NCBI GenBank assembly: GCA_905178155.1
Contig: CAJINV010000001.1
Span: forward strand, 15,004,142 to 15,068,141
DNA from: Amoebophrya sp. A120
Lineage: Eukaryota; Protista; Dinoflagellata
Length of the DNA: 64,000 bases
Reading direction: 5' to 3'
Part shown: piece by piece, positions 1 to 64,000 of the stretch
Position numbering within the stretch: position 1 is the stretch's first letter
Layout of the letters: every line of letters starts with the position of its first letter
Notes under the pieces: model-generated
What the model was told of the DNA's origin: nothing
Database searches by the model: none
The model's input: only the letters and a program-made list of their open reading frames with translations
Program-made: the position numbers and the translations under genes

Positions 1-1259
1 CCCGCGTGCTGCCGTCGTTCGCGATGCCGGGCCCGGTTTTGCGCCAAGGACGGTGCCTGGAGGAGCGGCTCCTCGACCTCGTTGCCCACCTGGTACAGTT
101 GCAAGTGGTTGTAGTAGTAATTGTAGGCTGCCGGATGGTGTCCCCCGCCACCGTGGTCGCCGCCCGCGCCGTTTGCTCCGGGCACGGGGGCCGGCACGTC
201 CGCTGGTATTCCGCGACTGGACGGCGGCCCCGTCCGCATCTGGGAAGCCTGATGAAGGTCCGGTGTGGCCACGCCTCCTCCTGCGGCTGAGACTGGATTA
301 TTTTTGAAGCCGTTCGACGCAGCATATGCGGAATCCTGGTGCGGCGTGTGCGGTTGACCACCCGGCACTGGACCAACCGGCGCTCCCGCCGGTTTGCTGG
401 TTTGTTTTGGGTACGGGTAGGGCTGCTGGTGGTGCTGCTGGAACACTAGATTGCCGGTGTTCATGGTCGGTGCGTGGGGGGTATTGCCGTGGTTGTTTTG
501 TTGCGGCGCAGGTGGTCCGCTGTAACCAGGCACAGGAGCAGCTGCTGTTCCAGCAACAGGGATGACGTTCTCCCTGAGTTGAGTCGTCGCCGGTGCTGGT
601 GGCTGTTTCCTGTGGTCAGGCAGTGCTTCGTCGTTGGGATTGTGCTTTGTTTCCACGACTTGGTTGAACAGGCCCGAACCTCCGACTGGTTCTTGCCCGG
701 ACGTCGCCATTTTTCTGGTGTCCCCGCCACGAAAATTCGCAAAATCTTGGAGTGACAGTTCTGTGTCTGGAAACAGTGTGCTGCTAGCTTGTTCTTGGTT
801 CACTTTCGGACTGATGTTGTTATCCACCTTTTGCAATACCACGCGGTCGTCCGTGACGGAAGGTGGTTCGTCGTAGGACGCAGGCGAAGCTTTGTTTTCC
901 GACGAACTCGGACTAGCGCTGGGGCTCGGTGAGACGGAATGTTGATCTCGTCCCCCACCGCCAGCCGACAAAATGCGCGTACCAGGCCCTGTGGCAAAGT
1001 ATGTTGCCGAGGAATTGTTTCTTGTGCTGCCGCTCGCGGTGTCGCGTATCTCCAGACTTGCGACCGCCTCCGGGCTGCTCAACGGCGACCCGGGCACTTC
1101 GGTTGTCTTCGAGGACCCCTCTTCCCCGGAGGAAGCGGCTGCAAACGGCGGCCCGAGCGGGTCGGAGGACGTTGCAGTCAGGCCCTTGATGTTCCCTTTG
1201 GAAGATGCAGTAGCGGCGGACGTAGGCACGGCGGGAAACAAAACCTCTCCGTCATTCAT
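1..1259 (-). CDS. 5' part of a hypothetical low-complexity protein (runs off the window edge)
   Basis: Minus-strand ATG at 1259 (MNDGEVLFPAVPTSAA...) reads open to position 1 (...NEVEEPLLQAPSLAQNRARHRERRQH). It is missing from the ORF track because no stop lies in the window. No domain recognised. Confidence 0.7.
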   Translation of the reverse strand, partial: MNDGEVLFPAVPTSAATASSKGNIKGLTATSSDPLGPPFAAASSGEEGSSKTTEVPGSPLSSPEAVASLEIRDTASGSTRNNSSATYFATGPGTRILSAGGGGRDQHSVSPSPSASPSSSENKASPASYDEPPSVTDDRVVLQKVDNNISPKVNQEQASSTLFPDTELSLQDFANFRGGDTRKMATSGQEPVGGSGLFNQVVETKHNPNDEALPDHRKQPPAPATTQLRENVIPVAGTAAAPVPGYSGPPAPQQNNHGNTPHAPTMNTGNLVFQQHHQQPYPYPKQTSKPAGAPVGPVPGGQPHTPHQDSAYAASNGFKNNPVSAAGGGVATPDLHQASQMRTGPPSSRGIPADVPAPVPGANGAGGDHGGGGHHPAAYNYYYNHLQLYQVGNEVEEPLLQAPSLAQNRARHRERRQHA

Positions 1260-1825
1260 GATTTTTGAACAACTGAGTTGAGGCCTAGAGCAGAATCAGC
1301 ATACTTTCGATAGACATCTCTCCAATACTCGCTGGATCTCGCCACAGCGAAAGAAATTCAGTGCTATTTTCGAACAGGTTCATCTCCTGTGCCTGTGGGT
1401 GATTACATAATCACGAGCCAGAAACTGCTTAGGAGTGAAGGGCCGTTCTTTCTTTCCGTTTCCATACGATCAACATCGGGAAGACAAGTTTATTGAACGA
1501 ATGCAACAGGGTGATGCATACCAACAGTGTGGTGCGACGATAACGTAGTTAATGAGGTGCGAATAACAATAATTCCTAAGCATAACTAAAATAATTGTCG
1601 TAGTCATTGTGAAAAATATCGACTCATGCATTATCATCAAAAAACAGTCATATTGACATGGGTGCCGCCAGAGCTCGCGGCTTCACCGCCCTGTAACTAC
1701 AGAGGCAACGGTCAGACGCGAAAGCATCGGAATGGGGCATGGATGAATGTGCTGGTACAGCTAGGTAAGATGCTGACATGTTAAGTACGTCGACACCACA
1801 GGCGAGAGCTAGCATGCACGTGCAC

Positions 1826-1865
1826 AAAATCAAAATCGGGTAGGCAAAAATCAAAATCGGGTAGG
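1826..1865. repeat. short tandem duplication (AAAATCAAAATCGGGTAGG x2, 21-bp period)
   Basis: Two exact copies at ~1826-1844 and ~1847-1865. Confidence 0.8.
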
Positions 1866-2286
1866 TGGGAGCTGCATAAAATTTTAGTATGTTCGAAATG
1901 CTGCGTAAAAGAGCCACCTGGCTGAGAAGTGCATGGTAAAGTCTCTCGTCGCTCGTGGACGTTGTTCCTCCTCTCGCTCTATATCTTGACAGATCACTCG
2001 CAACACAGTCAATCAATATCACAGCTTGACCTCTTCAATCATCTTTCGTTCTCCGCGTCAACACAATCGAGCACAGTGAGACAGGAAACCGAGAGCAAAA
2101 TACAATCTATCACGACCTGCTGCGAGTGCGGTGACATCGTTATATTTTCAAATTTGAAACGTCTGTAGTAAAAAACAGCGACACATAAGCGTCTGGCAGG
2201 CTATATCTATGTGTATATCGAAACAGTCTGTCGTTCTCAGCGATGAAACATGATATTCATTTCGGAACAACCACTCTCGAAACCAG

Positions 2287-4956
2287 TTACCTGACATTGT
2301 TTCTCAAGTGCGCCCTGCAGCACTTGCTGATACCGTCCTGGTAGCGGTGCTGCGCGTTCCCGACAGCAAATTTGTGCTCCCGCCTCGCGTGCAGTACCGC
2401 GTTCTCTATGTCTTCCGCATAAAACACGTCGCAGCGACACTGTTGACAGACCCGGATGTGCTCGGACTCGCGCGACTGGTACTGCAAACTTTCCCAGGTC
2501 ATGGGACAGTCCGGCCGGTCGCAATTCTCCACGGCGTGCGAGGCCGGAAATTTTGGCTTCTTCGATTGATGCACGATGATGCCGACCGCGCTCTTTGGAT
2601 GCGGCTGGTGGCTTGGGTCTACTACACCTGCAGAAGAGGACAAAGCGCCAGCTGCGATAGTACTGCTGTTGCCCACCACCAAGTTATTTCTTGACGCCTC
2701 CTCTTCGGAAGTGAGAAGTGCTGGTTGATGATTTCCTGTGCCCGACACCTCACTGCAGGAAGACTGCTTTGAGCGACCGGCCGTGGTCTTGCTCCAAGAG
2801 GAAGTGTGCCCGGCCAAACCCAGCCGCGGCGCTGCTTGCAAGAAACTCGCATTGCTAGACGGACTATTCAAATTTACCGCCGCCGGACCTAGCCCTGCCC
2901 CTCGCGGCGACCGCGGAGATGCATGCGGCGTCCGGGGGCGCACCGTGGTGGAAGCGGCGGAATTCTGACTGAAGAAGTTATCAGAGCCCGAAGTAGCAGC
3001 TGCTCCTCCCGTAGTACGATGGAGCCCAGAAGTGGTGATGGCGTTGTCGCGAAACAGCCACGTGCCCTCCAAGCGGCGTCGCAGAAACTTCAAATCTAAC
3101 CGCCGTAGATGCGGGTTGACAGTGGGAAACAGGTGCAACACTGCCTGCTGCCAAATCAGCAAGTCTTCTGCGATCCACTTCGAGAACTCCTTACTCCACA
3201 AAGAGGCATTGAGCAGCAAAAACTGCACGGGAAAAATGAAGTCCGCTGCGAACCACAGAATGATGCCCCGCACCCCGTCAATCGCGAAGCAGGCAAGAGC
3301 GAGGTTGAAGTTGCTGTCGGACTCTTTGATCTTGTTGTCTTCTTGAACTCTGTCTCCACCTCTTGCTCGAAAGTCTTCTCCATCTTCTCCTTTGGAAGAC
3401 GCGGAGGAGGCGCTTGACGAAACGAAAGCGGCCATGGTGGTGGTCTCCCTCCTGAGAAAAGCGTGCTTGGTGTCCTTCAGGTCGGAAGATGTTGACCTCT
3501 TTTTTGGGTGAAACACAAGCTCTGGTGGTGCCGATGGCGCACTAATCCTGTCGGACTGTTCGTCCCGAGAAATAAGTGCAGACTCGTCTTGTTGCAGCAA
3601 CACCAGTGACGGACCCACCTGCGCGGATGCGTTTCTCGGGCCGCCAGGGTGAGGCTCTTCCTCCTCGCCTACGCCCAATTGCTGCCGAATCAGATCGCTT
3701 TTCTCCTTTTCGGTGTGGGAAAAGAGACTCCCCTGTTCCTGCATTTCCTGCGCCAAAAACACGTGCCGGTCATGCTCCCGAACGAAGCGACCGTTTTCCA
3801 GGTACCAGCTTTTTCTGTACGCGGCCCGCAGGTTCCAGCGAAAGGAGAACTTAGCGCGGCGGCGGGAAAAGAAATCCTCCTCCTCGCTACTCGACGTGTC
3901 GGGGCTTTTGTACCGCGCCGGGCCACCACGACCGTGCTTCTTACTCGCTGTGCCGTCCGCATATTGATCTTCCGGCAGCAGCGTTCGTCCTTGTTCCGAC
4001 TTTACTTCCTGAAAGAGAGCCTTGGGCACGACGATCGCCACTTTTTCCCGAACGGAAGATGCCGTGTCTGCCTTCTTTTTCTTGTTGTCGCGGAGGTTCT
4101 TAACTGCGCCCGAGGGAGGAGCCGCTCGTGCCGATGTTGACGCTGTAACAGTAGTCGTGCTTGAGGCGGACGACGTGCTGTGGGGACCGTTTTTTCTTTT
4201 ACTGCTGTCTACTTCTTCCCCCGACCGGCTGGACGAAGAATTTAGCAGCCCATTACTGGGACCAACATCCTCCTCGAAGGACACCTCCACAGTCTGCGTC
4301 TGCACGTACTGTTCTCTTTTTTTCTTTCCCGGAGAAATTTCCAAGGGCGGTATAAACAGGGTAACGCCCCCACACGCTTTATTCGCGCACGACCTGATCT
4401 TCCCTCGCGGGCTGTTTGTGCTCTCCTCGTCCGTCCCGGTTCTGTTAAGAACATGATCTTCTTTCGCAAAAATAACACTTGAAGTAGAGGACGCCGCTGA
4501 CGTAGTTCCTCTCTCGGCGAGATCATCAGCCGTTTCTTCTACTTCCTTTGCGAGATGAGATCGAGTTTTTGTTTTTCCCTCTTGATTATATTCTTCGTCG
4601 CTTTTCACCACTTCTGCCACCACGAACGTGTTTGGCGCCGCGGTGATGGGGCGGCCCTCCTGGAGTGCGGGTTGCGTCAAGCACCAGTACGAAGGGCTGA
4701 CCAACGTGCCCCGGTCCAGTCCGAGAGATTCGTTCGCGCAGCGCACACAGAGATCGTAGCCGCACGGCTGGCAGTGATAGGAGAAAACGGTTTCGCCGCT
4801 CGCCTCGTTCGTACGCACGGCGGGCACACGGTGACGCGAAGACACGCCGCAGAGATCGCACCGCACCCCGTGGATGTATTTTGTTCCACCAGCGAGCGCT
4901 GAGAGCTCCGCCAAACTCTCCTGGGGAACCAGAGGGTGGCCGGCCAAGCACTTCAT
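2287..4956 (-). CDS. 889+ aa protein: N-terminal Cys-rich (ZZ-like) zinc finger, possible F-box-like segment, C-terminal CP..W..L..R.C..C domain
   Basis: Long ORF with motifs RCDLCG...YHCQPCGYDLCVRC, IILWFAADF...LLNASLWSKEF...DLLIWQQ and CPMTWESL...HIRVCQQCRCDVF. The ORF ends at a GT donor (AG|GTAAC), so further 3' exons near 1900-2160 are possible. Confidence 0.75.
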   Translation of the reverse strand: MKCLAGHPLVPQESLAELSALAGGTKYIHGVRCDLCGVSSRHRVPAVRTNEASGETVFSYHCQPCGYDLCVRCANESLGLDRGTLVSPSYWCLTQPALQEGRPITAAPNTFVVAEVVKSDEEYNQEGKTKTRSHLAKEVEETADDLAERGTTSAASSTSSVIFAKEDHVLNRTGTDEESTNSPRGKIRSCANKACGGVTLFIPPLEISPGKKKREQYVQTQTVEVSFEEDVGPSNGLLNSSSSRSGEEVDSSKRKNGPHSTSSASSTTTVTASTSARAAPPSGAVKNLRDNKKKKADTASSVREKVAIVVPKALFQEVKSEQGRTLLPEDQYADGTASKKHGRGGPARYKSPDTSSSEEEDFFSRRRAKFSFRWNLRAAYRKSWYLENGRFVREHDRHVFLAQEMQEQGSLFSHTEKEKSDLIRQQLGVGEEEEPHPGGPRNASAQVGPSLVLLQQDESALISRDEQSDRISAPSAPPELVFHPKKRSTSSDLKDTKHAFLRRETTTMAAFVSSSASSASSKGEDGEDFRARGGDRVQEDNKIKESDSNFNLALACFAIDGVRGIILWFAADFIFPVQFLLLNASLWSKEFSKWIAEDLLIWQQAVLHLFPTVNPHLRRLDLKFLRRRLEGTWLFRDNAITTSGLHRTTGGAAATSGSDNFFSQNSAASTTVRPRTPHASPRSPRGAGLGPAAVNLNSPSSNASFLQAAPRLGLAGHTSSWSKTTAGRSKQSSCSEVSGTGNHQPALLTSEEEASRNNLVVGNSSTIAAGALSSSAGVVDPSHQPHPKSAVGIIVHQSKKPKFPASHAVENCDRPDCPMTWESLQYQSRESEHIRVCQQCRCDVFYAEDIENAVLHARREHKFAVGNAQHRYQDGISKCCRAHLRNNVR

Positions 4957-6917
4957 TTTTGATCTAGTACTTTAATTTTTTCCAAAGCGTTTTAATTCTC
5001 AAGATAGACGGAGCACTTTTTTCGCTGTGTACGTCTATTTCGCTGCTCACACTCACTTTCTTCTCACTACGTACCCCTCAAATGCAAAAACCACGACAAC
5101 ACACACAAACAGACATCAGACGACAAATGTTGAATCAAACGCGCATGCATTTACAATTGCACAACCACGCAACACTCTATCTCGGGCGAGACTAGACTTA
5201 CAACAAAGTGCAACGAAACATTGAGAATGATAGTAGTCGAACAGGAAACGCATCATTATTGACCCCGTTCTTTCTTTTTGGTTTCGATTTTCACAGATTC
5301 GGGTGCGCAGGTGCAAAAGCATTTTTACATCAAGAGGTTTTAGTCTTTTGCCTTCCTGTAGAACTTGACCAGCAGTCTGCTAAAACCCCCAGCATCGCCA
5401 CCTCCTTCGAATAAGTAGTAATTCCTCACAGGTTCTTAAGTCTGTTCTAGTAGGACCACTGATAGAAGGTTTATTGCAAGAAAAAGATGGCAACGAGGGA
5501 ATGCAGTTTTAGATCAACGTCTCACGGTGGGTTAGCAACTACAGTACTGCTTTGCTTCATTGCACCGCTAATCAGATGATGGGGGATCTATTTGATACGA
5601 CTTGTTCGCATAGATTACTTACTTACACCTCTAGTCAGGTAGTGAGATCGGGGATTTATATCACTGCAGATTGTCATGCTCGTCGATCGTCTTTTGATAA
5701 GGACTGGTGCTCTTAAACGTTGTTGTCGACGCAATGTACTAGAATACTGTCGCAGTGCCGGATGTGCACCAATGAGTTCCGCTGGTATGGTTTCATCTTG
5801 TCGCGCTAAGATTGGTAATCGGAGCGCAGCGATGATCGCCGGAAAGGCGCAGACCATCCTGGAGACACGCGGCTGCTCTACTGACTCGTGTGAGGGGAAG
5901 TAGACAATATGCCTCCTTCTCGAAACAAAGTGATAATGTCCATGCTCTCGACACCAAACTGCCAATGCGTTCTACTGTAATATCATGACTGTTGGTCTCA
6001 TAGATAGATGGTGCTCTTGGCAAGAATCAATCCGCTTGTGCAGTAACTGGTGCCTATGATTGCAACAAACCCGAGTGGTGGCTTGATTGCATCCTTTCAT
6101 CGCAGTTCTTGCAAAAATAAATATTCGTATATTGTTACTTTGTGTTACTAGAAACAGCATAGGTTCGGCTACTCTGCAAAATTTCGTCCTCTTCGAATCT
6201 TTAACGCTACTGCAACTCGAGCATGTAGTGCAGTTGGTAATGGAATATGAATATTCCACTCACCGACCACTACTTACAGTTGTCACTCTTGTATCTTTTT
6301 TTCCCACAGGTGGAGCTGCGAAGGCAAGTACTTACTTAATTTCTGCACGAAGAAACCAAAAGTGCAGATTGTTTTGGTCAACAATAAAACTGCCTGCCAC
6401 CGCTACTGCAGCTTCCACGAGTAATAGATACATTTTCGCAAGCAACTTCTATTTCTACCACATTGTGTATCACAGGACAAACATGCGAATTCGCGCTAGA
6501 CGACAGCAAGACAGCCCCCGTCAGCTTTGAGAGATAGCGCGATCGATCGAAAATTTGAGGAAAATAAGCAGTGCGCCGGGGAAACAGCACAACTGTCCAT
6601 GGGGGGCTAACATCATCTTCGCTAGTACTAGCAAGTAATCAATTCAATTCTGCTCAGGGAGACCACTTGGGAGAAAATTGGCGGGGAACATTTAGTTAGA
6701 GGCAACAAATTTCTATAGCATCCGACGGACCTCGAGAAACGAAGACGTTAGTGAGTCCTCGTGCTACACATGATGACGCATTTATATGTGTTGTAATCAG
6801 ACAAATAAAAAAAGTACAAAGAAATCAGAAACAGAATACTAATACAAGATCAAGAACAGATAAGACAAAACCTCCAGAGTACGCCGCTTCAGAGCTGCGG
6901 GCTGATCGTCGAGTAAA

Positions 6918-9900
6918 TCATTTTCCGTCGTCAAAAAAGGCCATGACTTCTTCACTGGGACTGCGTGCGACTAGAGCAGCATATCAACTGTAAAAATGTC
7001 TGGGTCTGGAAGAATCCATGTGTGTCATGCTTGTCTGTCATGACTCTTAAATCTGTCATGCACGTTACCCAAGAGCTCCGCTTTTCTGTGATGCAGAAGC
7101 GCAGTTTGTCATGCAGAATAGGCAACACCTAGGAGCTCAGAAACTTGTCATGCTGAGCCAGCATCTGTAGCCTCATCATGAGACGCCACCCAGCATCACA
7201 AGTTTCCAGACCCAGACATTTTTACTCTCGATACAGCAGACCCTACCGCAAGCTTCGAGAGCGCCGCTTCCGGGGCTGATACGAGCTCCGCGTGGGCCAT
7301 GGGGCTCGCCTCGGTCGATGAGCCGGTGCTGCTGTGCCCCTCCTGCACAGGACTCAGCCCCGGCGGAAACTTCATCCCGCCGCGGTTGGTAGAAGTGGTG
7401 GATGCTGCAACTGCCTGCTGCTGCGGAGGCAGCGGCAGTTCGTTGTCGTCGGAACTCGTCACGGGCGCGGGCGATGTGGTAATCGTGGTGGACGTAGCAG
7501 CAGCTGCTGCGACGTCTTTCGCTCGCTGCATCTCGGCATCGTAGTTCCGAACGAACCGACCGATCGGACTGTCCTCGTTACTGGGGTTTACTCGCGGGCT
7601 CTCCGCAAGATGTTGTTGACCCGGGGTAGTTGAAATAGTACCTCCCGGAAGACTTTGCTGGTGCAAGTAGTCGTTGATTTTGTAGTAATTGTAGTCGTAC
7701 TCGTACGGCATGTAAGGATGATATGCCGCTGCAAAACCACTCCAGTCGTGCTCCGGCAGCTTGTGGCCATGCCAGGAAATGTCCGCGTCACTGCTGCGAC
7801 CGGAACGGTGGGACGGCCGCGGCATCGACCGCGAATCATACCCAGATACGTGAGATGTGGACGGTCGGTTATAATACCGCTCTGAATTTTTTTTTTTCCA
7901 AAAATCGTTGATACTTCTTTCTTAGTGGTGTATTTTTCAAATCTACCGTTATCTATTCGCTACTCTATCCTTGAGCTGCCGAAAATTCTACGGACGGAAA
8001 GCTACATCAATCGGATGTTGAAATCGTTCATTCATTGATTACCCCTAAGTAATATGACCAAGTGTCGATCAGCAGTTGTGTATAGAAAAAGCAAAAACTT
8101 TGTGCTGTTGCATCAAAAAAAACAAAAACCTGCAGCGCTCGAGGGTGGATGCGAGGACTTTGTGCGGTTCAAAAAGAGGTCCGGGTCGTACTGCAGCTGC
8201 GAATGCGCCGCCTGCACCGGGTAGTGGTGATGCGTGTAGGAGCGAAACATATCTGCTTGGATTGCGGCCGCCTTGTGGCTGTTGGTCCGGGACAGCGAGT
8301 TTTTCGATGACGTTTTGGGCATCATGTTATACGGAGGCAGATTGTACTGTCCGAAGTTCCGCGCTTCCTCCGCTCCGTCCGGCCAGGAACTGGTGTAGCT
8401 CTCGGAACGGACCGGCGTGAAGGAAAAGTCCGCCTCGAGGCCCGACGGCCGACTTCCGGCGCCAAGCTGAGGACTCTCGAAGGTATGTACGGCGGACACG
8501 GACCGCGGCAAGTACTGCCCGGCGGCGGTTGAACTCTGCTCTGCATACACTGCTGCTGTTGAGGCAGCAATAGGATCGTTGCTCACCTCCTGCTCGTCCC
8601 CGAAGACTTTCCCGTACCCACTTCCCAGCAACAAAGTGGAGCCCAGCGACGAGCTGGGACCGTGGAAGGTCAGGCTGCGGTTCAACGCGGCCAAATGTTT
8701 GTCCCGCGCCAAAGCCAGCGCCGAAGTCGTTCGCAGCTTCCGGTCGTCGGTGCTCTGCGTTCGTTCCGGGAGCCCATGGATCACCGGCCCGTGGCTCGTC
8801 GTGCTAGTGGAAATGTCTTGGTCTTCCTCTAACCGGAGGTTAGCAACCGCAGCTGCGTCCCCCGGCAGCGGTGCGGCGACACTCATTGGCGATATCTCAG
8901 ACCCCGAAGAGAGCGCCGAGCCGGGAAGCAGGAATTCCGGCGTCGTGTGGATCGGCGGCAGGTTGTAGGGATTCAGGTTTTGCAGCGGGTGGGTGGGCAG
9001 CACCACGGGATAGGCGCCGGTCGCGGTCGCGCCGCCCGCGGTATAATTACCATGTGGTCGGGGTGCTTCCCCGCCACCGATCTGCGATCCGCGAGCCAAC
9101 GAGACACGATCTGCAAGCGTGGGTGGTCGCGGAGGGGGGAGCGGAGAAAGCTGCGAAAACGCCAGGTCCACCTGAAAGTCAAAAGTTGAAGTTTTTCATA
9201 TTGATGTTGTACAACTCTTTTTAACCACGAAATAACTATAGTACCGACATGAACTTACGCACCAAACTCGTGTTCAGGCTAAATCGTACACTCGTCGCGA
9301 CATCTGTCAGACCTAGAAGTGCCCTGATACCACATCACAAAAAAGAACTCCAGAACAACAATGACAGTGACACCATACTATAATGGACTAAAACGGACAT
9401 AATCGTCCCTGCAAACCTTACCAATACTATCCGTTATATCCTTCTATTATACCTGCGGACTCTCCACCACCTCTTCGTCGGAAGCATTTTCCTCGTCTGT
9501 TTCTTCCACCTCGTGCAGAATCCGCCCCTTCCCGGCGCCCTTATAGAACGGAGCAGGTGAAGCGGCACTTTGGTATGACTGATTGAACCCTGCAGATGGA
9601 GAACCGTGAAGATGTTGCTGGTGACCTCCCTGATGTTGTTCTCGTTCTCCACCGTGGTTGTTGTACAACCCTTGTGGGGCGGATTTGGGCGGGGTTTTCT
9701 CGACGACGGAGTACGTCATAGAGTGCGAAAACAAGACGGAGTTGGTTTCGTACGACACCTCCCGCACGCCCCATTTATGGAATTGGAATTCGTCATGGCC
9801 GTCGCCCTCAGGCGACACCGTCAGCCGCATCTCCTCCGCAGCAAAGTCGTACGACAGTGTTCCCGTGATGCGTGCCTCCCGCAATTGCTGCGCAAGCAGC

Positions 9901-12900
9901 TGGACTGCCTCTGAGAGCGGCTCTCGTTCAACATTTTTCGGGTCCATTCCCTCTTGGCCGGCGAGAATTTGCTCCAGGCTTGGGTCCTCCGGGTGGCTCA
10001 TGTGATTATCATAATTTTCGTAGTTGTTGTAGCGCGGCGTTGTAGCGGCGCTGCTTTCCGCAGAGGTCCCGCCCCCGAGGTGGTTATGATCCTTATCGCT
10101 GAGCCCCAACAGCTGCCCCTTGGCCATCTTGATCCCTCGCGGGGCGGTGGACTGCGAGAAGTAGGCTTTTAACACCGCCCGGAGGATCTGTGGTGAGCCG
10201 CAGTGCAGCTGGTACCGGCGGTGGATGCACCGCTCCCGCGAGGGCAGGGCCTGGTAGGTACTGAGAATTTTCCGCTGGATCTCCGGCGATTCGCAGATGA
10301 TGATGGCGTACCGTGCCGTTTTCGGGTTGCGCGGGTTCTTGTTCCGGGCCGTCTGTTTCGGCTGGATGAACTCCCAGCCCGCGCGCACCTGGTCGTGCAG
10401 CGGTCGCAGAATCGTGTGAATCATCCGGTCGTCCTATCCTGAGTAAAAACGTACCCACACCAGAGTCAAGATGGGGAATCGGCTAGACAAATCCACAAGT
10501 TTTGGCTGTTTTGCATGACAGATTTGGATTCGTAGTATAGTGCTGTTTGAGCTAGCTCAGCAGCATCACAGATCTAGCATAATATGCTGATTGGAGCATG
10601 ACAAATTGCAAAACACGACTAGAAAATGCTTCTCATGGAGCTCCGCATGAGAAACATTTTCAGCATGCAGATTTGCATTACAACTCTGGTGTGGGTACGT
10701 TTTTACTCAGGATACGTCCAACCGGTGCGGCAGGTTCTTCACCATCAGCGCCGGCGCGGAATTGAACAGGTCATTACGGATCCGCGCAAAGGTATCCAGG
10801 AAAAAAAGTGTGTTAGTGTAGGTGTCTTGAGGTGACAGCATGACAAAGGTGTTCTGCATGATAGAAAAAGCCTGTCATGCGCAGCTAGTAAGTGAAAACA
10901 ACAATGAAATAGGACTTCATGGTTGGCTAGCATGACAAATGTAACAGTGTTGCACGCTTTGCATCACAGACTTACACTTACACAGTTTTTTTCTTGCATA
11001 AAAGGCCTTGCGGGCAAAATGCGTGCGCGACTCCGGCGTCTCCTGGGCCTCCGTCAACGGACTGTAGTTCCCTGGCTCTTCACGCAGCAGCTCTGTGGTT
11101 TCAGATAGAAGGTCAGGCTAGATTAGAATCAATTACAATTTCACAATGTGGTACAATTTTCATGCATTATTCTATTGACCGTCGCGAAGACGCTGCACAC
11201 TAGTACACAGTGATCTTTCATTTCTTCGCGTGACCTACTTCTAGTATCCGCCCGGCATGATCTATCAGTCTCGTCGTGCTAGCAAAAAAAAGTGATTTTG
11301 TGATGCGAAGATTTCGGTCGCATCAATCAAGCTCAACTGTACTACTAGAACTATCGGCATCTTCGGCATGCATGCATGCATGCATGACAAAAATCGATAG
11401 ATGTACCCTTCTCCGGTGACTCGCACCAATTGGACACCCAATGCACCTGCTGGTGCTTTTTCTTCTCGACGTCTTTCCCAGTTGCGGCGGTCGACAATTC
11501 GTCGGAGTACGAGAAATTCCCGCTAAGTCTGTGTAATTTGTGAATGAGTACAATAATTTTCGTCGCTTGGCCGCTTACGCATCAAATGCAAAACCGGTCG
11601 CTACCTCGGACAAAAATGACGAAGCTCGGTCATGATCTTCTTGTTCTGATTAATTTTGTTTTTTCTATGAGATAAGAAAGTGCCACCAGTCCTGTGAGTC
11701 AGAAAAACATAGATAAGTACTGGTCCAGCATGAGGCTAAGTTGCGGCATGCGGTTGTCGCTGTGCTGCAGCTGCTCCAAATGCAGCACGTGCTTGATGTT
11801 GGGGTCGAAAGCCACCCCCTGATCCCGGACAAACTGCGTCGCCAACAAAAGGAAGGGATCATCCTGCTCGACTTTGAACACCTCATTGGCCGCCGCGTCA
11901 TCATGATTTTCCCCTGTTTTTTGTTCGTCCTCGTCGTCAGAACCGTCGTTCCCGGCCGACGCAGCACCCTTCCGCAGTTTGGTGGTCGAGACCAGGTAGC
12001 GGTTCTGCTCGAACTGGGGCGCCATAGTGACGTTTTTCGCGTCCGTGACAAACTCCTCCCGCTCGCGCATTGTGCGAGGGTGGCCGGTCTGCACCTTATT
12101 CCGCCCACCCGCTCCGAGCCCGAGGGGCGGGGAGGAGTGATGTTGATGTTGTTCTTGCGGAAAGAACCCTCCACCCTTCTTGCTCCCGTAAGAAGTTTTT
12201 CCGCCCGCATAATGACTAGAAGCTGCACTCGTCGTCCCTTTATACGGCTGCTGGTGCTGATGTTTCCCCCCGCCCTTCATCTTTCCGCCTGCTTTGCCCC
12301 CTTTGTTCATCTTTCCACCGGCTTTGTCAAAAGTCTGGACGGGAGAGGACGACAATGACTGATCACCCATCGCATGTTGAAAATGATCTTCCCCATACGT
12401 GTTTGCGAAAGGATTGTAACCTTTATTACCGCCCTTGTACTTCCCCTTCTTCCCGCCTCGAGCCGCCCCCTTGTTTTTACCGAATTGCTGCTGGTAATGA
12501 TCACCCGGGAAATTATAAACTTGGTCGTCGTGGTGACCTCGGAAGGCAAGCGATCGCCGAGGGGATGCGTTGGGGCTAGCGAACTGCTGATGATACTGCG
12601 ACGCCTCATTGTAATGGTCGTCAGCATCCTCATCCGACTCGGCTGCTGCCGGCGGGGGGCTATGAAAAGTCTGCTGGCTTTGCTGCTGAAGCAGTTCCAA
12701 GTTCTGCTGAATTTGCTGCTGCAGCAGATACTGCTGGACCAGTTGCTGCTGCTGCTGCTGCATGGCCGCAGCGCCTCCTATCACGGGAACGGGCGGGTAC
12801 TGGGGGCCCGCGGGATGGTGCTGGTACATCAACGGAGCTTGTTGTTGACCATGAGGCGGAGCGAACGCAGGAGCCGCACCTGCCGCTCCAGGCTGGTGGT

Positions 12901-13084
12901 GCATCTGAAAATTCTGCGGATTGTACCCTGGAGGGGCAGGCGGAGCAGTACCCGCTTGCATCTGCATTGCGAAGGCGTTCAGTTGCTGTTGCTGCTGAAG
13001 ACTTAGGTTGCGCAGCTGCTGCAGCTGCTCCTGTTGCAGGTCGACGCCTGAATGGGCGTGCTCACCACCTCCTTGGGGCATCAT
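6918..13084 (-). CDS. 8-exon Q/G/S-rich protein with a possible RRM-like segment (LMVKNLPHRLD)
   Basis: Hand-joined in frame: exons 13084-11721, 11528-11407, 11092-11001, 10787-10715, 10429-9453, 9171-8130, 7881-7234 and 6976-6918. Four GT-AG introns plus three TIR elements link ORFs 11699..13084, 9447..10424, 8113..9171 and 7196..7825. Ends ...SPSEEVMAFFDDGK*. Confidence 0.75.
6982..7233. mobile_element. introner element, TIR family A (252 bp), TSD CAGCA
   Basis: Left TATCAACTGTAAAAATGTCTGGGTCTGGAA, right TTCCAGACCCAGACATTTTTACTCTCGATA. CAGCA at 6977-6981 and 7234-7238. Removal gives ...VGSAALVARSP... in frame. Confidence 0.93.
10435..10714. mobile_element. introner element, TIR family B (280 bp), TSD CGTCC
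   Basis: Perfect 32-bp TIR TATCCTGAGTAAAAACGTACCCACACCAGAGT. CGTCC at 10430-10434 and 10715-10719. Removal gives ...PHRLDDRMIH... in frame. Sense-strand boundaries GT...AG. Confidence 0.95.
10793..11000. mobile_element. introner element, TIR family D (208 bp), TSD AAAGG
   Basis: Imperfect ~29-bp TIR: TATCCAGGAAAAAAAGTGTGTTAGTGTAG vs reverse complement TATGCAAGAAAAAAACTGTGTAAGTGTAA. AAAGG at 10788-10792 and 11001-11005. Removal gives ...FARKAFARIRNDL... in frame. No GT or AG at the boundaries. Confidence 0.9.
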
Positions 13085-16000
13085 TTCTTCCAGTGTTCCT
13101 GAAAGTCTTCAACAGTTCGCCGCGACTCCGACACTTGGAATTTTTTTCTTCTGACGTTTCTTGTCTTCTACTTCTGGTTATTCGCGTGCTCCTCTTCGTA
13201 CACGGGATCGCAAAACGGATCTTCTGGAACTGGGCTCTATCTTCTGGGGCTGCTCCTTTTTGTCGATGTGCAGACCACCGGCGGTATCGTTCACTATGAT
13301 CTTCTGCAATAGGCCAGGTCTTCTGGGAGCAGGATGCTGGGTATAACAATCTTCTTTCTTCTTTCGTGCAAAAAAGTTAACTTTTTGTTTCACCTTCACT
13401 TTCTTGGGGGAGATATTCTTAACGCTCCTGCGTACAACCAAATCGCGTCTTTTCGTGTTGATTCTTCTCGTCAGCTACCGGCGGAGAGGACTATTAGCCG
13501 GGTTCTTGTCGTAGGGCAAGGAAAATCGACGTCAGTGCTGCTGAATTCTAGGTCTCCTGCAGCTGCCGCCTCCGATTAAGAAGTTGCCCCAAAAATAAAT
13601 GCTCTCCAACACGCTTCCAGTGCTGTTTCTCCGTACTTAGTTTTCAGGGTGTCTTCACACACAGGTCTTGAGTCTCGATGTCACGCAGAACGAGAAGGAG
13701 GTTTCAAGAACGTGCTAGTAGATGCTATAGTTCATTCACGACGTGGTCGCCGTTGTTCTTGTTGCCTTTTTCACTATGTATTTGTTTCCCTGGTGCCTTT
13801 TCTTTCCTCTATCAATTGTTTTAGTGAAGAAGGTAGGTACGACGGGTTGCTTTTTATGTCCGAGGTTGGAGTGGATAAGGGAACTACTAGAAGTACTTTG
13901 TTTTTACAAGGTCGATATACACTACAGGTTAGCTACTTATCTGGTGCTTTCACTTTTTCCGATGATCAACAGTTCTTGTGCCTTTACAAAAAACCAGAGT
14001 TGCTTTGATCGAAGATCGTGCAAATTTGGCGAAATGTAAGCAAGGGCGTCAGAAGTGAAGCGTAGTTTGTTATTAGGTATCAAAATACTTATAAATAAGT
14101 CGTGATCAGCAGTCAGATGTAAATAAGGGTAGAAAAAAAGAACCAAAACGAAGTGCTCCAAAGATCCGCCTGAAGTTGGATTGTAAGTGTTCTAGACTGG
14201 TTTTGTCGTTTTCCAACAAAGAAACAATAAGGTCTTACAAGGGGACAAAAAACGAGGATTATGTCGCTATTGCACTTGTTTCATGATCATGTTTTTTGTC
14301 GAGAAAAACATGTTGAGGGAGCGGGAGCGCAAAACTCACAATACATGATCTTCCGGGTGCGTTGTTGTGTACTAGTTGTCACGTAACCTCATTCAGTCTC
14401 TATGTAAGCGCGTACTTCAATTCGGCAAATTACAGAAGCGGAACTGCAGGAACTTTCGTAACAGGAATTAGAGTACGTAGTTCAACATTATTCGTGCTTT
14501 TGTAATTATGCGTAAAAGAACAGGTCTTGGTTTACTTTCGCTTCAGATGAGAAAGAAAGCGATCTTGTGCTGGCTCTGATGGTATATAAGTAGATGTTGA
14601 TCATCAAGGTTAAGGTTTACTTCTCGCAATAAGAAAATTTTTAGAAAAGGCTTTCTTGGGTCTACTATCTGATCTTCTTCGTGTCAGGGAGTTAAGGCTG
14701 ATCGTCAATTTTTTGGTCGCAAAAAAAGGGATGCAGGGTGATCTTCGAAATGACAGCTTCGAACAATTTATTTTTTCCGAATCGCAAACCGACTTCAGAA
14801 CGCTGTTTGAGGCACAACATCCAATTTTCAGCGCTGGCACCAGACCGAAGTACAAAGTTTTTGCCGTTGTATTCAGTGGTAACTAGAAGTTCTTTTCTTC
14901 TCGAACTCGACCGATTCATTTCATTGAGCTTCTCATCTGCGAATTATTCTCAAACTCAACCGAATCATTTCATACAGCAAGAGCTTCTCACTTGCGCATT
15001 TGTTGCAGTGTCTTGTAAAAGTCGTACCATCGCGACTTAGCTACAAACATAAATTCGAGAACATGTACAAGATTCACAAAATTGGTAGTATGCTGTTCGC
15101 AGGGCTGCGCAAGCACAAGCATCCCAGAAAACAACCGAGATAAATTTATTTTTTCCGCGTCACATCACAGTCGACCATGGAGCCCTTAGATAGTCTGAAG
15201 TAGAAGCTGCTTGTTCAACAGAGAAAGAAGTCTCAGATAACTTGCTACTGCACCCGATGGACAGAAACAAATGCACCAAACATCTTCATTTCTACGACCG
15301 CCCTCTCATTTTCAATAGAATTTCACCCAAGAAAGAAGTGGCGCCACCTATCATAGCTGAGCACCAGTTCTGCGCCAGTATTTTTCGCTCCCCGCATATA
15401 TAATCTACGGTTGTCTACAACTCCCCTGTAGTTCCTTACGAAGGTGAAGATCCAGCTACATCAGCTAGAAGCCACAACAGGATTCTCACATACTGGTACG
15501 TCTAGGTACTGTGCTTTCCTTTCCACCATTAATTTTCCCTACTAAAAGTACAGTAATATAGAAAAATTCTCTAACCACTAACTCCCGTCATATTCCATTC
15601 TACAATTCTCACATTCGGTCTATCAATATTCTCCCCCCGCCCTCCAGGATTCTTTTTGCCTGTAATCCGGTGTCATTTCAGTTGGTTGACACGGAAAAAC
15701 TGATAGGATGTTATATCAGATATTAAGGCACGACCACGACGTCCGTCTCCGTGTGTTGAGAAAATTAGAATTATAGTAGTTACAGGTACATGTCATTGCG
15801 CGTTACATTGTGAAAATGCTTCGAAATAGGGTACACTTTGTTGATGTAGAAACAGAGTACCCTTCCTCACAAAAGTTGTGTGGAAGGCGTACCAAATGAA
15901 ATTATTATCCCGCATGTTAGCATTTCCGTAGGAAAGAGAAACGCAAATCTAACACTAGACCAAGAATCAGAAGACTTTTACTACGTACATGTTTGGGTTT

Positions 16001-16301
16001 TGACCTGACAGCTAGCACAACATGCATACAAAACAGTGTCAGAGGATGAGATTCCTTCGTGCTGAAAGAAAAACGAATCTTCTTTATCACCACTATGACT
16101 ATGATATTTACATCCGTTTTGCATTTTCCGTGGCGGTAGTTTCATTTCTTTTTCGTGACAAATAAACAAGCGGACGATAACGCACGCTGAGGTTTTTCGA
16201 CGAGAGTTCCGTGCTCCTCTATTGATCTGACGGACTACGTTTGCAGTTTCTTCACGAAAAATTGGCCGCTGGGAAAGTACTCCAAGTCTCTTTTTCTCGT
16301 C

Positions 16302-18445
16302 TCAGTTGTAGGTGTAAGTAGACCCTGCTGCCGTCGTGTTAATGGAGTCCTCCTGTAGAAATATTACGGTTTAAGCTCTTCATGTTCTTCAAATTTGTTT
16401 AAGTACATCTTTCATACGTCTTCGATCATCTTTTCATTTTTCTTTTTGACCAATGGAGTAAAAACAAAGACTATTTCAAAACTTAGCTAGTACCGTGGCC
16501 CGGCGGGGCAGGAAACTGTCGTCCTGGGGCAAGACGAAGGGAATACTACTGAAGGGGTCCTGACCTTCCGCTGCGGCTGGCGGCGCCACAAACCCCGGGG
16601 GAAAGGCCTGAAACAACAGGTTAGCCGCTGCTGCCGCTGGATTTTCGATGTATAAATATTGTCATACTCGTCCGGCAACAAAAATACGCTGATACTCAAC
16701 ATATTGAAACATTTTTTTTTGCAACATTTCTTATTCTTTCACACTTTCAAGTGCAAGAACAAATGCAAGCGAACAAATCGAAAAAAACATAATCCATACG
16801 TGGCAATGGCTGGTGCGGCAGAAACATGCCTAAGTTCTGCGGAAACGCCTGCTGTGCCACGGCGTACATGTTGGGATGCGCGAAGCCGAATGCTGCCGCC
16901 GGCTCGTATTGAGAGGAAAAATCCCCCCTCCCCATATCGAAATGGAAATCTGTGATGCGGGATTTCCGTACACAAAGCGGCTCTGTCTTGCAGTAGAGGA
17001 CTGCAGGTAGATACAATGCCGGAAAAGGGGCGTTTTGGTGTAGGCACCTAGCAAGGCAGGCATCTCCTCCGTACGCCCTACAGCATTAAATTTTTGCCTA
17101 CAGGACGCGCCGAGGTTTTTGGATTTGCCTTCTTGCAATACAGAGACGATTTGTGGTCTCAAATCAGCATCACAAATTTTCAGAAGTATCTCGGTTTGGT
17201 ATGGGGAGGGGGGATTTTTCCTCACAATAGCTCGAATCCGGTCATCGGTGGCATACCCGTGTAGTCCCACAACGGGGCCTGCGGGGGAAATTATCGATTG
17301 CAAATATTCGAGTCTGGAGTGGGAAAATTGCCAAGTCTGACTCTTGTGTTGAATATGCGTCTGCTCGTACGATTTTTTACATCCGAACTACATCGTGTGT
17401 ACGAATTTTTACATCCGAACTACGTCTGCCGAACGGCAAGAAAAAGATTTTTTTGCAATTCTCCAGAACCAGAACTCATATTTGCATCGCATATTGCGGG
17501 CACCCCGGCAATCTGCGGTGGCGCGGGGACGGCAGCTGTTTTTATATTAGAAAGAGAGGAAGCGTATCAGTATCTTTCGCACAACATCCAGAATACTTTC
17601 TCAACGTCAGGACACAGTATGAAACGTAAAGAAATCCGATGGTGCAACAAATCGCCTCCAACTATGTATAGTATCATCGACCAGTACGGATCATGTTCCC
17701 ATTCCCCGCTTGCTTTCCTTTTCCCTTCTGCGGCAGCGGTGCCGGTGGGACCATGTTGTCACTGGAAGCTGTCGTGTCCTTACTCGCCGCGTTGTAGGCA
17801 TGAAAGGATCCCAGGGATTTCTGTGGTTTGATAGAAAGGTCCAAATTGCAGCTTGAAATTTCTGCCACGTGCGAGCGGTCTCTGGCAACTTGGAGGTCGA
17901 TCAGCATCAAAACGAACAAAACAACCATCATGGATTCTCCTTCTCGTCCTACGAAACAAAAAACAACGCAGCAGTGAAAAAGAAGCAGCAAGGACGATAA
18001 AAAACACCGCTACCCCCGCCACAATGGCCAACTCCTGCGCGAGCACCATGGGATTCATCGTACCACAAATCCTGCAGGCCTGATTCCGTCGGAATTGCAA
18101 GTCTTCGCAGGTGGGACAAATCCAGTCCCCGGGCACGTACTTGTACACCGACTTGGGCTGCTGCGGCTTAGACGGTGGTGCGGGGGCGGGTTGCTGTTGT
18201 TCGCTCGGTTGGCTATTGTTGTTGCCCCCGCCACTGGCGGTGGTACCCGCTCCGCTGCTGGCATTAGTACTTACGGTGTTTCGGCCGTGCTGGTGCGGCC
18301 CGTGGTGGTGCTGGTGCTGGTGGTGGCCGTACCAATTCGCCTTGCTGTTGTACCAATTATTGTAGTTGTGGTAGTAACCCGGCTTGCTGGCCCCCTTTCC
18401 CGCTCCCTGGTGTTGGTGTGTGTGATTCGGACCCGCAGACTGCAT
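16302..18445 (-). CDS. multi-exon RanBP2-type zinc-finger (putative RNA-binding) protein
   Basis: GDWICPTCEDLQFRRNQACRICG in exon 1. Downstream exons join in frame (KSLGSFHAY..., PAVPAPPQIAG, APLWDYTGMPPMTGFE|PAAAFGF..., AAAANLLFQAF..., EDSINTTAAGSTYTYN*). The 3' end is uncertain; an alternative stop lies at 16476. Confidence 0.7.
16907..17229. mobile_element. introner element, TIR family E (323 bp), TSD GCTCG
   Basis: 30-bp TIR TATTG(A/T)GAGGAAAAATCCCCCCTCCCCATA with 1 mismatch. GCTCG at 16902-16906 and 17230-17234. Removal gives ...MTGFEPAAAF... in frame. Non-canonical boundaries. Confidence 0.93.
17292..17493. mobile_element. degenerate introner remnant inside an intron (TSD lost)
   Basis: TATCGATTGCAAATATTCGAGTCTGG vs reverse complement of the right end TATGCGATGCAAATATGAGTTCTGG. 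TAT...ATA ends. Internal direct repeat TTTTTACATCCGAACTAC x2. No matching 5-bp TSD. Confidence 0.6.
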
Positions 18446-19471
18446 ATTCTGTGCGTAGTTGTTTACCTGTGTTATTGATGTTGTACAGAGATTTTTGATA
18501 AAGCCGATGGAATTTTTGATGGAGGTTCTCCATTCAGAACATGCAAGTACATCACGTCAACAAAACATATCGCAAACACAAACAATACCATTTTGCAATG
18601 CTTAAGATTCGAAGATTGTCCCTGAAAATGCGATTATGTTCCCCGTCGTTAAGAAGTCACAGCTCGTAGTCCTCTTCAATAATTCAGTACTAACATTTAA
18701 CGAAAACACCCTTGTAATATGAAACAAAAAAAACCGCCTAGAGGAATATGTGCGTTCCAGGTCATCGTGTGCTGGTGAAAGCGGCAACCAATCTATCTTC
18801 CAGAAAATGTAAATAATATCCAAAACGCGAACGATTAAAAGTCACCTTGTGTGCGACCGATTGAAAGTCAATCCTTTCTGCTTTGCCCCATGCCAACGCG
18901 CGCAACCAACACGAGTTCTGAGGTTTTCTACGGACTATCAATCGTGAGCACAATGACCGAGAACCCCTTCCCATCCGCAAAACGACAAACAAGAGCAGGC
19001 CGCGACCCCATATTAAGATGTCATCCTCGAAGCGAAATACTGCTCCGATCCCCTTTTGTAGAGTATGAAACCAGTACAAGAATCCGTGAGACACTAGTCA
19101 ATTTCCAACAAGAATAGTTTCGTGAATCTACGCCGACAAAATACACCCCAAACACGAACTGTTTCCCGGCGCAAACAATGAGCATGAAACAGCTACCCTT
19201 GGCTCGTTTGAACTCGACCGACATACACCCTCTACCGACGCGAAATCAACCTCAACCCCAGAACGAACCTCGTGAGGAACTACCGATTAGCGACAAGAAC
19301 CTGGACAGTAGAATCAAATTCCATATAGCTGACGAAACAGAACAAAATCAGGTACGCGTTTGATACTACACTGGTAAGAAGTACAAGTACTCCCTCGGGA
19401 TATTTTTACTTACTACATTCACATTGTCGCTTTCGCTTTGCGTACAAACTCGTCCGCTAAAAAACACAGCA

Positions 19472-22400
19472 CTATCTTTTTCGTTTCCGACTCATGTAGC
19501 GTTCCACGAGAATCTTCTTGCATAGTTCCGTCTATGGAAGCGTCAGGTTTGAAATCGACAAAGTTGAAATGATTTGTCATGGATAAAATGGATACCAGTT
19601 GGCAGACCAAATTCCAAGCGGCGCATGACAAATTTTCGGAGCACCGGAATCCAATTTGTCATGCTGTTTGGGCACAGAGGACTGCTTTTGTCATGCAGCT
19701 TTAGCAGCTCTATCCCAAACCCTAAATAGGCTCACAATCTGCCTCACTTGCCACCCCGGCAAGACAGGCACTTCATGCCTTGCATTCTATGCATGACAAG
19801 TCTTCATTTCAACTTTGACGATTTCAATCCTGATAGATCCATACCGTCCATGCGAGCCGTAGTTCGTCGTCCTCTTTTTTGTTCCTCCTGGCTTGCTATC
19901 AACTGTAAAAATGTCTGGGTCTGGAAGAATGCGCGATTTTTCATGCTGCTTTTCCATGACCCATGAGGTCTGGAATGCAGGACCTAGCATGATAGATTCT
20001 GCGAGACCTTTCCAATGCCTATCCTCCATGAGAAACTACCTCCCGACTTGGTCAAAACTGGACGACTTTTGGTAATCATGCAACACAGATTTTTGCATGC
20101 TGCAGATTTAGCATGACAAGTTGCATTCTTCCAGACCCAGACATTTTTCCATTTGATACTTGCCGAGTTTTCTCCAGCGCCTCTGCCTCCCTCCAGACCT
20201 GTATCGCGTGCCTCGCGCACAGCAGCACACCCGTGAAGAGGCGCTGCGCCTTGTTGGTGTTCGCGTCTTTTGTCCATCCGGACGCCGCTTCGATGTAATC
20301 AAATTCGTGCTTGCGGCACACTTCCTTTGCCAAAGCCCGCGGTACCCACGCACAGTTTCGCGCAATGTCGTTGGACCACAGAATCTTTACGTCGACGCCT
20401 GAAGGCTGTTCATTGGAAGTAGTAGTGCATTTCCTGCTACTCTTGCCCAGCACACCATGTTGGTCCTCTATTCCCGGCTTCGTCGTACTGTTCGACTTCG
20501 TCTCGACGGGAATAGGTTTCCCGGAGTCCAAAAACCGTGGCTGCTGCGTTGCAGCGCCAAAGGACGACCCGAAAGACGACAATTTTCCGAATGACGCAGT
20601 GCCAAAGCCGCCGCCGCCAAATGAGCTTGACGAACTTGTAATGAACCCCAAAGAGGAAGAGGAGGAGAAACCCGCAGCGGCCGCCGGAGCTGCAAACGAC
20701 GCTGCAAACTGGCTTTTGCTACAGTTTTTCACGGTCTGGGGAGCGGCCTGCTGCAGCTCGGATTTGGAATTCCCATTGATGTCTTGTTCATCTTGCGCAA
20801 CGTCTCCGTGTACCCAGATTTTTTCCTCCTGCTGCAGTGAAAAAATGACCACGCTGTCGATCGTATCTGGTCGTATAGAAGCCGTTTTCGAAGTAGAACT
20901 GCTACTAGCCGATGCCCCTCGCAACAAGCCCTGTGAGGATGTGTATAATTGCTGTGTTTTCGACAAGGAGTGTTTCTCGAGAAAATTGTCCAGCGCGCAG
21001 TCCCAGTGTCCGTACTTGTTCCGCACTGAGAGCAAGTCGGTCGAGGCCAGCTTCCGGTCGACCGCGTTGTTGTACCGCATTTCCTTGGTCAAAGCCACCA
21101 TGTTCGCATGCAAGTCGTACACCGGGCGGTCCTCCGTTTGCCAAACCGCGAACAGAATCTCGCTGCCGCCGACCAGGGGCGTCTTCCGCTCCACCCCCTT
21201 CTCGCCCATCAGGACTCGACGGCCCCGCTTGCGCCACTCGTCTGCGGTGCGCAGGGGGTACACGTCGGTGCGGGAGTAGATCTTTTCTCTGCCCTTGAAC
21301 AACCCTTGCATCTTCGCGCTCGGGTGCAGCTTGTGCTGCTTGTTGTGCGCAAATTCCGCGCTCAGGCAGTAGACCAGCGAGTTCTTAAATTCCTCCTTGG
21401 TGCGGGGAAACGCATCCTTCACCTTCAGCTTTGTCCGCCGCAGCTCCAGCCACCACCGTTTCAGCGCGAGGGGCAGGTTGGAAAGCCTGATCTTATCGTG
21501 AAACTGGTGTCGCTTGTCCCAGCCGATCGTGTAGGTAAACTTCTTGAAGGGTGCGGTGTTTGGGTCCAGCGTTATTTGCACGCCGAGGGCGCTATTGTGT
21601 GGGGTGCAGCAGTACTGTTTCACACTTGTATTGTTCGTTCCATTTTTAGTACTAACCAAAAGCCTGTTGCTTGTCACCGGGTCGTCCTGTGCAGCTCCTG
21701 TGGTCGCCCCCACGGTGTCTTGCGTCGCAATATCCACAAAGGACGAAAAATACCCCCAGGGCTCTGTTTCCGTGCCGAGTGAGAAAAGGAAGCGGTCCGG
21801 CGTGAAACTGTTATGATATCCACTAGCGGAGCTGTGCTGCATAACACCTTTCTTGCTCTTCATTTTGCTTGCCACAGAGGAATTGTTCACCTTCCCCAAA
21901 TGAAGACTAGTGCAGCTCCCCGTAGTTGCTACTAGATTTCTGGCGAAAACCTTCCGTGCGTTTCGGGCCGTTTTCTCCTGCCTCTCTGCATCTTTCGCTT
22001 CCGCAATGGCCTCGTCAGAGAACAGTTGCTCGTGGTGGATCCGAACCTGCAATGCCTTGAACCCGGGAACTGTGGAGGCCGCCCAGAGAATCGGGGCCTT
22101 CTTCGCATAGAACCGCTGGTAGGCAAGTTGCAGAATGAAGAACGACGTCGGGGTTTTCAGCTGCAGCACTTCAAAGACGGAGGAACAGGGGGCGATATCC
22201 GCCACACATCCCTCGAACATCTCACGCTCTTCCGAGGATGAGAAAAACGCACGGATATCCTGCAAGATCACGTCACGTTCGAGTGCTGACGAATGCTGCT
22301 CTAAGCCATTTCTCGTCTTGTCGGCTGCCTCGACGTCCCGACCGGCATTTTTCGACGCCACCATCTCAGAAGAGCTGGCGGTAGGAACAGCCTTTATTTT

Positions 22401-23282
22401 CATCTTCTTCGGCACTGCATCTGCTTTTGTTTTTGCTTTTGGTTTCGCCTTACTCTTTCCCTTGGCCATTTTTTTCGATGTCGCTGCATGCTGCTCGGAC
22501 TCAGAATCACTTAGTTCAATCACAACAGCTGCACCCGCATCGGCAGCAGAAATCTTGCTGCTGGATTTAACACCACCAGCAGCAACCGTAACATCACTTC
22601 TAATGGGCGTTTCACTTTCAATCGCCCCCACAGAAGAGGACGACGCTGCGGAAGTCCCGGAGTAAATTCCCGTGTGGAAATCGCTACCCTGTGGTTCTGT
22701 CGGCAAGACTTTTCTCCCGCCAAAGAGCGATAGCGCGAAGGCCCGGACGGTCTCGTTGTTTGCCAAATTGGAGATTTGCCTTGCGCGCCCCACGAGGAAT
22801 ACCATAATTCCTTCTTGGATCCGCAGTAGCCGTAGCTTCTCATGCTGGGCGAGACGGAACGCCTGCCTTCGCTTCACCGGCTTCTTCACTGCTTTGCTCC
22901 CCTTGTTCAGAAACGCTTCCACGCGAGCGGTTGCGGTTGACGTGCCGGCAGCTCCTTCAGTTCTGCCTGTTGCTGCGCTCCCTGCTGGTGTTGCGCCTGT
23001 GGCAGCGTCTCTGTTCAGCAGACTTGTAGACGACGCTGACGACGCGCCGGCGCCGGTAAGAAATCGGTCGAGAACATTTTCGTCTTCGATCTCTCCTGCA
23101 TTGGCGTCACTGGCAAGAAATTCGGCAAACTCCTCCTCCTCATCGACGTTCAACCTCAATTTTTTACTCGGCTGCAACACGTCTTCGGCGTCGTCAAGAT
23201 CGAGTTCCTCCTCACTAGAACTAAAATCCTCGAAATCATCCACCTGCTTGCTGTTACTCGCAGCGCTTGTTCCTGCGGCCAT
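19472..23282 (-). CDS. XPC: DNA damage recognition protein XPC/Rad4
   Basis: BHD motifs FPRTKEEFKNSLVYCL, EKIYSRTDVYPLRTADEWRKRGR, LFAVWQTE, RNKYGHWD and FDYIEAASGW. After removing the two TIR elements the C-terminus reads ELRLAWTELCKKILVERYM, matching the XPC W..L.K.LL helix. Stop at 19472. Confidence 0.88.
19533..19843. mobile_element. introner element, TIR family C (311 bp), TSD CCGTC
   Basis: ~40-bp imperfect TIR TATGGAAGCGTCAGGTTTGAAATCGACAAAGTTGAAATGA. CCGTC at 19528-19532 and 19844-19848. Homologous to 53820-54126 in inverted orientation. Confidence 0.95.
19897..20158. mobile_element. introner element, TIR family A (262 bp), TSD CTTGC
   Basis: TIR TATCAA(C/A)TG(T/G)AAAAATGTCTGGGTCTGGAAGAATGC. 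CTTGC at 19892-19896 and 20159-20163. Roughly 90% identical by eye to 57255-57516. The XPC frame stops inside it and resumes after it. Confidence 0.96.
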
Positions 23283-24286
23283 CCTGAAACAATGCCCGCG
23301 TCGCGGGCAAGTACTTGAAGATGTGTGTCAATGAGCAAGCATGCTTCATGGGCAAGTTTAGTTGAAAAACAACGCGACGCTTTTATTCCTTTCAGATGCT
23401 TAGAAGGACGCGATCAAATTTAGATTTTTTCCTCACGATGCGCAGATTGATACACACCAGAAAAACTTACTTCCGAACTCTCAGCTTGCCACACCAAAAG
23501 ATCCCTACGGCGGCCTGTTCTGGGTATATTGATGTTGATCATGATATTCACATAGAAACGACCAGGATCGGGGGCACAGAACTCGATCATCACCTGACAT
23601 CGTCGATCGTCATCTTATGCGTCCTCGTGCAAAACATGGAACCGCGCGCCAAGCACGAAGGCCTGTTTATGAACGTATCAAAACACGATTCCGAGGCATG
23701 AAATTCGGTCGAGGGTAAAACTCCACACGAAGCAGTGAAACGTACAACTTCTGATGTACCTACGTATACGTTTGGTTTTCATAAGGTAGAAGCACCCACC
23801 AGCAAGGATGCTAGCGTTTCATAGATGGGATGCAAGAGAAGGTTCATTCTGGAAGCGCGTAAAGGTTCATCAATAATTTTCATTCGTACAGGCATTTCTT
23901 GTTCGAAAAAAGTTGTGCATTTTTGAAAGTAAAGGTGCGCGCTGCCCGGCTCGATGGCCCAATCGTGACACTGGAAAAGTAATCTCGAATCTTCTTCCTC
24001 ACCATTCTTCTCTTCTTTATGTCGCTTTTAGATTTAGAATTGGAATTTTGTGTTGTTGCGAGCTTTCTATTGCTCTTAGAAATCTCTAGTTGATGAATCT
24101 CAAATCTTTCTCCTGCTTTCTATTTCTGTTTCTGCATATCTAGTGAGCTTTCTCTTTCAAGGTGAATCCAGTTGGAAAATGAGTGACAGAGTTCTTGCTG
24201 CTCCTTGATTGCTTTTCAACACCCATTGCCACCCTAGTACGTCTACACACAACTCGGACGTTACTCAACATAAACATATCTCTGTC

Positions 24287-25700
24287 CTACTTCGCGGATG
24301 CAAAAAGCTTCGCCAGTAAGCTTTTTCTTTTCGGTGCCGGAGTTGACATCAGCTGGGTAATTTCCGACGTGGCCGCGTCCTCTACCTGCTCCACCGACAC
24401 CAAGCCGGGGGGAGAAACTTTCCCCCCGCCCAGCTCCCATCTCACTCGCAGCGGGTGCAGACTGACGACGATCCCCGTGTTGCCACGCTCGACTTTGAAG
24501 GCACTCCCAGTCTGCTTGGGGTTCATTTGCGTGAGTCTCTTGTTCCACTTCATCTTCATTTTAGCCACCACGGTTTGGTGCGGACGGAACGGCGGCGGTT
24601 CGTGTCCCGGAACTGGTCGCGCCATAACGGGGTAGCTGCCGCCGCCGGGGCCCCGGATTTGCTGCGGTGGTTGGGGCGGCCGGGCAGAGCTGGTGTTTAT
24701 CATTTTTCGATATTCGATGGGGCACATTACAATAAACACCTTGCATGAAGATAATCTCCAAGTCTGACTGTGTCAACGATATTTATGACGCACAACAAAG
24801 AAAACTCGTCTGTAAGATACCTGCTACTCGCCACCTGCTGTGCGTGCAAAGCAGCTCGCTGCTCCGCCAGCGAAAAGGTGCAGGCCTGGCAATTGTCAAC
24901 CGTGGGAGGATTGCGCGTGCCGCACATGGGGCAAATGAGGTGCTGCGGAGGTGGTACGGGGGAACGCGCACGCGCTGCTCCGCGGTGATCCTGCTGCTGT
25001 TCCTGCTCTTGAGCACCGCTCCATTCTTCCGCAAGCTAGTAAAACGGTTTTGATTTTCATTTTTCGTCCCATTTTGATATAAAACCGGGAGCCAGGATGA
25101 AGAAACAAGCAACAGAACTAAATGATCTCCATCGAGAAAAGTCAGTCCTTAAATAGAAAAGCACAGTCAGTACGCCCAAGTTTGCCCTGCGCAACTCCGT
25201 CCCGAACGGTCGACGCTGCCCGCACATGTCACAGGTCGCGAGGAGGTGCAGATTGTGGAAGCTGCACGTGGGACATTCCCATACCTAGCGATAATCATGT
25301 TGTTTGACTTGTAGGATAAAACTACTCGATCCCCCCGCCCCCTTGTACTAGTTTTATGAGAATACGAAAAAGTTGCAGACTCGCAGTCTACTGGGAGTGT
25401 GGCGTCTGATAGTTGCCTATCGCAGCTGCATCCTGGTCCCGATAGTTGGCGCCGGCGCCGCAGCCTTGGAGAGTGATCGTTTAGATTCAGATTCTAGACT
25501 ACATGTCATCCATAGGGATTACAGAGTCATCGATACTTCGTCCTACGATCATGCGTTTACCATCAGTGACCCTACCGGCCTACTCTGTTCGACTGGTGGA
25601 GTTGCCCAAGCGGGAACGTCGACACCAGGAACATAAACGCTAAAACTCCCATTGTATCTGTCAAACGAATGAAAGGAGGGGTGGTCAGAATTGCTCTGCT
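24287..25700 (-). CDS. spliced exons encoding two RanBP2/NZF-like zinc fingers; probably the 3' end of the giant upstream gene
   Basis: Exon ~25284-25174 reads VWECPTCSFHNLHLLATCDMCG. Exon ~25035-24821 reads ICPMCGTRNPPTVDNCQACTF. A GT-AG join leads to the last exon ending LFASAK* (24287). The link across 25300-25910 is not fully resolved. Confidence 0.6.
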
Positions 25701-25910
25701 AAAAACGCGACTGCGGCAAAAAACATTTTTTTTTGTATTTTTTCCAGACCATTTACTCCTCAGGATAACCATCGTAATCCAGCCTAGTAGAACCCCGGCT
25801 ACTTTGTATTTCTCTTGAGCGTTGTCGAGGTGCATGTGCTAATTTCTAATCTCGTTCATGTTTGGTCACACAAAATCAAAAACCTTGGAGAAAGCAAAAA
25901 ACTGCATCGA

Positions 25911-28900
25911 TACCAAATGCTCGCCTGCCTCATTTGCTTGCGAAATGGGCGTGTTGTCTTCTAGTGTTTCTGTTTGTTCGGCATCCTCCGAAGCAGACGC
26001 CAAATTCTCCTCCTGGTCTGCATCGACGGTTGGTGGTGCAACCTCTGCCGCGGTGGTCGCGGGCCGCGCGGTCGCTTGCTCTGTGCCTTGCGGCGAGGGT
26101 GCCGGTGTTGGCACTCTGGCAAGCACCGCTTCCGCCTGCGCGATGAGGTGCGGATTGGAGCACGGCCCTGAGAAGTGAGTGTGAGACTTGGTGGAACTAT
26201 AATTCCTACATAGTTTGCTTTGAGTGACCTCATCTTGTTAATCCGTGGTGCGATCGAAGAGCAGCCTTACCTACTGTATGTAATTGACGCGTAGATCTAC
26301 CGTACGAGAGGTGGATAAGACATCAGACATCAGGACGCCAGACGTAAAAGTCTTATACGGAGTTCTTTCACTACCTTTGTCCAGACATTTGCGGATGTTC
26401 GCCGAGTTTTCGTCTTTCACAGCTTTTGCAAGTTCCAGCACTTTCTTTGCCTTGTCCAGCTCTTCTTTCTCTACCGCGGTGCGCTCCGCCATTAAGATCG
26501 CGGTTTGCAAGGCGATAATGTGCACATTCTCCTGCTGCATGCTGTATCTTAAGGACTCTACCGCCTCGAACCGGCGTAGCTTTTTCTTGTAGTTGGTTTT
26601 CCGGTCTTCCGGAATCTCCGTGAGAACGGCTTCCGGCAGCGATTGCATGGTCTGCAGCGACTTCCGGAGCTGGTCCGGGTCCTGCTGCTTGCACGAATCC
26701 CGGAGAGACGCCAGCACGGACCCCACCGCTTGTTTGTCCTCCCCCTGCACACCGTTCAGAATCCGGGCGTCCTCAGCGTCCGCACGCACTACAGACGAGG
26801 CGTGACTGAAGGACCGCCCGCCCATGGAAGGAATAGACTGCTGCAGCACATCCACCGCAGCTTGCTTATCTCTTTCAGTTGCAGCTGCAATCTCCTCCTG
26901 GGAAGCTGGAAGCACTTCCGCTGCTGTAACTTCGACTACACCTCCTCTGGGAGCGCCGGCGGGTGAAGCAGCAGCAGCATCATCTCGCCCAGGAGACGAC
27001 GCGTCCGGACTGCTGAAGCTCGCGCTGTCCTCCTCATCTACTCGTACTTCTCGAGCAGCGGCGTTTTGTTCCCCCGGAGAACGCAACAGAGGAACATGCT
27101 CCGTTGGAGACGACGGGAACGCAGCTCCCGGCGTGTTGATATCTTGCCGACTAGTCGTTTCATCTGCGCTGATTTTGCTCATACCGTTATTTTCTTTTTC
27201 TACTTTGTTCTCGATCGCATTTGCCTTGCTGTTGTTCTTGGCCCAGACCTCTGAAGCTGCGATGCTCTCCCCATCGGCAGCGGAGGAGCTCGATGTTTGT
27301 TCAGCAGTAGCAGACGGCTGGCCGCCTGAGGGACGACCTCCTCCGGCCTCATCCGATTGGCTGCTTTGCTGCTGTTGATTCTCTTCCTCCGAAGTGGTGG
27401 CACTCGATGAGGAAGAGGAAGCTTGGTCTGCAGCTTCTACTTCGGCAGATGGACCACCTTCAGGTTTCTTCACACCTGCACCTAGGACCACGTCCTGTAC
27501 CTGCATCTCCTGTGCATCGGCCTATCCTGTGCAAATGTGCCTAGGGGGTAGGGTAAACAAAAAAAATGTTATGAAGAAGGTGCAAAAAAGCCGGTGTTGA
27601 TGTTGGTGGTGAAGTTGGTGGCGAAGGTGGTGCCGAAGCTGGTGCCGAAGCTGGTGCCGAAGCTGGTGCCGAAGCTGGTGCCGAAGCTGGTGCCGAAGGT
27701 AAGAACAAGACTCCTCCTCATCTACCTGCTCGAAGCTATTATACGTCTACTAAGAAGCGCAAGGGTCCTTATAATTAAGACTAGATAGCATGCTGATGAT
27801 CTAGCTAATTAAATTACTATAGTCACTATCGATTTCTTTTACGTAGCGATAGGTCAGCGCGATCTACTAATAGAATTATCTGCAGCATTTCCAGCATTAT
27901 TTCGATGACAGATCTGAGAACCGACCTCCTTGATAGCTGCTGGATGTCATTGCTGCAGTGCCAGCTACAGCTGCAAATAATAGCAAAAGAAGAGATCATC
28001 CACGCGCCAAGTGCTTCACTATCTTCGTTCCGGGCACCACCTGGTGCCCGAAACGAGGATAGTGAAGAACTGGGCGTGTGGATGATCTCTTCTTCATGCC
28101 CGAAATAATGGCGCGTCTTCTTGTTCTTCTACTTCTTGTTTTGCACTACAACTGCATTCGGAATTTTATTGAGCTAGATCACAGGTGGCTGGAGTCTATC
28201 TCTGCCTATATGCTACTGACGACCCTTGCGCTTCTATTCATTCTAGATCGTGCGCGCCAGCAGAAAGTGTAGTTGTAGCAATAGGAGCAGCTGACGCACC
28301 TACTAAATATAAAGAACGTAGCTACTAGTCTCACCGACAATAAGTTTGCGGACCGATATAATAGGTAGTAGCTACATACAAAGGCCTTCGTCCGATAGCT
28401 AGCTCCCTAGCTAGTTGGCTAGCTAGCAGCCCGTCGGTCTGCTTAAATAAATAAGTGACTGCTCTTCTTGGTCTGGTAGTGTGTTGTATTTAGCATCATC
28501 GTCGTTTATCGTTATCCTACAGGTGTAGTTGGCTTATACTTTAATCAAAAAAAGCAGCTGCAGCGGCCGTCAGCATGATCGTGATCAGCGTCAACTTCGC
28601 GACCTCCGCGTGCTAGTCGCGGCCGGGCGTTCGAGCGTTTTGTGCAGCAATTGCAGGTGGGCTCCTCGCACCAGCACCAGAAGTCACGACCTCCTGATGC
28701 ATCCGCGTGATCGTCTTCATCCGCGTGACCGTCGACGTCAAAAAGTGCGACACGAGTGTCGCGAAAGTCGTGTCAAAAAGTGCAACATAACGCACACATT
28801 CGGAGTGCGCAAATGCGCACTATTTTTCGCAACACAAATGTCAGAAATGCAAAAAAAGCTGTATTTTTATCAGCCTAAGAATTTTGGATTTTCCTACCCC

Positions 28901-31900
28901 CTAGGCACATTTGCACAGGATACGGCCGCTGACGGTACAACTCCTCTTGCGCCGCCGACGGTCATTGCTGCACCACGAGGACCAAGAAGACCTTTATTTC
29001 CACCAACTTTCCACCTCGGGGTGATAGAGATAGACTCCTTCTTTATGCGTTCCAGGTCCGCGTCCAGCACTTGCATCGACCGCGGAAGACTCTCGTACTT
29101 CCGGGTCGCGGCTTCCAGCCCCGCCCTGTCATTGGGATCGCGTTGGGCCAGAAAGAGAATCACCTGCTCGAGGGTAGACCGTGGGGAGGAAAGCGGTTCT
29201 TGGTCCTGGTCTTCTACCGCTTGGTAGGGCACGGCCTCGAGGTCATGCGGAGGCGAATCGGGGCTGTCGGTGAGTCCTAGGTCATCCGCGATGACGTCCC
29301 GAGGACGAGGACCACCCGGAAGATCCTTATCCGCGGCGATGAAGTCCCGACCCACAGAAGCGGGCGTCGTTGGCTTGGGCGGGCTGACAGCAACTTCTAT
29401 TTCGGGCTTGTCGACGACGTCCTGCGTAGTTGCGCTAGTAGACCCGACCAGAACTTCTTGCTTCGCTCCGACCGATGCGGCGCGTGCGGCTCGAGCGGAT
29501 GCCTGCGCGACGGGGGAAAGGTCGAAGAGGCTTCCGTCGGAAACGAGACTGCCACCCATGCCAGGAGAGGACCCTGACGGGCCTATTGGTGGCCCTTGCA
29601 ATCTTGCCTGCTCCTCCTCTGTGTCTGCAGAAACGTCTGCCTTCTCAAAAGGCGCAACCGCAGGAGCGGAAGCCCGACTAGAGTGCTGCAGCTGTTCTGC
29701 CGCGGACGGGGCGGCCGGCGGTCCGCCTGCGTCTACAGCATCCGGGGGTGGCACCGCTGCGTCCTCTTCGTCGGATTTCGCCATCGCAGCAAAGCGCTGC
29801 TGCTCTTCGGCAGCCGCGGCTGCTTCCAGTCGTTCCTGCTCCAATTCCGCGATCGAAAGTTCGCAGGCATCCAACAGGGTCGCCAGCTTCACTTTTCCTT
29901 CGGCAAAAACCGGAACCCGTTGATCCGAAGGCGGTATACCGAGAAGCGCATCCACTTCGCTGTTCTCTGGACTGCTCCCGTGTTCGTGGTTTACAGCATG
30001 AAGAGCACCGCCGTCTTCTAGCCCAAGCTGGGCCGCCATTTTCCGGTACTCTCCCAGCGCCCTTGCGTGCTTCAGCAAAACCTCTCGGGACACAATATTT
30101 CCATTCTGCAGGTCTAGTTCTCTCTTTGTCGCTTCCACGGAACTGAGCAGGTGCGCACAGGACTCCTCGTGTTTGCGAAGAAAATTATTCGCAACAAGTA
30201 AATCGACCGGCTTCAACTTCTGGCTTGCAATCAGTGCTGTGACCAACGACGCATCCTGTGTCGCCATAGCGTTTTCCAGCCTGCGCATTACCTGCTGGTC
30301 CAGATTTTTTGTCTGTTTAGCGACCTTTTCCTTCTCCAGGAAGCTCTTCGCGCGCTCCATATCTTCAACAGCAAGACCGATGGCCAGACTGCTTTGCGAA
30401 GAAAGCGTATGTTTGTCTGCTGGTGAGGACGCAGCAACAGAAGTTTTCTTTGCGCCAGCATCACGATTGGCCTCGTTGTTCGCATTCTCTTCTATCTGGT
30501 CCACCAGCGCCTGTACACGCGCACTGTCTCCGCGCAGCATCAAAGAGACAAAGTTGATTTTCTGCCGGAGTAAAACGACCGCGTCTTTGGCTTCCAGCAG
30601 GAGCGGATGGTCGGTTTGCTCCAGTACACCCCATGCTTCTTCTGACTGCGGTGACAGCAGATGCCCGTGCAGGTTTTCGAAGTTGCTCGTAGTGTTACTG
30701 CTCCCGCTCCGGAACAAGTCTTCTTCTAGCATTGCCTGGTGCTGGCCTTCTTGCAACTTCTTACTCTCTGCACCAATGGGTGAAGACCGCGCAGTGTCGA
30801 GCAAATTCATGCTGCTCATCAAGTCCATGACTTCCCCCGGAGAAGGCGCCTTGCTGCTGTTCTCATTTTCCCCATCGCTTGCATTCTCCTGATCCAAAGA
30901 AAACATCCTCTCGTCCTCATCTATCTGCAATTCCCCTGGCCCAGCGAGCGCCCCTGTCGAGGGGACATCTACATCACGAGGACCCTTATTCATCATTTTG
31001 CCCTTCAACCCTGGCCGCGTTGCGACTTTTGGCCCTTCGGCCACCTCCGGAAGGTCAAAATTCTCGCTGTCCGAGCGGAAGAACCTTGTCTCGTTGCACA
31101 AAACCACTTGTCGCTCAAGTCGGTGTAGAATCTTCTCCAACTCTTTTGCGTCGTTCGTTTTCGATTTGTCCCGCACGTCTTGGAGGATCGCCGTCAAGCT
31201 CAGTGTGTGCTTGGCATAACTAGCCAGTTGTGCCTCCGTGTCGATGACCTTTTGCAACAGAGCCTGCTCCGCTTGCCGTACAGTTTTTTCTTCCTCCAAG
31301 GACTTCTCCGATCCCGCGGACGATGAAACACTGCGCTGCAAACTTGCCGTCCCCTCGATGGGGCTGAAGGGGGTTCCCCCTGCTGGTGATCCTGCAGAAG
31401 TTGTTCCACCACCCATAGCTGCGAGATTTGACCCCGATGCGGAGTTGCGGTTGAGTGTCCGTCGGAGGTCGCGCAAGTACGTGCGCAAATCCTGCAACTT
31501 TTCGTTTTCCAACTTCGTGAACGCGTCGGCTCGTTCGTTAGACGTGTTTGGCGGCCTACTTCTGCTAGTAGAAGAACTTGCGCTCATTCCTGCGGCCCCG
31601 AGCTTGGACGTTGTGCCTGCAAGCTCCAGGCTACGAGCCTGGTAGAGCTTCCGCACGGCGCCGAAGTCCTTCAGTTTCTGACTGGTCTCTTCCCGCTTTT
31701 TGATCGCAAAAATGTGGCGCAGTCCGCGGTCACAAAACGCCACGACTTCCGGCGCCACGTTCTTCTCCGCCTTGGTTTTCTCCAGAAGTATTTCGTCCTG
31801 CGAAGCGATGTCCTTCACATACTTCACTTTGAGCGCGCGGCTCGTCGCTGTCAACACGGCACTCAGGTGCTCCGCCTCAACCCGCGACTCGATGGAAAAG

Positions 31901-34900
31901 TTTTTGTTGTTGCGCAGGTCTTCCAGTGCGTCTGCGTCACGCTGGTGAAAAAAGTCTGCGATGCGGGCCTTCGCCACCTTCGGGCTAACCGGAGAGGCAG
32001 CTAGCGAGCTGCTACCGAGAATCGGTAGCAGCTCGTCGTTTTGCAGCTCGGTCAAAAACTCATTTTCCTCGAACGGCGCGTCGCGCACGCCGCTCGCGGC
32101 TAGTTCACGGCTGTTCTCGACCCGGGAGGAGATGTCGAACTCGCTGGACCGGTACCGGGTGTGCTCGTTACGCAGCTGCTGCAGCGACTTCTTGTCCAAC
32201 TCCTCAAAGGGTTGCAAGCCCGAGGCCTGATCCGGCCCCGCACCGGCAAATACGGGAATGAACGAGGGGGGCAACTTCGTAGGAGACGAAGATGAGCCTT
32301 GGATCACTTGCTGCTTGTTTATTTTTATTTTCCCCGGTGATTTACTCTTTTTGTCATCTTCCGGCGTCTTCCCCGCCGGGCCGCGCAGCTTCCTCTTCAA
32401 AGCGAGGGAGTTCCGTAAAGATTCTGCCTTCGCCAGCAATTCCAGTGTCCCCGCGGGGAGGGAGCTGCGGAGCTGTGTTTTCTTGGGCGGCGGAAACGTG
32501 CCGATCGCCTTCTCCAAGTCCGGCAGTGACTGCGCGGCAATCGCTCGCTCTAGAGGGACGGTGGTCATTTCCATTTCAGCCACGCGGTGTTCCACGTGCT
32601 CGAACAGGCGCAAGTCCTCCACGAGCGGTTCCATGACAAGCGGATACTCACCGCGGAGGACGATTTCTTGCGCCAGGATTCGGGCGGCCATCTCCAATTT
32701 TAGCCGCACCTGCGCCACGTAGTTGTTCGTCGTGCCGTCCTCAACAAATTTGGCAAGTTTCTCGGCCGGCACTTCCACCGGTTTGTTCACTTCCGCTTCG
32801 AACCACCGGTCTCCTTCTTCCGACGAAACTTCATCGAAGTCCGGAAAAGCGATGGCGTCGCTTTCTTGTTGCCTGGTGTTCAACATCGGGAAAGACGACG
32901 ATCCGTTCATCCCCGCCGGAGACGCCGGTGAATCAGGTGACATCACCGTTGTTGCGCTCGCCGAAGCTGGCGCCATGAACGCTTTCTCATTCCTCACGTA
33001 GCGCCGCATGCGCTCCTTCGCTGCGAGCTTCTCGGCGACACGACAAGCTAACTGCAACAACGCTCGATCTTCGTCGGTTTGCGGCACGCACTCCGTGCGC
33101 AGTTTCAGAAACTGGGGCACCGTGATGGGCATCGCGGCCAGCGGCGAAACCGGCATCGTGTTGCGGTCGAAGTAGAGGAAGGAAGGCACCGTTTCGGTCG
33201 TCAACTTCGCGTTGTCCAGCACAAATTTCTGGAGACTTTGCCGCACGTAGTTGCGCCGCCTCTCCCGCTGCCGGCGCATTTCGCCCCCGCGTCCGGTTTC
33301 CTCCTCGTCCAAGCGATCCATCACGATCTTCAAGTTTTGCGCGAACCGCGTCCCCAGCGTGTGGCTAGTGTGCACGTCCGCCGCCCGGCTGCCGCTGCTC
33401 GTCGGAAACCGTAAGAGCTGAAGCTGCCAGTGCTTGGCGCTTGTCGGGTCGACAGTGACGCGGAACGACGAAGAGGACTCGTCTGCTGTTTGCGGTTCCA
33501 ATGAAGACGGAAGGATGATTTTCTCCATCAGTACCGACCCCCTTAGGCTGACAAGCCCGTCCTTTTTCCTCACAACGCGCAGAAAGTCGCGGAGTTCTTC
33601 ACTGCTGAACACCGTTGCGCTCTTGTCCCCAGCGGCGACACTGAGGACATTCTCCATCGCCACAAAGTACTCCACGCTAAACCGGTCCGCGGCGGCCAGC
33701 CGCTCCTGTTTCGTCGCGTCTCCGCGCCGCGCGACCACCACCGGGTCGGCGGAAGTAACTAGAAGATCCCGCAAGCCGCGCGGGTCGCCCGCGGCAGTCA
33801 GTTTCCGCAATGAGGCATTTGAACGGTGAAACTCTGCCTGCTGTGCGGCGCAGAGCGCGTTTTTCTCGAAAACTTTTTGTTTCGCTGCCGGCCCTTCCCG
33901 GATAATTTGCGCAAAAAAGACATGGTCCGCTGGATCCGTGGGCGTGGCCGTCACATCCAGAGCGAAACTGCGGCTCAAATTCAACGGCCAAGAGAGCACC
34001 GTATCGGTTAGCTTCTGCCTCTCCGGCCAAGAAGTGACCGGTAGCTGCAGGTTCATGACTGTCCGCATGTACTCTGTGCAGGCTTCTTGCAGTGCCAGTT
34101 TTCCGCGAATCACAACAGGATCGCGATCGACGAGCGTTTCGTTCTTCTGGCTTATTCGCTTGACGCCCCGGTAGGCGGTCAAGGTGCGCTCTAGCTCGAG
34201 AACGTCCAGAGCCGCAGCAGCCTGGTCCAGCTCCCGCGCATACGTCGCCAGAAATTCCAGTTCCGCCTGGTCCGGATCCGGATCAAGAACATTCTTGTTG
34301 CCTACAAAATCCTCCGGCGAGAGGATTCCCTCCGAGTGCAAGTCGTACTGCTCTCCGGCTTTCGCCCACAAGACGACCACCGATGGATCCAGAGCGTGGC
34401 CGCTGTCCTTGGCCTCGCGCAGCTTCGCGGACAGCTCGGTGTACAAGGTCTGCGCAGACGAACCCGCCACCGTACCGGAAATGAAAGTATTTCCAGCGGT
34501 TTCTTGGTTAGAAGCCGTGTAAAACTTTCTTTCCTGCTCAATCTCTAGCAACACCTCCTCCAACCGGAGTGACAGATCGGTCAAACTTTTCGCCACCAGC
34601 GACGCACGATCCAGCTCTTCCGCAATTTTTTCTTCTACCGCCGCGCTCCACGGGTCCGTGTCCTCTTCTGGGAGGTCGTCCCGCCTTTGCGGCTGGTTCT
34701 CAAGCTGCACATCATCACTCTTTTGTCGACTAGCGTCGAACGTGGAAAACGTCAACCCGACATCCGGAGCGTTCGAAACGGAAAATCCCTGTTCTACTTT
34801 GACGCTAGACTGGCTCTCCACGACGAGGAGATCCCCCGTCCCGGAAGCCGGACCTTGCGCTGTGGTGCCCGGCGTTGCGGATGTTGTCATGTTGTTCAAG

Positions 34901-37900
34901 GTTCTCTGCATGCCCCCTAATGTTCCTCCCTGTTCCTCATCTGGCTTGTCGGGACTGACAGATACACTCTCCGACGCGCCACCAGTGATGCGCTGCGTCC
35001 GGTTGTACAAAGCGTAGCCGTCCAGGGGAGTGACTGCGGGAACAACGAGCTGGTGCACTTTGCTAGTACTCGTTCCTGCGCCTCTTGTTCCGTCTGGCTG
35101 CGAGACTCCTCCTCCGGCGATCCCGGGACTCATCTCTTCCCGTACTGGGTACAGGTTCAAATCCGAGGGCTGGGCAAATCCCGGCGGGTATCCGGCGCGC
35201 GGGGACACCGCCTCCTCGAGGAGACCCGAAAGGCGCATAGGCGAGGGCGAGTAAGTCATCAGGTCGAAATCCATCTTGCTCGTGCTGTCGTACTGCCGTT
35301 CGACCGACGCGTCATCGAGTTGGGACTGCCCGGCCGTCATGTTCGGGGTCAGGAAAAAGTGCTCCGCTTGGTCCTTTCGCGCAGCCGGCGTGAGTGACGT
35401 CGAGAACGCCTTGTTTGCCGCGGCTCCGGTCGTCGAGTCGTAGCTCTGCCGGATCGAAATCAAACTCGGGTCCTCGGCCTGCCGCGATGTCGCAACAACG
35501 TCCACGCCACTTTCCGTTCCACTTTCGATTCCAGCGGACGCAGTTCCTGGTGCGCGAATTTCTTCCTGCTCGCCCTCAGGTAAGAGTAAACGGAGTCTCG
35601 CCTCCTGCGGGGACTGCACGTACCGCAGAATAGCGGTAGAATCGTTCTCGAGCACCTTGAGCGCACGGGCGACGCTGGACGGAAGCTTCTCCGGTTTACT
35701 GACCGCGATTCGTCTACTGCGAACCTCTTGCAGCCGCATCATCACGGCGCTCAGTGATGCCGCTGCGTGGCCATGCTCTGCCTCACTTCCGGTCGTTTTT
35801 GCCCGCTGCTTCTCGACCACAGCGACGACGACATCGGTCTTCGCACTCTCCTCATCCAGTACTAATCCAGCGTAACTCGCCATCGCACTCCCCGGCGGCG
35901 CCTCGGCAAGCGCCGCTTCCAGAACTTTTTGCGCCTCCAAATTAGCTGCGGTCCGCGCGCGCTCATCGAAGTAGGTTCTCGTCGCCTCGTCGTCAGACAG
36001 ATGCTCCGCGCCCTCTCCGAGGTACAGACACGACCGCTCGATCGTATTCGCCATCTGCAGCACAAAATCGCCGAACAGAGCTAGCAGAGAGGCCCCCCCG
36101 CCAGTGGAGGACGCGGGTTTATTTGGTGGGAACAGCACACTGCCGCCGGAGAGAAACTTCCTGCAACGAAGCACAACCGAATCGTTCGACCCGAGTTCGT
36201 CCAGCTCTAGCAATGCCTGCATGCGCAGGGCACCCTCCTGCCGCGCGTCTCTTGTCGTGAACAGTAAGTTCTGCAGTTCTGCGCGGTGCTGCTGTTGCGA
36301 AGCCTCGAACTGCTGCAGGGTCTTCCCAATCTGTCCCACCAGACGACGATCCTCTGGAGACGGCGCCGTCTGCAGTTTTTCGTATGTGTCCCGCAGCTTC
36401 TGGGCGCCACTGCGCGTTATCCGGCCAGCTGCGAGCGAAAGCGGTGGGAGAAGAGGATCGGCACCTGCTACAGCCTGGTTGTCTGTCTCTAGCGGTCCGG
36501 CGGGCGCGTACGCGAACTCGGGCGTCAGAACCCAGGCGGCCCCAACCGCCGTCGGCGAAAACGAGGGTGCGTGCGGCCTGCAGGATCAAAGGCAAAGTGA
36601 GAAGAATACTGTCCACAGATTCAAAATGATCAACACAAAATGCAGAATGAAGCAAAACAACAAACGAACCTCTGCTCGTCCCGCTTTCCCGCCAAGTCGT
36701 CCCCCGTCAGCCACAAATCACCCAAGCCTTGCAATTCTCCCAAGGGCCTCGGACGGTCGCGATTGGTGGGACTTCGTCCGGCAGCCATCAGCAGTCTTTT
36801 GGCGTCGTCCCTGGCGCCATCTCGGATTTTCGACAAAACCGATATCGCCGCTTGCAGTTCGTGTTGGGGCACCCTTCCCGTCGAAATTTCCACCAGATGC
36901 GACAAGTATCGCATGGACTGCTCCTGTTCATCCTGTGGCGTCTCGAGGCTGAGTGACTGCAACTTTTGCTGCTGCCGAAAACTCATTGCGCCTGCCAACG
37001 GTCGGGTCGGCGTGTGCAAGTGCGCTTGGTCCACGACCCGTGTGGAGGTGGAAGGAGCACCAGCTGCCGTACCACCTCCGGCCGCAGTAGCAAAACCAGT
37101 CTTGTTGTTGTCCACCTGCTGCTGCTCCACTGCCGTCTTTACCCTTTCCGTCGCGGTGCGCAGTCGTAGCGTCGTTTCCATTTGGCCAAGCAACTCCCTG
37201 GCAGTGGGGATATCCTGTCCCGTATCTTCGACAATGTGAATCACGGCGAGGTCGGCCCCGACCCGGAGTCTCTCCGCGAGCTGCTTCAGCTCCGCCAATG
37301 GTAGCGGGTTCGGGTCGTTCGCGAACCGATTTCGGGCCTCGGCAATGAGACTCCGCAGCTGCTCCACGGCCGACTGGTTGATCTCTTCCGTGCCGAGAGC
37401 CGCGCGCGCTTTTACCAGCTCCTCGCGCAACGACGACGCGTCTTCCAGCTGGGCGGCAAGCTGCAGGCCGTCCCGAAGCTGACCGATGTTGCGGGTACGG
37501 AGCCCCTTCGTCAACGCGCTCCGGACGTCGCGCAACCGTTCCAAGTGGGTGAGCCATTCGCTGACCAGCGCAAGGCTGGCACTGTCGATCTTCTCGCCTA
37601 CAGTTCCGGAAGATGATTTATTTTCTCCTTCTAAAAGCAGCTGTTGTTGATCGCTGTAGAACTTGCGGACCTGCTTCAGATCCGTGCTTTCCAGAATGGG
37701 GAAAACCACCGGGTTCGCGTTTACCCTCTTTGCTTTTTCCAGAATCGATTCCGCTCTTGGTCGATCTTCGATCCGGTCTGCGGACAGACCGGCCGAAGTC
37801 GGGCTCGGCGGCTGCATGATGTCGCGAAACTGTTCGAGCACAAACGCCGGCTCCGGCATCAGCACGGCGGACAGGCTCGGCGGCGGCCCCACCGGCAGCT

Positions 37901-39731
37901 GCTCGACTTTCGCCTCGTCTAGTCGCAGTACCGCGCTTTGCTCCGGGATAGTACTGGTGCCCGCTGCCGCTGGTGCGCCAAAGATGTTCATGTTGGTGGA
38001 CGAAGTGGCGGGCCGGGTGCCGACGATAATCCCTTCGCGGTCCTGCACCACCTCGGGCAGAGTGTAGTTCAATGGGTAGTTGTACGTAGGCCCCACTGTG
38101 TGCGCATGTGGCAGTGCTGCTTCCCGCTGTGGATCTCCTCCCCTTGCTGCGACCTTGCTGCCCGCACCCTGCTGGCCGCCACGACCGAAGTTATCTTGGA
38201 ACACGTCCAAGCTGGACCCATCAATCCCGGTCTTCGAAGAAGCCGCCCAGGCCCGGGAGGAGGAGCTGTGTGGGTGATTCGGAAAAGCCTGCATGGACGA
38301 GGGGGCTTGTCGCAGCACAAGTTTCTGTGGCGGCTGGTGCTCAACACCAGTCACCCCGACAGCAAAAGTCGTGGCCCAAAACTGCTCGTTTGCTGGCCCT
38401 GGCGCGTCCTCCGGCGTCGGGAAAAGATTGTCGGTTTTTTGCTGCGCGTTTCGCACCGAGGAGCTGCTGGGTACTACACCCAAGGATGTACCCATCGCTG
38501 TTAGGGAATAAATTCAGGTGCTTCATTTCTTCAGAGAATTAAATAAGTCCCGCTCTGCTCCCGTAGGTCAATTTAGCTAGTGATTCGATCAAAAATGAAT
38601 GAGAAAGAATAAAAGTGAACGTCGACTACAACGCGTCCTCTTACCTTGCTCCACTTGTTGCGCGGTACCGTAAAACTCGGTGAGCTCTTCGCGACAATAT
38701 GACAATTGTTGCTTGATGTCGGAGTGCCAACGCCAGGCCTCGACAATCTTCCCCCGAAGCTTCGTGAAGCGATGCACACACCGACCCCACTTGCGCGAGG
38801 TTGCTTCAACATCCTGAGCTGCTGTGCCGTCTTTGGAGGATTGCTGCTCGTCGTGCTCCACATCCTGCTTTGCACTATCCTTCAACGCGACCCTCTGCAA
38901 CGACTTTAGCGTGCCGCCACGACCGCGAGACCGCGGCGTAAACCCCGCCCGACTGCGTGCGCTTTTGCTTTCAAACGTTGGCAGCGGAGGTTTTTTCGTC
39001 AAAAAGGCGACCAGCTCGTTCTTTTTTTCCTGCTCTGGTAACCCTTTCTCCTCCTCGGCGGTATCACCGAATATGGAACCCGCGGGCATGGACCGCGCGC
39101 CCCGGCTTCTGAGGCGCCGCCCAGCTATCGGCGGCGGCTTCGAACCCGGCAAAAGCGGTGGCTTGTTCGAAAAAACTTCGTCTTCAAAACGATCCGCAAC
39201 GCCGGCGTTACTGCCTGTGGCTTCCTTTGCAGAGGAGAGAGGTAACAACTTCTTGCTGGTTCCTGGCGCGGCCGCCCGAAGATCGCTTCTTCCGGTCGCG
39301 GTCGGGAAACCGTAGACTTCGCGCACTGCTTTTTCGTTTTCCCGGTCGCCGCGCCACGACCGGTGACTCAGCTCCCCGACGGAATCGTAGAGGAGAGTAG
39401 AGCTGTCCCCCAGATGCATCCCCCCTCCGGATGAAAAAGGCGGAAGTCCCGCCGCATGGTTGTTGATTTTGGGTGGCCCAGCGGACCGCGTCAGGTGTTT
39501 CCGGGCCGAGAGAGACAGGTTCTGGAGCACTCGTTGTTGTCCGTTCACGGGCGTCTGGTCGACCATTGGTTGTTCCGCACCGCTGAGTCCGTCCGTCACG
39601 TCCCGAATCTTGTTGTAGATCCGCCATCGTTCCGAAGAGAAAAGTTCCTTCAGATCCATGCCAGAGTCCTTCGAACTTGCCGTCTTCCCATCGCGGATGG
39701 ATCCCCACCCGTTCCAGTCAAACGACGACAT
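25911..39731 (-). CDS. giant (>4000 aa) helical/low-complexity protein of unknown function
   Basis: ORFs 38589..39770, 36630..38495, 28894..36339, 26271..27506 and 25866..26126 join in frame. Joins use GT-AG introns (38498-38644, ~36579-36669, ~26169-26374) and removal of the 1.4-kb TIR element (PSAA|DAQEMQV). First ATG at 39731. Confidence 0.78.
27593..27700. repeat. 12-bp tandem array (GGTGCCGAAGCT), 9 units
   Basis: Five perfect units at 27629-27688, one near-perfect unit after them, and three progressively more diverged units before them. Confidence 0.92.
27987..28094. repeat. 108-nt near-perfect inverted repeat (hairpin)
   Basis: 53-nt arms at 27987-28039 and 28042-28094, 5 mismatches, 2-nt spacer (…CGGGCACCA CC TGGTGCCCG…). 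Confidence 0.93.
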
Positions 39732-40274
39732 CTTCGGAGGACGAACTGGAGATTCAACAAAAAAATCCAAATCTGCTCCCCGTGGTTAGGCTGCTCGTAC
39801 AACTCTGCGGCCCCCGCGCCATCTTGTTTTGTGGTCACATTATACCTGCAACGCGAATACGTCCGCCAAGGCCACCTCTCCTGTGCGCATCTAAACTTAC
39901 TTTAACACGTCGTTAAGAAGAATGATGTGGAAAACCTTCAAATAAACGAATGCAATTTATTTCCTCGGTCTCGACGCACGAAGAGAACTGTGTGAGTCTC
40001 CTCCCCTCCAAGAATGGTAGTACGCCAGTATGTCTAGAAAATAGCGGAAGCACGCAACAAAACCATGCGAACAAATGTTTCCCGTAATCAGCAAAGGTTG
40101 ATTCGAGCCTACAGCATCAACCTGCTCAGCAGCTGCCTTGATGTTGAGTACGTGTCTTGTAGATGAAGACCGCAGCCACGACGATGAGCATGTCATGAAG
40201 CGAAAGCGTCCATGGAAGGAATGAAAATGTCGCCAAGAATTCTATGTCGCATGAATGTATGAAAAGCTTTTTTC

Positions 40275-41112
40275 TCAATTCGCTGGGTAGCAGCGGCTGG
40301 AGCAGCTTTCTCGAAAGTCGTCGTATTCGAATTGCGACGGGCCGAAAGAGCTGAGAATGTGACCGCTGTTTTCGCCGGCTTCCTTGTTTTTCTCTTCCTG
40401 CTGTAGCTGCTTCTCCCTCGCTTGTCGTATACATTTCTCCGCCACCGAGTAAAAGAGAAACTGAATTGCGGAGCCGCCCTTTTTCGCGCTTGTGGTGAAA
40501 AATGGCATGCCCGCAGACTCGGCCCACCGACTCATCACGGCGAAGCGCTCGTTGCCACCTTCTTCTTGTATCAGGTCCTCCTTGCAGCCCACTAGGACGA
40601 AGCTGCAGCGGGGATTGTACTCCCAGACCTGCGATGGCGATGGATTTGCTTTTGCTATCTCGTGGTCTACTTCGGGAGCAATGGATTCAAATTTCACAGA
40701 AACAGTACAAGCACATGCAAGAAATCAAGGTGGAAAAGACAGCCATTTTTTTCCCTCTTCAAAACCTCACCTTTTTCTGCCACCATTTTATGTGGTCGAA
40801 GCTCGCCGGATTTGCGAGGTCGAAAACCAGTAAGCAGACGTCGCCGCATCGGTAGTAAGAGGCTGCCATGTCGGCGAATCGCTCCTGTCCGGCTGTGTCA
40901 TAGAGAAACAGGTACACCTCTGTGTCGTCCACAAAAACGCTCTTCTGGAGGCAGTCACATCCCAGTGTCGGCCCGTGAGAGGGATCGTCAGCGATGTATA
41001 CGTTCCGGACAAACCGTTCTATCAGGCAAGTTTTCCCCGTGTTCGCGGCACCAGCAACTATTACCTTTCCATTCACCTTCTTGGAACGCCCACCGCCGGA
41101 GCCGCCAGACAT
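40275..41112 (-). CDS. Rab-family small GTPase (Rab24-like features)
   Basis: Motifs GAANTGKT, PTLG, YDTAGQE, VGCKEDL and TSAK, plus C-terminal cysteines. Exons 41112-40771 and 40628-40275 (GT-AG). Confidence 0.9.
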
Positions 41113-41801
41113 TTTGTAGTTGCTGGGTGCTCTACTTTTGCTATGATAAAGAAAAACTTCTTCCTGTCATGGTGTCTATTGTAGCTGAAAACTTTTCTAC
41201 AAAGCTAAGCACTGCAATAAAAAAATGCTCTAGAAACGAAGTGACGTCCTGCAATAGGAATGAGTAGGAAATAAAGTTAGAACCGGAAGCAGAAGTGATA
41301 AAGCACAGACAAACACGGCAAGACCCTGCGCGTGACACAGAAAATGGATTTCGCTCTCGTCGAATGGGAAAATTCTTTCACACATAAAGATCTTTTGCGT
41401 TCGGTCTTCACCAAAAAAATCGAACTCAGCTTCGGTTACCAGCTCTGGTACACGTTAGATCTTCTCCTCGTAATTTTCAGCAATCCGTCCTTCGTTGGGG
41501 GACCGATAAATTCGAAAATTCCAAACACTCGACAACATGAAAACGGCACCAGGGCTGCGAACTCATGCGGCGGTTGAGAAAGAGGCCCATGCTCGATCCT
41601 TTTCCTTCCAGCAAAAAGGAAATGAAGATGAATTCTGCGAAAACAAACTTCTTCGTAAAAGCTTGAGTTTTACCAGCGCGATGCGTCACGTTTGATTTCT
41701 TCAGTCTCTGCTGGGCATCATTTGTCACACACATGAGCTCTGCGGCGGACCACACTTACCCTCTACACTACCTGCTTCTTGTCCCGGTTCCCAACATAAT
41801 C

Positions 41802-44338
41802 TTATGCTGGCGCGAAGCTCAACATCCCATGCTGGTGTCGCCTGCTGTCGTGCTGGTGCATTCTTTTCAGCTTCTGCGTTTCGGTGTTGTACTTGTACGC
41901 TGACTTTCTCTGGCTGTAGTCGACAGACCGCAAGTTCGGGTCCATACGTCCGTAAGACCGGCTCCTGCCCCCGTCCTGCGCGATCCTTTCCTTCCGAGCC
42001 TGCCGCCGGGCCTTCCGCTGTTGCCGCCGCGCTTCGGTCATTGTGGAAGGGGATTCGCTGACCCGGTCGTCGTCGTAATATGTCTTCATGTACTGTTTCA
42101 ACAAGGACTCTTTGTCGACTGCACTGGTGGCCCGCCTTCCGTCGTTCGGCGTGCTACCGACGGAAGTTGTCCTGTCCATCGCGTTAAAGTTGAAACCGGA
42201 CAAACCACCGAGCTGCAGCCCGGGCACCATCGCCAGCGGATCGTCGCCCGCGCGGCCGGACAGCGCCTCGCGGAAATCCAAATCCGTGCGCCAGTGAATG
42301 TCGTCGTCCGCATCGTCGTGGTAGGAGTAGTAGTTGTTGTGTTCCTTGTCGTCCGCAATCATGGTGTGGTGCTTCTGGTAGGGTTCCCGTTTGTACAGGT
42401 GATGCATGTACGCGGTGTCCACGCGGCCCGGACTCGTGCCCCGGCCCCCGTAGGCGTAGGGACTTTCGATGATCCGCCGGGCGCGCCGGGTCCCGAGTTC
42501 GGCGTACGGGTCGTCGTAGTTGCCCGAGTCGGGGACGATGCGGTGCCGCAGCTCGGCAACCCACTTACCGCTGGGCTCGTCATAAATCCACGTGGGCTGC
42601 GCCTCATATAAGTGCGCGCCTTCCGGACGCCACGTACGAACCTGGGAATAGTGCAATTTTTCATACCGGTTGAGAAGATGGGCCATGACAAACACGCACT
42701 GAAATCTACAACCTCAACCTACAAATTGAAAAATCAAAATAAAAAGCAACCATACTCTGCAGAAAATGTTAACTGTACCATCACAATCACAGGAGGTTTT
42801 TCCGTAATCAAGGTCCGTTCGTCTTGGTCGCCATCTTCGATGTCCAGCGTCGGCAACTCGCCGGGTGCGACCGGCTCGTTCCCACCAGACCCCGTGGACT
42901 GCATGGGGTCTCCGAACCCCGACCCGGGCGCCGCTGCCGGCATGTCAGAGTTGAGCTCTCGAGGATCGACGTTACCGCCTCGCCGATCCTTCGTAATGGT
43001 GAGTTTCTTGTTATTCCCACCGTCGTACACATCTCCGCGATGGTTCACCATCAGGGGCACACCCCCGCCGGACCCGACACCCCCGCCGGACGCAACACCC
43101 CCGCCGGAACCGCCGGAGCTGCCCATGTTGCTCATAACGAAGTCGCCACTGCCCCCGCCAACTTGCGCCGTGGATCCCAGCTGGAAAGACTGCATCTGTT
43201 GCATCATGGACGGCACACTAGACGCCATGGACGGAGGCCCGCCCATCGCGAAAGATTGCATCGGCGGAGCGTGCATGGCCGCGGAGGTGGGCGCGAAGGA
43301 GGTGATGTTCGGGTCCTGCGTGCCCATCCGGACCTGCTGCTCCTGACTGTCCGCCGCCAGGTGCATGACGTTTGGCGGCGCCTGCTGCGGCAACTCGTGT
43401 AGGCTGCTCGGCAGACGCTCCTCTACAGCCGCTTGGTCCATTGTTCCTGAACCCATCCCGGACCCTAACCGCAATTCGTCCTTCGTGGAGGCACGCACCG
43501 CTTCCACGAAACTTACCCGCTTCGCCTCGGCGGACTGCAGTTCGGTCAAGCTCTGCGGCTGCAACGATCCCATCATCGCACCGGAGTTGATCTTCTTGGT
43601 CTCACCCGATGCAAACCCACCGCCAGAAGACAGTCTAGGCGCCGCGCCTTGTCCTGCCAGGAAGGGCGGCTTCTCGCTGCTGAGCCGTTGCCTCTCACCG
43701 CTCAGCCGCACCTTCTCGGCACTCGAGCCCGGTCCGGAACTTGCGCGGACCTGCTTACTTGAAGAATTCGGCGAATTGCTCAGCCGGACAGAAGCGCCAG
43801 CAGCCCCTGCTGGACTACTGCCGGATCCGAGGTTGTTGTTCATACCGGATCCCATACCGCTACCCATGCCGCGCACAGAACCACTACCCATTTGACTACC
43901 CATTTGACGCGCGGATCCCATGCCGCTCCCCATCTGTTGACGCGCGGAGCCCATCGCACTACCCACTCCGCGCGCAGAACTACCGGGCCCGCGGGAACTC
44001 GGCGTGCTGGCATTGTAACTGCCCGGCTCTTGTTGCTCGTAGTCAACGTCCTCACTGGGCCGTTTGGGCCTTCTTCTCGACCCCCTAAAATTGTTCTCTG
44101 CCGTTGCTCTGGCTTTCTCCGCCTGCGCTGCTTTTTGCGACTGCCGCTCTATAACCGATTCCTTTGCCGACTGTAGTCGCGAGTGCTTCGTCTGGTATGC
44201 CTGGGACAGCCGTTCCTGCGCCGACGGCCGGTCCTCTTGTTTTCCTGAGGACTGTCGCGCAGATCGCCGTGATTGCCGCTGCGGCTCAGGCTCTGGCGGA
44301 GCCGGCGGCTCCTCTTCCTTTGACTCTTCGCCGCCCAT
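41802..44338 (-). CDS. hypothetical two-exon Met/Gly/Ser-rich protein
   Basis: ORFs 42734..44338 and 41802..42695 join at a GT-AG intron (PPVIVM|CVFVMAHLL). No domain recognised. Confidence 0.72.
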
Positions 44339-45061
44339 TTGTTGCCGCCGTCCCCGTCGCTTTTGTTTTTAGAACAAATTCGTTTATAGAAGCGTATTCG
44401 TCGTGATTCAAGTCAGTATCTGAAAAAATGGTTAACACAGGTGATGTTGGAGATGAATCAGACACAAAATAACTGGAAACTCCAAAAAATCTCTGCAGAT
44501 TGGGGTACAATCTTTGCTGAAAAGAAGAACCTTCGGGGGGAAAGCAAAACTGGGAAGCAACTGCAAGTGAAGATTGTATATAAGCGGAGCAACGTGACGG
44601 ATACACGACTTCTTGTTTGCGTACTTACGGCAATCTGCTTCCAAATCCAGAACGTGAATGTACGACAATTACGACCGATGACGCTTGAACATATCGCTAG
44701 ACAAACAAAATGAACGACACGAAACCGAAAAGTTTTTCCACAAAGGAGCTGCTGCGGAACCGACAGGCATCTATCTAGTAAACCGCCGCCAAACTGTGTC
44801 GGCACCGAAAAACGACATCGCAACAAACCGAAAGCATATACATACTTATTGTAAGACGCAAGTAGCAGAAGCACAAACGTCCGGCTAACACGTTGACAAG
44901 CTTACGGCGTCATCGTCTTTCCTTTCACAAACACAAGTAGTCTGCGTCACAATGATGTACGAATCACTGTTGTCAAGCGTACGTCTCTACGATGCGTATG
45001 CGCGTATTGCATAGATGAGAGGATGTTTATGTGCAATGCGTCGCCATCTCTATTTCGTGGT

Positions 45062-46666
45062 TTAGTCCGAATCCGAATCAAACGACATGGCTTTGTTGTC
45101 AGCCTTGACAATCGCGCCCTGTCTGTGCGGAGCTTGCGACGCCATAAAGGATTCGTGGTTTCCTTTCTGTCTCTTCGCATCAGCGGCTGCGCGCTTGTCT
45201 TCCGAAGTTGCAACCTTGTTCTCCGCTGGTCGCTTCTTGCTCGGCTGTTTGAATTCAGTCTCTGCAGTGCTTTTCTCTACTGACTTTCGCTCCGGAGCAG
45301 CTCCGCTGTCTGACACCTTTTTCTCACCAACTGGCTTCGCCTTCTTCTCGTCCCGGGCAGGTTCCGTGGTTTCCGCGACAGAACTGCTTCTATTTACCTC
45401 GGTTCTAGTCGCTTGCTCAGTTGTTTCCTCGTTTTTTGTCTCCTTCTTCGTTTGTTCACCCTTGCCGGCAGCGCCCTTGCCCTTGCCCTTTCCCGAGTCG
45501 CCTTTCCCACCTTTGCCTTTGCCCTTCGAAGCGCCCTTGCTGTTGCCCTTAATGGTCTTTTTACCCTTTCCCTTTCCCATCCCGGCTTTACTCCCCTTTA
45601 TCTGTTTTTTGTCCGCGGCGGCTTCTAGACTGTCGAATTTGTCGCGATTCTTCTTCACTTTGTCGTCAATGTACTTGCGCATGTACTTCCGCCGGGCCGC
45701 GGACTCGGGGCTGTCCTGCTTCGGAAACAAGGACAAGTACGGGACGTAGTGGGGAAACTTCTTCACGTAGCGGGTGTCGGCCTCGGCTTCGGCGAGAGCT
45801 GTTTTTTCACAAATTGTAATTGAGAACCAGATCCAGAAACAAGTCGTGCCCGATCATTATCTTTCATTCTACCTATGCATACTCTAAACGCTGCGCTACA
45901 TGCAGGAACAATAATTCATGCGCGCGCGAAAAGACTTATTCATACTGCAAGAAATCACACTTGCAATCTTCAGTATACCTGTCCTCGCGCTCGCCTCCTT
46001 CTCTGAATCGTTTTCCTCGAGCGCAGCCATCACTTTTTTTCGGGCTTTCTCCGCGTTCTTTTCCGATTTTTTCCGCTCCAGGAACCGGATCATTCGGTAC
46101 TTCTGTTCGTACTCCTCGATGATTTTCTCTTTCTGTTTCTCGTCCGCGTTTTCGTACTTGCGGAGCGCGCGAAAGGTATAACTGTCCGGGGTCAGCTCCT
46201 TCTCGCCCACCCAGTGCGTCTTGGTTTGCCGATTCTTCTTTTTCGAAGTGGAATTGGCATTGTTTTGGTTCTTTTCCGCGTGGCCCTTCTTTTCATCGGC
46301 CTTGCTCTTTTTCACTTTTTTCTTCTTTCCCGAAGAAGAGGTGGCTGCTGAGGCGGCGTTTTCGGACTGGTCTCTATTTTCTGCATTCCCGGCGTCCTTC
46401 TCTATCTGTTCTCCGGAACTGTCGCCACCTTGTTCCATTTTCACGTCCGCAGCATTGTTCGCACTTTCCTCGGCCCTCGCTTGGCTGAGATTGCCTGGCC
46501 TCTGTTCGTCGTCTCCTTCCACTGCTGTAGTTGCTTTCGCCTTCTTTTTCTTTTTTGCCTTCTTCACAACTGCAGTGCTGTCGTCCTTCGTGGTAGCATC
46601 CTTGGTCTCTATCTCAACCGGGTCTGCCCCTTGCAGGCTGTCCTCGGCAACAGTTTCTTTTGCCAT
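45062..46666 (-). CDS. EFG1: rRNA-processing protein Efg1
   Basis: KYRMIRFLERKK and, after a GT-AG intron, ADTRYVKKFPHYVPYLSLFP match Efg1 motifs. Lys-rich nucleolar-type flanks. Confidence 0.8.
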
Positions 46667-47477
46667 TTTCGGCGTCTCTGATTTGATTCAATAGCAGGTT
46701 TGAAATCACTGAAACTTCTAGCAAGTTTCGGTTTTGTCAATAAAATCTGCTACTGCTTCGAAGGTGGATACTACCCAGATGAAAAGTATTCACTTCTAAT
46801 TCTAGCTCTAACGCTTGTGCCTTAAGCATCAAAACATTGCTGAAATACGAAACTCTGTCCTCATTCCTGAAAAGTTTAGAAATCGTGAAAGGCGTATTTT
46901 GCAAATGACGCGATCAATATTTCCAGAACGAGCTGGGCCTTGGTTTCGCCGTCGTATGATGATTGGTACTCTTTGATCATGATCTTTCTTGTCAATGGCA
47001 AGATTGGGCATGATCGCGAATTTCAGATCGTCAAGAAATCCGGAAGAGATCAATCTAAGTATTTCATCTTCGCTTCCACCTAGTCATTTTCTATCAGATC
47101 GGAACGAATGCTGTTCGCTACTCATACTCGCTCACGGATCTGATGACAAGAGGGCTTCTCCCTGCTTTGTGGGCAGCGACTCGGATAACCAGCAACAGCT
47201 GCGGCAGAGATTTTTCCCATCGAGAGCACAACGACTACCGGAGTGACTGTGCCAGTTCAGGTACTGGTAATTCCAACCATGTCAATTACTTGGTCATTTA
47301 CTCATCATGAACTCATGATAAACTGTTCATTAACATCAACCCCATAAGGACCTCCAGATGACTAGCAGACTACTTTACGTACTGCGCATTTGATTTTGTG
47401 AACTCTTGTCGCTTCTGTTAAAGGTGCTTACTCAATTATGTTGGCGTTAGGAGAGCCTGGGCCTTTGGTAAGATTCA

Positions 47478-47789
47478 TCAAACACCGGGCGGGGTTGGCA
47501 ATCTAGCCTCATTTTGGCCTGTCTCGAGGTTCATTCGAATTTCCAGACCCGGTGGCACCATCTGGTCCTCTGCGACGACTTTCCACTCATATGAGGGATA
47601 GAATGGCCGCTTTTTGGGCACCGACTTTTGCTGCTGTTCGGGCACCGGGTTTGGCCGCTTCGCCTCGGGCTCCTCCTCCGTCGCCACAATGTAGACCGCA
47701 ACTGCAAAAATGGCGCACCCGATGGTAGCCAACACTGCTAGAGTCGCGGAACTCACCGAAGACCGGCTGTCACCAGAAGACATCGCCAT
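47478..47789 (-). CDS. small membrane-anchored protein with a SIL1/BAP N-terminal-like motif
   Basis: Hydrophobic segment LAVLATIGCAIFAVAVYIVA, then FYPSYEWKVVAEDQMVPPGLEIRMNLETGQNEARL, then a stop shortly after. Confidence 0.78.
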   Translation of the reverse strand: MAMSSGDSRSSVSSATLAVLATIGCAIFAVAVYIVATEEEPEAKRPNPVPEQQQKSVPKKRPFYPSYEWKVVAEDQMVPPGLEIRMNLETGQNEARLPTPPGV

Positions 47790-49025
47790 CACATTAGTAC
47801 TTAGTTGGAACGTCACGGTGGAAAAAAAAATATTCGTATGTAGCGGGTTCCAGTCGGTTTTGATTTAGGACTTATGCAGTTACTCAGGAAAAAAAAAGAA
47901 AAACGAGACTGGACGATAATATCGGACGCGGCTAAGTGAGAAAAGGCCGACATCCGTCAAGTTTTCAAAAAAAAGCTTTTTTACTTCAAACTACTTCGTC
48001 CTGCGTAGCTTTTGGGTAGCCAAAGCACAATCAAGAAAATGAAAAACTATCCTGCTTCTGGCGGCCACAAATAACGAAAAAAAATCCTCATTTTCTCCCA
48101 GCACTTGGTAGGTTCGTGACCTCTACGCGACTGCAGCTGTGCCACAAGGGACACGAGGCAAAGAGCGAACCACCTTCGATGCTGATGACGACTCCATTTT
48201 ATCGCACAGATCTAGCTCGAAGTGCCAGGAAATGGAACACTGAATTCATTCCCACACAAAAAAAAACATGAGCAAAACCTTTCTCGTCTTGCCTTTATTC
48301 TTCGTTGGCGTCGCAGTCGCATCTCAGTCTCACACCACTTACACATTGCGATGTCATGTGTCGAGCGTCCCGCTGCCGCTTGTTGGTGCTGCCGGCAGGA
48401 CATTCATTTTTATCACGTTGTACGATTGTTAAGCCGCGTAGGTGATTTTACCCACATCAGGGTTGTTGATGTTGTATGTATGGGGGTTGTAGTGAAAACA
48501 AGATTCGAATACGGATAAGGCGTCTTTTCTTGGGGTAGAGCGGGGAAAAAATGGTTCCGGACTTAAGCTCGAGGGCGGAAGGTTTTAGAAACCTTCAAAC
48601 CTTCGATCTCAAATCCACAAAAGTGGTACTATCAAAACAGAACTAACAACACGTAGTTCATGCAGATGGTGCAGAACATAATTTCCCGGAGAGGCACGTT
48701 GGGGCGCGCTTTTTTCAACTTTCCACAAATCGTTGGAAAAAACCCAAACTTTCTTCAGGAAGAGCGCACATCGTGGAAGATCAGATTACAAAATTGCGGC
48801 ACGTGCCGAAAAATAGTAAAAAATGTAGGGACTTAGGCAGTAAAGAGACGGGCGGGGTACGGCTACAATATTGTTGTCTGAACGGTCAGACCAGCTGAGT
48901 CGCCTGCTTAACTTCGAAGTAGTTAGTTTTGAATGTAAGAATAAGGAAGTAAAATGGCTATGCATGTTTGTGTTTGCGCAGCAGCTGCACATCGCGGCCG
49001 GAGCTGAGGGGAACCTGCCACATTG

Positions 49026-51644
49026 CTATCCAGGTACGCTTCCGAGCGAGCCGCCCGAGACATTGTTCGGGTTATTCATTTTTCGCAGTTTGATAGCCCG
49101 CATTACCTTCTTCTTGAGCTCCCGTGCGTAAAATTGCCGCTTTACGCAGTCACGCACCTCCAGCAACCACGCGTCCACGGTGAGGGTCTTTTCCTTCAGG
49201 CTTTCGTCCAACTGACTCAGACTGTCTTCCAATGCGCAGTCCTCGGCAATAAGGTCCACAAGTTGCCTGCTCAAAACGTCGCGTGGCTCGAGAAATTCGT
49301 CAATGTTCACGTCCTTCTCGTCCTCCGCTCTCTTGATAGCCTGTTTTTGGTTTTTTCTTTTTGTGATTCATATCCATCTTCAAAACTTCTTCCTTTGACT
49401 CGCTGAATTCAAATCAAGTAGTAACAGCAAACCCAAAAATCCTAAAAGACGATGAAGAATAAGTAAATCTCTACCGCCTGCAACGCGAGCTTTGTCTGCT
49501 CGAGTTCTTCGATTATTTGGTCCTGCTTCTTGGCTTCCGCTTCTAGATCCTGCACCGTGTTGCGCAGCTGGTTGCCATGTTGCTGCAATTTTTCGCCAAC
49601 GTCAAGCTGTTCCTGAATGGATGCGACGACCTGAAAAATATTGCGTATTCTTATAATTCTACGCACTTCTATTCTAGACGGTGTAGAAAATGTTGTTCGG
49701 TCCACCTAGTCGGTAACCACGTCGGTACAACATACACATAGAAATAAACGTGCATGACAGTTGAAGCAGTAACATCACCAGAAAAAAAGAACGTCGTCGA
49801 ATTTTCATACCGGCCTGAGCACCACTGGGAGATCGCGATGCACACGCGCTGTGACGGCGGCTTGCAGCTGCTGTTGCCGCGAGAACTCGCCGGAAACACC
49901 GGCAGCACTCGCGTTCATTAGCTGCTGCTGCTGCTGCACCTGTGCATTTTGTAGTATCGGCGGGGTGCCCATTGGTGGTGGTTGCTGCATCGCACCCAAT
50001 GCTGGCAGCATTTGCGGTGGCTGTGCGGTGTTTACGGAAAACTGCTGCCCGGGCTGCAACTGTATCATCTGGTCTGGCGGATACACCATAGGTAGACCAC
50101 CTGTCTGTTGCTGCGGTTGTATCCCTGACATACTGGTATTACCGCCAGAAGATGCACCGACCGGTGGTCCCATCAGCGAAACGCCGCTGGCGCTGCCTTG
50201 CCTGTTCGGCATGACATTCTGGAACTGATTCATCATCGGCTGTTGCTGCTGCATCATATTACTAGTTCCGCCCATGCTGGGTGGCGTACTTCTTCCCTGG
50301 GCGGAGTGCTGCTGAATCCCGCTGTAGCTGCTGTGCATCCCACCTCCTCCCCCGGGAAGCCCGCCGACGGCAAGCGGGTGGAAGTTGGGATTAGGTACAG
50401 GGCTGTTCGTAAAGCTGTACGACAGCGGTTGCCCGGTCGCGGGATTTACCCCGATCGCCGCACCAGACTGCGACACCCCGGTGTAAGAATAGCCTGTGTT
50501 ATTTGTCGGATTGTTGTAGCCGGACAAACTCTGGGACAACTGTCCTTGCTGCGGTGGTGGAACACCACTCATACTATTGTTTCCAGGTGGACCTCCACCA
50601 GCTCCACCAACCGCCCGCATCATGGAAATCTGGTCGGAAAGCTGCGAAACTGTGTGTTGCGCGGCATTGCTGGCGGAAGAGGCACCAGCGGTAGTACCTC
50701 CTGCTCCGCCCGAAATAGACTGTGAGGGCATCGTGACAGGCATCGTGGCTCCTCCTCCGCTGGGTACGGATAAACTCTGCGGAATCGCGGCTCGCTGCGC
50801 GGCTGAGGGCAGGCCGGAATTCGGCTGACGGACTCCGCTGAGGGACATGTTGGACATGGGGGGCGCATTGGCCACGATCCCACTGCCGGACGTGCTCTGG
50901 TTCGGATTCCCACCATATTGCTGCGCCGGTCGCGGTTGAGACGAGGCACTGGCGGTAGCAAACACGGGAGGATCTTCCCCGAACACCTAAAGATATTTTA
51001 GCAGAAATTATGATTATCTAGGAGGTACCCTGTTGATTGAACAAATTTCAAACTAAAAGCATTCTTTACGAACGTTGTCTCTCTCTCAAGTACAACTTTG
51101 AGTAGGAAGTACTTACCTGTTGCATGCAAGCGATCAGTTCCCCGCAAGTGCATGCCATCTGCCACTGGTTCAGATAGGGCAAATACACCATTCCAGTTCG
51201 GTCTACGTGATTATGCCGGTCTTTGATCCGCATCCCATCGCTGGGCGTGATAAAACACCTTGGAGGTTTGGAAGGGTAGGGCGGGTCAAAGTACATCGTG
51301 AGCGGGATGTTGTACCGTCCCCCCTTGTACTGAATGGGAAACGTCCCCCCGAGCACGAACAGCTGCACCGTCGCGCCGTTGGGGGAGCCAAAATGCTTGA
51401 CGTGGGGCTTTAGCGTGCGAATCTGGTTCAGGAGAAACGTGACGTCGGCTGTGAGCCGTGGCAAATTGGTGTATGCGGGCAGCTGAGCGAGACAAGCCTC
51501 CAGTGGTTGCTGCGCACCACCAGCAAAGCCCTGCTGCATCTGTGGCGGCCCCTGTTGTGGGTTGGGCTGCATCTGTGGTTGCTGCGGGTTGGGCTGCAGC
51601 TGCTGCTGCGGCATCCCCGCTTGGACTCCGGATATGGAAGACAT
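49026..51644 (-). CDS. TSG101: ESCRT-I subunit TSG101/Vps23
   Basis: UEV domain (GTFPIQYKGGRYNIP...PYPSKPP...HVDRTGMVYLPYLNQW|VFGEDPPVF), long P/Q/G-rich linker, coiled coil, and steadiness box (AEDCALED...WLLEVRDCVKRQFYAR). Four exons, GT-AG. Confidence 0.93.
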
Positions 51645-52705
51645 CTCCGGGATTGCGTTTTCCGGTTAATACGGTGTCAAAACGTGCATTTTGGATAAGA
51701 CGCCCGCACTGGCAGCACTTCAGATCACCATTGCGGAAGCAGTTGGCGTTCTTGCACAGAGTGTGAGTGAAGCATGGGGCCAATCATTCGCATTAAAACA
51801 ATTGGCATGAAGCAAATTCATGAAGATCCCAAAACTTGAGGGAAACGGTACAAACAATTACTTTCTTTTCATTTTTTTATACAAGTCGTGCGTCGCTTTC
51901 AAATAAGTAGGTGTGGAGGTTTACTGACCAAAAATTACACTTTTATACAAAGGTCTAGTTGTTCTTTTTTGTCGCCCGCGCAGTTGTCCTATAAACCACT
52001 CAATCTCAAAAGCAAAACATGTTCCGCGAAAAACAATGATCGGCGTTGATACATGTGCTGTGATCTTATGCGATCTAAATCTATCAACTTTCGCTACTAA
52101 AACTAATGTATCTTATCATCAACAAAATAAATAAAATCAACAAGAATAAGTCTAACGAAATAATGTCACAAAACGTCACTGGAAAAAGTTGCAAATTTCG
52201 TTGACTTCGAAAAGGATCTCACTCACAGACAAGTGTTGCTAAAAAATTCACTCAGTTGGGGATCTTGATCCATTTTTCATCTGGTGATCCTTGGTTTGGT
52301 ATTTCATTCGAGCAGGATCGATGTTTTTACTGCTGCGCTGTTCTCAAGCCTGCGCCTTCTCCTTCGCGTGCTCAGGACCACACATATACTAGATTTAAAT
52401 CAATGCAACGCGAAGAATTCATCCACGTTTCGAACACCACTGCTCATCACCAGGAACTGCCTCCCGCCGCAGGACTAGAACTTTCATGTCATTTCCTCAC
52501 ATTTTTTCATCGATTGCAAACACCCTTCGGTCGTCGACTCTGAAAATGAAAAATGAAGCTAGCGCGCTGCGTAGTTGGATAAGTATTACGTATGGTTCTT
52601 GTTTGGAAACAAGAATTTTTGCGACAGTCCGCAGGTTCTTTCACTGTGCCCACGACGAACTGTCTTGGGGTGAGACAACATACTCTCTTCCATGTCGTGC
52701 GGCCT

Positions 52706-55392
52706 TCACGGTTTTTTATCTGCGAAAGCAGACAAGTCCACGTTACCCATGGTCTCGTCCTGTTCCTCGTCTGAGTCTTCCTCGTCGTCATCCCTTTCGT
52801 ATGGATTGCAAAAATGTCTGGGTCTGGAAGATTGCAACTTGTCATGCTAAAGCCGAATCATGCAAAAATCTGTGTTGCACGACTGCCAAAAGCTGTCCAC
52901 TTTCGACCAAGTTGGGAGGGAGTTTCTCATGCAGGATAGGCATGGCAGAGACCTCACAGACTCTGTCATGCTAGGTCCCGCATGCCAGACCTCATGGGTC
53001 ATGGAAAACCTGCATGACAAGTTTACACTCTTCCAGACCCAGACATTTTTGCAATCCATATTTCGGCGTCGGAGGCAACGTCGCGTTCCAGAATTTCGTC
53101 GTCACCGCCTTCCTGCACCTCGGGTTTGCTCTTCAGGACAAAAACGCCTGTGTTTGGTGATGAAGACAACAACATTTTTACTTATGTGGAGGTTTTTACA
53201 GATAAAATTCATGACGCGCCTTTGGGTGGAACAAACCAAGCTACTCTGGCACTTCATCTCGGGGGTGCGATGAAAAAATGAATGCAAATGCATGAACTTG
53301 GCCCCGTGGTGGAAAACAATAAATTAACCGTATGTATACCTCCCTTCTTTTCGATGGTTGATTTGATACGGTCCAGCGCAGCATCGATTTCTTGCATGCC
53401 GGCCTCCTTTCCCACCGATTGCGTGGTGACGTCGTAGTGTGGTGGAGCGACCACTTTGATGGCAATCTGCCCCATGGTTGACCCCTCTACTTTCGCTGCC
53501 TCGCCCTGATTATGGATTGCAAAAGTGTCTGGGTCTGGAAGGTTGGAACTTGTGATGCTAACTTTGGACTCTAAAAAATTTTGTATTGCATGACCAGCAA
53601 GGGGAGTCCGGTTTGTGCTACGCGTGCTGGAAGGCATTTGTCATGCGGAATAGGCATCAGGAAGGCCTCTGAAAATCTGTGATGGTAGGGCTGCCATGAC
53701 AGACATTCTGTGTCATGCAAAAACAGCATAACAAATTTCGGATTCTTCCAGACCCAGACATTTTTGCATTTGATACTGATCCAGTCCCGCGAGAAGGGCT
53801 TCCTTTACGGCATCAATGCTATGGATGTGTCAGAGTTGAAATCGACAAAGTTGAAAGAGTTTGTGATGCATAAAATGTAGCCCACAAATTTCCTGTCTTG
53901 CAGAGTAGGCAAGTGAGGCAGATTGTAAGCCTGTTGAGGTGTAGAAACTGAGCTGCTGAAGTTGCATGACAAAGGCAGTCTTCTGTGCCCAAACAGCATG
54001 ACAAATTGGATTCCGGTGCTCGGACAATTTGTCATGCGCCACTTGAAAACTAGGCGCCAACTGGTGCCCGTTTTACGCATCACAAATTATTTCAACTTTG
54101 ACGATTTCAAACCTGACGCTTCCATAAATGCCCTCGATTTCGTAGCAGTAGACCTGAAATTGGATAACTTTATAAAAACGATTCTACTACTTCTACCCCA
54201 ATCCCCATACTAGGATGTTGATCATCTACCGCAAAAACAAAAAAAATCGTTGCTGAAACTACAACAAGTTGTAGCTCTATTCACTATTCTATTACCTCGA
54301 TCTTTGCTTTGAGCTTGATGGCCTGCGGGGTCAGCTTCTTCTCGATGATCTGCAGCATGTTCTTGAAAACCTTTTCTGGGACATCCATGTCCCCAAAAAT
54401 GCCTTCATCTCTGGAGTTGATGTAGCTGTTGAATTTATTTGTGAATCTTCATGACATCGTGTAGAAAAATCCGCACGACACCTTGCCGATAGTTGTACCC
54501 ATCTGTCGCGAAGAGAATGCGAAGAAATTTATTATTTTGCACCGCGCAAAACGTCTTCCTGGTGAATCACTTGCAAGTTGCAGCCATCAACATCATCTGC
54601 CAACAAAAATCATCAGAAGTACTGTTTGAACGCGTCCACAGCGTGCGGGTACTTCTTGTACAGCGGCCATGCGATTTTCTGGCACAGCTCCTCGCACGGA
54701 ATCTGGTGCACGGCAGAAAGTTGTCGCATCGTGGAGTGGACCAACTTTGACTTGGTGTATCTCTGCAAGAAAGTTGCTCGGTCGTCGGCATTCACACGTC
54801 TTCGGCTCATATCCAAGTGACCTGAGTAAATTTGTAGAATTTGTTTGAAATACTCCATGCAAAAAAACGCGGCTGTTAGACAAAGGAAGTTGTGCATTCA
54901 GCTTCCTAGGAGGTGAGTTAGTACTTCTCATAACGTCGTGAAATATTAAAATATTCAACCTAATACCTCTTTCCTTGTCCACACGGAGCACCAAGCAGAC
55001 GCAAAATTGTCCGACCCGAATCTCCTTCAACATGGATCGAATTCGCCTTGTGCTGACTTCGGAAAACAGGATCATACCCTCCAGACCTGTTGTTGATGGT
55101 AATAGAAGAAAACTTTTTCAACAAATGTCCGCAGAAATTTCCGATAGCAAGAAGATTATATGTGCATTATTTCACTGTCCAATCATGCCGATCCAATGTC
55201 GGAAAAAAACCGCGGACCTGAGTATTCCAGACACTGCACGTAGGCGGACGTTTCTGCGACGCGAAGCACTTTCACCATCACCAGCTCGTTTACATTCGGC
55301 ACGTCATTTTCGTAGAACCTGGGTTCTTTGTTCCGCTTGAACATATTCCGCTCCTCATCCGGAATCTCGTCAGCGCCCGGAAGAACCACCAT
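52706..55392 (-). CDS. EIF2S1: translation initiation factor eIF2 alpha subunit (9 exons; 3 introns are TIR elements)
   Basis: Motifs RFYEND.P..NELVMVKV, EGMILFSEVSTRRIRS, GHLDMSRRRV, IAWPLYKKY, LTPQAIKLKAKIE|VYCYEIEGI|DAVKEALLAG and VVAPPHY, plus an acidic tail ending AFADKKP* (52706). Confidence 0.95.
52800..53060. mobile_element. introner element, TIR family A, inverted copy (261 bp), TSD TTTCG
   Basis: Perfect 32-bp TIR TATGGATTGCAAAAATGTCTGGGTCTGGAAGA. TTTCG at 52795-52799 and 53061-53065. The interior is the reverse complement of the 19897 and 57255 copies. Removal gives SDAERDDDEED. Confidence 0.96.
53511..53775. mobile_element. introner element, TIR family A (265 bp), TSD CTGAT
   Basis: Left TATGGATTGCAAAAGTGTCTGGGTCTGGAAG, right CTTCCAGACCCAGACATTTTTGCATTTGATA. 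CTGAT at 53506-53510 and 53776-53780. Removal gives AGLDQGEAAK; retention hits an in-frame stop. Confidence 0.95.
53820..54126. mobile_element. introner element, TIR family C (307 bp), TSD AATGC
   Basis: TIR TATGGA....TCAG..TTGAAATCG.CAAAGTTGAAA. AATGC at 53815-53819 and 54127-54131. Splits the conserved EGI|DAVK motif of eIF2-alpha; retention hits an in-frame stop. Confidence 0.96.
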
Positions 55393-56014
55393 TTTCGGAA
55401 AACTGTGTTTGCCAGATGAAATAAACGGTGTCTATGCAGTAAAAAGGTAAGTGCGAAGGAGGAGGAAATCTAGCGAAGTTGTAGGAATAAATTGGACTAA
55501 TACTCTAATTTTGTGAAACTAGAACAACCAGCCAGTGCGTAAAAATACAGAGCCTGGATTGCGAATGCAAGATCAGATGCGAATTCAAGTGCTAAAACGG
55601 AACATCTGGGGATCGTTGTGCTGGTAGAGAAAAAAACTCAAACTACAGATCTGATTTACATTCGCGCAGAAAAAGGGAGCTGCCTCACGCGTCTGCAGCC
55701 GGAAAGTTGATCGCAATGTCCACAAGAAAGTAAAACTGGTGAGATCTTCGTCCCGCATAGGTGAATATTTGGGATTCGTTGAAAAAGCTGTCGCACTTTT
55801 AGATCTTTTTTCTACATCGAGCCATGGAACAAAGAAATGGGTAATCTCAGCAACGTAGAAGCAGCTGCGGAGCTTCTTTATTTTGAACAGCAAACAAAAC
55901 TGTGCAAGTTGCATATATTTTTTTATTTTTTTCGCGAAGTTTTACGTATATCGATCTCGATGTGCAAAAGTTCAAGTTGGGAAAAGAAAACAGAGCAGCT
56001 CAGCAAATGCAAAA

Positions 56015-59000
56015 TCACGCCGCCTCTTCGCCACTGAGAATGCTGAGCGCGTCTTTGAGACCATCGATCTCTTGCTCCCTGCGTTTTTTCGCCTCCTCCG
56101 CACTGGGTCCAGCGCAGGTCTGCTTCAGTTCCAGCGAGTAGTTTTCCACGTAGCTCAGCTCTTTCAGCTTCTCCTCCCGGTCGGTGTTGAGGTTATTCAA
56201 CAAGGTTTTTTGTTTCTCCATGCGTCGTTGCAAAAACAGGTTGCTTTTCTCCAGCTCCGCCTTCGCAAGCTTCTGCGTGGCGACAAACTGGTCAAACAGA
56301 GCCCGGTCGCGCAAATCTGCCCCACGGACCACGAACAGCTTCAGCATCTGGTTCTCGGCGACTTTCTCCACCAGCGCCAGCGCCCGCCGCCAGCTGTCGA
56401 CGGTGACCGGGCTGATGCGCAGACCAATCGACTGGTCGGATTCTTGGTTTTCCTCCTCCCGCTCGAGGTTCTGTTCTTCTTCCCGAACCTCGTCTTCAAT
56501 TTTCTCATTGACCGCTTTTCGCGACAGTGCCGTCGCTGCGGCGAAAGATGTTGACGTGGTTGATTGCTGCGCTTGTTGGAGAAAGCTCGTGAAAGAGGAT
56601 GTCAGTGTGTTTTGCATTGTTGCTCCTCGTACAGATGAACGTTGGTTCGTGATAATGCTCTTCGCCGCGTTGTTTCCGAACTGCACCAGCCTATTGGACG
56701 ACTCGAGCATTCTCTCGAGATCGTGCGACAAGTCTGGCGGCGCAGCGATGGTGTTCAGCATCGGGAGCTGAGCGAGGGGGACAAGTTCAAACGACGGAGA
56801 GGTGGCACGAGGATCTACTACTGGTGTAAAAACTTCTGTCTGCGGCTGCGGCACTGGGGACAGGATTTGCTGTGGTAATGGCGCTGCCTGCTGCCCAACA
56901 ACAGCAGCGGTCAACGGCTGTACCGGGAGTACAACCGACGAAACAGGCGGCAAACTGCGACCACGCTCCGCTTGCACATTCTCGGCTGCTAGGCCAGCGC
57001 TTTGCGCGATCGCTGGAGCGGATACTACACCAGCCGCAGTCGTAGGCACGACCTGCACACGCCCCTCTGATTTATTTGACACGCCGCCCCCCACTGCTTC
57101 AACCGGCGCAGCAAAGGTCGGCAGGAGATCATGCGGATTTGATGTTACTTCCTCTCCGTTGCCCTCCGCAGCTTTGACGTCTTCCAAGGAGAAGCCGACG
57201 TCCGCACTCCTTCCGCGCACGAAGTCCTCCGAGTCGAATTCGTCATTTTCCCTCTATCAAATGCAAAAGTGTCTGGATCTGGAAGAGTGCGCGATTTGTC
57301 ATGCAGCTTTTCCATGACCCATGAGGTCTGGAATGCAGAACCTAGCATGGCAGATTCTGCGCGATCTCTCTCATGCCTATCCTGCATGAGAAACTCCCTC
57401 CCGACTTGGTCAAAACTGGACGACTTTTGGTAATCATGCAACACAGATTTTTACATGCTTCAGATTTAGCATGACAAGTTGCATTCTTCCAGACCCAGAC
57501 ATTTTTACATTTGATACCCTCGCCTCTTTCGCAAAATGGATGTCCTCCAAAGTGTCCTCGTAGAGCTCCCGCAGCTTCTGCACGACCCTATCCAATTTCT
57601 GCAACTGCGTTTTCCCCGCGTGCAGCAACCCGTCGGAGATTTGCTTGTCATCCGCCCGGAGGTTGCTCGCGTCCTGCACGGCCACGTCGTACTTCGCCAT
57701 CTGATTTCGGTTGTCGTCTTGCGCCAGGCCGTTCTCCCGCAGCGTCTTGTCTACCACACTCATCTGTTGGTCGATGCCCGTCAGCGCCTTGCGGAGTTTT
57801 GACCGCTGCTTGCGGTTTTTCTCCGCCTCGGATTCACACATCGCCTTCTTGTCCTGCGCCGCAGCCATCTCCGTCCTCACCTTGCCGATCATATCCGTAA
57901 TCATGCGCCTCACCTTGTCGAACGGGCCGGCCGCGGTGGTCTGGGACAATAACGCCGCTTGCAGCAGGTCGAGTGGTTTAGCAGCGGCTTGCAATCGGTC
58001 GAAAGAGGGATCGACGCGGCCGCGTTCAGCTGTGTAGTTAAAGGATTCTTGTTCATCCGACTGCAGGGATGTAATGCTGTCTTGTTCACCAGCTTGTTGG
58101 TCATTCGTTTTCCTATTCCTTCCATCTGCGCCTGCCTGCAGGAGTGCGACAGACTTCGTTGTGCTGGTGTCTCCTGTCGTCTCATCGATTTGCTTCTGCA
58201 GCTGCTCCTCTTCTTGTGCGGGGGAGACGAGGTCATCTTCTACGGAAGTTGTGATCAACGACTGTGTCGTTGCAGCTTCGTTAGAAGGAAGACTTTGTCG
58301 ACTCAACGCATCCAGAGCCGCGTTTGCCATGTTGCGCAAGTTCTCAGCCTTCCTCCCGTGATGTTCATGCTTTTTTGCTCCTTCAGCTGTTGCACCAGCG
58401 GCAGTCGCCGTTTTCGACCCAAGTTGCAGAAAGAACGTCGGAGCAGCAGGTGGTGTTTTTTTTTCTGATTCTTGACTGTCACTGTTTCCAAGCTTCACAG
58501 TTGTAAACGGAATCGTGTCGGAAGTCATCACCGGCTTCTCTAGCGGTCCATTCACAACATTATCGACAATATCAAACGCCTTGTCCAAAAGCGCCGAATC
58601 CGTCAACAGAAACTTCTGCTTCTGCAACCGGTCAATGTCAGCGCTTGGGCTGGTGCTAATCGATGCTGGAGGGGGCGACTGCGCTCTTGTTTTGCTTTCG
58701 TCGAGTTTCGTTTCCCGCTTTGCGTTGTCTTTCGAATGATCTTCTACTTTGTGGTCGCCGTGCAGCAGCCACGGCATCACGTCGTGAGTGCTGAAATAGT
58801 CGTTGGTCTCGCTTTTCCTCCAGGGAAGAAGAGAATTGGACTTCTGCTGTTTTGTTGAAGAAGAAGATGACGCGGCCGCTGCAGCAACAGTGCTTGTTTC
58901 CGCTCCGTCTAGCTTACTCGTGCTGCTCGTCGTTTCCTCAGCGTTCTCCCGCATCAGCTTCATCTGTTCGTTGTCGTGCTGTTCCAGGGACAAAAATGAA

Positions 59001-60157
59001 TTGACGCTTTCCTCCGTCTTCCCGAGCATCTTCTCCGCGAAAAAGAAGTCCTTCATCTGCTGTGCGAACTGCTTCGTCGACTGGTCCCACTCGTATTTGG
59101 CAACGCCGCAAAGCACCTCCTGATCCTCCGCCGACTTGCTCAGTTGGTCCAACTGCTTCTCCGCCATGCGCAGGTCGTCTTTGCCGCCCGCTGCCCGCTC
59201 CTCGAGCTGATTGATCTGTGCCAGAGCTTCTTCCTTCCTCTCCTGCAGCTTCTCAGCGGTTTGCTTCGCTTGATGGAGGGCCAGCTGGTGGGGTTTGTGC
59301 ATTTATCGATTTAGTATTTGTGAAGGAGCGTCTTATCTAGGCATCATGATCATCCAGATTGTTTCTTCTCATACCAAGATGGAGGTTTGTTCGAGTTCGA
59401 GCAAGACACATTATACATTTTTCACAAAATGATGCGACAAAACAAAGAGTGCTTGATGCAACACCTCCTGGTCCTTCTTTGCGTCTTTTTTTCTCTTCCG
59501 GACCTCATCGAGCTCCGTTCCCGCGTCTTCCGCAAATTCCTCAACTTTGCCCAGATTGTCCGTCGGAAGCTTCAAAGCTTGCAAAATTTCTCGGATCTTG
59601 TCCTGCGCCGTCGAGGACGGCGATCGCTGCATTTCTGCGGCGCGTAAAAGCTCCGCTAAAACATGCTTCTTCTCCCGCTCCTCCCCCTCAACGCTGCGAA
59701 TCGCCGCCGCCAGGTCCCGCTTTTTTTGCTCCAAGTCCCGCTCCTGACCCTGGATCTTCCCGTTGACTTTCTCCAAAAACCCCGTCCACTTCTCCAGTCC
59801 CTTCTTCACGTCCTTCAACACCTTTTTCGCCGCAACCACGGCCTGGTCGCCTTTCAGCAGGCCGGACTGCAACTGCGGCAACTTGCTCCCACATCCTCGT
59901 TGTTTCCTCTCGAACGCTTTCTTCTCCTTTTCATGCTGGTTGAAGCTCGCTTCCTTCACCTCAAAAAGCGCGGTGAGGATCTCACTCAAAGCATTTCTGG
60001 CCGTCCCAGCGTTCCGGAGCGCCGCCTCTCGCATCGCCGCCTCTTTCGCCTCGCGATACTTGTAGCTTGGGGGCGCAAGGTTTTGAAACCCGATCCCACC
60101 GCATTCCCGCAGCAGGAAGCAGAGCACCGGACATGCTAGGCGAAGAAGACGCTGCAT
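56015..60157 (-). CDS. secreted long coiled-coil protein with FLQ-type motifs (dinoflagellate-type family, possibly extrusome matrix)
   Basis: Signal-peptide-like start MQRLLRLACPVLCFLL. Three ORFs join via a GT-AG intron (59285-59464) and a TIR element (EAR|ENDEF). Motifs TFFLQ, ALLQ, SFLQ, GPFDKVRRMITDMI and C-terminal RREQEIDGLKDALSILSGE. Confidence 0.78.
57255..57516. mobile_element. introner element, TIR family A (262 bp), TSD CCCTC
   Basis: TIR TATCAAATG(C/T)AAAA(G/A)TGTCTGG(A/G)TCTGGAAGA. CCCTC at 57250-57254 and 57517-57521. Sense-strand GT...AG. Joins ORFs 57434..59302 and 56015..57220. Confidence 0.96.
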
Positions 60158-60770
60158 TCTCTCTACTGGGAATGCCTTATTTCCTGTAGGGGTGATCAAA
60201 AACGTCGCAGTACCCAGCACGGGTTGCTACGCAGCCCCGGCAGCCGTACCACAGCCCTGCCCCTGCGCATCTGCTTGCTCAGGCAGAGGCGCGAGGGGCT
60301 CGGCGCCGAACCATCTTTTTCTTCTGGCTGCAAGACCCCGCTTGCATACTGCTAGATGATTTCGGAATGGAAAGCTTCACAACGAGTTGTGCTCACTGCT
60401 GATTATTACATACACGGTTGTGCTACTTCTTCTGGGCATCAAGATCAAATGTTGAGCCTTCATAGAAAATAAACCCGTCGCTCTTGTTCCCTCCAGTCTG
60501 ACACGGTGCACTCTGATCATAGGAACAGGCAGACTGGCAGTCAGGAAGACGAAGATCTTCATCGGGCTGTCCGTGCAATAGCTTTGTTCTTGCAGAGGGC
60601 CGCGGCGTCTCATCATCAATCTTTGCGCTTGAATGTTTTGCTAATGAACATGCCGATGCCGCCGGATCGTGGGAGGTGGTCAGCTTTAAGTTCAACACCG
60701 TTGTTCTTTTCGACCGCCAGATCTGTCCACTCTGTCCGCCAAAACCGAGGCACCAGGCCTCGGCTTACTG

Positions 60771-62543
60771 TCAATTCCACTCCAGCAGTTCCATGCAGAC
60801 GTCTGTTGGGTCGTACATGTTGACCAGCACTAACGCCGCCTGTTTTCTCAAATCTGGCACGCAAAGCAGTGTCGTATTGTGAAAGCGTGCGGCCTTGGCC
60901 TCCGCCTGGTTCCCCGCAAAGTACAAGGTCGGACTTTCGGTGAGCAGCAACGGATCCACATCCTTAAAACTCGCACAATTCAGGGTGTCGGGGCAGGTCG
61001 GAGCCACATGGCGGGCTTCCAGGGAAAGCTGCAGGGCGCTCAACGTGTCTTCGACGGTGCTGCACCTGAAGCCGCCGAACGAGGACCATCAATAAAAGAA
61101 TGTTCTTGTTCACAACAATTTTCATAATCACGCCCAAAAATCATAGCGGTGATAGTAAAAGTCCATGTTGATGGATGAAAGCAACATAGTATCGCCCCAC
61201 TGACTTAAGTTGTACCTCATAATGTCGTCCGTGGGCTCGCCCGCATGGCCTAGAACGCGCAAGTTTCCTATTCGGGCGTCAAACGGGGACGGTACACCCT
61301 GCACGTTCGGACACTCCGCGCTCTCGGGAAACAGCATGGGCGCAGGTCTTTCGAGCGGAAAAGAGACCACGTGCGTATCCCGAAACCCCGGTAGGATGTC
61401 GACGCTGACGAATTTACCCAGGGTGGCGAACGCGCTGTCCGCTTTTTTAATCTTCGACAACGTGTTCGAGTACTGTAGTGTGGTTTATGATTTCTAATTT
61501 TGCAGTAATTTCAAGTTGTTGCAAGTGGTACAACGAAATGCACGTATAGCTTCACCTCCTCCGCGAAATTGCTACTCCTAACGTACTAACTACGCAAGTA
61601 TCTTCTATACCGTATTCCCAGCCAGCACGAGGTGCGCTATCCTGGGGTCCGACGCAACTCGGTCCGTGAGCGTTGCGAGCCCTTCCTTCCGTGCCAGCAA
61701 CGGGCCAGACACGAACCCGCAGTAAACCCCGTCCTTCTGCATGGGTCTCAAGAGGTTTAGGCTCGTGTTCACCGCTTGCCCGTCAATGTCCATAGGAGCA
61801 GTGGAGGAACTGGAATTCCCGTAGGAGTACGTCGGCGGGGCGCCCGGCAAGCAAACGTCCTCCACTACGAAGGGCGACGTCTTCGACGTTTTCTTTCCCT
61901 TCAACCCCACGACCATGCCCGTAACCAGGCTGCCGACATTGACTGCGCCCGAGAGCTGGATGTGCGACGAATCGTCGTGGGCGCTCTGGTGTGAGTGTTG
62001 TAATGGGATTTATTCTATTTCTGAATGACGATATTAAAAAGAGACGAGATGCAAGCGTTCATGTTGGCACCAACAAGCTTCTTGTAGCAGCGCTGAAGAA
62101 CAAAAACCAGTAAGTGCCAGACAGGGCTAGTACATTCTCAAAAATTTCGATTGTACCAGTGTATCCGTGTCACTTGCCCACTTTTCCGTTCGATCCGTGA
62201 TTTCATTCACGTTGTCCCGGAGCTTTCCCTTCGCAAAAACGCCCTGTCTTTTCGCGAACTTCTTCATCAACGTGCCGATGATGACGTACGTTTGCCCCAC
62301 TTCGCAATCCGCAAGGTTCACCAAGGCAATCTTCTCCAAGACGGGGGCGTCCGTCCCCCACTTCTCGCTGATGGATTTGAGCAAATGCGGCTTCAATTCG
62401 TGCAGCCGCACGTGGTACAAGTGGCAGTACTGCGTCCCCATTTCGCCGAATTCGGGATTTTTGTACTTTTTCGCCTCCAACGCATACTCGAACTGCGGCT
62501 TCGCCGGCATCGGAACCTTTATTGTGCTCGAAGAAGCAGCCAT
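60771..62543 (-). CDS. POLD2: DNA polymerase delta small (B) subunit
   Basis: Motifs QYCHLYHVRL, IIGTLMK, LVTGMVVGLKG, VDILPG..D, LGHAGEPTDDI, RHVAPTCPDTL, DPLLL...PTLYFAGNQ and LLCVPD...LVLVN. Four exons with GT-AG introns. Confidence 0.92.
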
Positions 62544-63135
62544 TTTGTGTGAAGAATTTGCGCGAAGACTTTGGGCTGACTGTCAGCGTAAAGATATTGA
62601 GAGTTCTTTTTCAAGTAGTGAAAGTGATGCTTGGAAAATGAATAAAGGACAGCAATACCAGAAACTAAAAATATTTATGAATCCTACAACTTACTGCAAG
62701 CCAAGTAAAAAGTGGTCTCCGTGGCGAATTAGGTACCAAGAAAATATAGAACCAGCAACGGACTGAGGCAACAAGATGCGATCCAGTCAGATTGGTAGTC
62801 TGAGGCTGTGTGACTAACTTCATCACAGAAGTGAAAACATCTGCAAGCGCACCCCTGTGCTATGCGTCCCTCTCCGATATCATCGTGTTAATTTGATCTA
62901 TTTTCCGAACATCGCAAGTATCCGCAGCAGCCAGTTGCCGCAGTTTATTCACTTGCTGGAGGCAAAGTCTTGTCCTGCGTTGTCGTTTACTTCTCACTAG
63001 TGTTCACTTAAGAGCTGCTTACGAAGAACGCAGCAAGAAGAAATGCCGAGATGTCGCCGGTGAAGAAAAGGTTTGTAGTCTCAAGTTTTACGAATTTTTG
63101 GGGCACGACACACGTGACGTCGGGTGTCTGACGCC

Positions 63136-63577
63136 CTACATCGGTGCCCCCGCCATGCCCTGCTGTTGCTGCTGGATCTGTGCAGCTTGCAATGCGGCCG
63201 TCAGCTCAAAGTGCGCACACTCCCGGTCGAATTCCGCCAACGCGGGGGCGATGAGAACGATCATTCCCGTTGAAAGTATCCAGCACGTCTGCCCCCCAAT
63301 CCAGTACGCTGTTCGGACTACTCGCCGCAACTTGTTCAAGACTGTAGAGTGCCGTTTTGCATAACAAATTGTACTGCGATCGCAAAATGAAAATCTTCAT
63401 GAAAGAAGTAGCCCTTCCAGTGCCAGAGTACATGCATAAAAAGTACTATGTTGATGATACAGATACGGCAGCAGAAACTTCAACATGCACACCACATGAA
63501 AACTTACCATTTGCTGCTCCCTCCTTGACCTCCGGAGTGTTCAAGTCCTCCCACAACTTCCCAAATTGTGCTCCCAT
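63136..63577 (-). CDS. TOM22: mitochondrial import receptor Tom22 (short myzozoan type)
   Basis: MGAQFGKLWEDLNTPEVKEGAAN|VLNKLRRVVRTAYWIGGQTCWILSTGMIVLIAPALAEFDREC shows the Tom22 transmembrane pattern W...T...L..P...E.DRE. One GT-AG intron. Confidence 0.72.
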
Positions 63578-64000
63578 GATTTCTTCGCTTTTCCTTTTCT
63601 AACAGCACAAGAAACTTGTTTCTACGTAAAGGACTACTTGAAGGGCTTTCCGCTAGTGTCGAAGAAGAAAATATTATCGTCCTCACGCTAGCACTACTTC
63701 GTCTGGCACCGGGTTATTGATCTGGCTATAAACAAAAAGATTATGTCTTCGCGATCTTGGCCTGCAGGTGATGGGATTCGCATCCGCACCGATAATTACT
63801 TTACGCAGTTGATCATCATCAAAACAATGGATCGCATCAAAGTACGCAGCCGCAGCGGAGAAAAAACAAATAACTTCTGCAGAGAGATCCTGAACCTATG
63901 CTAGGCGTTCGAACATCGGAGACAAACGATGGTGCTTTCCTGACGTGAAAAAAACCACGGTGGGCTCGTCTTTACAAACGCTGCTCTTCCTTCATGGCAC

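Follow-up and report, generated by a model that had tools for sequence, protein, structure and literature searches.

Evidence that transposon-like elements within exons of Amoebophrya sp. A120 are removed from RNA with one copy of a 5-bp duplication

How transposon-like insertions can occupy the exons of a genome at low cost, from which nucleic acid they are removed, and what copied them there, are questions raised by a 64,000-nucleotide stretch of the Amoebophrya sp. A120 genome (contig CAJINV010000001.1; hereafter the window). A first-pass annotation had described in it 11 elements that begin with TAT, end with ATA and carry inverted repeats and exact 5-bp flanking duplications. All were found again: an unbiased scan of the window returned precisely this set (Table 1), and the same threshold yielded no element in any of 20 local dinucleotide-block shuffles. 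Per element, 15-20 of the 20 terminal bases match between the ends, and ten of the 11 have arms of 30-56 nt among the 25 longest inverted repeats listed. The A-tract said to lie near position 11 of most repeats is present in nine, both family-B copies being devoid of it. Short and non-coding, with terminal inverted repeats (TIRs) and a target site duplication (TSD) of fixed length, the elements have the attributes of MITEs and are likely non-autonomous DNA transposons. Within the window, copies are up to 92% alike, and the 12,376 DNA contig pieces that align to it are concentrated in depth on the elements. Rfam gave no match across the window, nor did the family-A end pattern in viral contigs or GTDB genomes, or the family-F end in viral contigs.

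Table 1. Elements of the window, with the joints seen in RNA (positions are those of the window)
Position	Strand	Element	RNA or site
6982..7233		family A, 252 bp, duplication CAGCA	near 3' end of minus-strand ORF; outside RNA comparison
10435..10714		family C, 280 bp	285 nt skipped, in run X3 alone
10793..11000		family D, 208 bp	213-nt removal inferred from contig coordinates: 165 nt = 92 + 73 (X3)
16907..17229		family E, 323 bp	328 nt skipped, 3/3 RNA runs
17288..17494	-	twelfth, degenerate copy, 207-nt AT..TT intron	joint 17287 to 17495, 3/3 RNA runs
19533..19843		family B, 311 bp, XPC/Rad4-like gene	joint not among the matches listed
19897..20158		family A, 262 bp, XPC/Rad4-like gene	joint not among the matches listed
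27523..28922		family F, 1400 bp	1405 nt skipped, 3/3 RNA runs
52800..53060		family A, 261 bp, eIF2-alpha	266 nt skipped
53511..53775		family A, 265 bp, eIF2-alpha	270 nt skipped
53820..54126		family B, 307 bp, eIF2-alpha	312 nt skipped
57255..57516		family A, 262 bp	contigs pass 57249 to 57517, 267 nt skipped (X3, X4)

By their signature, we take the elements to be Amoebophrya A120-type introners, a system already published. The first-pass annotation had rightly placed them in a known class; it understated how much was known, since TAT + 7 nt + AAA ends, 5-bp repeats and RNA support are all to be found in Farhat et al. 2021 (PMC7789003). There, as here, many families share the inverted-repeat motif TAT + 7 nt + at least three A (present in nine of our 11, the A-tract being absent from family B), direct repeats measure 3-5 nt (5 bp in the Fig. 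S19 legend; exactly 5 bp in all 11 here), and non-canonical junctions are supported by RNA, the mean non-canonical intron being about 240 nt. The accounts differ in that repeat lengths are variable there and uniformly 5 bp here, and in that the published intron analysis was limited to 40-1000 nt, whereas a 1.4-kb copy is spliced in the window.

That each element interrupts a reading frame which resumes upon its removal largely stood. In silico excision of the element with one duplication gave a continuous frame at ten of the 11 sites, including those in eIF2-alpha (322 aa after removal of its three elements; PDB E 5.8e-9) and in the XPC/Rad4-like gene (1090 aa, with Pfam matches to BHD_1 at E 7.7e-6 and to BHD_3 at E 0.001 that fall short of the curated cut-off); the other restored proteins have 885, 341, 3262 and 1006 aa. 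The element at 6982 is the weakest case, because the frame extends only about 20 codons beyond the site, no RNA comparison covers it, and the strand classifier (correct for nine of the 11 window elements, and trained partly on window ORFs) chose the opposite strand.

Removal from pre-mRNA, or possibly from DNA, had been proposed. Spliced RNA contigs lack the element plus 5 nt at eight of the ten elements compared, the 1.4-kb copy included, and the same contigs also drop GT-AG introns; removal covers elements of 208-1400 nt in both orientations. A cut placed 1 nt beyond both ends would leave 3 nt too many and is ruled out, as RNA loses the length plus five. Removal from pre-mRNA is thus supported, and removal from DNA is not: in DNA run X1 the depth of the joined form is zero at all three listed joints, and contigs extend from the flanks into the element ends, in an assembly-based view that drops rare variants and comes from one run of this organism. 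Precise DNA excision in some nuclei or at some stage, in the style of ciliate internal eliminated sequences, would also cause the loss of an element with one duplication from RNA copied off the emptied templates; we nevertheless hold it to be very improbable in view of these DNA data and of a copy, described below, that has no duplication and is cut at -1/+4, away from the element edge.

A hairpin with a direct repeat is the classic setting of template-switch artefacts, and all of the RNA evidence consists of cDNA-derived contigs from one sample, which may be source data of the published work. The junctions could accordingly be reverse-transcriptase switches across the hairpin and its 5-nt repeats, with the elements staying in the mRNA. 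Retention, however, would break the frame: in ten of the 11 elements every frame contains a stop, the remaining one shifts the frame, and eIF2-alpha would suffer this three times; moreover, the copy without direct repeats is cut equally exactly, and the contig that shows this has lost canonical introns too. Such an artefact is exceedingly improbable.

This informative copy, overlooked in the first-pass annotation, is a degenerate TAT...ATA element at 17292-17493, with 13 of 20 terminal matches and flanks that are no longer duplicated. It is lost from an RNA contig whose coordinates sum exactly (334 nt), and its 17288-17494 junction admits a single register, which in the sense direction starts 1 nt ahead of TAT and ends 4 nt past ATA. 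One old copy (n = 1) suggests that the cut position is likely measured from the paired ends of the element, and extension of the -1/+4 register to the elements at large, argued from this one example, seems to us reasonably probable. The border position was given as unknown by Farhat et al. (Fig. 3 legend, PMC7789003), whereas here one junction is fixed. Two tests of the register on older copies gave a mutation polarity of 20 against 13 (p = 0.30) and, over 35 copies (41 minus five with fewer than two of five matching flank bases and one with one match), a junction coding score of +4.7 (SE 3.3) for k = 5 versus +2.5 (SE 2.6) for k = 1.

What, then, performs the removal? Unlike spliceosomal (U2-type) introns, the elements have no GT...AG ends: none of the 11 in the window offers GT..AG in any register, and across all registers 7 of 138 oriented copies from the loci of a second assembly do so. 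Among these 138, selection was seen neither for a donor G (43 observed, 41.2 expected) nor for an acceptor AG (16 observed, 11.5 expected, p = 0.12). The same count of 43 disposed of a candidate preference for insertion after G, present before TAT in seven of the 11 window elements, and the AG excess at positions 3-4 of the duplication fell short of significance once codon position was corrected for. Canonical introns of the window start with GTA in 17 of 18 cases and show little conservation further in, so TAT would supply the +2 and +3 letters. An N-TAT donor predicts T at position 2, as found in all nine predominant non-canonical A120 motifs (Farhat Table S4, PMC7789003), which aligner conventions may shape. 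In the same study U2, U4, U5, U6 and most spliceosomal proteins were reported present and U1 was not detected. A search for later papers on the splicing mechanism of these introns, to which most subscription journals were closed, found none.

We lean, by a modest degree, toward the reading that these elements lie in exons and are removed from RNA with exactly one 5-bp duplication each; the likely agent is a relaxed spliceosome, which would use their paired ends as a ruler. The catalyst would with fair probability be the U2/U6 spliceosome: N-TAT would replace the host GTA donor, and distance from the stem would fix the acceptor. Since the ends are symmetric and 1 + 4 equals the duplication length, the protein would be unaffected whichever way round an element inserted. 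Against a spliceosome, it may be said that selection for G/AG might be expected, and none appears in the 138 copies.

Removal set by RNA structure might instead be the work of an endonuclease and a ligase that act without the spliceosome, a route suspected for euglenid nonconventional introns. With the lack of GT/AG selection go a strong closing hairpin (the predicted fold of the 52800 element has a long closing stem, z -10.9), removal across the full range of sizes and orientations, and the precedent of euglenid introns with TIRs and TSD-like repeats, which leave as circles without lariats (PMC11282704). Euglenid nonconventional and Fritillaria non-canonical introns resemble the present elements in being TIR-closed, TSD-flanked and MITE-like with non-GT-AG ends; they differ in their junction preferences (pyrimidine-purine; AG-AC/AT), the flanking letters being nearly free here, and those of Fritillaria are reported to be spliceosomal (PMC11282704). 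Also against this route, the +2 T and +3 A of canonical host donors are retained at the single fixed junction, and the organisation of inverted and direct repeats occurs also in 15% of canonical A120 introns (PMC7789003). An endonuclease and ligase of this kind are, in our judgement, a less likely but appreciable possibility.

The mobilization of the elements is a separate matter. A second assembly contains, in 150 loci with no flanks in common with the window, 271 distinct exact-5-bp elements, bearing out the expectation of further genomic copies; relatives of the window elements are up to 97% alike, and megablast found none for 10793 and 27523. As to empty sites in relatives, two reads of raw-read run X12 aligned, and the longest listed pieces of run X9 fall on elements. 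The longest duplication was 4 in five pairs, 8 in one and 6 bp in none. At these loci the 5-bp duplication is uniform and shows almost no target preference. At least six unrelated families had been claimed; BLAST does give six, namely A, B and four singletons, but they are not wholly unrelated. A subterminal motif, TGTSATGC, occurs in 255 of 276 elements and in 14 of 15 families, at 10.8 per kb inside elements versus 0.67 per kb elsewhere; shuffled sequences gave no more than 0.2 per element. At each end the first copy is directed inward and in most cases lies 33-45 nt in, and the spacing of the motif peaks at 31-32 nt. The motif is unnecessary for splicing, and offers a handle on the mobilising protein. 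In the available text of Farhat et al. no CATG, subterminal or internal motif is mentioned, nor CATG in the supplement text (PMC7789003), in contrast to the shared motif here. Our literature search found no earlier report of this motif, of the degenerate copy or of the lack of GT/AG selection.

All the families may plausibly have been copied in trans by an integrase-like DDE transposase that would recognise the subterminal TGTSATGC repeats together with the A-tract and TAT ends; we consider this a fairly good prospect. Long copies with a DDE transposase ORF, which the first pass had recommended seeking, were not encountered: neither a transposase nor an autonomous partner with matching ends was seen among the 145 long ORFs scanned (of 233), which come from about 0.59 Mb of overlapping loci, nor a transposase in the 1.4-kb element, and long TAT...ATA spans resolved into adjacent copies or into short elements interrupted by other DNA, without a transposase-like ORF by inspection. 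As no transposase was found, the proposal of a single superfamily is one we infer from the termini, the 5-bp duplication and the motif, with which it fits. The alternative, in which RNA removal proceeds as we favour but spread occurred by reverse splicing, retro-copying or several unrelated enzymes, draws on that same result and on A120 studies in which no transposase was found and general transposase mobilisation was rejected (PMC7789003), or introners were ascribed to several TE classes (Gozashti et al. 2025, PMC12130899). It is, on the other hand, difficult to square with a uniform duplication that shows almost no target preference, with ends that are symmetric, with insertion in both orientations and with a motif common to nearly all families, and is in our judgement improbable. 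Nor is reverse splicing known to create a 5-bp duplication.

Among known systems, A120 introner family 38 shares a 5-bp TSD and TA/TA termini in its dataset and has LTR-integrase-like homology, while the text of that paper states that it lacks Ginger termini and TSD; compared by description, it differs in being about 810 bp long with ORFs, of which there are none such here (PMC12130899). IS3EU/GingerRoot elements, whose enzyme is an integrase-related DDE, likewise have TA..TA termini and weak target preference, but usually duplicate 6 bp, and GingerRoot TIRs span 100-150 bp rather than 30-56 bp (PMC10045372, PMC6839031); no counterpart of their transposase was seen here.

Taken jointly, these proposals amount to a speculative scheme that we regard as possible but doubtful: a spliceosome without U1 would disregard the flanking letters and go by geometry, cutting 1 nt ahead of a paired TAT...ATA stem and 4 nt past it. 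That ruler would equal the 5-bp duplication made by one undescribed integrase-like superfamily, and a phased subterminal TGTSATGC, common to its many families, would be the putative binding code. Every insertion, in either orientation, would therefore be born a scarless intron. Were the -1/+4 rule fixed, the apparent chaos of splice motifs would reduce to one geometric rule, tens of thousands of introns would have their annotation corrected, and the low cost of transposons filling exons would be explained. The largest element, at 27523, has no long ORF, Pfam match or exact TGTSATGC, and is distinguished by an internal hairpin with 53-nt arms (27987-28094) and a 12-bp tandem array (27611-27698).

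The element system in this window is real and striking, and its class is already published, probably for this very lineage. A scan for N5-TAT...ATA-N5 that required 14 or more matches among the 20 terminal bases returned exactly the 11 elements named in the first-pass annotation, each with an exact 5-bp duplication; 20 shuffles under the same scan returned none. Apart from one of 1400 bp, the elements are 208-323 bp long; together they make up 6.5% of the window, and BLAST groups them into six families. Nine of the 11 carry the A-tract at position 11 that had been ascribed to most of them. Within the 1.4-kb element (27523-28922) lie a hairpin with 53-nt arms (window 27987-28094) and a 12-bp unit repeated 7.3 times in tandem (window 27611-27698).

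That transposon-derived introners were known in Amoebophrya is borne out by the available part of Farhat et al. 2021 (PMC7789003), which describes 29,850 introner copies in 1954 families of A120, with a TAT+7+AAA motif and 3-5 nt direct repeats; the same part reports no U1 and no transposase, and leaves the introner borders unknown. In Gozashti et al. 2025 (PMC12130899), as represented by 41 of 58 A120 dataset rows, family 38 is TIR DNA with 5-bp TSD, TA/TA termini and LTR-like homology. IS3EU/GingerRoot elements, in the accessible text of PMC10045372 and PMC6839031, share TA..TA ends with the window elements but make 6-bp rather than 5-bp duplications, and assignment to that group was rejected for this reason. 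The closest functional parallels are the introns of euglenids and Fritillaria, as covered in the available portion of a review (PMC11282704). Our literature searches found no later paper on the splicing mechanism of A120-type introners.

Removal had been proposed to occur from pre-mRNA or possibly from DNA; the former was supported and the latter was not, on comparison of RNA and DNA runs over two 20-kb stretches (window 44001-64000 and 9301-29300). In the first, the three elements in eIF2-alpha (starting at 52800, 53511 and 53820) are missing from contigs of RNA runs X3 and X4, with skips of 266, 270 and 312 nt, as is element 57255, with a skip of 267 nt. Every skip equals element length+5; these contigs also drop GT-AG introns and therefore represent spliced RNA. 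In DNA run X1, depth is 0 at the three joints listed, and contigs from the flanks extend into the ends of the elements. Joints listed for the second stretch include one of 285 nt in X3 and others of 328 and 1405 nt in X3, X5 and X6; removal of element 10793 follows from contig coordinates, and joints for 19533 and 19897, where cover is low, are absent among those listed. In total, eight of the 10 elements within the two stretches are removed from RNA with length+5, as judged from contigs, which hide rare variants, and from RNA runs whose cover derives from one sample and may be the publication's own source data. Deleting an element and one duplication leaves a continuous frame in 10 of 11 cases, including eIF2-alpha and an XPC/Rad4-like protein (Pfam matches below the curated cut-off). 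The assertion that every element interrupts a resuming frame is weak for 6982, a poorly tested case outside the RNA-compared stretches, where the frame stops about 20 codons after the site.

An intact duplication fits six registers of the junction relative to the element ends, and GT..AG occurs in none of them for any of the 11 elements. One junction is unambiguous: that of a 207-nt non-canonical intron at 17288-17494, present in three of three RNA runs, with contig coordinates that sum exactly. It holds an old element (17292-17493, minus strand) with TAT-N7-AAA at both ends and 13 of 20 terminal matches, the flanks of which are no longer duplicated; in the sense direction the intron consists of 1 nt, the element and 4 nt, that is, register -1/+4. 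Since this copy is removed without duplicated flanks, the direct repeat is dispensable for its removal, and exactly 5 extra nt are still taken. Such independence, in one copy, adds to published knowledge; the -1/+4 cutting rule, from one element, is a candidate addition. The register of this single element agrees with the T at position 2 of all nine predominant A120 non-canonical motifs in the available part of Table S4 of Farhat et al. (motifs possibly shaped by aligner conventions), and with canonical host donors, which are GTA in 17 of the window's 18 RNA-supported introns, with little else conserved, +4 to +8 included. Two register tests on 35 older copies did not separate the registers clearly, one placing a different register first. 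Acceptors of the 18 canonical introns are A/C-rich and lack a pyrimidine tract, which together with the donor pattern fits the reported U1 loss.

The 10 short window elements contain 33 occurrences of a subterminal motif, TGTSATGC or its complement, against five in the remaining 59.9 kb. It is present in 255 of 276 short elements, and in at least half of the members of 14 of their 15 families. Counted from either end of an element, the first copy usually lies at 33-45 nt and points inward; distances between copies on the same strand peak at 31-32 nt, and also at 18 and 93. The exact motif is lacking in both the 1.4-kb element and the old copy, yet both are spliced, and it is therefore not needed for splicing. 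We infer a putative DNA-binding site for one mobilising protein shared by the families; the motif could also be a relic of common ancestry alone. The shared motif is likewise an addition to published knowledge. A canonical 314-nt GT-AG intron (window 11093-11406), possibly a decayed or nested element, has two exact copies and a CATG run near its 5' end.

The family-A end pattern (that of 6982, 19897, 52800, 53511 and 57255) matched at least 156 stretches of a metagenome collection; 150 loci, contigs of a single assembly, have no flank in common with the window. Among their 966 end pairs, 271 distinct elements showed exact duplication of 5 bp; 635 pairs had none, which we read as largely mispairing of neighbouring copies. 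Under reciprocal-best pairing, flanks matched at 5/5 positions in 258 of 397 pairs and at 4/5 in 52. In the 138 of 257 copies whose orientation to a host frame was confident, there was no enrichment of donor G or of acceptor AG over the codon-position background, and target preference was weak; this absence of GT/AG selection also adds to published knowledge. Insertion phase was skewed, the first duplicated base lying at codon position 3 in 67 of the 138 (p=0.0007 versus even; p=0.019 once target preference is modelled); these would be phase-0 introns if the -1/+4 register applies.

A search for long copies with a DDE transposase ORF had been suggested; no transposase was found in the 1.4-kb element, for which these loci yielded no relative, in long TAT...ATA spans of the loci, or among 145 of 233 long ORFs scanned from them. 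These sequences represent only a minor fraction of one genome and do not prove absence.

Neighbouring and additional features, by position in the window or in loci (L) of the second assembly
Feature	Location	Strand	Remark
Exon of 2563 codons	window 28894-36585	minus	no element, no Pfam match; part of 3262-aa spliced frame
Ras-family GTPase	window 40759-41166		ordinary neighbour
UEV-domain protein	window 51066-51665		ordinary neighbour
DNA polymerase delta small-subunit OB fold	window 62127-62582		ordinary neighbour
Longer copies, foreign DNA mid-element	L020 505-1608; L054 3862-4492; L053 571-1051; L026 6314-6770		intact 5-bp duplications
Erythromycin-esterase-family matches	L068 2572-5801		adjoin ubiquitin-conjugating + RING-variant ORF

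The four long copies suggest that element ends are able to carry cargo. The Erythromycin-esterase-family matches we take to be TIKI-like, and with the neighbouring ORF they possibly form one fused gene.

What the first reader, a model, noticed from the sequence alone, without database searches (positions are those of the whole stretch)
52795..54131. eIF2-alpha requires removal of three non-GT-AG elements
Seen: the three elements in eIF2-alpha give boundaries AT...AC (52800), GT...AA (53511) and TT...AG (53820) under the NT...AN model, and none gives GT-AG under precise excision either. Retention causes stops or a frameshift. The 53820 element splits the conserved EGI|DAVK motif next to a 27-nt micro-exon. 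The elements at 10793 (TT...AC) and 16907 (CT...AC) are also non-canonical. Known: eIF2-alpha is essential. Inference: splice sites are set by the TIR stem bringing both junctions together, via a relaxed spliceosome, a non-spliceosomal nuclease/ligase route or DNA-level excision.
Basis: partly seen in the sequence, partly recalled or inferred. Interest (0 to 1): 0.78.

Follow-up and report, generated by a model that had tools for sequence, protein, structure and literature searches.

The report
Transposon introns spliced without GT-AG
Three hairpin-shaped transposon copies interrupt the eIF2-alpha gene of the marine parasite Amoebophrya and are missing, together with one copy of their 5-base target duplication, from RNA assemblies although no cut position reads GT-AG; such introns are already published for this organism, and the addition here is that the cuts likely fall at fixed distances from the hairpin (1 base before, 4 bases after).

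Summary
The gene is eIF2-alpha of Amoebophrya sp. A120. Removing each TAT...ATA element plus one copy of its 5-nt target duplication gives exactly the annotated 343-aa protein, with EGIDAVK. The elements, the retention stops and the lack of GT-AG are confirmed. The NT...AN model is not: RNA contigs skip 266 nt (261+5) at 52800, and their total length fits precise removal of the other two. Five more window elements behave alike, three of them passing over an in-frame GT-AG. These are the non-canonical introners published for A120 (PMC7789003). New here: one RNA-pinned junction and four mismatched duplications in a sister assembly point to one register, donor N|TAT and acceptor 4 nt past the terminal ATA; one further site leans against. 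Boundary letters are near exon background. Best mechanism, inferred: a relaxed spliceosome guided by the hairpin (about 0.5); rival: a stem-measuring nuclease/ligase (about 0.3). This scan noted a similar case in Prorocentrum (e1-7693921).

The parts
52707..55392 (-). eIF2-alpha gene, 9 coding exons, 343 aa (lower end approximate)
   Evidence: Spliced model identical to the annotated A120 protein P0001; E 2e-71 to yeast eIF2-alpha; RNA contigs X3 and X5
53820..54126 (-). Introner, 307 nt, splits EGI|DAVK; intron 312 nt, likely 53816-54127 (TT..AT)
   Evidence: TIR and 5-nt repeat; fold z -7.6; removal shown by RNA contig length, summed with the 53511 element, and by P0001
53511..53775 (-). Introner, 265 nt; intron 270 nt, likely 53507-53776 (GT..CA)
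52800..53060 (-). Introner, 261 nt; intron 266 nt, likely 52796-53061 (AT..AA)
   Evidence: Direct RNA joint 52794 to 53061 in X3 and X5 with 5 letters fitting both sides; absent from DNA run X1; fold z -11.2
54127..54153 (-). 27-nt micro-exon (26 nt in the inferred register) between a GT-AG intron and the 53820 element
53776..53814 (-). 39-nt exon between two elements
53148..53339 (-). Canonical GT-AG intron, one of five in the gene (others 55087-55217, 54822-54966, 54426-54622, 54154-54295)
   Evidence: RNA joint for this one; the others from the model and contig length
17288..17494 (-). Degenerate element intron (element 17292-17493) whose flanks no longer match; pins the cuts 1 nt before TAT and 4 nt after ATA (AT..TT)
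   Evidence: RNA joint 17287 to 17495, 0 letters fitting both sides, X3 and X6; anatomy
57255..57516 (-). Introner removed as element+5 although an in-frame GT..AG is available
   Evidence: X3 record 12 joins 57249 to 57517
10435..10714 (-). Introner removed as element+5 (285 nt); in-frame GT..AG not used
10793..11000 (-). Introner removed as element+5 (213 nt, by record length in X5 and X7)
16907..17229 (-). Introner removed as element+5 (328 nt)
27523..28922 (-). 1400-nt introner removed as element+5 (1405 nt); in-frame GT..AG not used
19897..20158 (-). Introner in a Rad4/XPC-like gene (name recalled, no call); only the right-hand RNA boundary seen, which fits element+5
19533..19843 (-). Introner; no RNA joint listed; precise removal keeps the frame
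6982..7233 (-). Introner; outside both RNA lays; precise removal keeps the frame

Best explanation
The three inserts are non-autonomous TIR transposon copies (introners) that are missing from RNA assemblies together with one copy of their 5-nt target duplication, likely because a relaxed U2-type spliceosome cuts at fixed distances from the paired element ends: 1 nt before the 5' TAT and 4 nt after the 3' ATA. Shown: anatomy, strong predicted hairpins, net removal of element+5, an intact protein, and near-indifference to boundary letters. Supported by five sites: the 1+4 register. Inferred: insertion by a transposase encoded elsewhere; the stem bringing the ends together; N-UAU standing in for the native GUAY donor; the spliceosome as catalyst. 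Because 1+4 equals the duplication length, an exonic insertion would restore the original coding sequence whatever the target, which would explain the spread into conserved exons.
For: Net removal. Direct joints at 52800 (266=261+5) and 57255 (267=262+5) and at 10435 (285), 16907 (328) and 27523 (1405). 10793 by record length (213). 53511 plus 53820 by summed length: 765 nt between the listed pieces in both X3 and X5; the precise model gives 768 less a 3-nt overlap, and NT...AN at these two would give 771. Model equals P0001. Register. 17288-17494 is pinned at 1+4. In the sister assembly: L034 gives TGA if position 5 comes from the upstream copy (ORF 220 vs 281 aa); L074 gives TAG if position 1 comes from the downstream copy; at L036 the A120 orthologue has Gly, the upstream allele at position 3; at L063 both homologues read SFCC, the upstream allele at position 4. 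Only 1+4 fits all five. Indifference. 5 of 135 oriented elements are GT-AG in any precise register; duplication letters follow exon background at 4 of 5 positions. For the spliceosome. 1+4 is the one register of six that puts the element's TAT at +2 to +4, where 14 of 18 canonical introns have TAY. A120 has U2, U4, U5, U6 and nearly all snRNP proteins, U1 undetected (PMC7789003 passages). A review reports spliceosomal removal of MITE-derived non-canonical introns in Fritillaria (PMC11282704 passages).
Against: No call shows the catalyst. No preference for G at +1 or AG at the end is seen, though a spliceosome normally reads both (established knowledge). Both ends are predicted to be buried in the stem, and the three eIF2-alpha 3' ends lack a YURAY branch motif. 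The register rests on five sites; 11 of the 16 sites inspected could not be polarised, and at L078 the best solved homologue has Leu, the downstream allele at position 1 (Phe/Leu is a mild change). At the pinned intron all five intronic duplication letters differ, more than drift suggests, so it may be atypical. Table S4 of PMC7789003 lists NT-AN for 8 of the 9 commonest A120 motifs; aligner placement inside 5-nt repeats may explain this, which I did not test. The 53511 and 53820 junctions were not seen singly. All RNA support is contigs of one sample of one study, labelled RNA by guess, and P0001 may not be independent of it.
Confidence: 0.5

Rival explanations
1. Same elements and same 1+4 register, but a non-spliceosomal, structure-measuring endonuclease plus RNA ligase cuts on either side of the stem, as proposed for euglenid nonconventional introns.
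For: Boundary letters are nearly free. An in-frame GT-AG is passed over at 10435, 27523 and 57255. Stems are very stable, and a 1400-nt element is removed as exactly as a 208-nt one. Euglenid introns are reported to leave as circles, not lariats (PMC11282704 passages).
Against: The register matches the native GTAY donor. A nearly full spliceosome is present. No candidate nuclease was looked for or found here.
Confidence: 0.3
2. Splicing is RNA-level and precise but the register is not fixed: cuts slide within the duplication or differ by family, and some families may use NT...AN and add a codon.
For: PMC7789003 calls the splice sites variable relative to the hairpin and lists mostly NT-AN motifs. 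Mismatches between duplication copies lean to third codon positions (16 of 33, p=0.05), as if both copies were constrained. L078 leans the other way from the four other sites.
Against: No +3 product at any of the 8 intact elements with full RNA support. Five sites converge on 1+4.
Confidence: 0.12
3. Elements are cut out of the DNA in the transcribing stage, as with ciliate internal eliminated sequences.
For: TA ends and precise removal resemble such systems (recalled). DNA and RNA runs may come from different life stages, which I could not check.
Against: DNA run X1 shows no 52794-53061 joint, and its flank contigs run into the elements (contigs drop rare variants). The 1+4 asymmetry follows the direction of transcription at five sites.
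Confidence: 0.04
4. The junctions are reverse-transcriptase jumps across a hairpin between direct repeats (an artefact recalled from the literature, no call), and the elements stay in the real mRNA.
For: Element plus one repeat is what such jumps give, and only cDNA-derived contigs were seen.
Against: Retention truncates eIF2-alpha to 234 or 250 aa. The 17288-17494 junction has no repeat. Conserved residues are kept only in the spliced reading.
Confidence: 0.03

Closest known systems
Introner elements / non-canonical introns of Amoebophrya sp. A120 (Farhat et al. 2021, PMC7789003; read: abstract, passages, sections 11 and 12, supplement part 3 and legends; figures not seen)
   Same: Same organism by protein identity; inverted repeats starting TAT with an A-run, direct repeats of 3-5 nt, hairpin, non-GT-AG ends, RNA support.
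   Different: The text gives repeats of 3-5 nt and variable or unknown splice positions. Here the repeat is 5 nt and the cuts appear fixed at 1+4. The paper reports fewer elements in core translation genes; this one has three.
A120 introner families in Gozashti et al. 2025 (PMC12130899; read: passages, part 15 of 33 of Dataset file 8, legends in file 1; files 13 and 14 not searched)
   Same: TIR DNA elements of about 250-310 bp with mostly non-canonical ends.
   Different: In the rows seen the superfamily is Unknown, duplication calls are 2-5 nt or absent, and no fixed register is given.
MITE-derived non-canonical introns of Fritillaria borealis (seen only through review PMC11282704, passages)
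   Same: TIR plus target duplication; removal attributed to a changed U2 spliceosome.
   Different: Fritillaria keeps preferred ends (AG-AC, AG-AT); here the end letters are nearly free.
Euglenid nonconventional introns and hemistasiid diplonemid non-canonical introns (review PMC11282704 passages; PMC12621601 abstract only)
   Same: Variable ends and base pairing that brings the intron ends together; mechanism unknown.
   Different: Euglenid introns are reported as circles with CAG/CTG stem motifs; the excised form here is untested.
IS3EU/GingerRoot DNA transposons (PMC10045372, passages)
   Same: TA..TA termini.
   Different: Their duplications are usually 6 bp; here 5. No transposase was examined.

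Membership tests
Amoebophrya A120 introner elements | Host is Amoebophrya A120 or a very close strain | tested here: met
   Spliced model identical to the protein named Amoebophrya sp. A120
Amoebophrya A120 introner elements | Inverted repeats at intron ends starting TAT, with an A-run about 7 nt later | tested here: met
   218 of 222 termini start TAT, A dominant at positions 11-15
Amoebophrya A120 introner elements | Direct repeats of 3-5 nt at the exon-intron boundary | tested here: met
   5 nt at 11 of 11 intact window elements; 191 of 410 unfiltered pairs in the sister assembly have 5 nt, 3 have 4 nt
Amoebophrya A120 introner elements | Repeated, related copies | tested here: met
   Five related copies in the window; 121 copies of one family in the fetched loci
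Amoebophrya A120 introner elements | Removed from transcripts with non-canonical ends | tested here: met
   (contigs; RNA by guess; one sample)
U2-type spliceosomal intron | GT/GC...AG ends | tested here: not met
   No precise register of the three elements gives them
U2-type spliceosomal intron | Lariat with branch A; snRNA dependence | not testable with these tools
   No raw reads of this strain (X13 covers only element-like sequence); no genome held
U12-type intron | AT-AC or GT-AG ends with the U11 donor consensus; U11/U12 present | tested here: not met
   AT..AC at 52800 belongs to the refuted NT...AN reading; U11/U12 reported absent, not rechecked
Euglenid-type nonconventional intron | Stem joining variable ends | tested here: met
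   Predicted folds
Euglenid-type nonconventional intron | Excision as full-length circles | not testable with these tools
   No suitable reads
IS3EU/GingerRoot | TA..TA termini | tested here: met
IS3EU/GingerRoot | Usually 6-bp target duplication | tested here: not met
   194 of 251 paired termini at 5 nt, 0 at 6 nt
IS3EU/GingerRoot | Cognate DDE transposase | not tested
   No ORF over 100 aa lies wholly inside the 1400-nt element; no autonomous copy fetched

The most novel reading that the evidence does not exclude
A120 runs a ruler-type splicing system that ignores GT and AG altogether, reads only the UAU/AUA-capped stem, and cuts 1 nt before and 4 nt after it. The offsets sum to the transposon's 5-bp duplication, so every exonic insertion is silent. 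The catalyst is a new stem-measuring nuclease/ligase, or a spliceosome that no longer checks the terminal intron nucleotides.
Probability: 0.3. Interest if true: 0.8.

Novelty: already known. Interest (0 to 1): 0.42.

Why it matters
The existence of these introns in A120 is published; how they are removed is an open question. A fixed 1+4 register turns that question into concrete tests: it predicts the exact ends of the excised RNA (for lariat or circle mapping), which duplication letters are exonic, and which minigene changes should shift or block splicing. It would also correct gene models and explain why the transposons are tolerated even in an essential translation factor.

Tried and rejected
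NT...AN (+3 nt) model: rejected by RNA lengths. Cryptic GT-AG or a silent copy with an expressed paralogue: RNA contigs match this locus with 0 other letters in the listed pieces, and the exon-1 search gave one A120 protein among 9 candidates (low sensitivity). No own genome is held and the sister loci are not searchable as a genome, so snRNAs, paralogues and transposases were not searched genome-wide. No eIF2-alpha relative in viral contigs. Raw-read run X13 laid only on element-like sequence, so no raw read crosses a junction. The apparent G enrichment at duplication position 5 in the window (7 of 11) vanished in 135 sister elements (41 seen, 43 expected). Position 4 shows U depletion (p=0.006, n=135) but weakens at stricter cut-offs (0.05, 0.17) and does not survive correction for 17 positions: not used. 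No G-G or A-C pairing of first and last intron letters is evident. Polarising mismatches by AT/GC direction failed because the element mutation spectrum was noisy and the synonymous asymmetry was not significant (7 vs 2, p=0.18). No fixed branch A in 18 canonical introns. The L036 downstream exon gave no PDB match. Earlier notes near this place: none.

Full report
Observation. The minus strand of 52.7-55.4 kb encodes eIF2-alpha. A scan for TA[TC]...[AG]TA pairs with matching ends gave 32 candidates in the window; 11 have an exact 5-nt direct repeat outside the ends, three of them in this gene. All three fold into long hairpins (z -7.6, -11.2, -5.7).

Identity. Exon 1 matches at 100% a 343-aa protein named Amoebophrya sp. 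A120. Removing five GT-AG introns and each element plus one repeat copy reproduces that protein letter for letter. It reads EGIDAVK, as does a more distant relative, P0003.

RNA. I laid four runs on 50500-60000 and four on 9600-29400. Contigs of X3 and X5 skip 52795-53060, 266 nt, with five letters fitting either side: the element plus one repeat, not the 263 nt of NT...AN. The other two eIF2-alpha joints were not among the rows shown, but both records have 765 nt between their listed pieces. The precise model predicts 768 less a 3-nt overlap at intron 1; NT...AN at those two would give 771. This tests the two as a sum only. Elsewhere, element+5 is removed at 57255, 10435, 16907 and 27523 (direct) and at 10793 (record length); 19897 shows only its right boundary, which fits; 19533 has no listed joint; 6982 was outside both lays. 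At 57255, 10435 and 27523 an in-frame GT..AG was available and not used. Limits: X3, X5, X6 and X7 are one sample of one study, kept as contigs, labelled RNA by guess, and several joints carry 'between: not known'. P0001 may rest on the same data. DNA run X1 lacks the 52794-53061 joint and its flank contigs enter the elements; contigs can hide rare alleles. Raw-read run X13 holds only related element sequence.

Where are the cuts? Identical repeats leave six equivalent positions. One window intron breaks the tie: 17288-17494 (X3, X6; no letter fits both sides) is a decayed 202-nt element with 1 extra nt before TAT and 4 after ATA, again five in all. For more cases I fetched 133 loci with the commonest repeat. 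All come from one metagenome assembly, whose CAP exon matches the A120 protein exactly over 52 residues. Without a terminus library, 191 of 410 candidate pairs, many of them mispairings, have an exact 5-nt repeat, against 3 with 4 nt. With a library built from those perfect elements, so partly circular, 194 of 251 do and none has 6 nt. Gene direction was called with a codon model that was right for 10 of 11 window elements. Of 16 mismatch sites inspected, five could be judged. L034 needs position 5 from the downstream copy, else TGA. L074 needs position 1 from the upstream copy, else TAG. L036 has the orthologue's Gly only with upstream position 3. L063 has the SFCC of both homologues only with upstream position 4. 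These four allow only 1+4. L078 leans the other way: the best solved homologue has Leu, the downstream allele at position 1. Under 1+4 the eIF2-alpha introns read TT..AT, GT..CA and AT..AA.

Boundary letters. Among 135 of 192 perfect-repeat elements that passed the orientation filter, 5 are GT-AG in any precise register and 9 under NT...AN. Repeat letters follow exon background except for a U deficit at position 4 that does not survive multiple testing. The constant signals are the element's own TAT and ATA (218 of 222 termini) and the stem.

Mechanism. Shown: anatomy, net removal, restored protein. Supported: the 1+4 register. Inferred: the stem positions both cuts. I favour a relaxed spliceosome (0.5) because 1+4 is the one register that places the element's TAT where 14 of 18 native introns have TAY after G, and because A120 keeps U2, U4, U5, U6 and almost all snRNP proteins while U1 is undetected. 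Against it, neither G+1 nor AG is favoured, the ends are predicted to be paired, and the three eIF2-alpha elements lack a branch consensus, so a stem-measuring nuclease and ligase stays at 0.3. Variable registers (0.12), DNA excision (0.04) and RT jumps (0.03) are the lesser rivals.

Known work. Farhat et al. 2021 (PMC7789003; abstract, passages, sections 11-12, supplement part 3 and legends; figures unseen) describe these elements in A120: over 60% non-canonical introns, TAT-starting inverted repeats, 3-5-nt direct repeats, unknown mechanism. Gozashti et al. 2025 (PMC12130899; passages and supplement parts) class the short A120 families I saw as TIR DNA of unknown superfamily. IS3EU/GingerRoot share TA..TA ends but usually make 6-bp duplications (PMC10045372 passages). 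PMC12005148 and PMC11453091 (passages) add no register. Paper searches found no statement of a fixed 1+4 register; Figures 3 and S19-S23 of PMC7789003, which I could not see, and subscription papers (Roy 2023, Henriet 2019; not read) may bear on that.

Verdict. A real and striking feature, already known for this organism. The register result is the only new element; it rests on few sites but makes the open mechanistic question testable. Interest 0.42.

Noticed in passing
window 27523-28922: A 1400-nt element with perfect 30-nt repeats, an internal 12-nt tandem array (27576-27710) and a 53-nt hairpin (27987-28094) is spliced exactly; no long ORF inside; not scanned against Pfam.
   Followed up: partly
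P0002 (A25 eIF2-alpha): The A25 model aligns to P0001 only to residue 220, just after EGIDA, and then appears out of frame; possibly a mis-annotated non-canonical intron near the same site.
   Followed up: no
window 53775-53820, run X1: DNA contigs join the end of one element family directly to the start of another (10-12 contigs per joint); likely adjacent insertions at other loci.
   Followed up: no
window 57430-57516, run X13: RNA reads of a run with the same species label carry a related element end unspliced, running into a flank that is not in this window (74 reads).
   Followed up: no
L001-L133: Mismatches between duplication copies lean to third codon positions (16 of 33, p=0.05), more than a freely drifting intronic copy would give; unexplained.
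   Followed up: partly
L050 92-2306: Seven elements within about 2.3 kb, leaving exons as short as about 35-60 nt.
   Followed up: no
L008 2244-2485: A 17-nt tandem array with inverted symmetry that mimics element ends.
   Followed up: no
window 1-64000: The long ORFs and all RNA-supported introns lie on the minus strand, as in the unidirectional clusters reported for Amoebophrya; one ORF runs 2563 codons without a stop (28894-36585).
   Followed up: no
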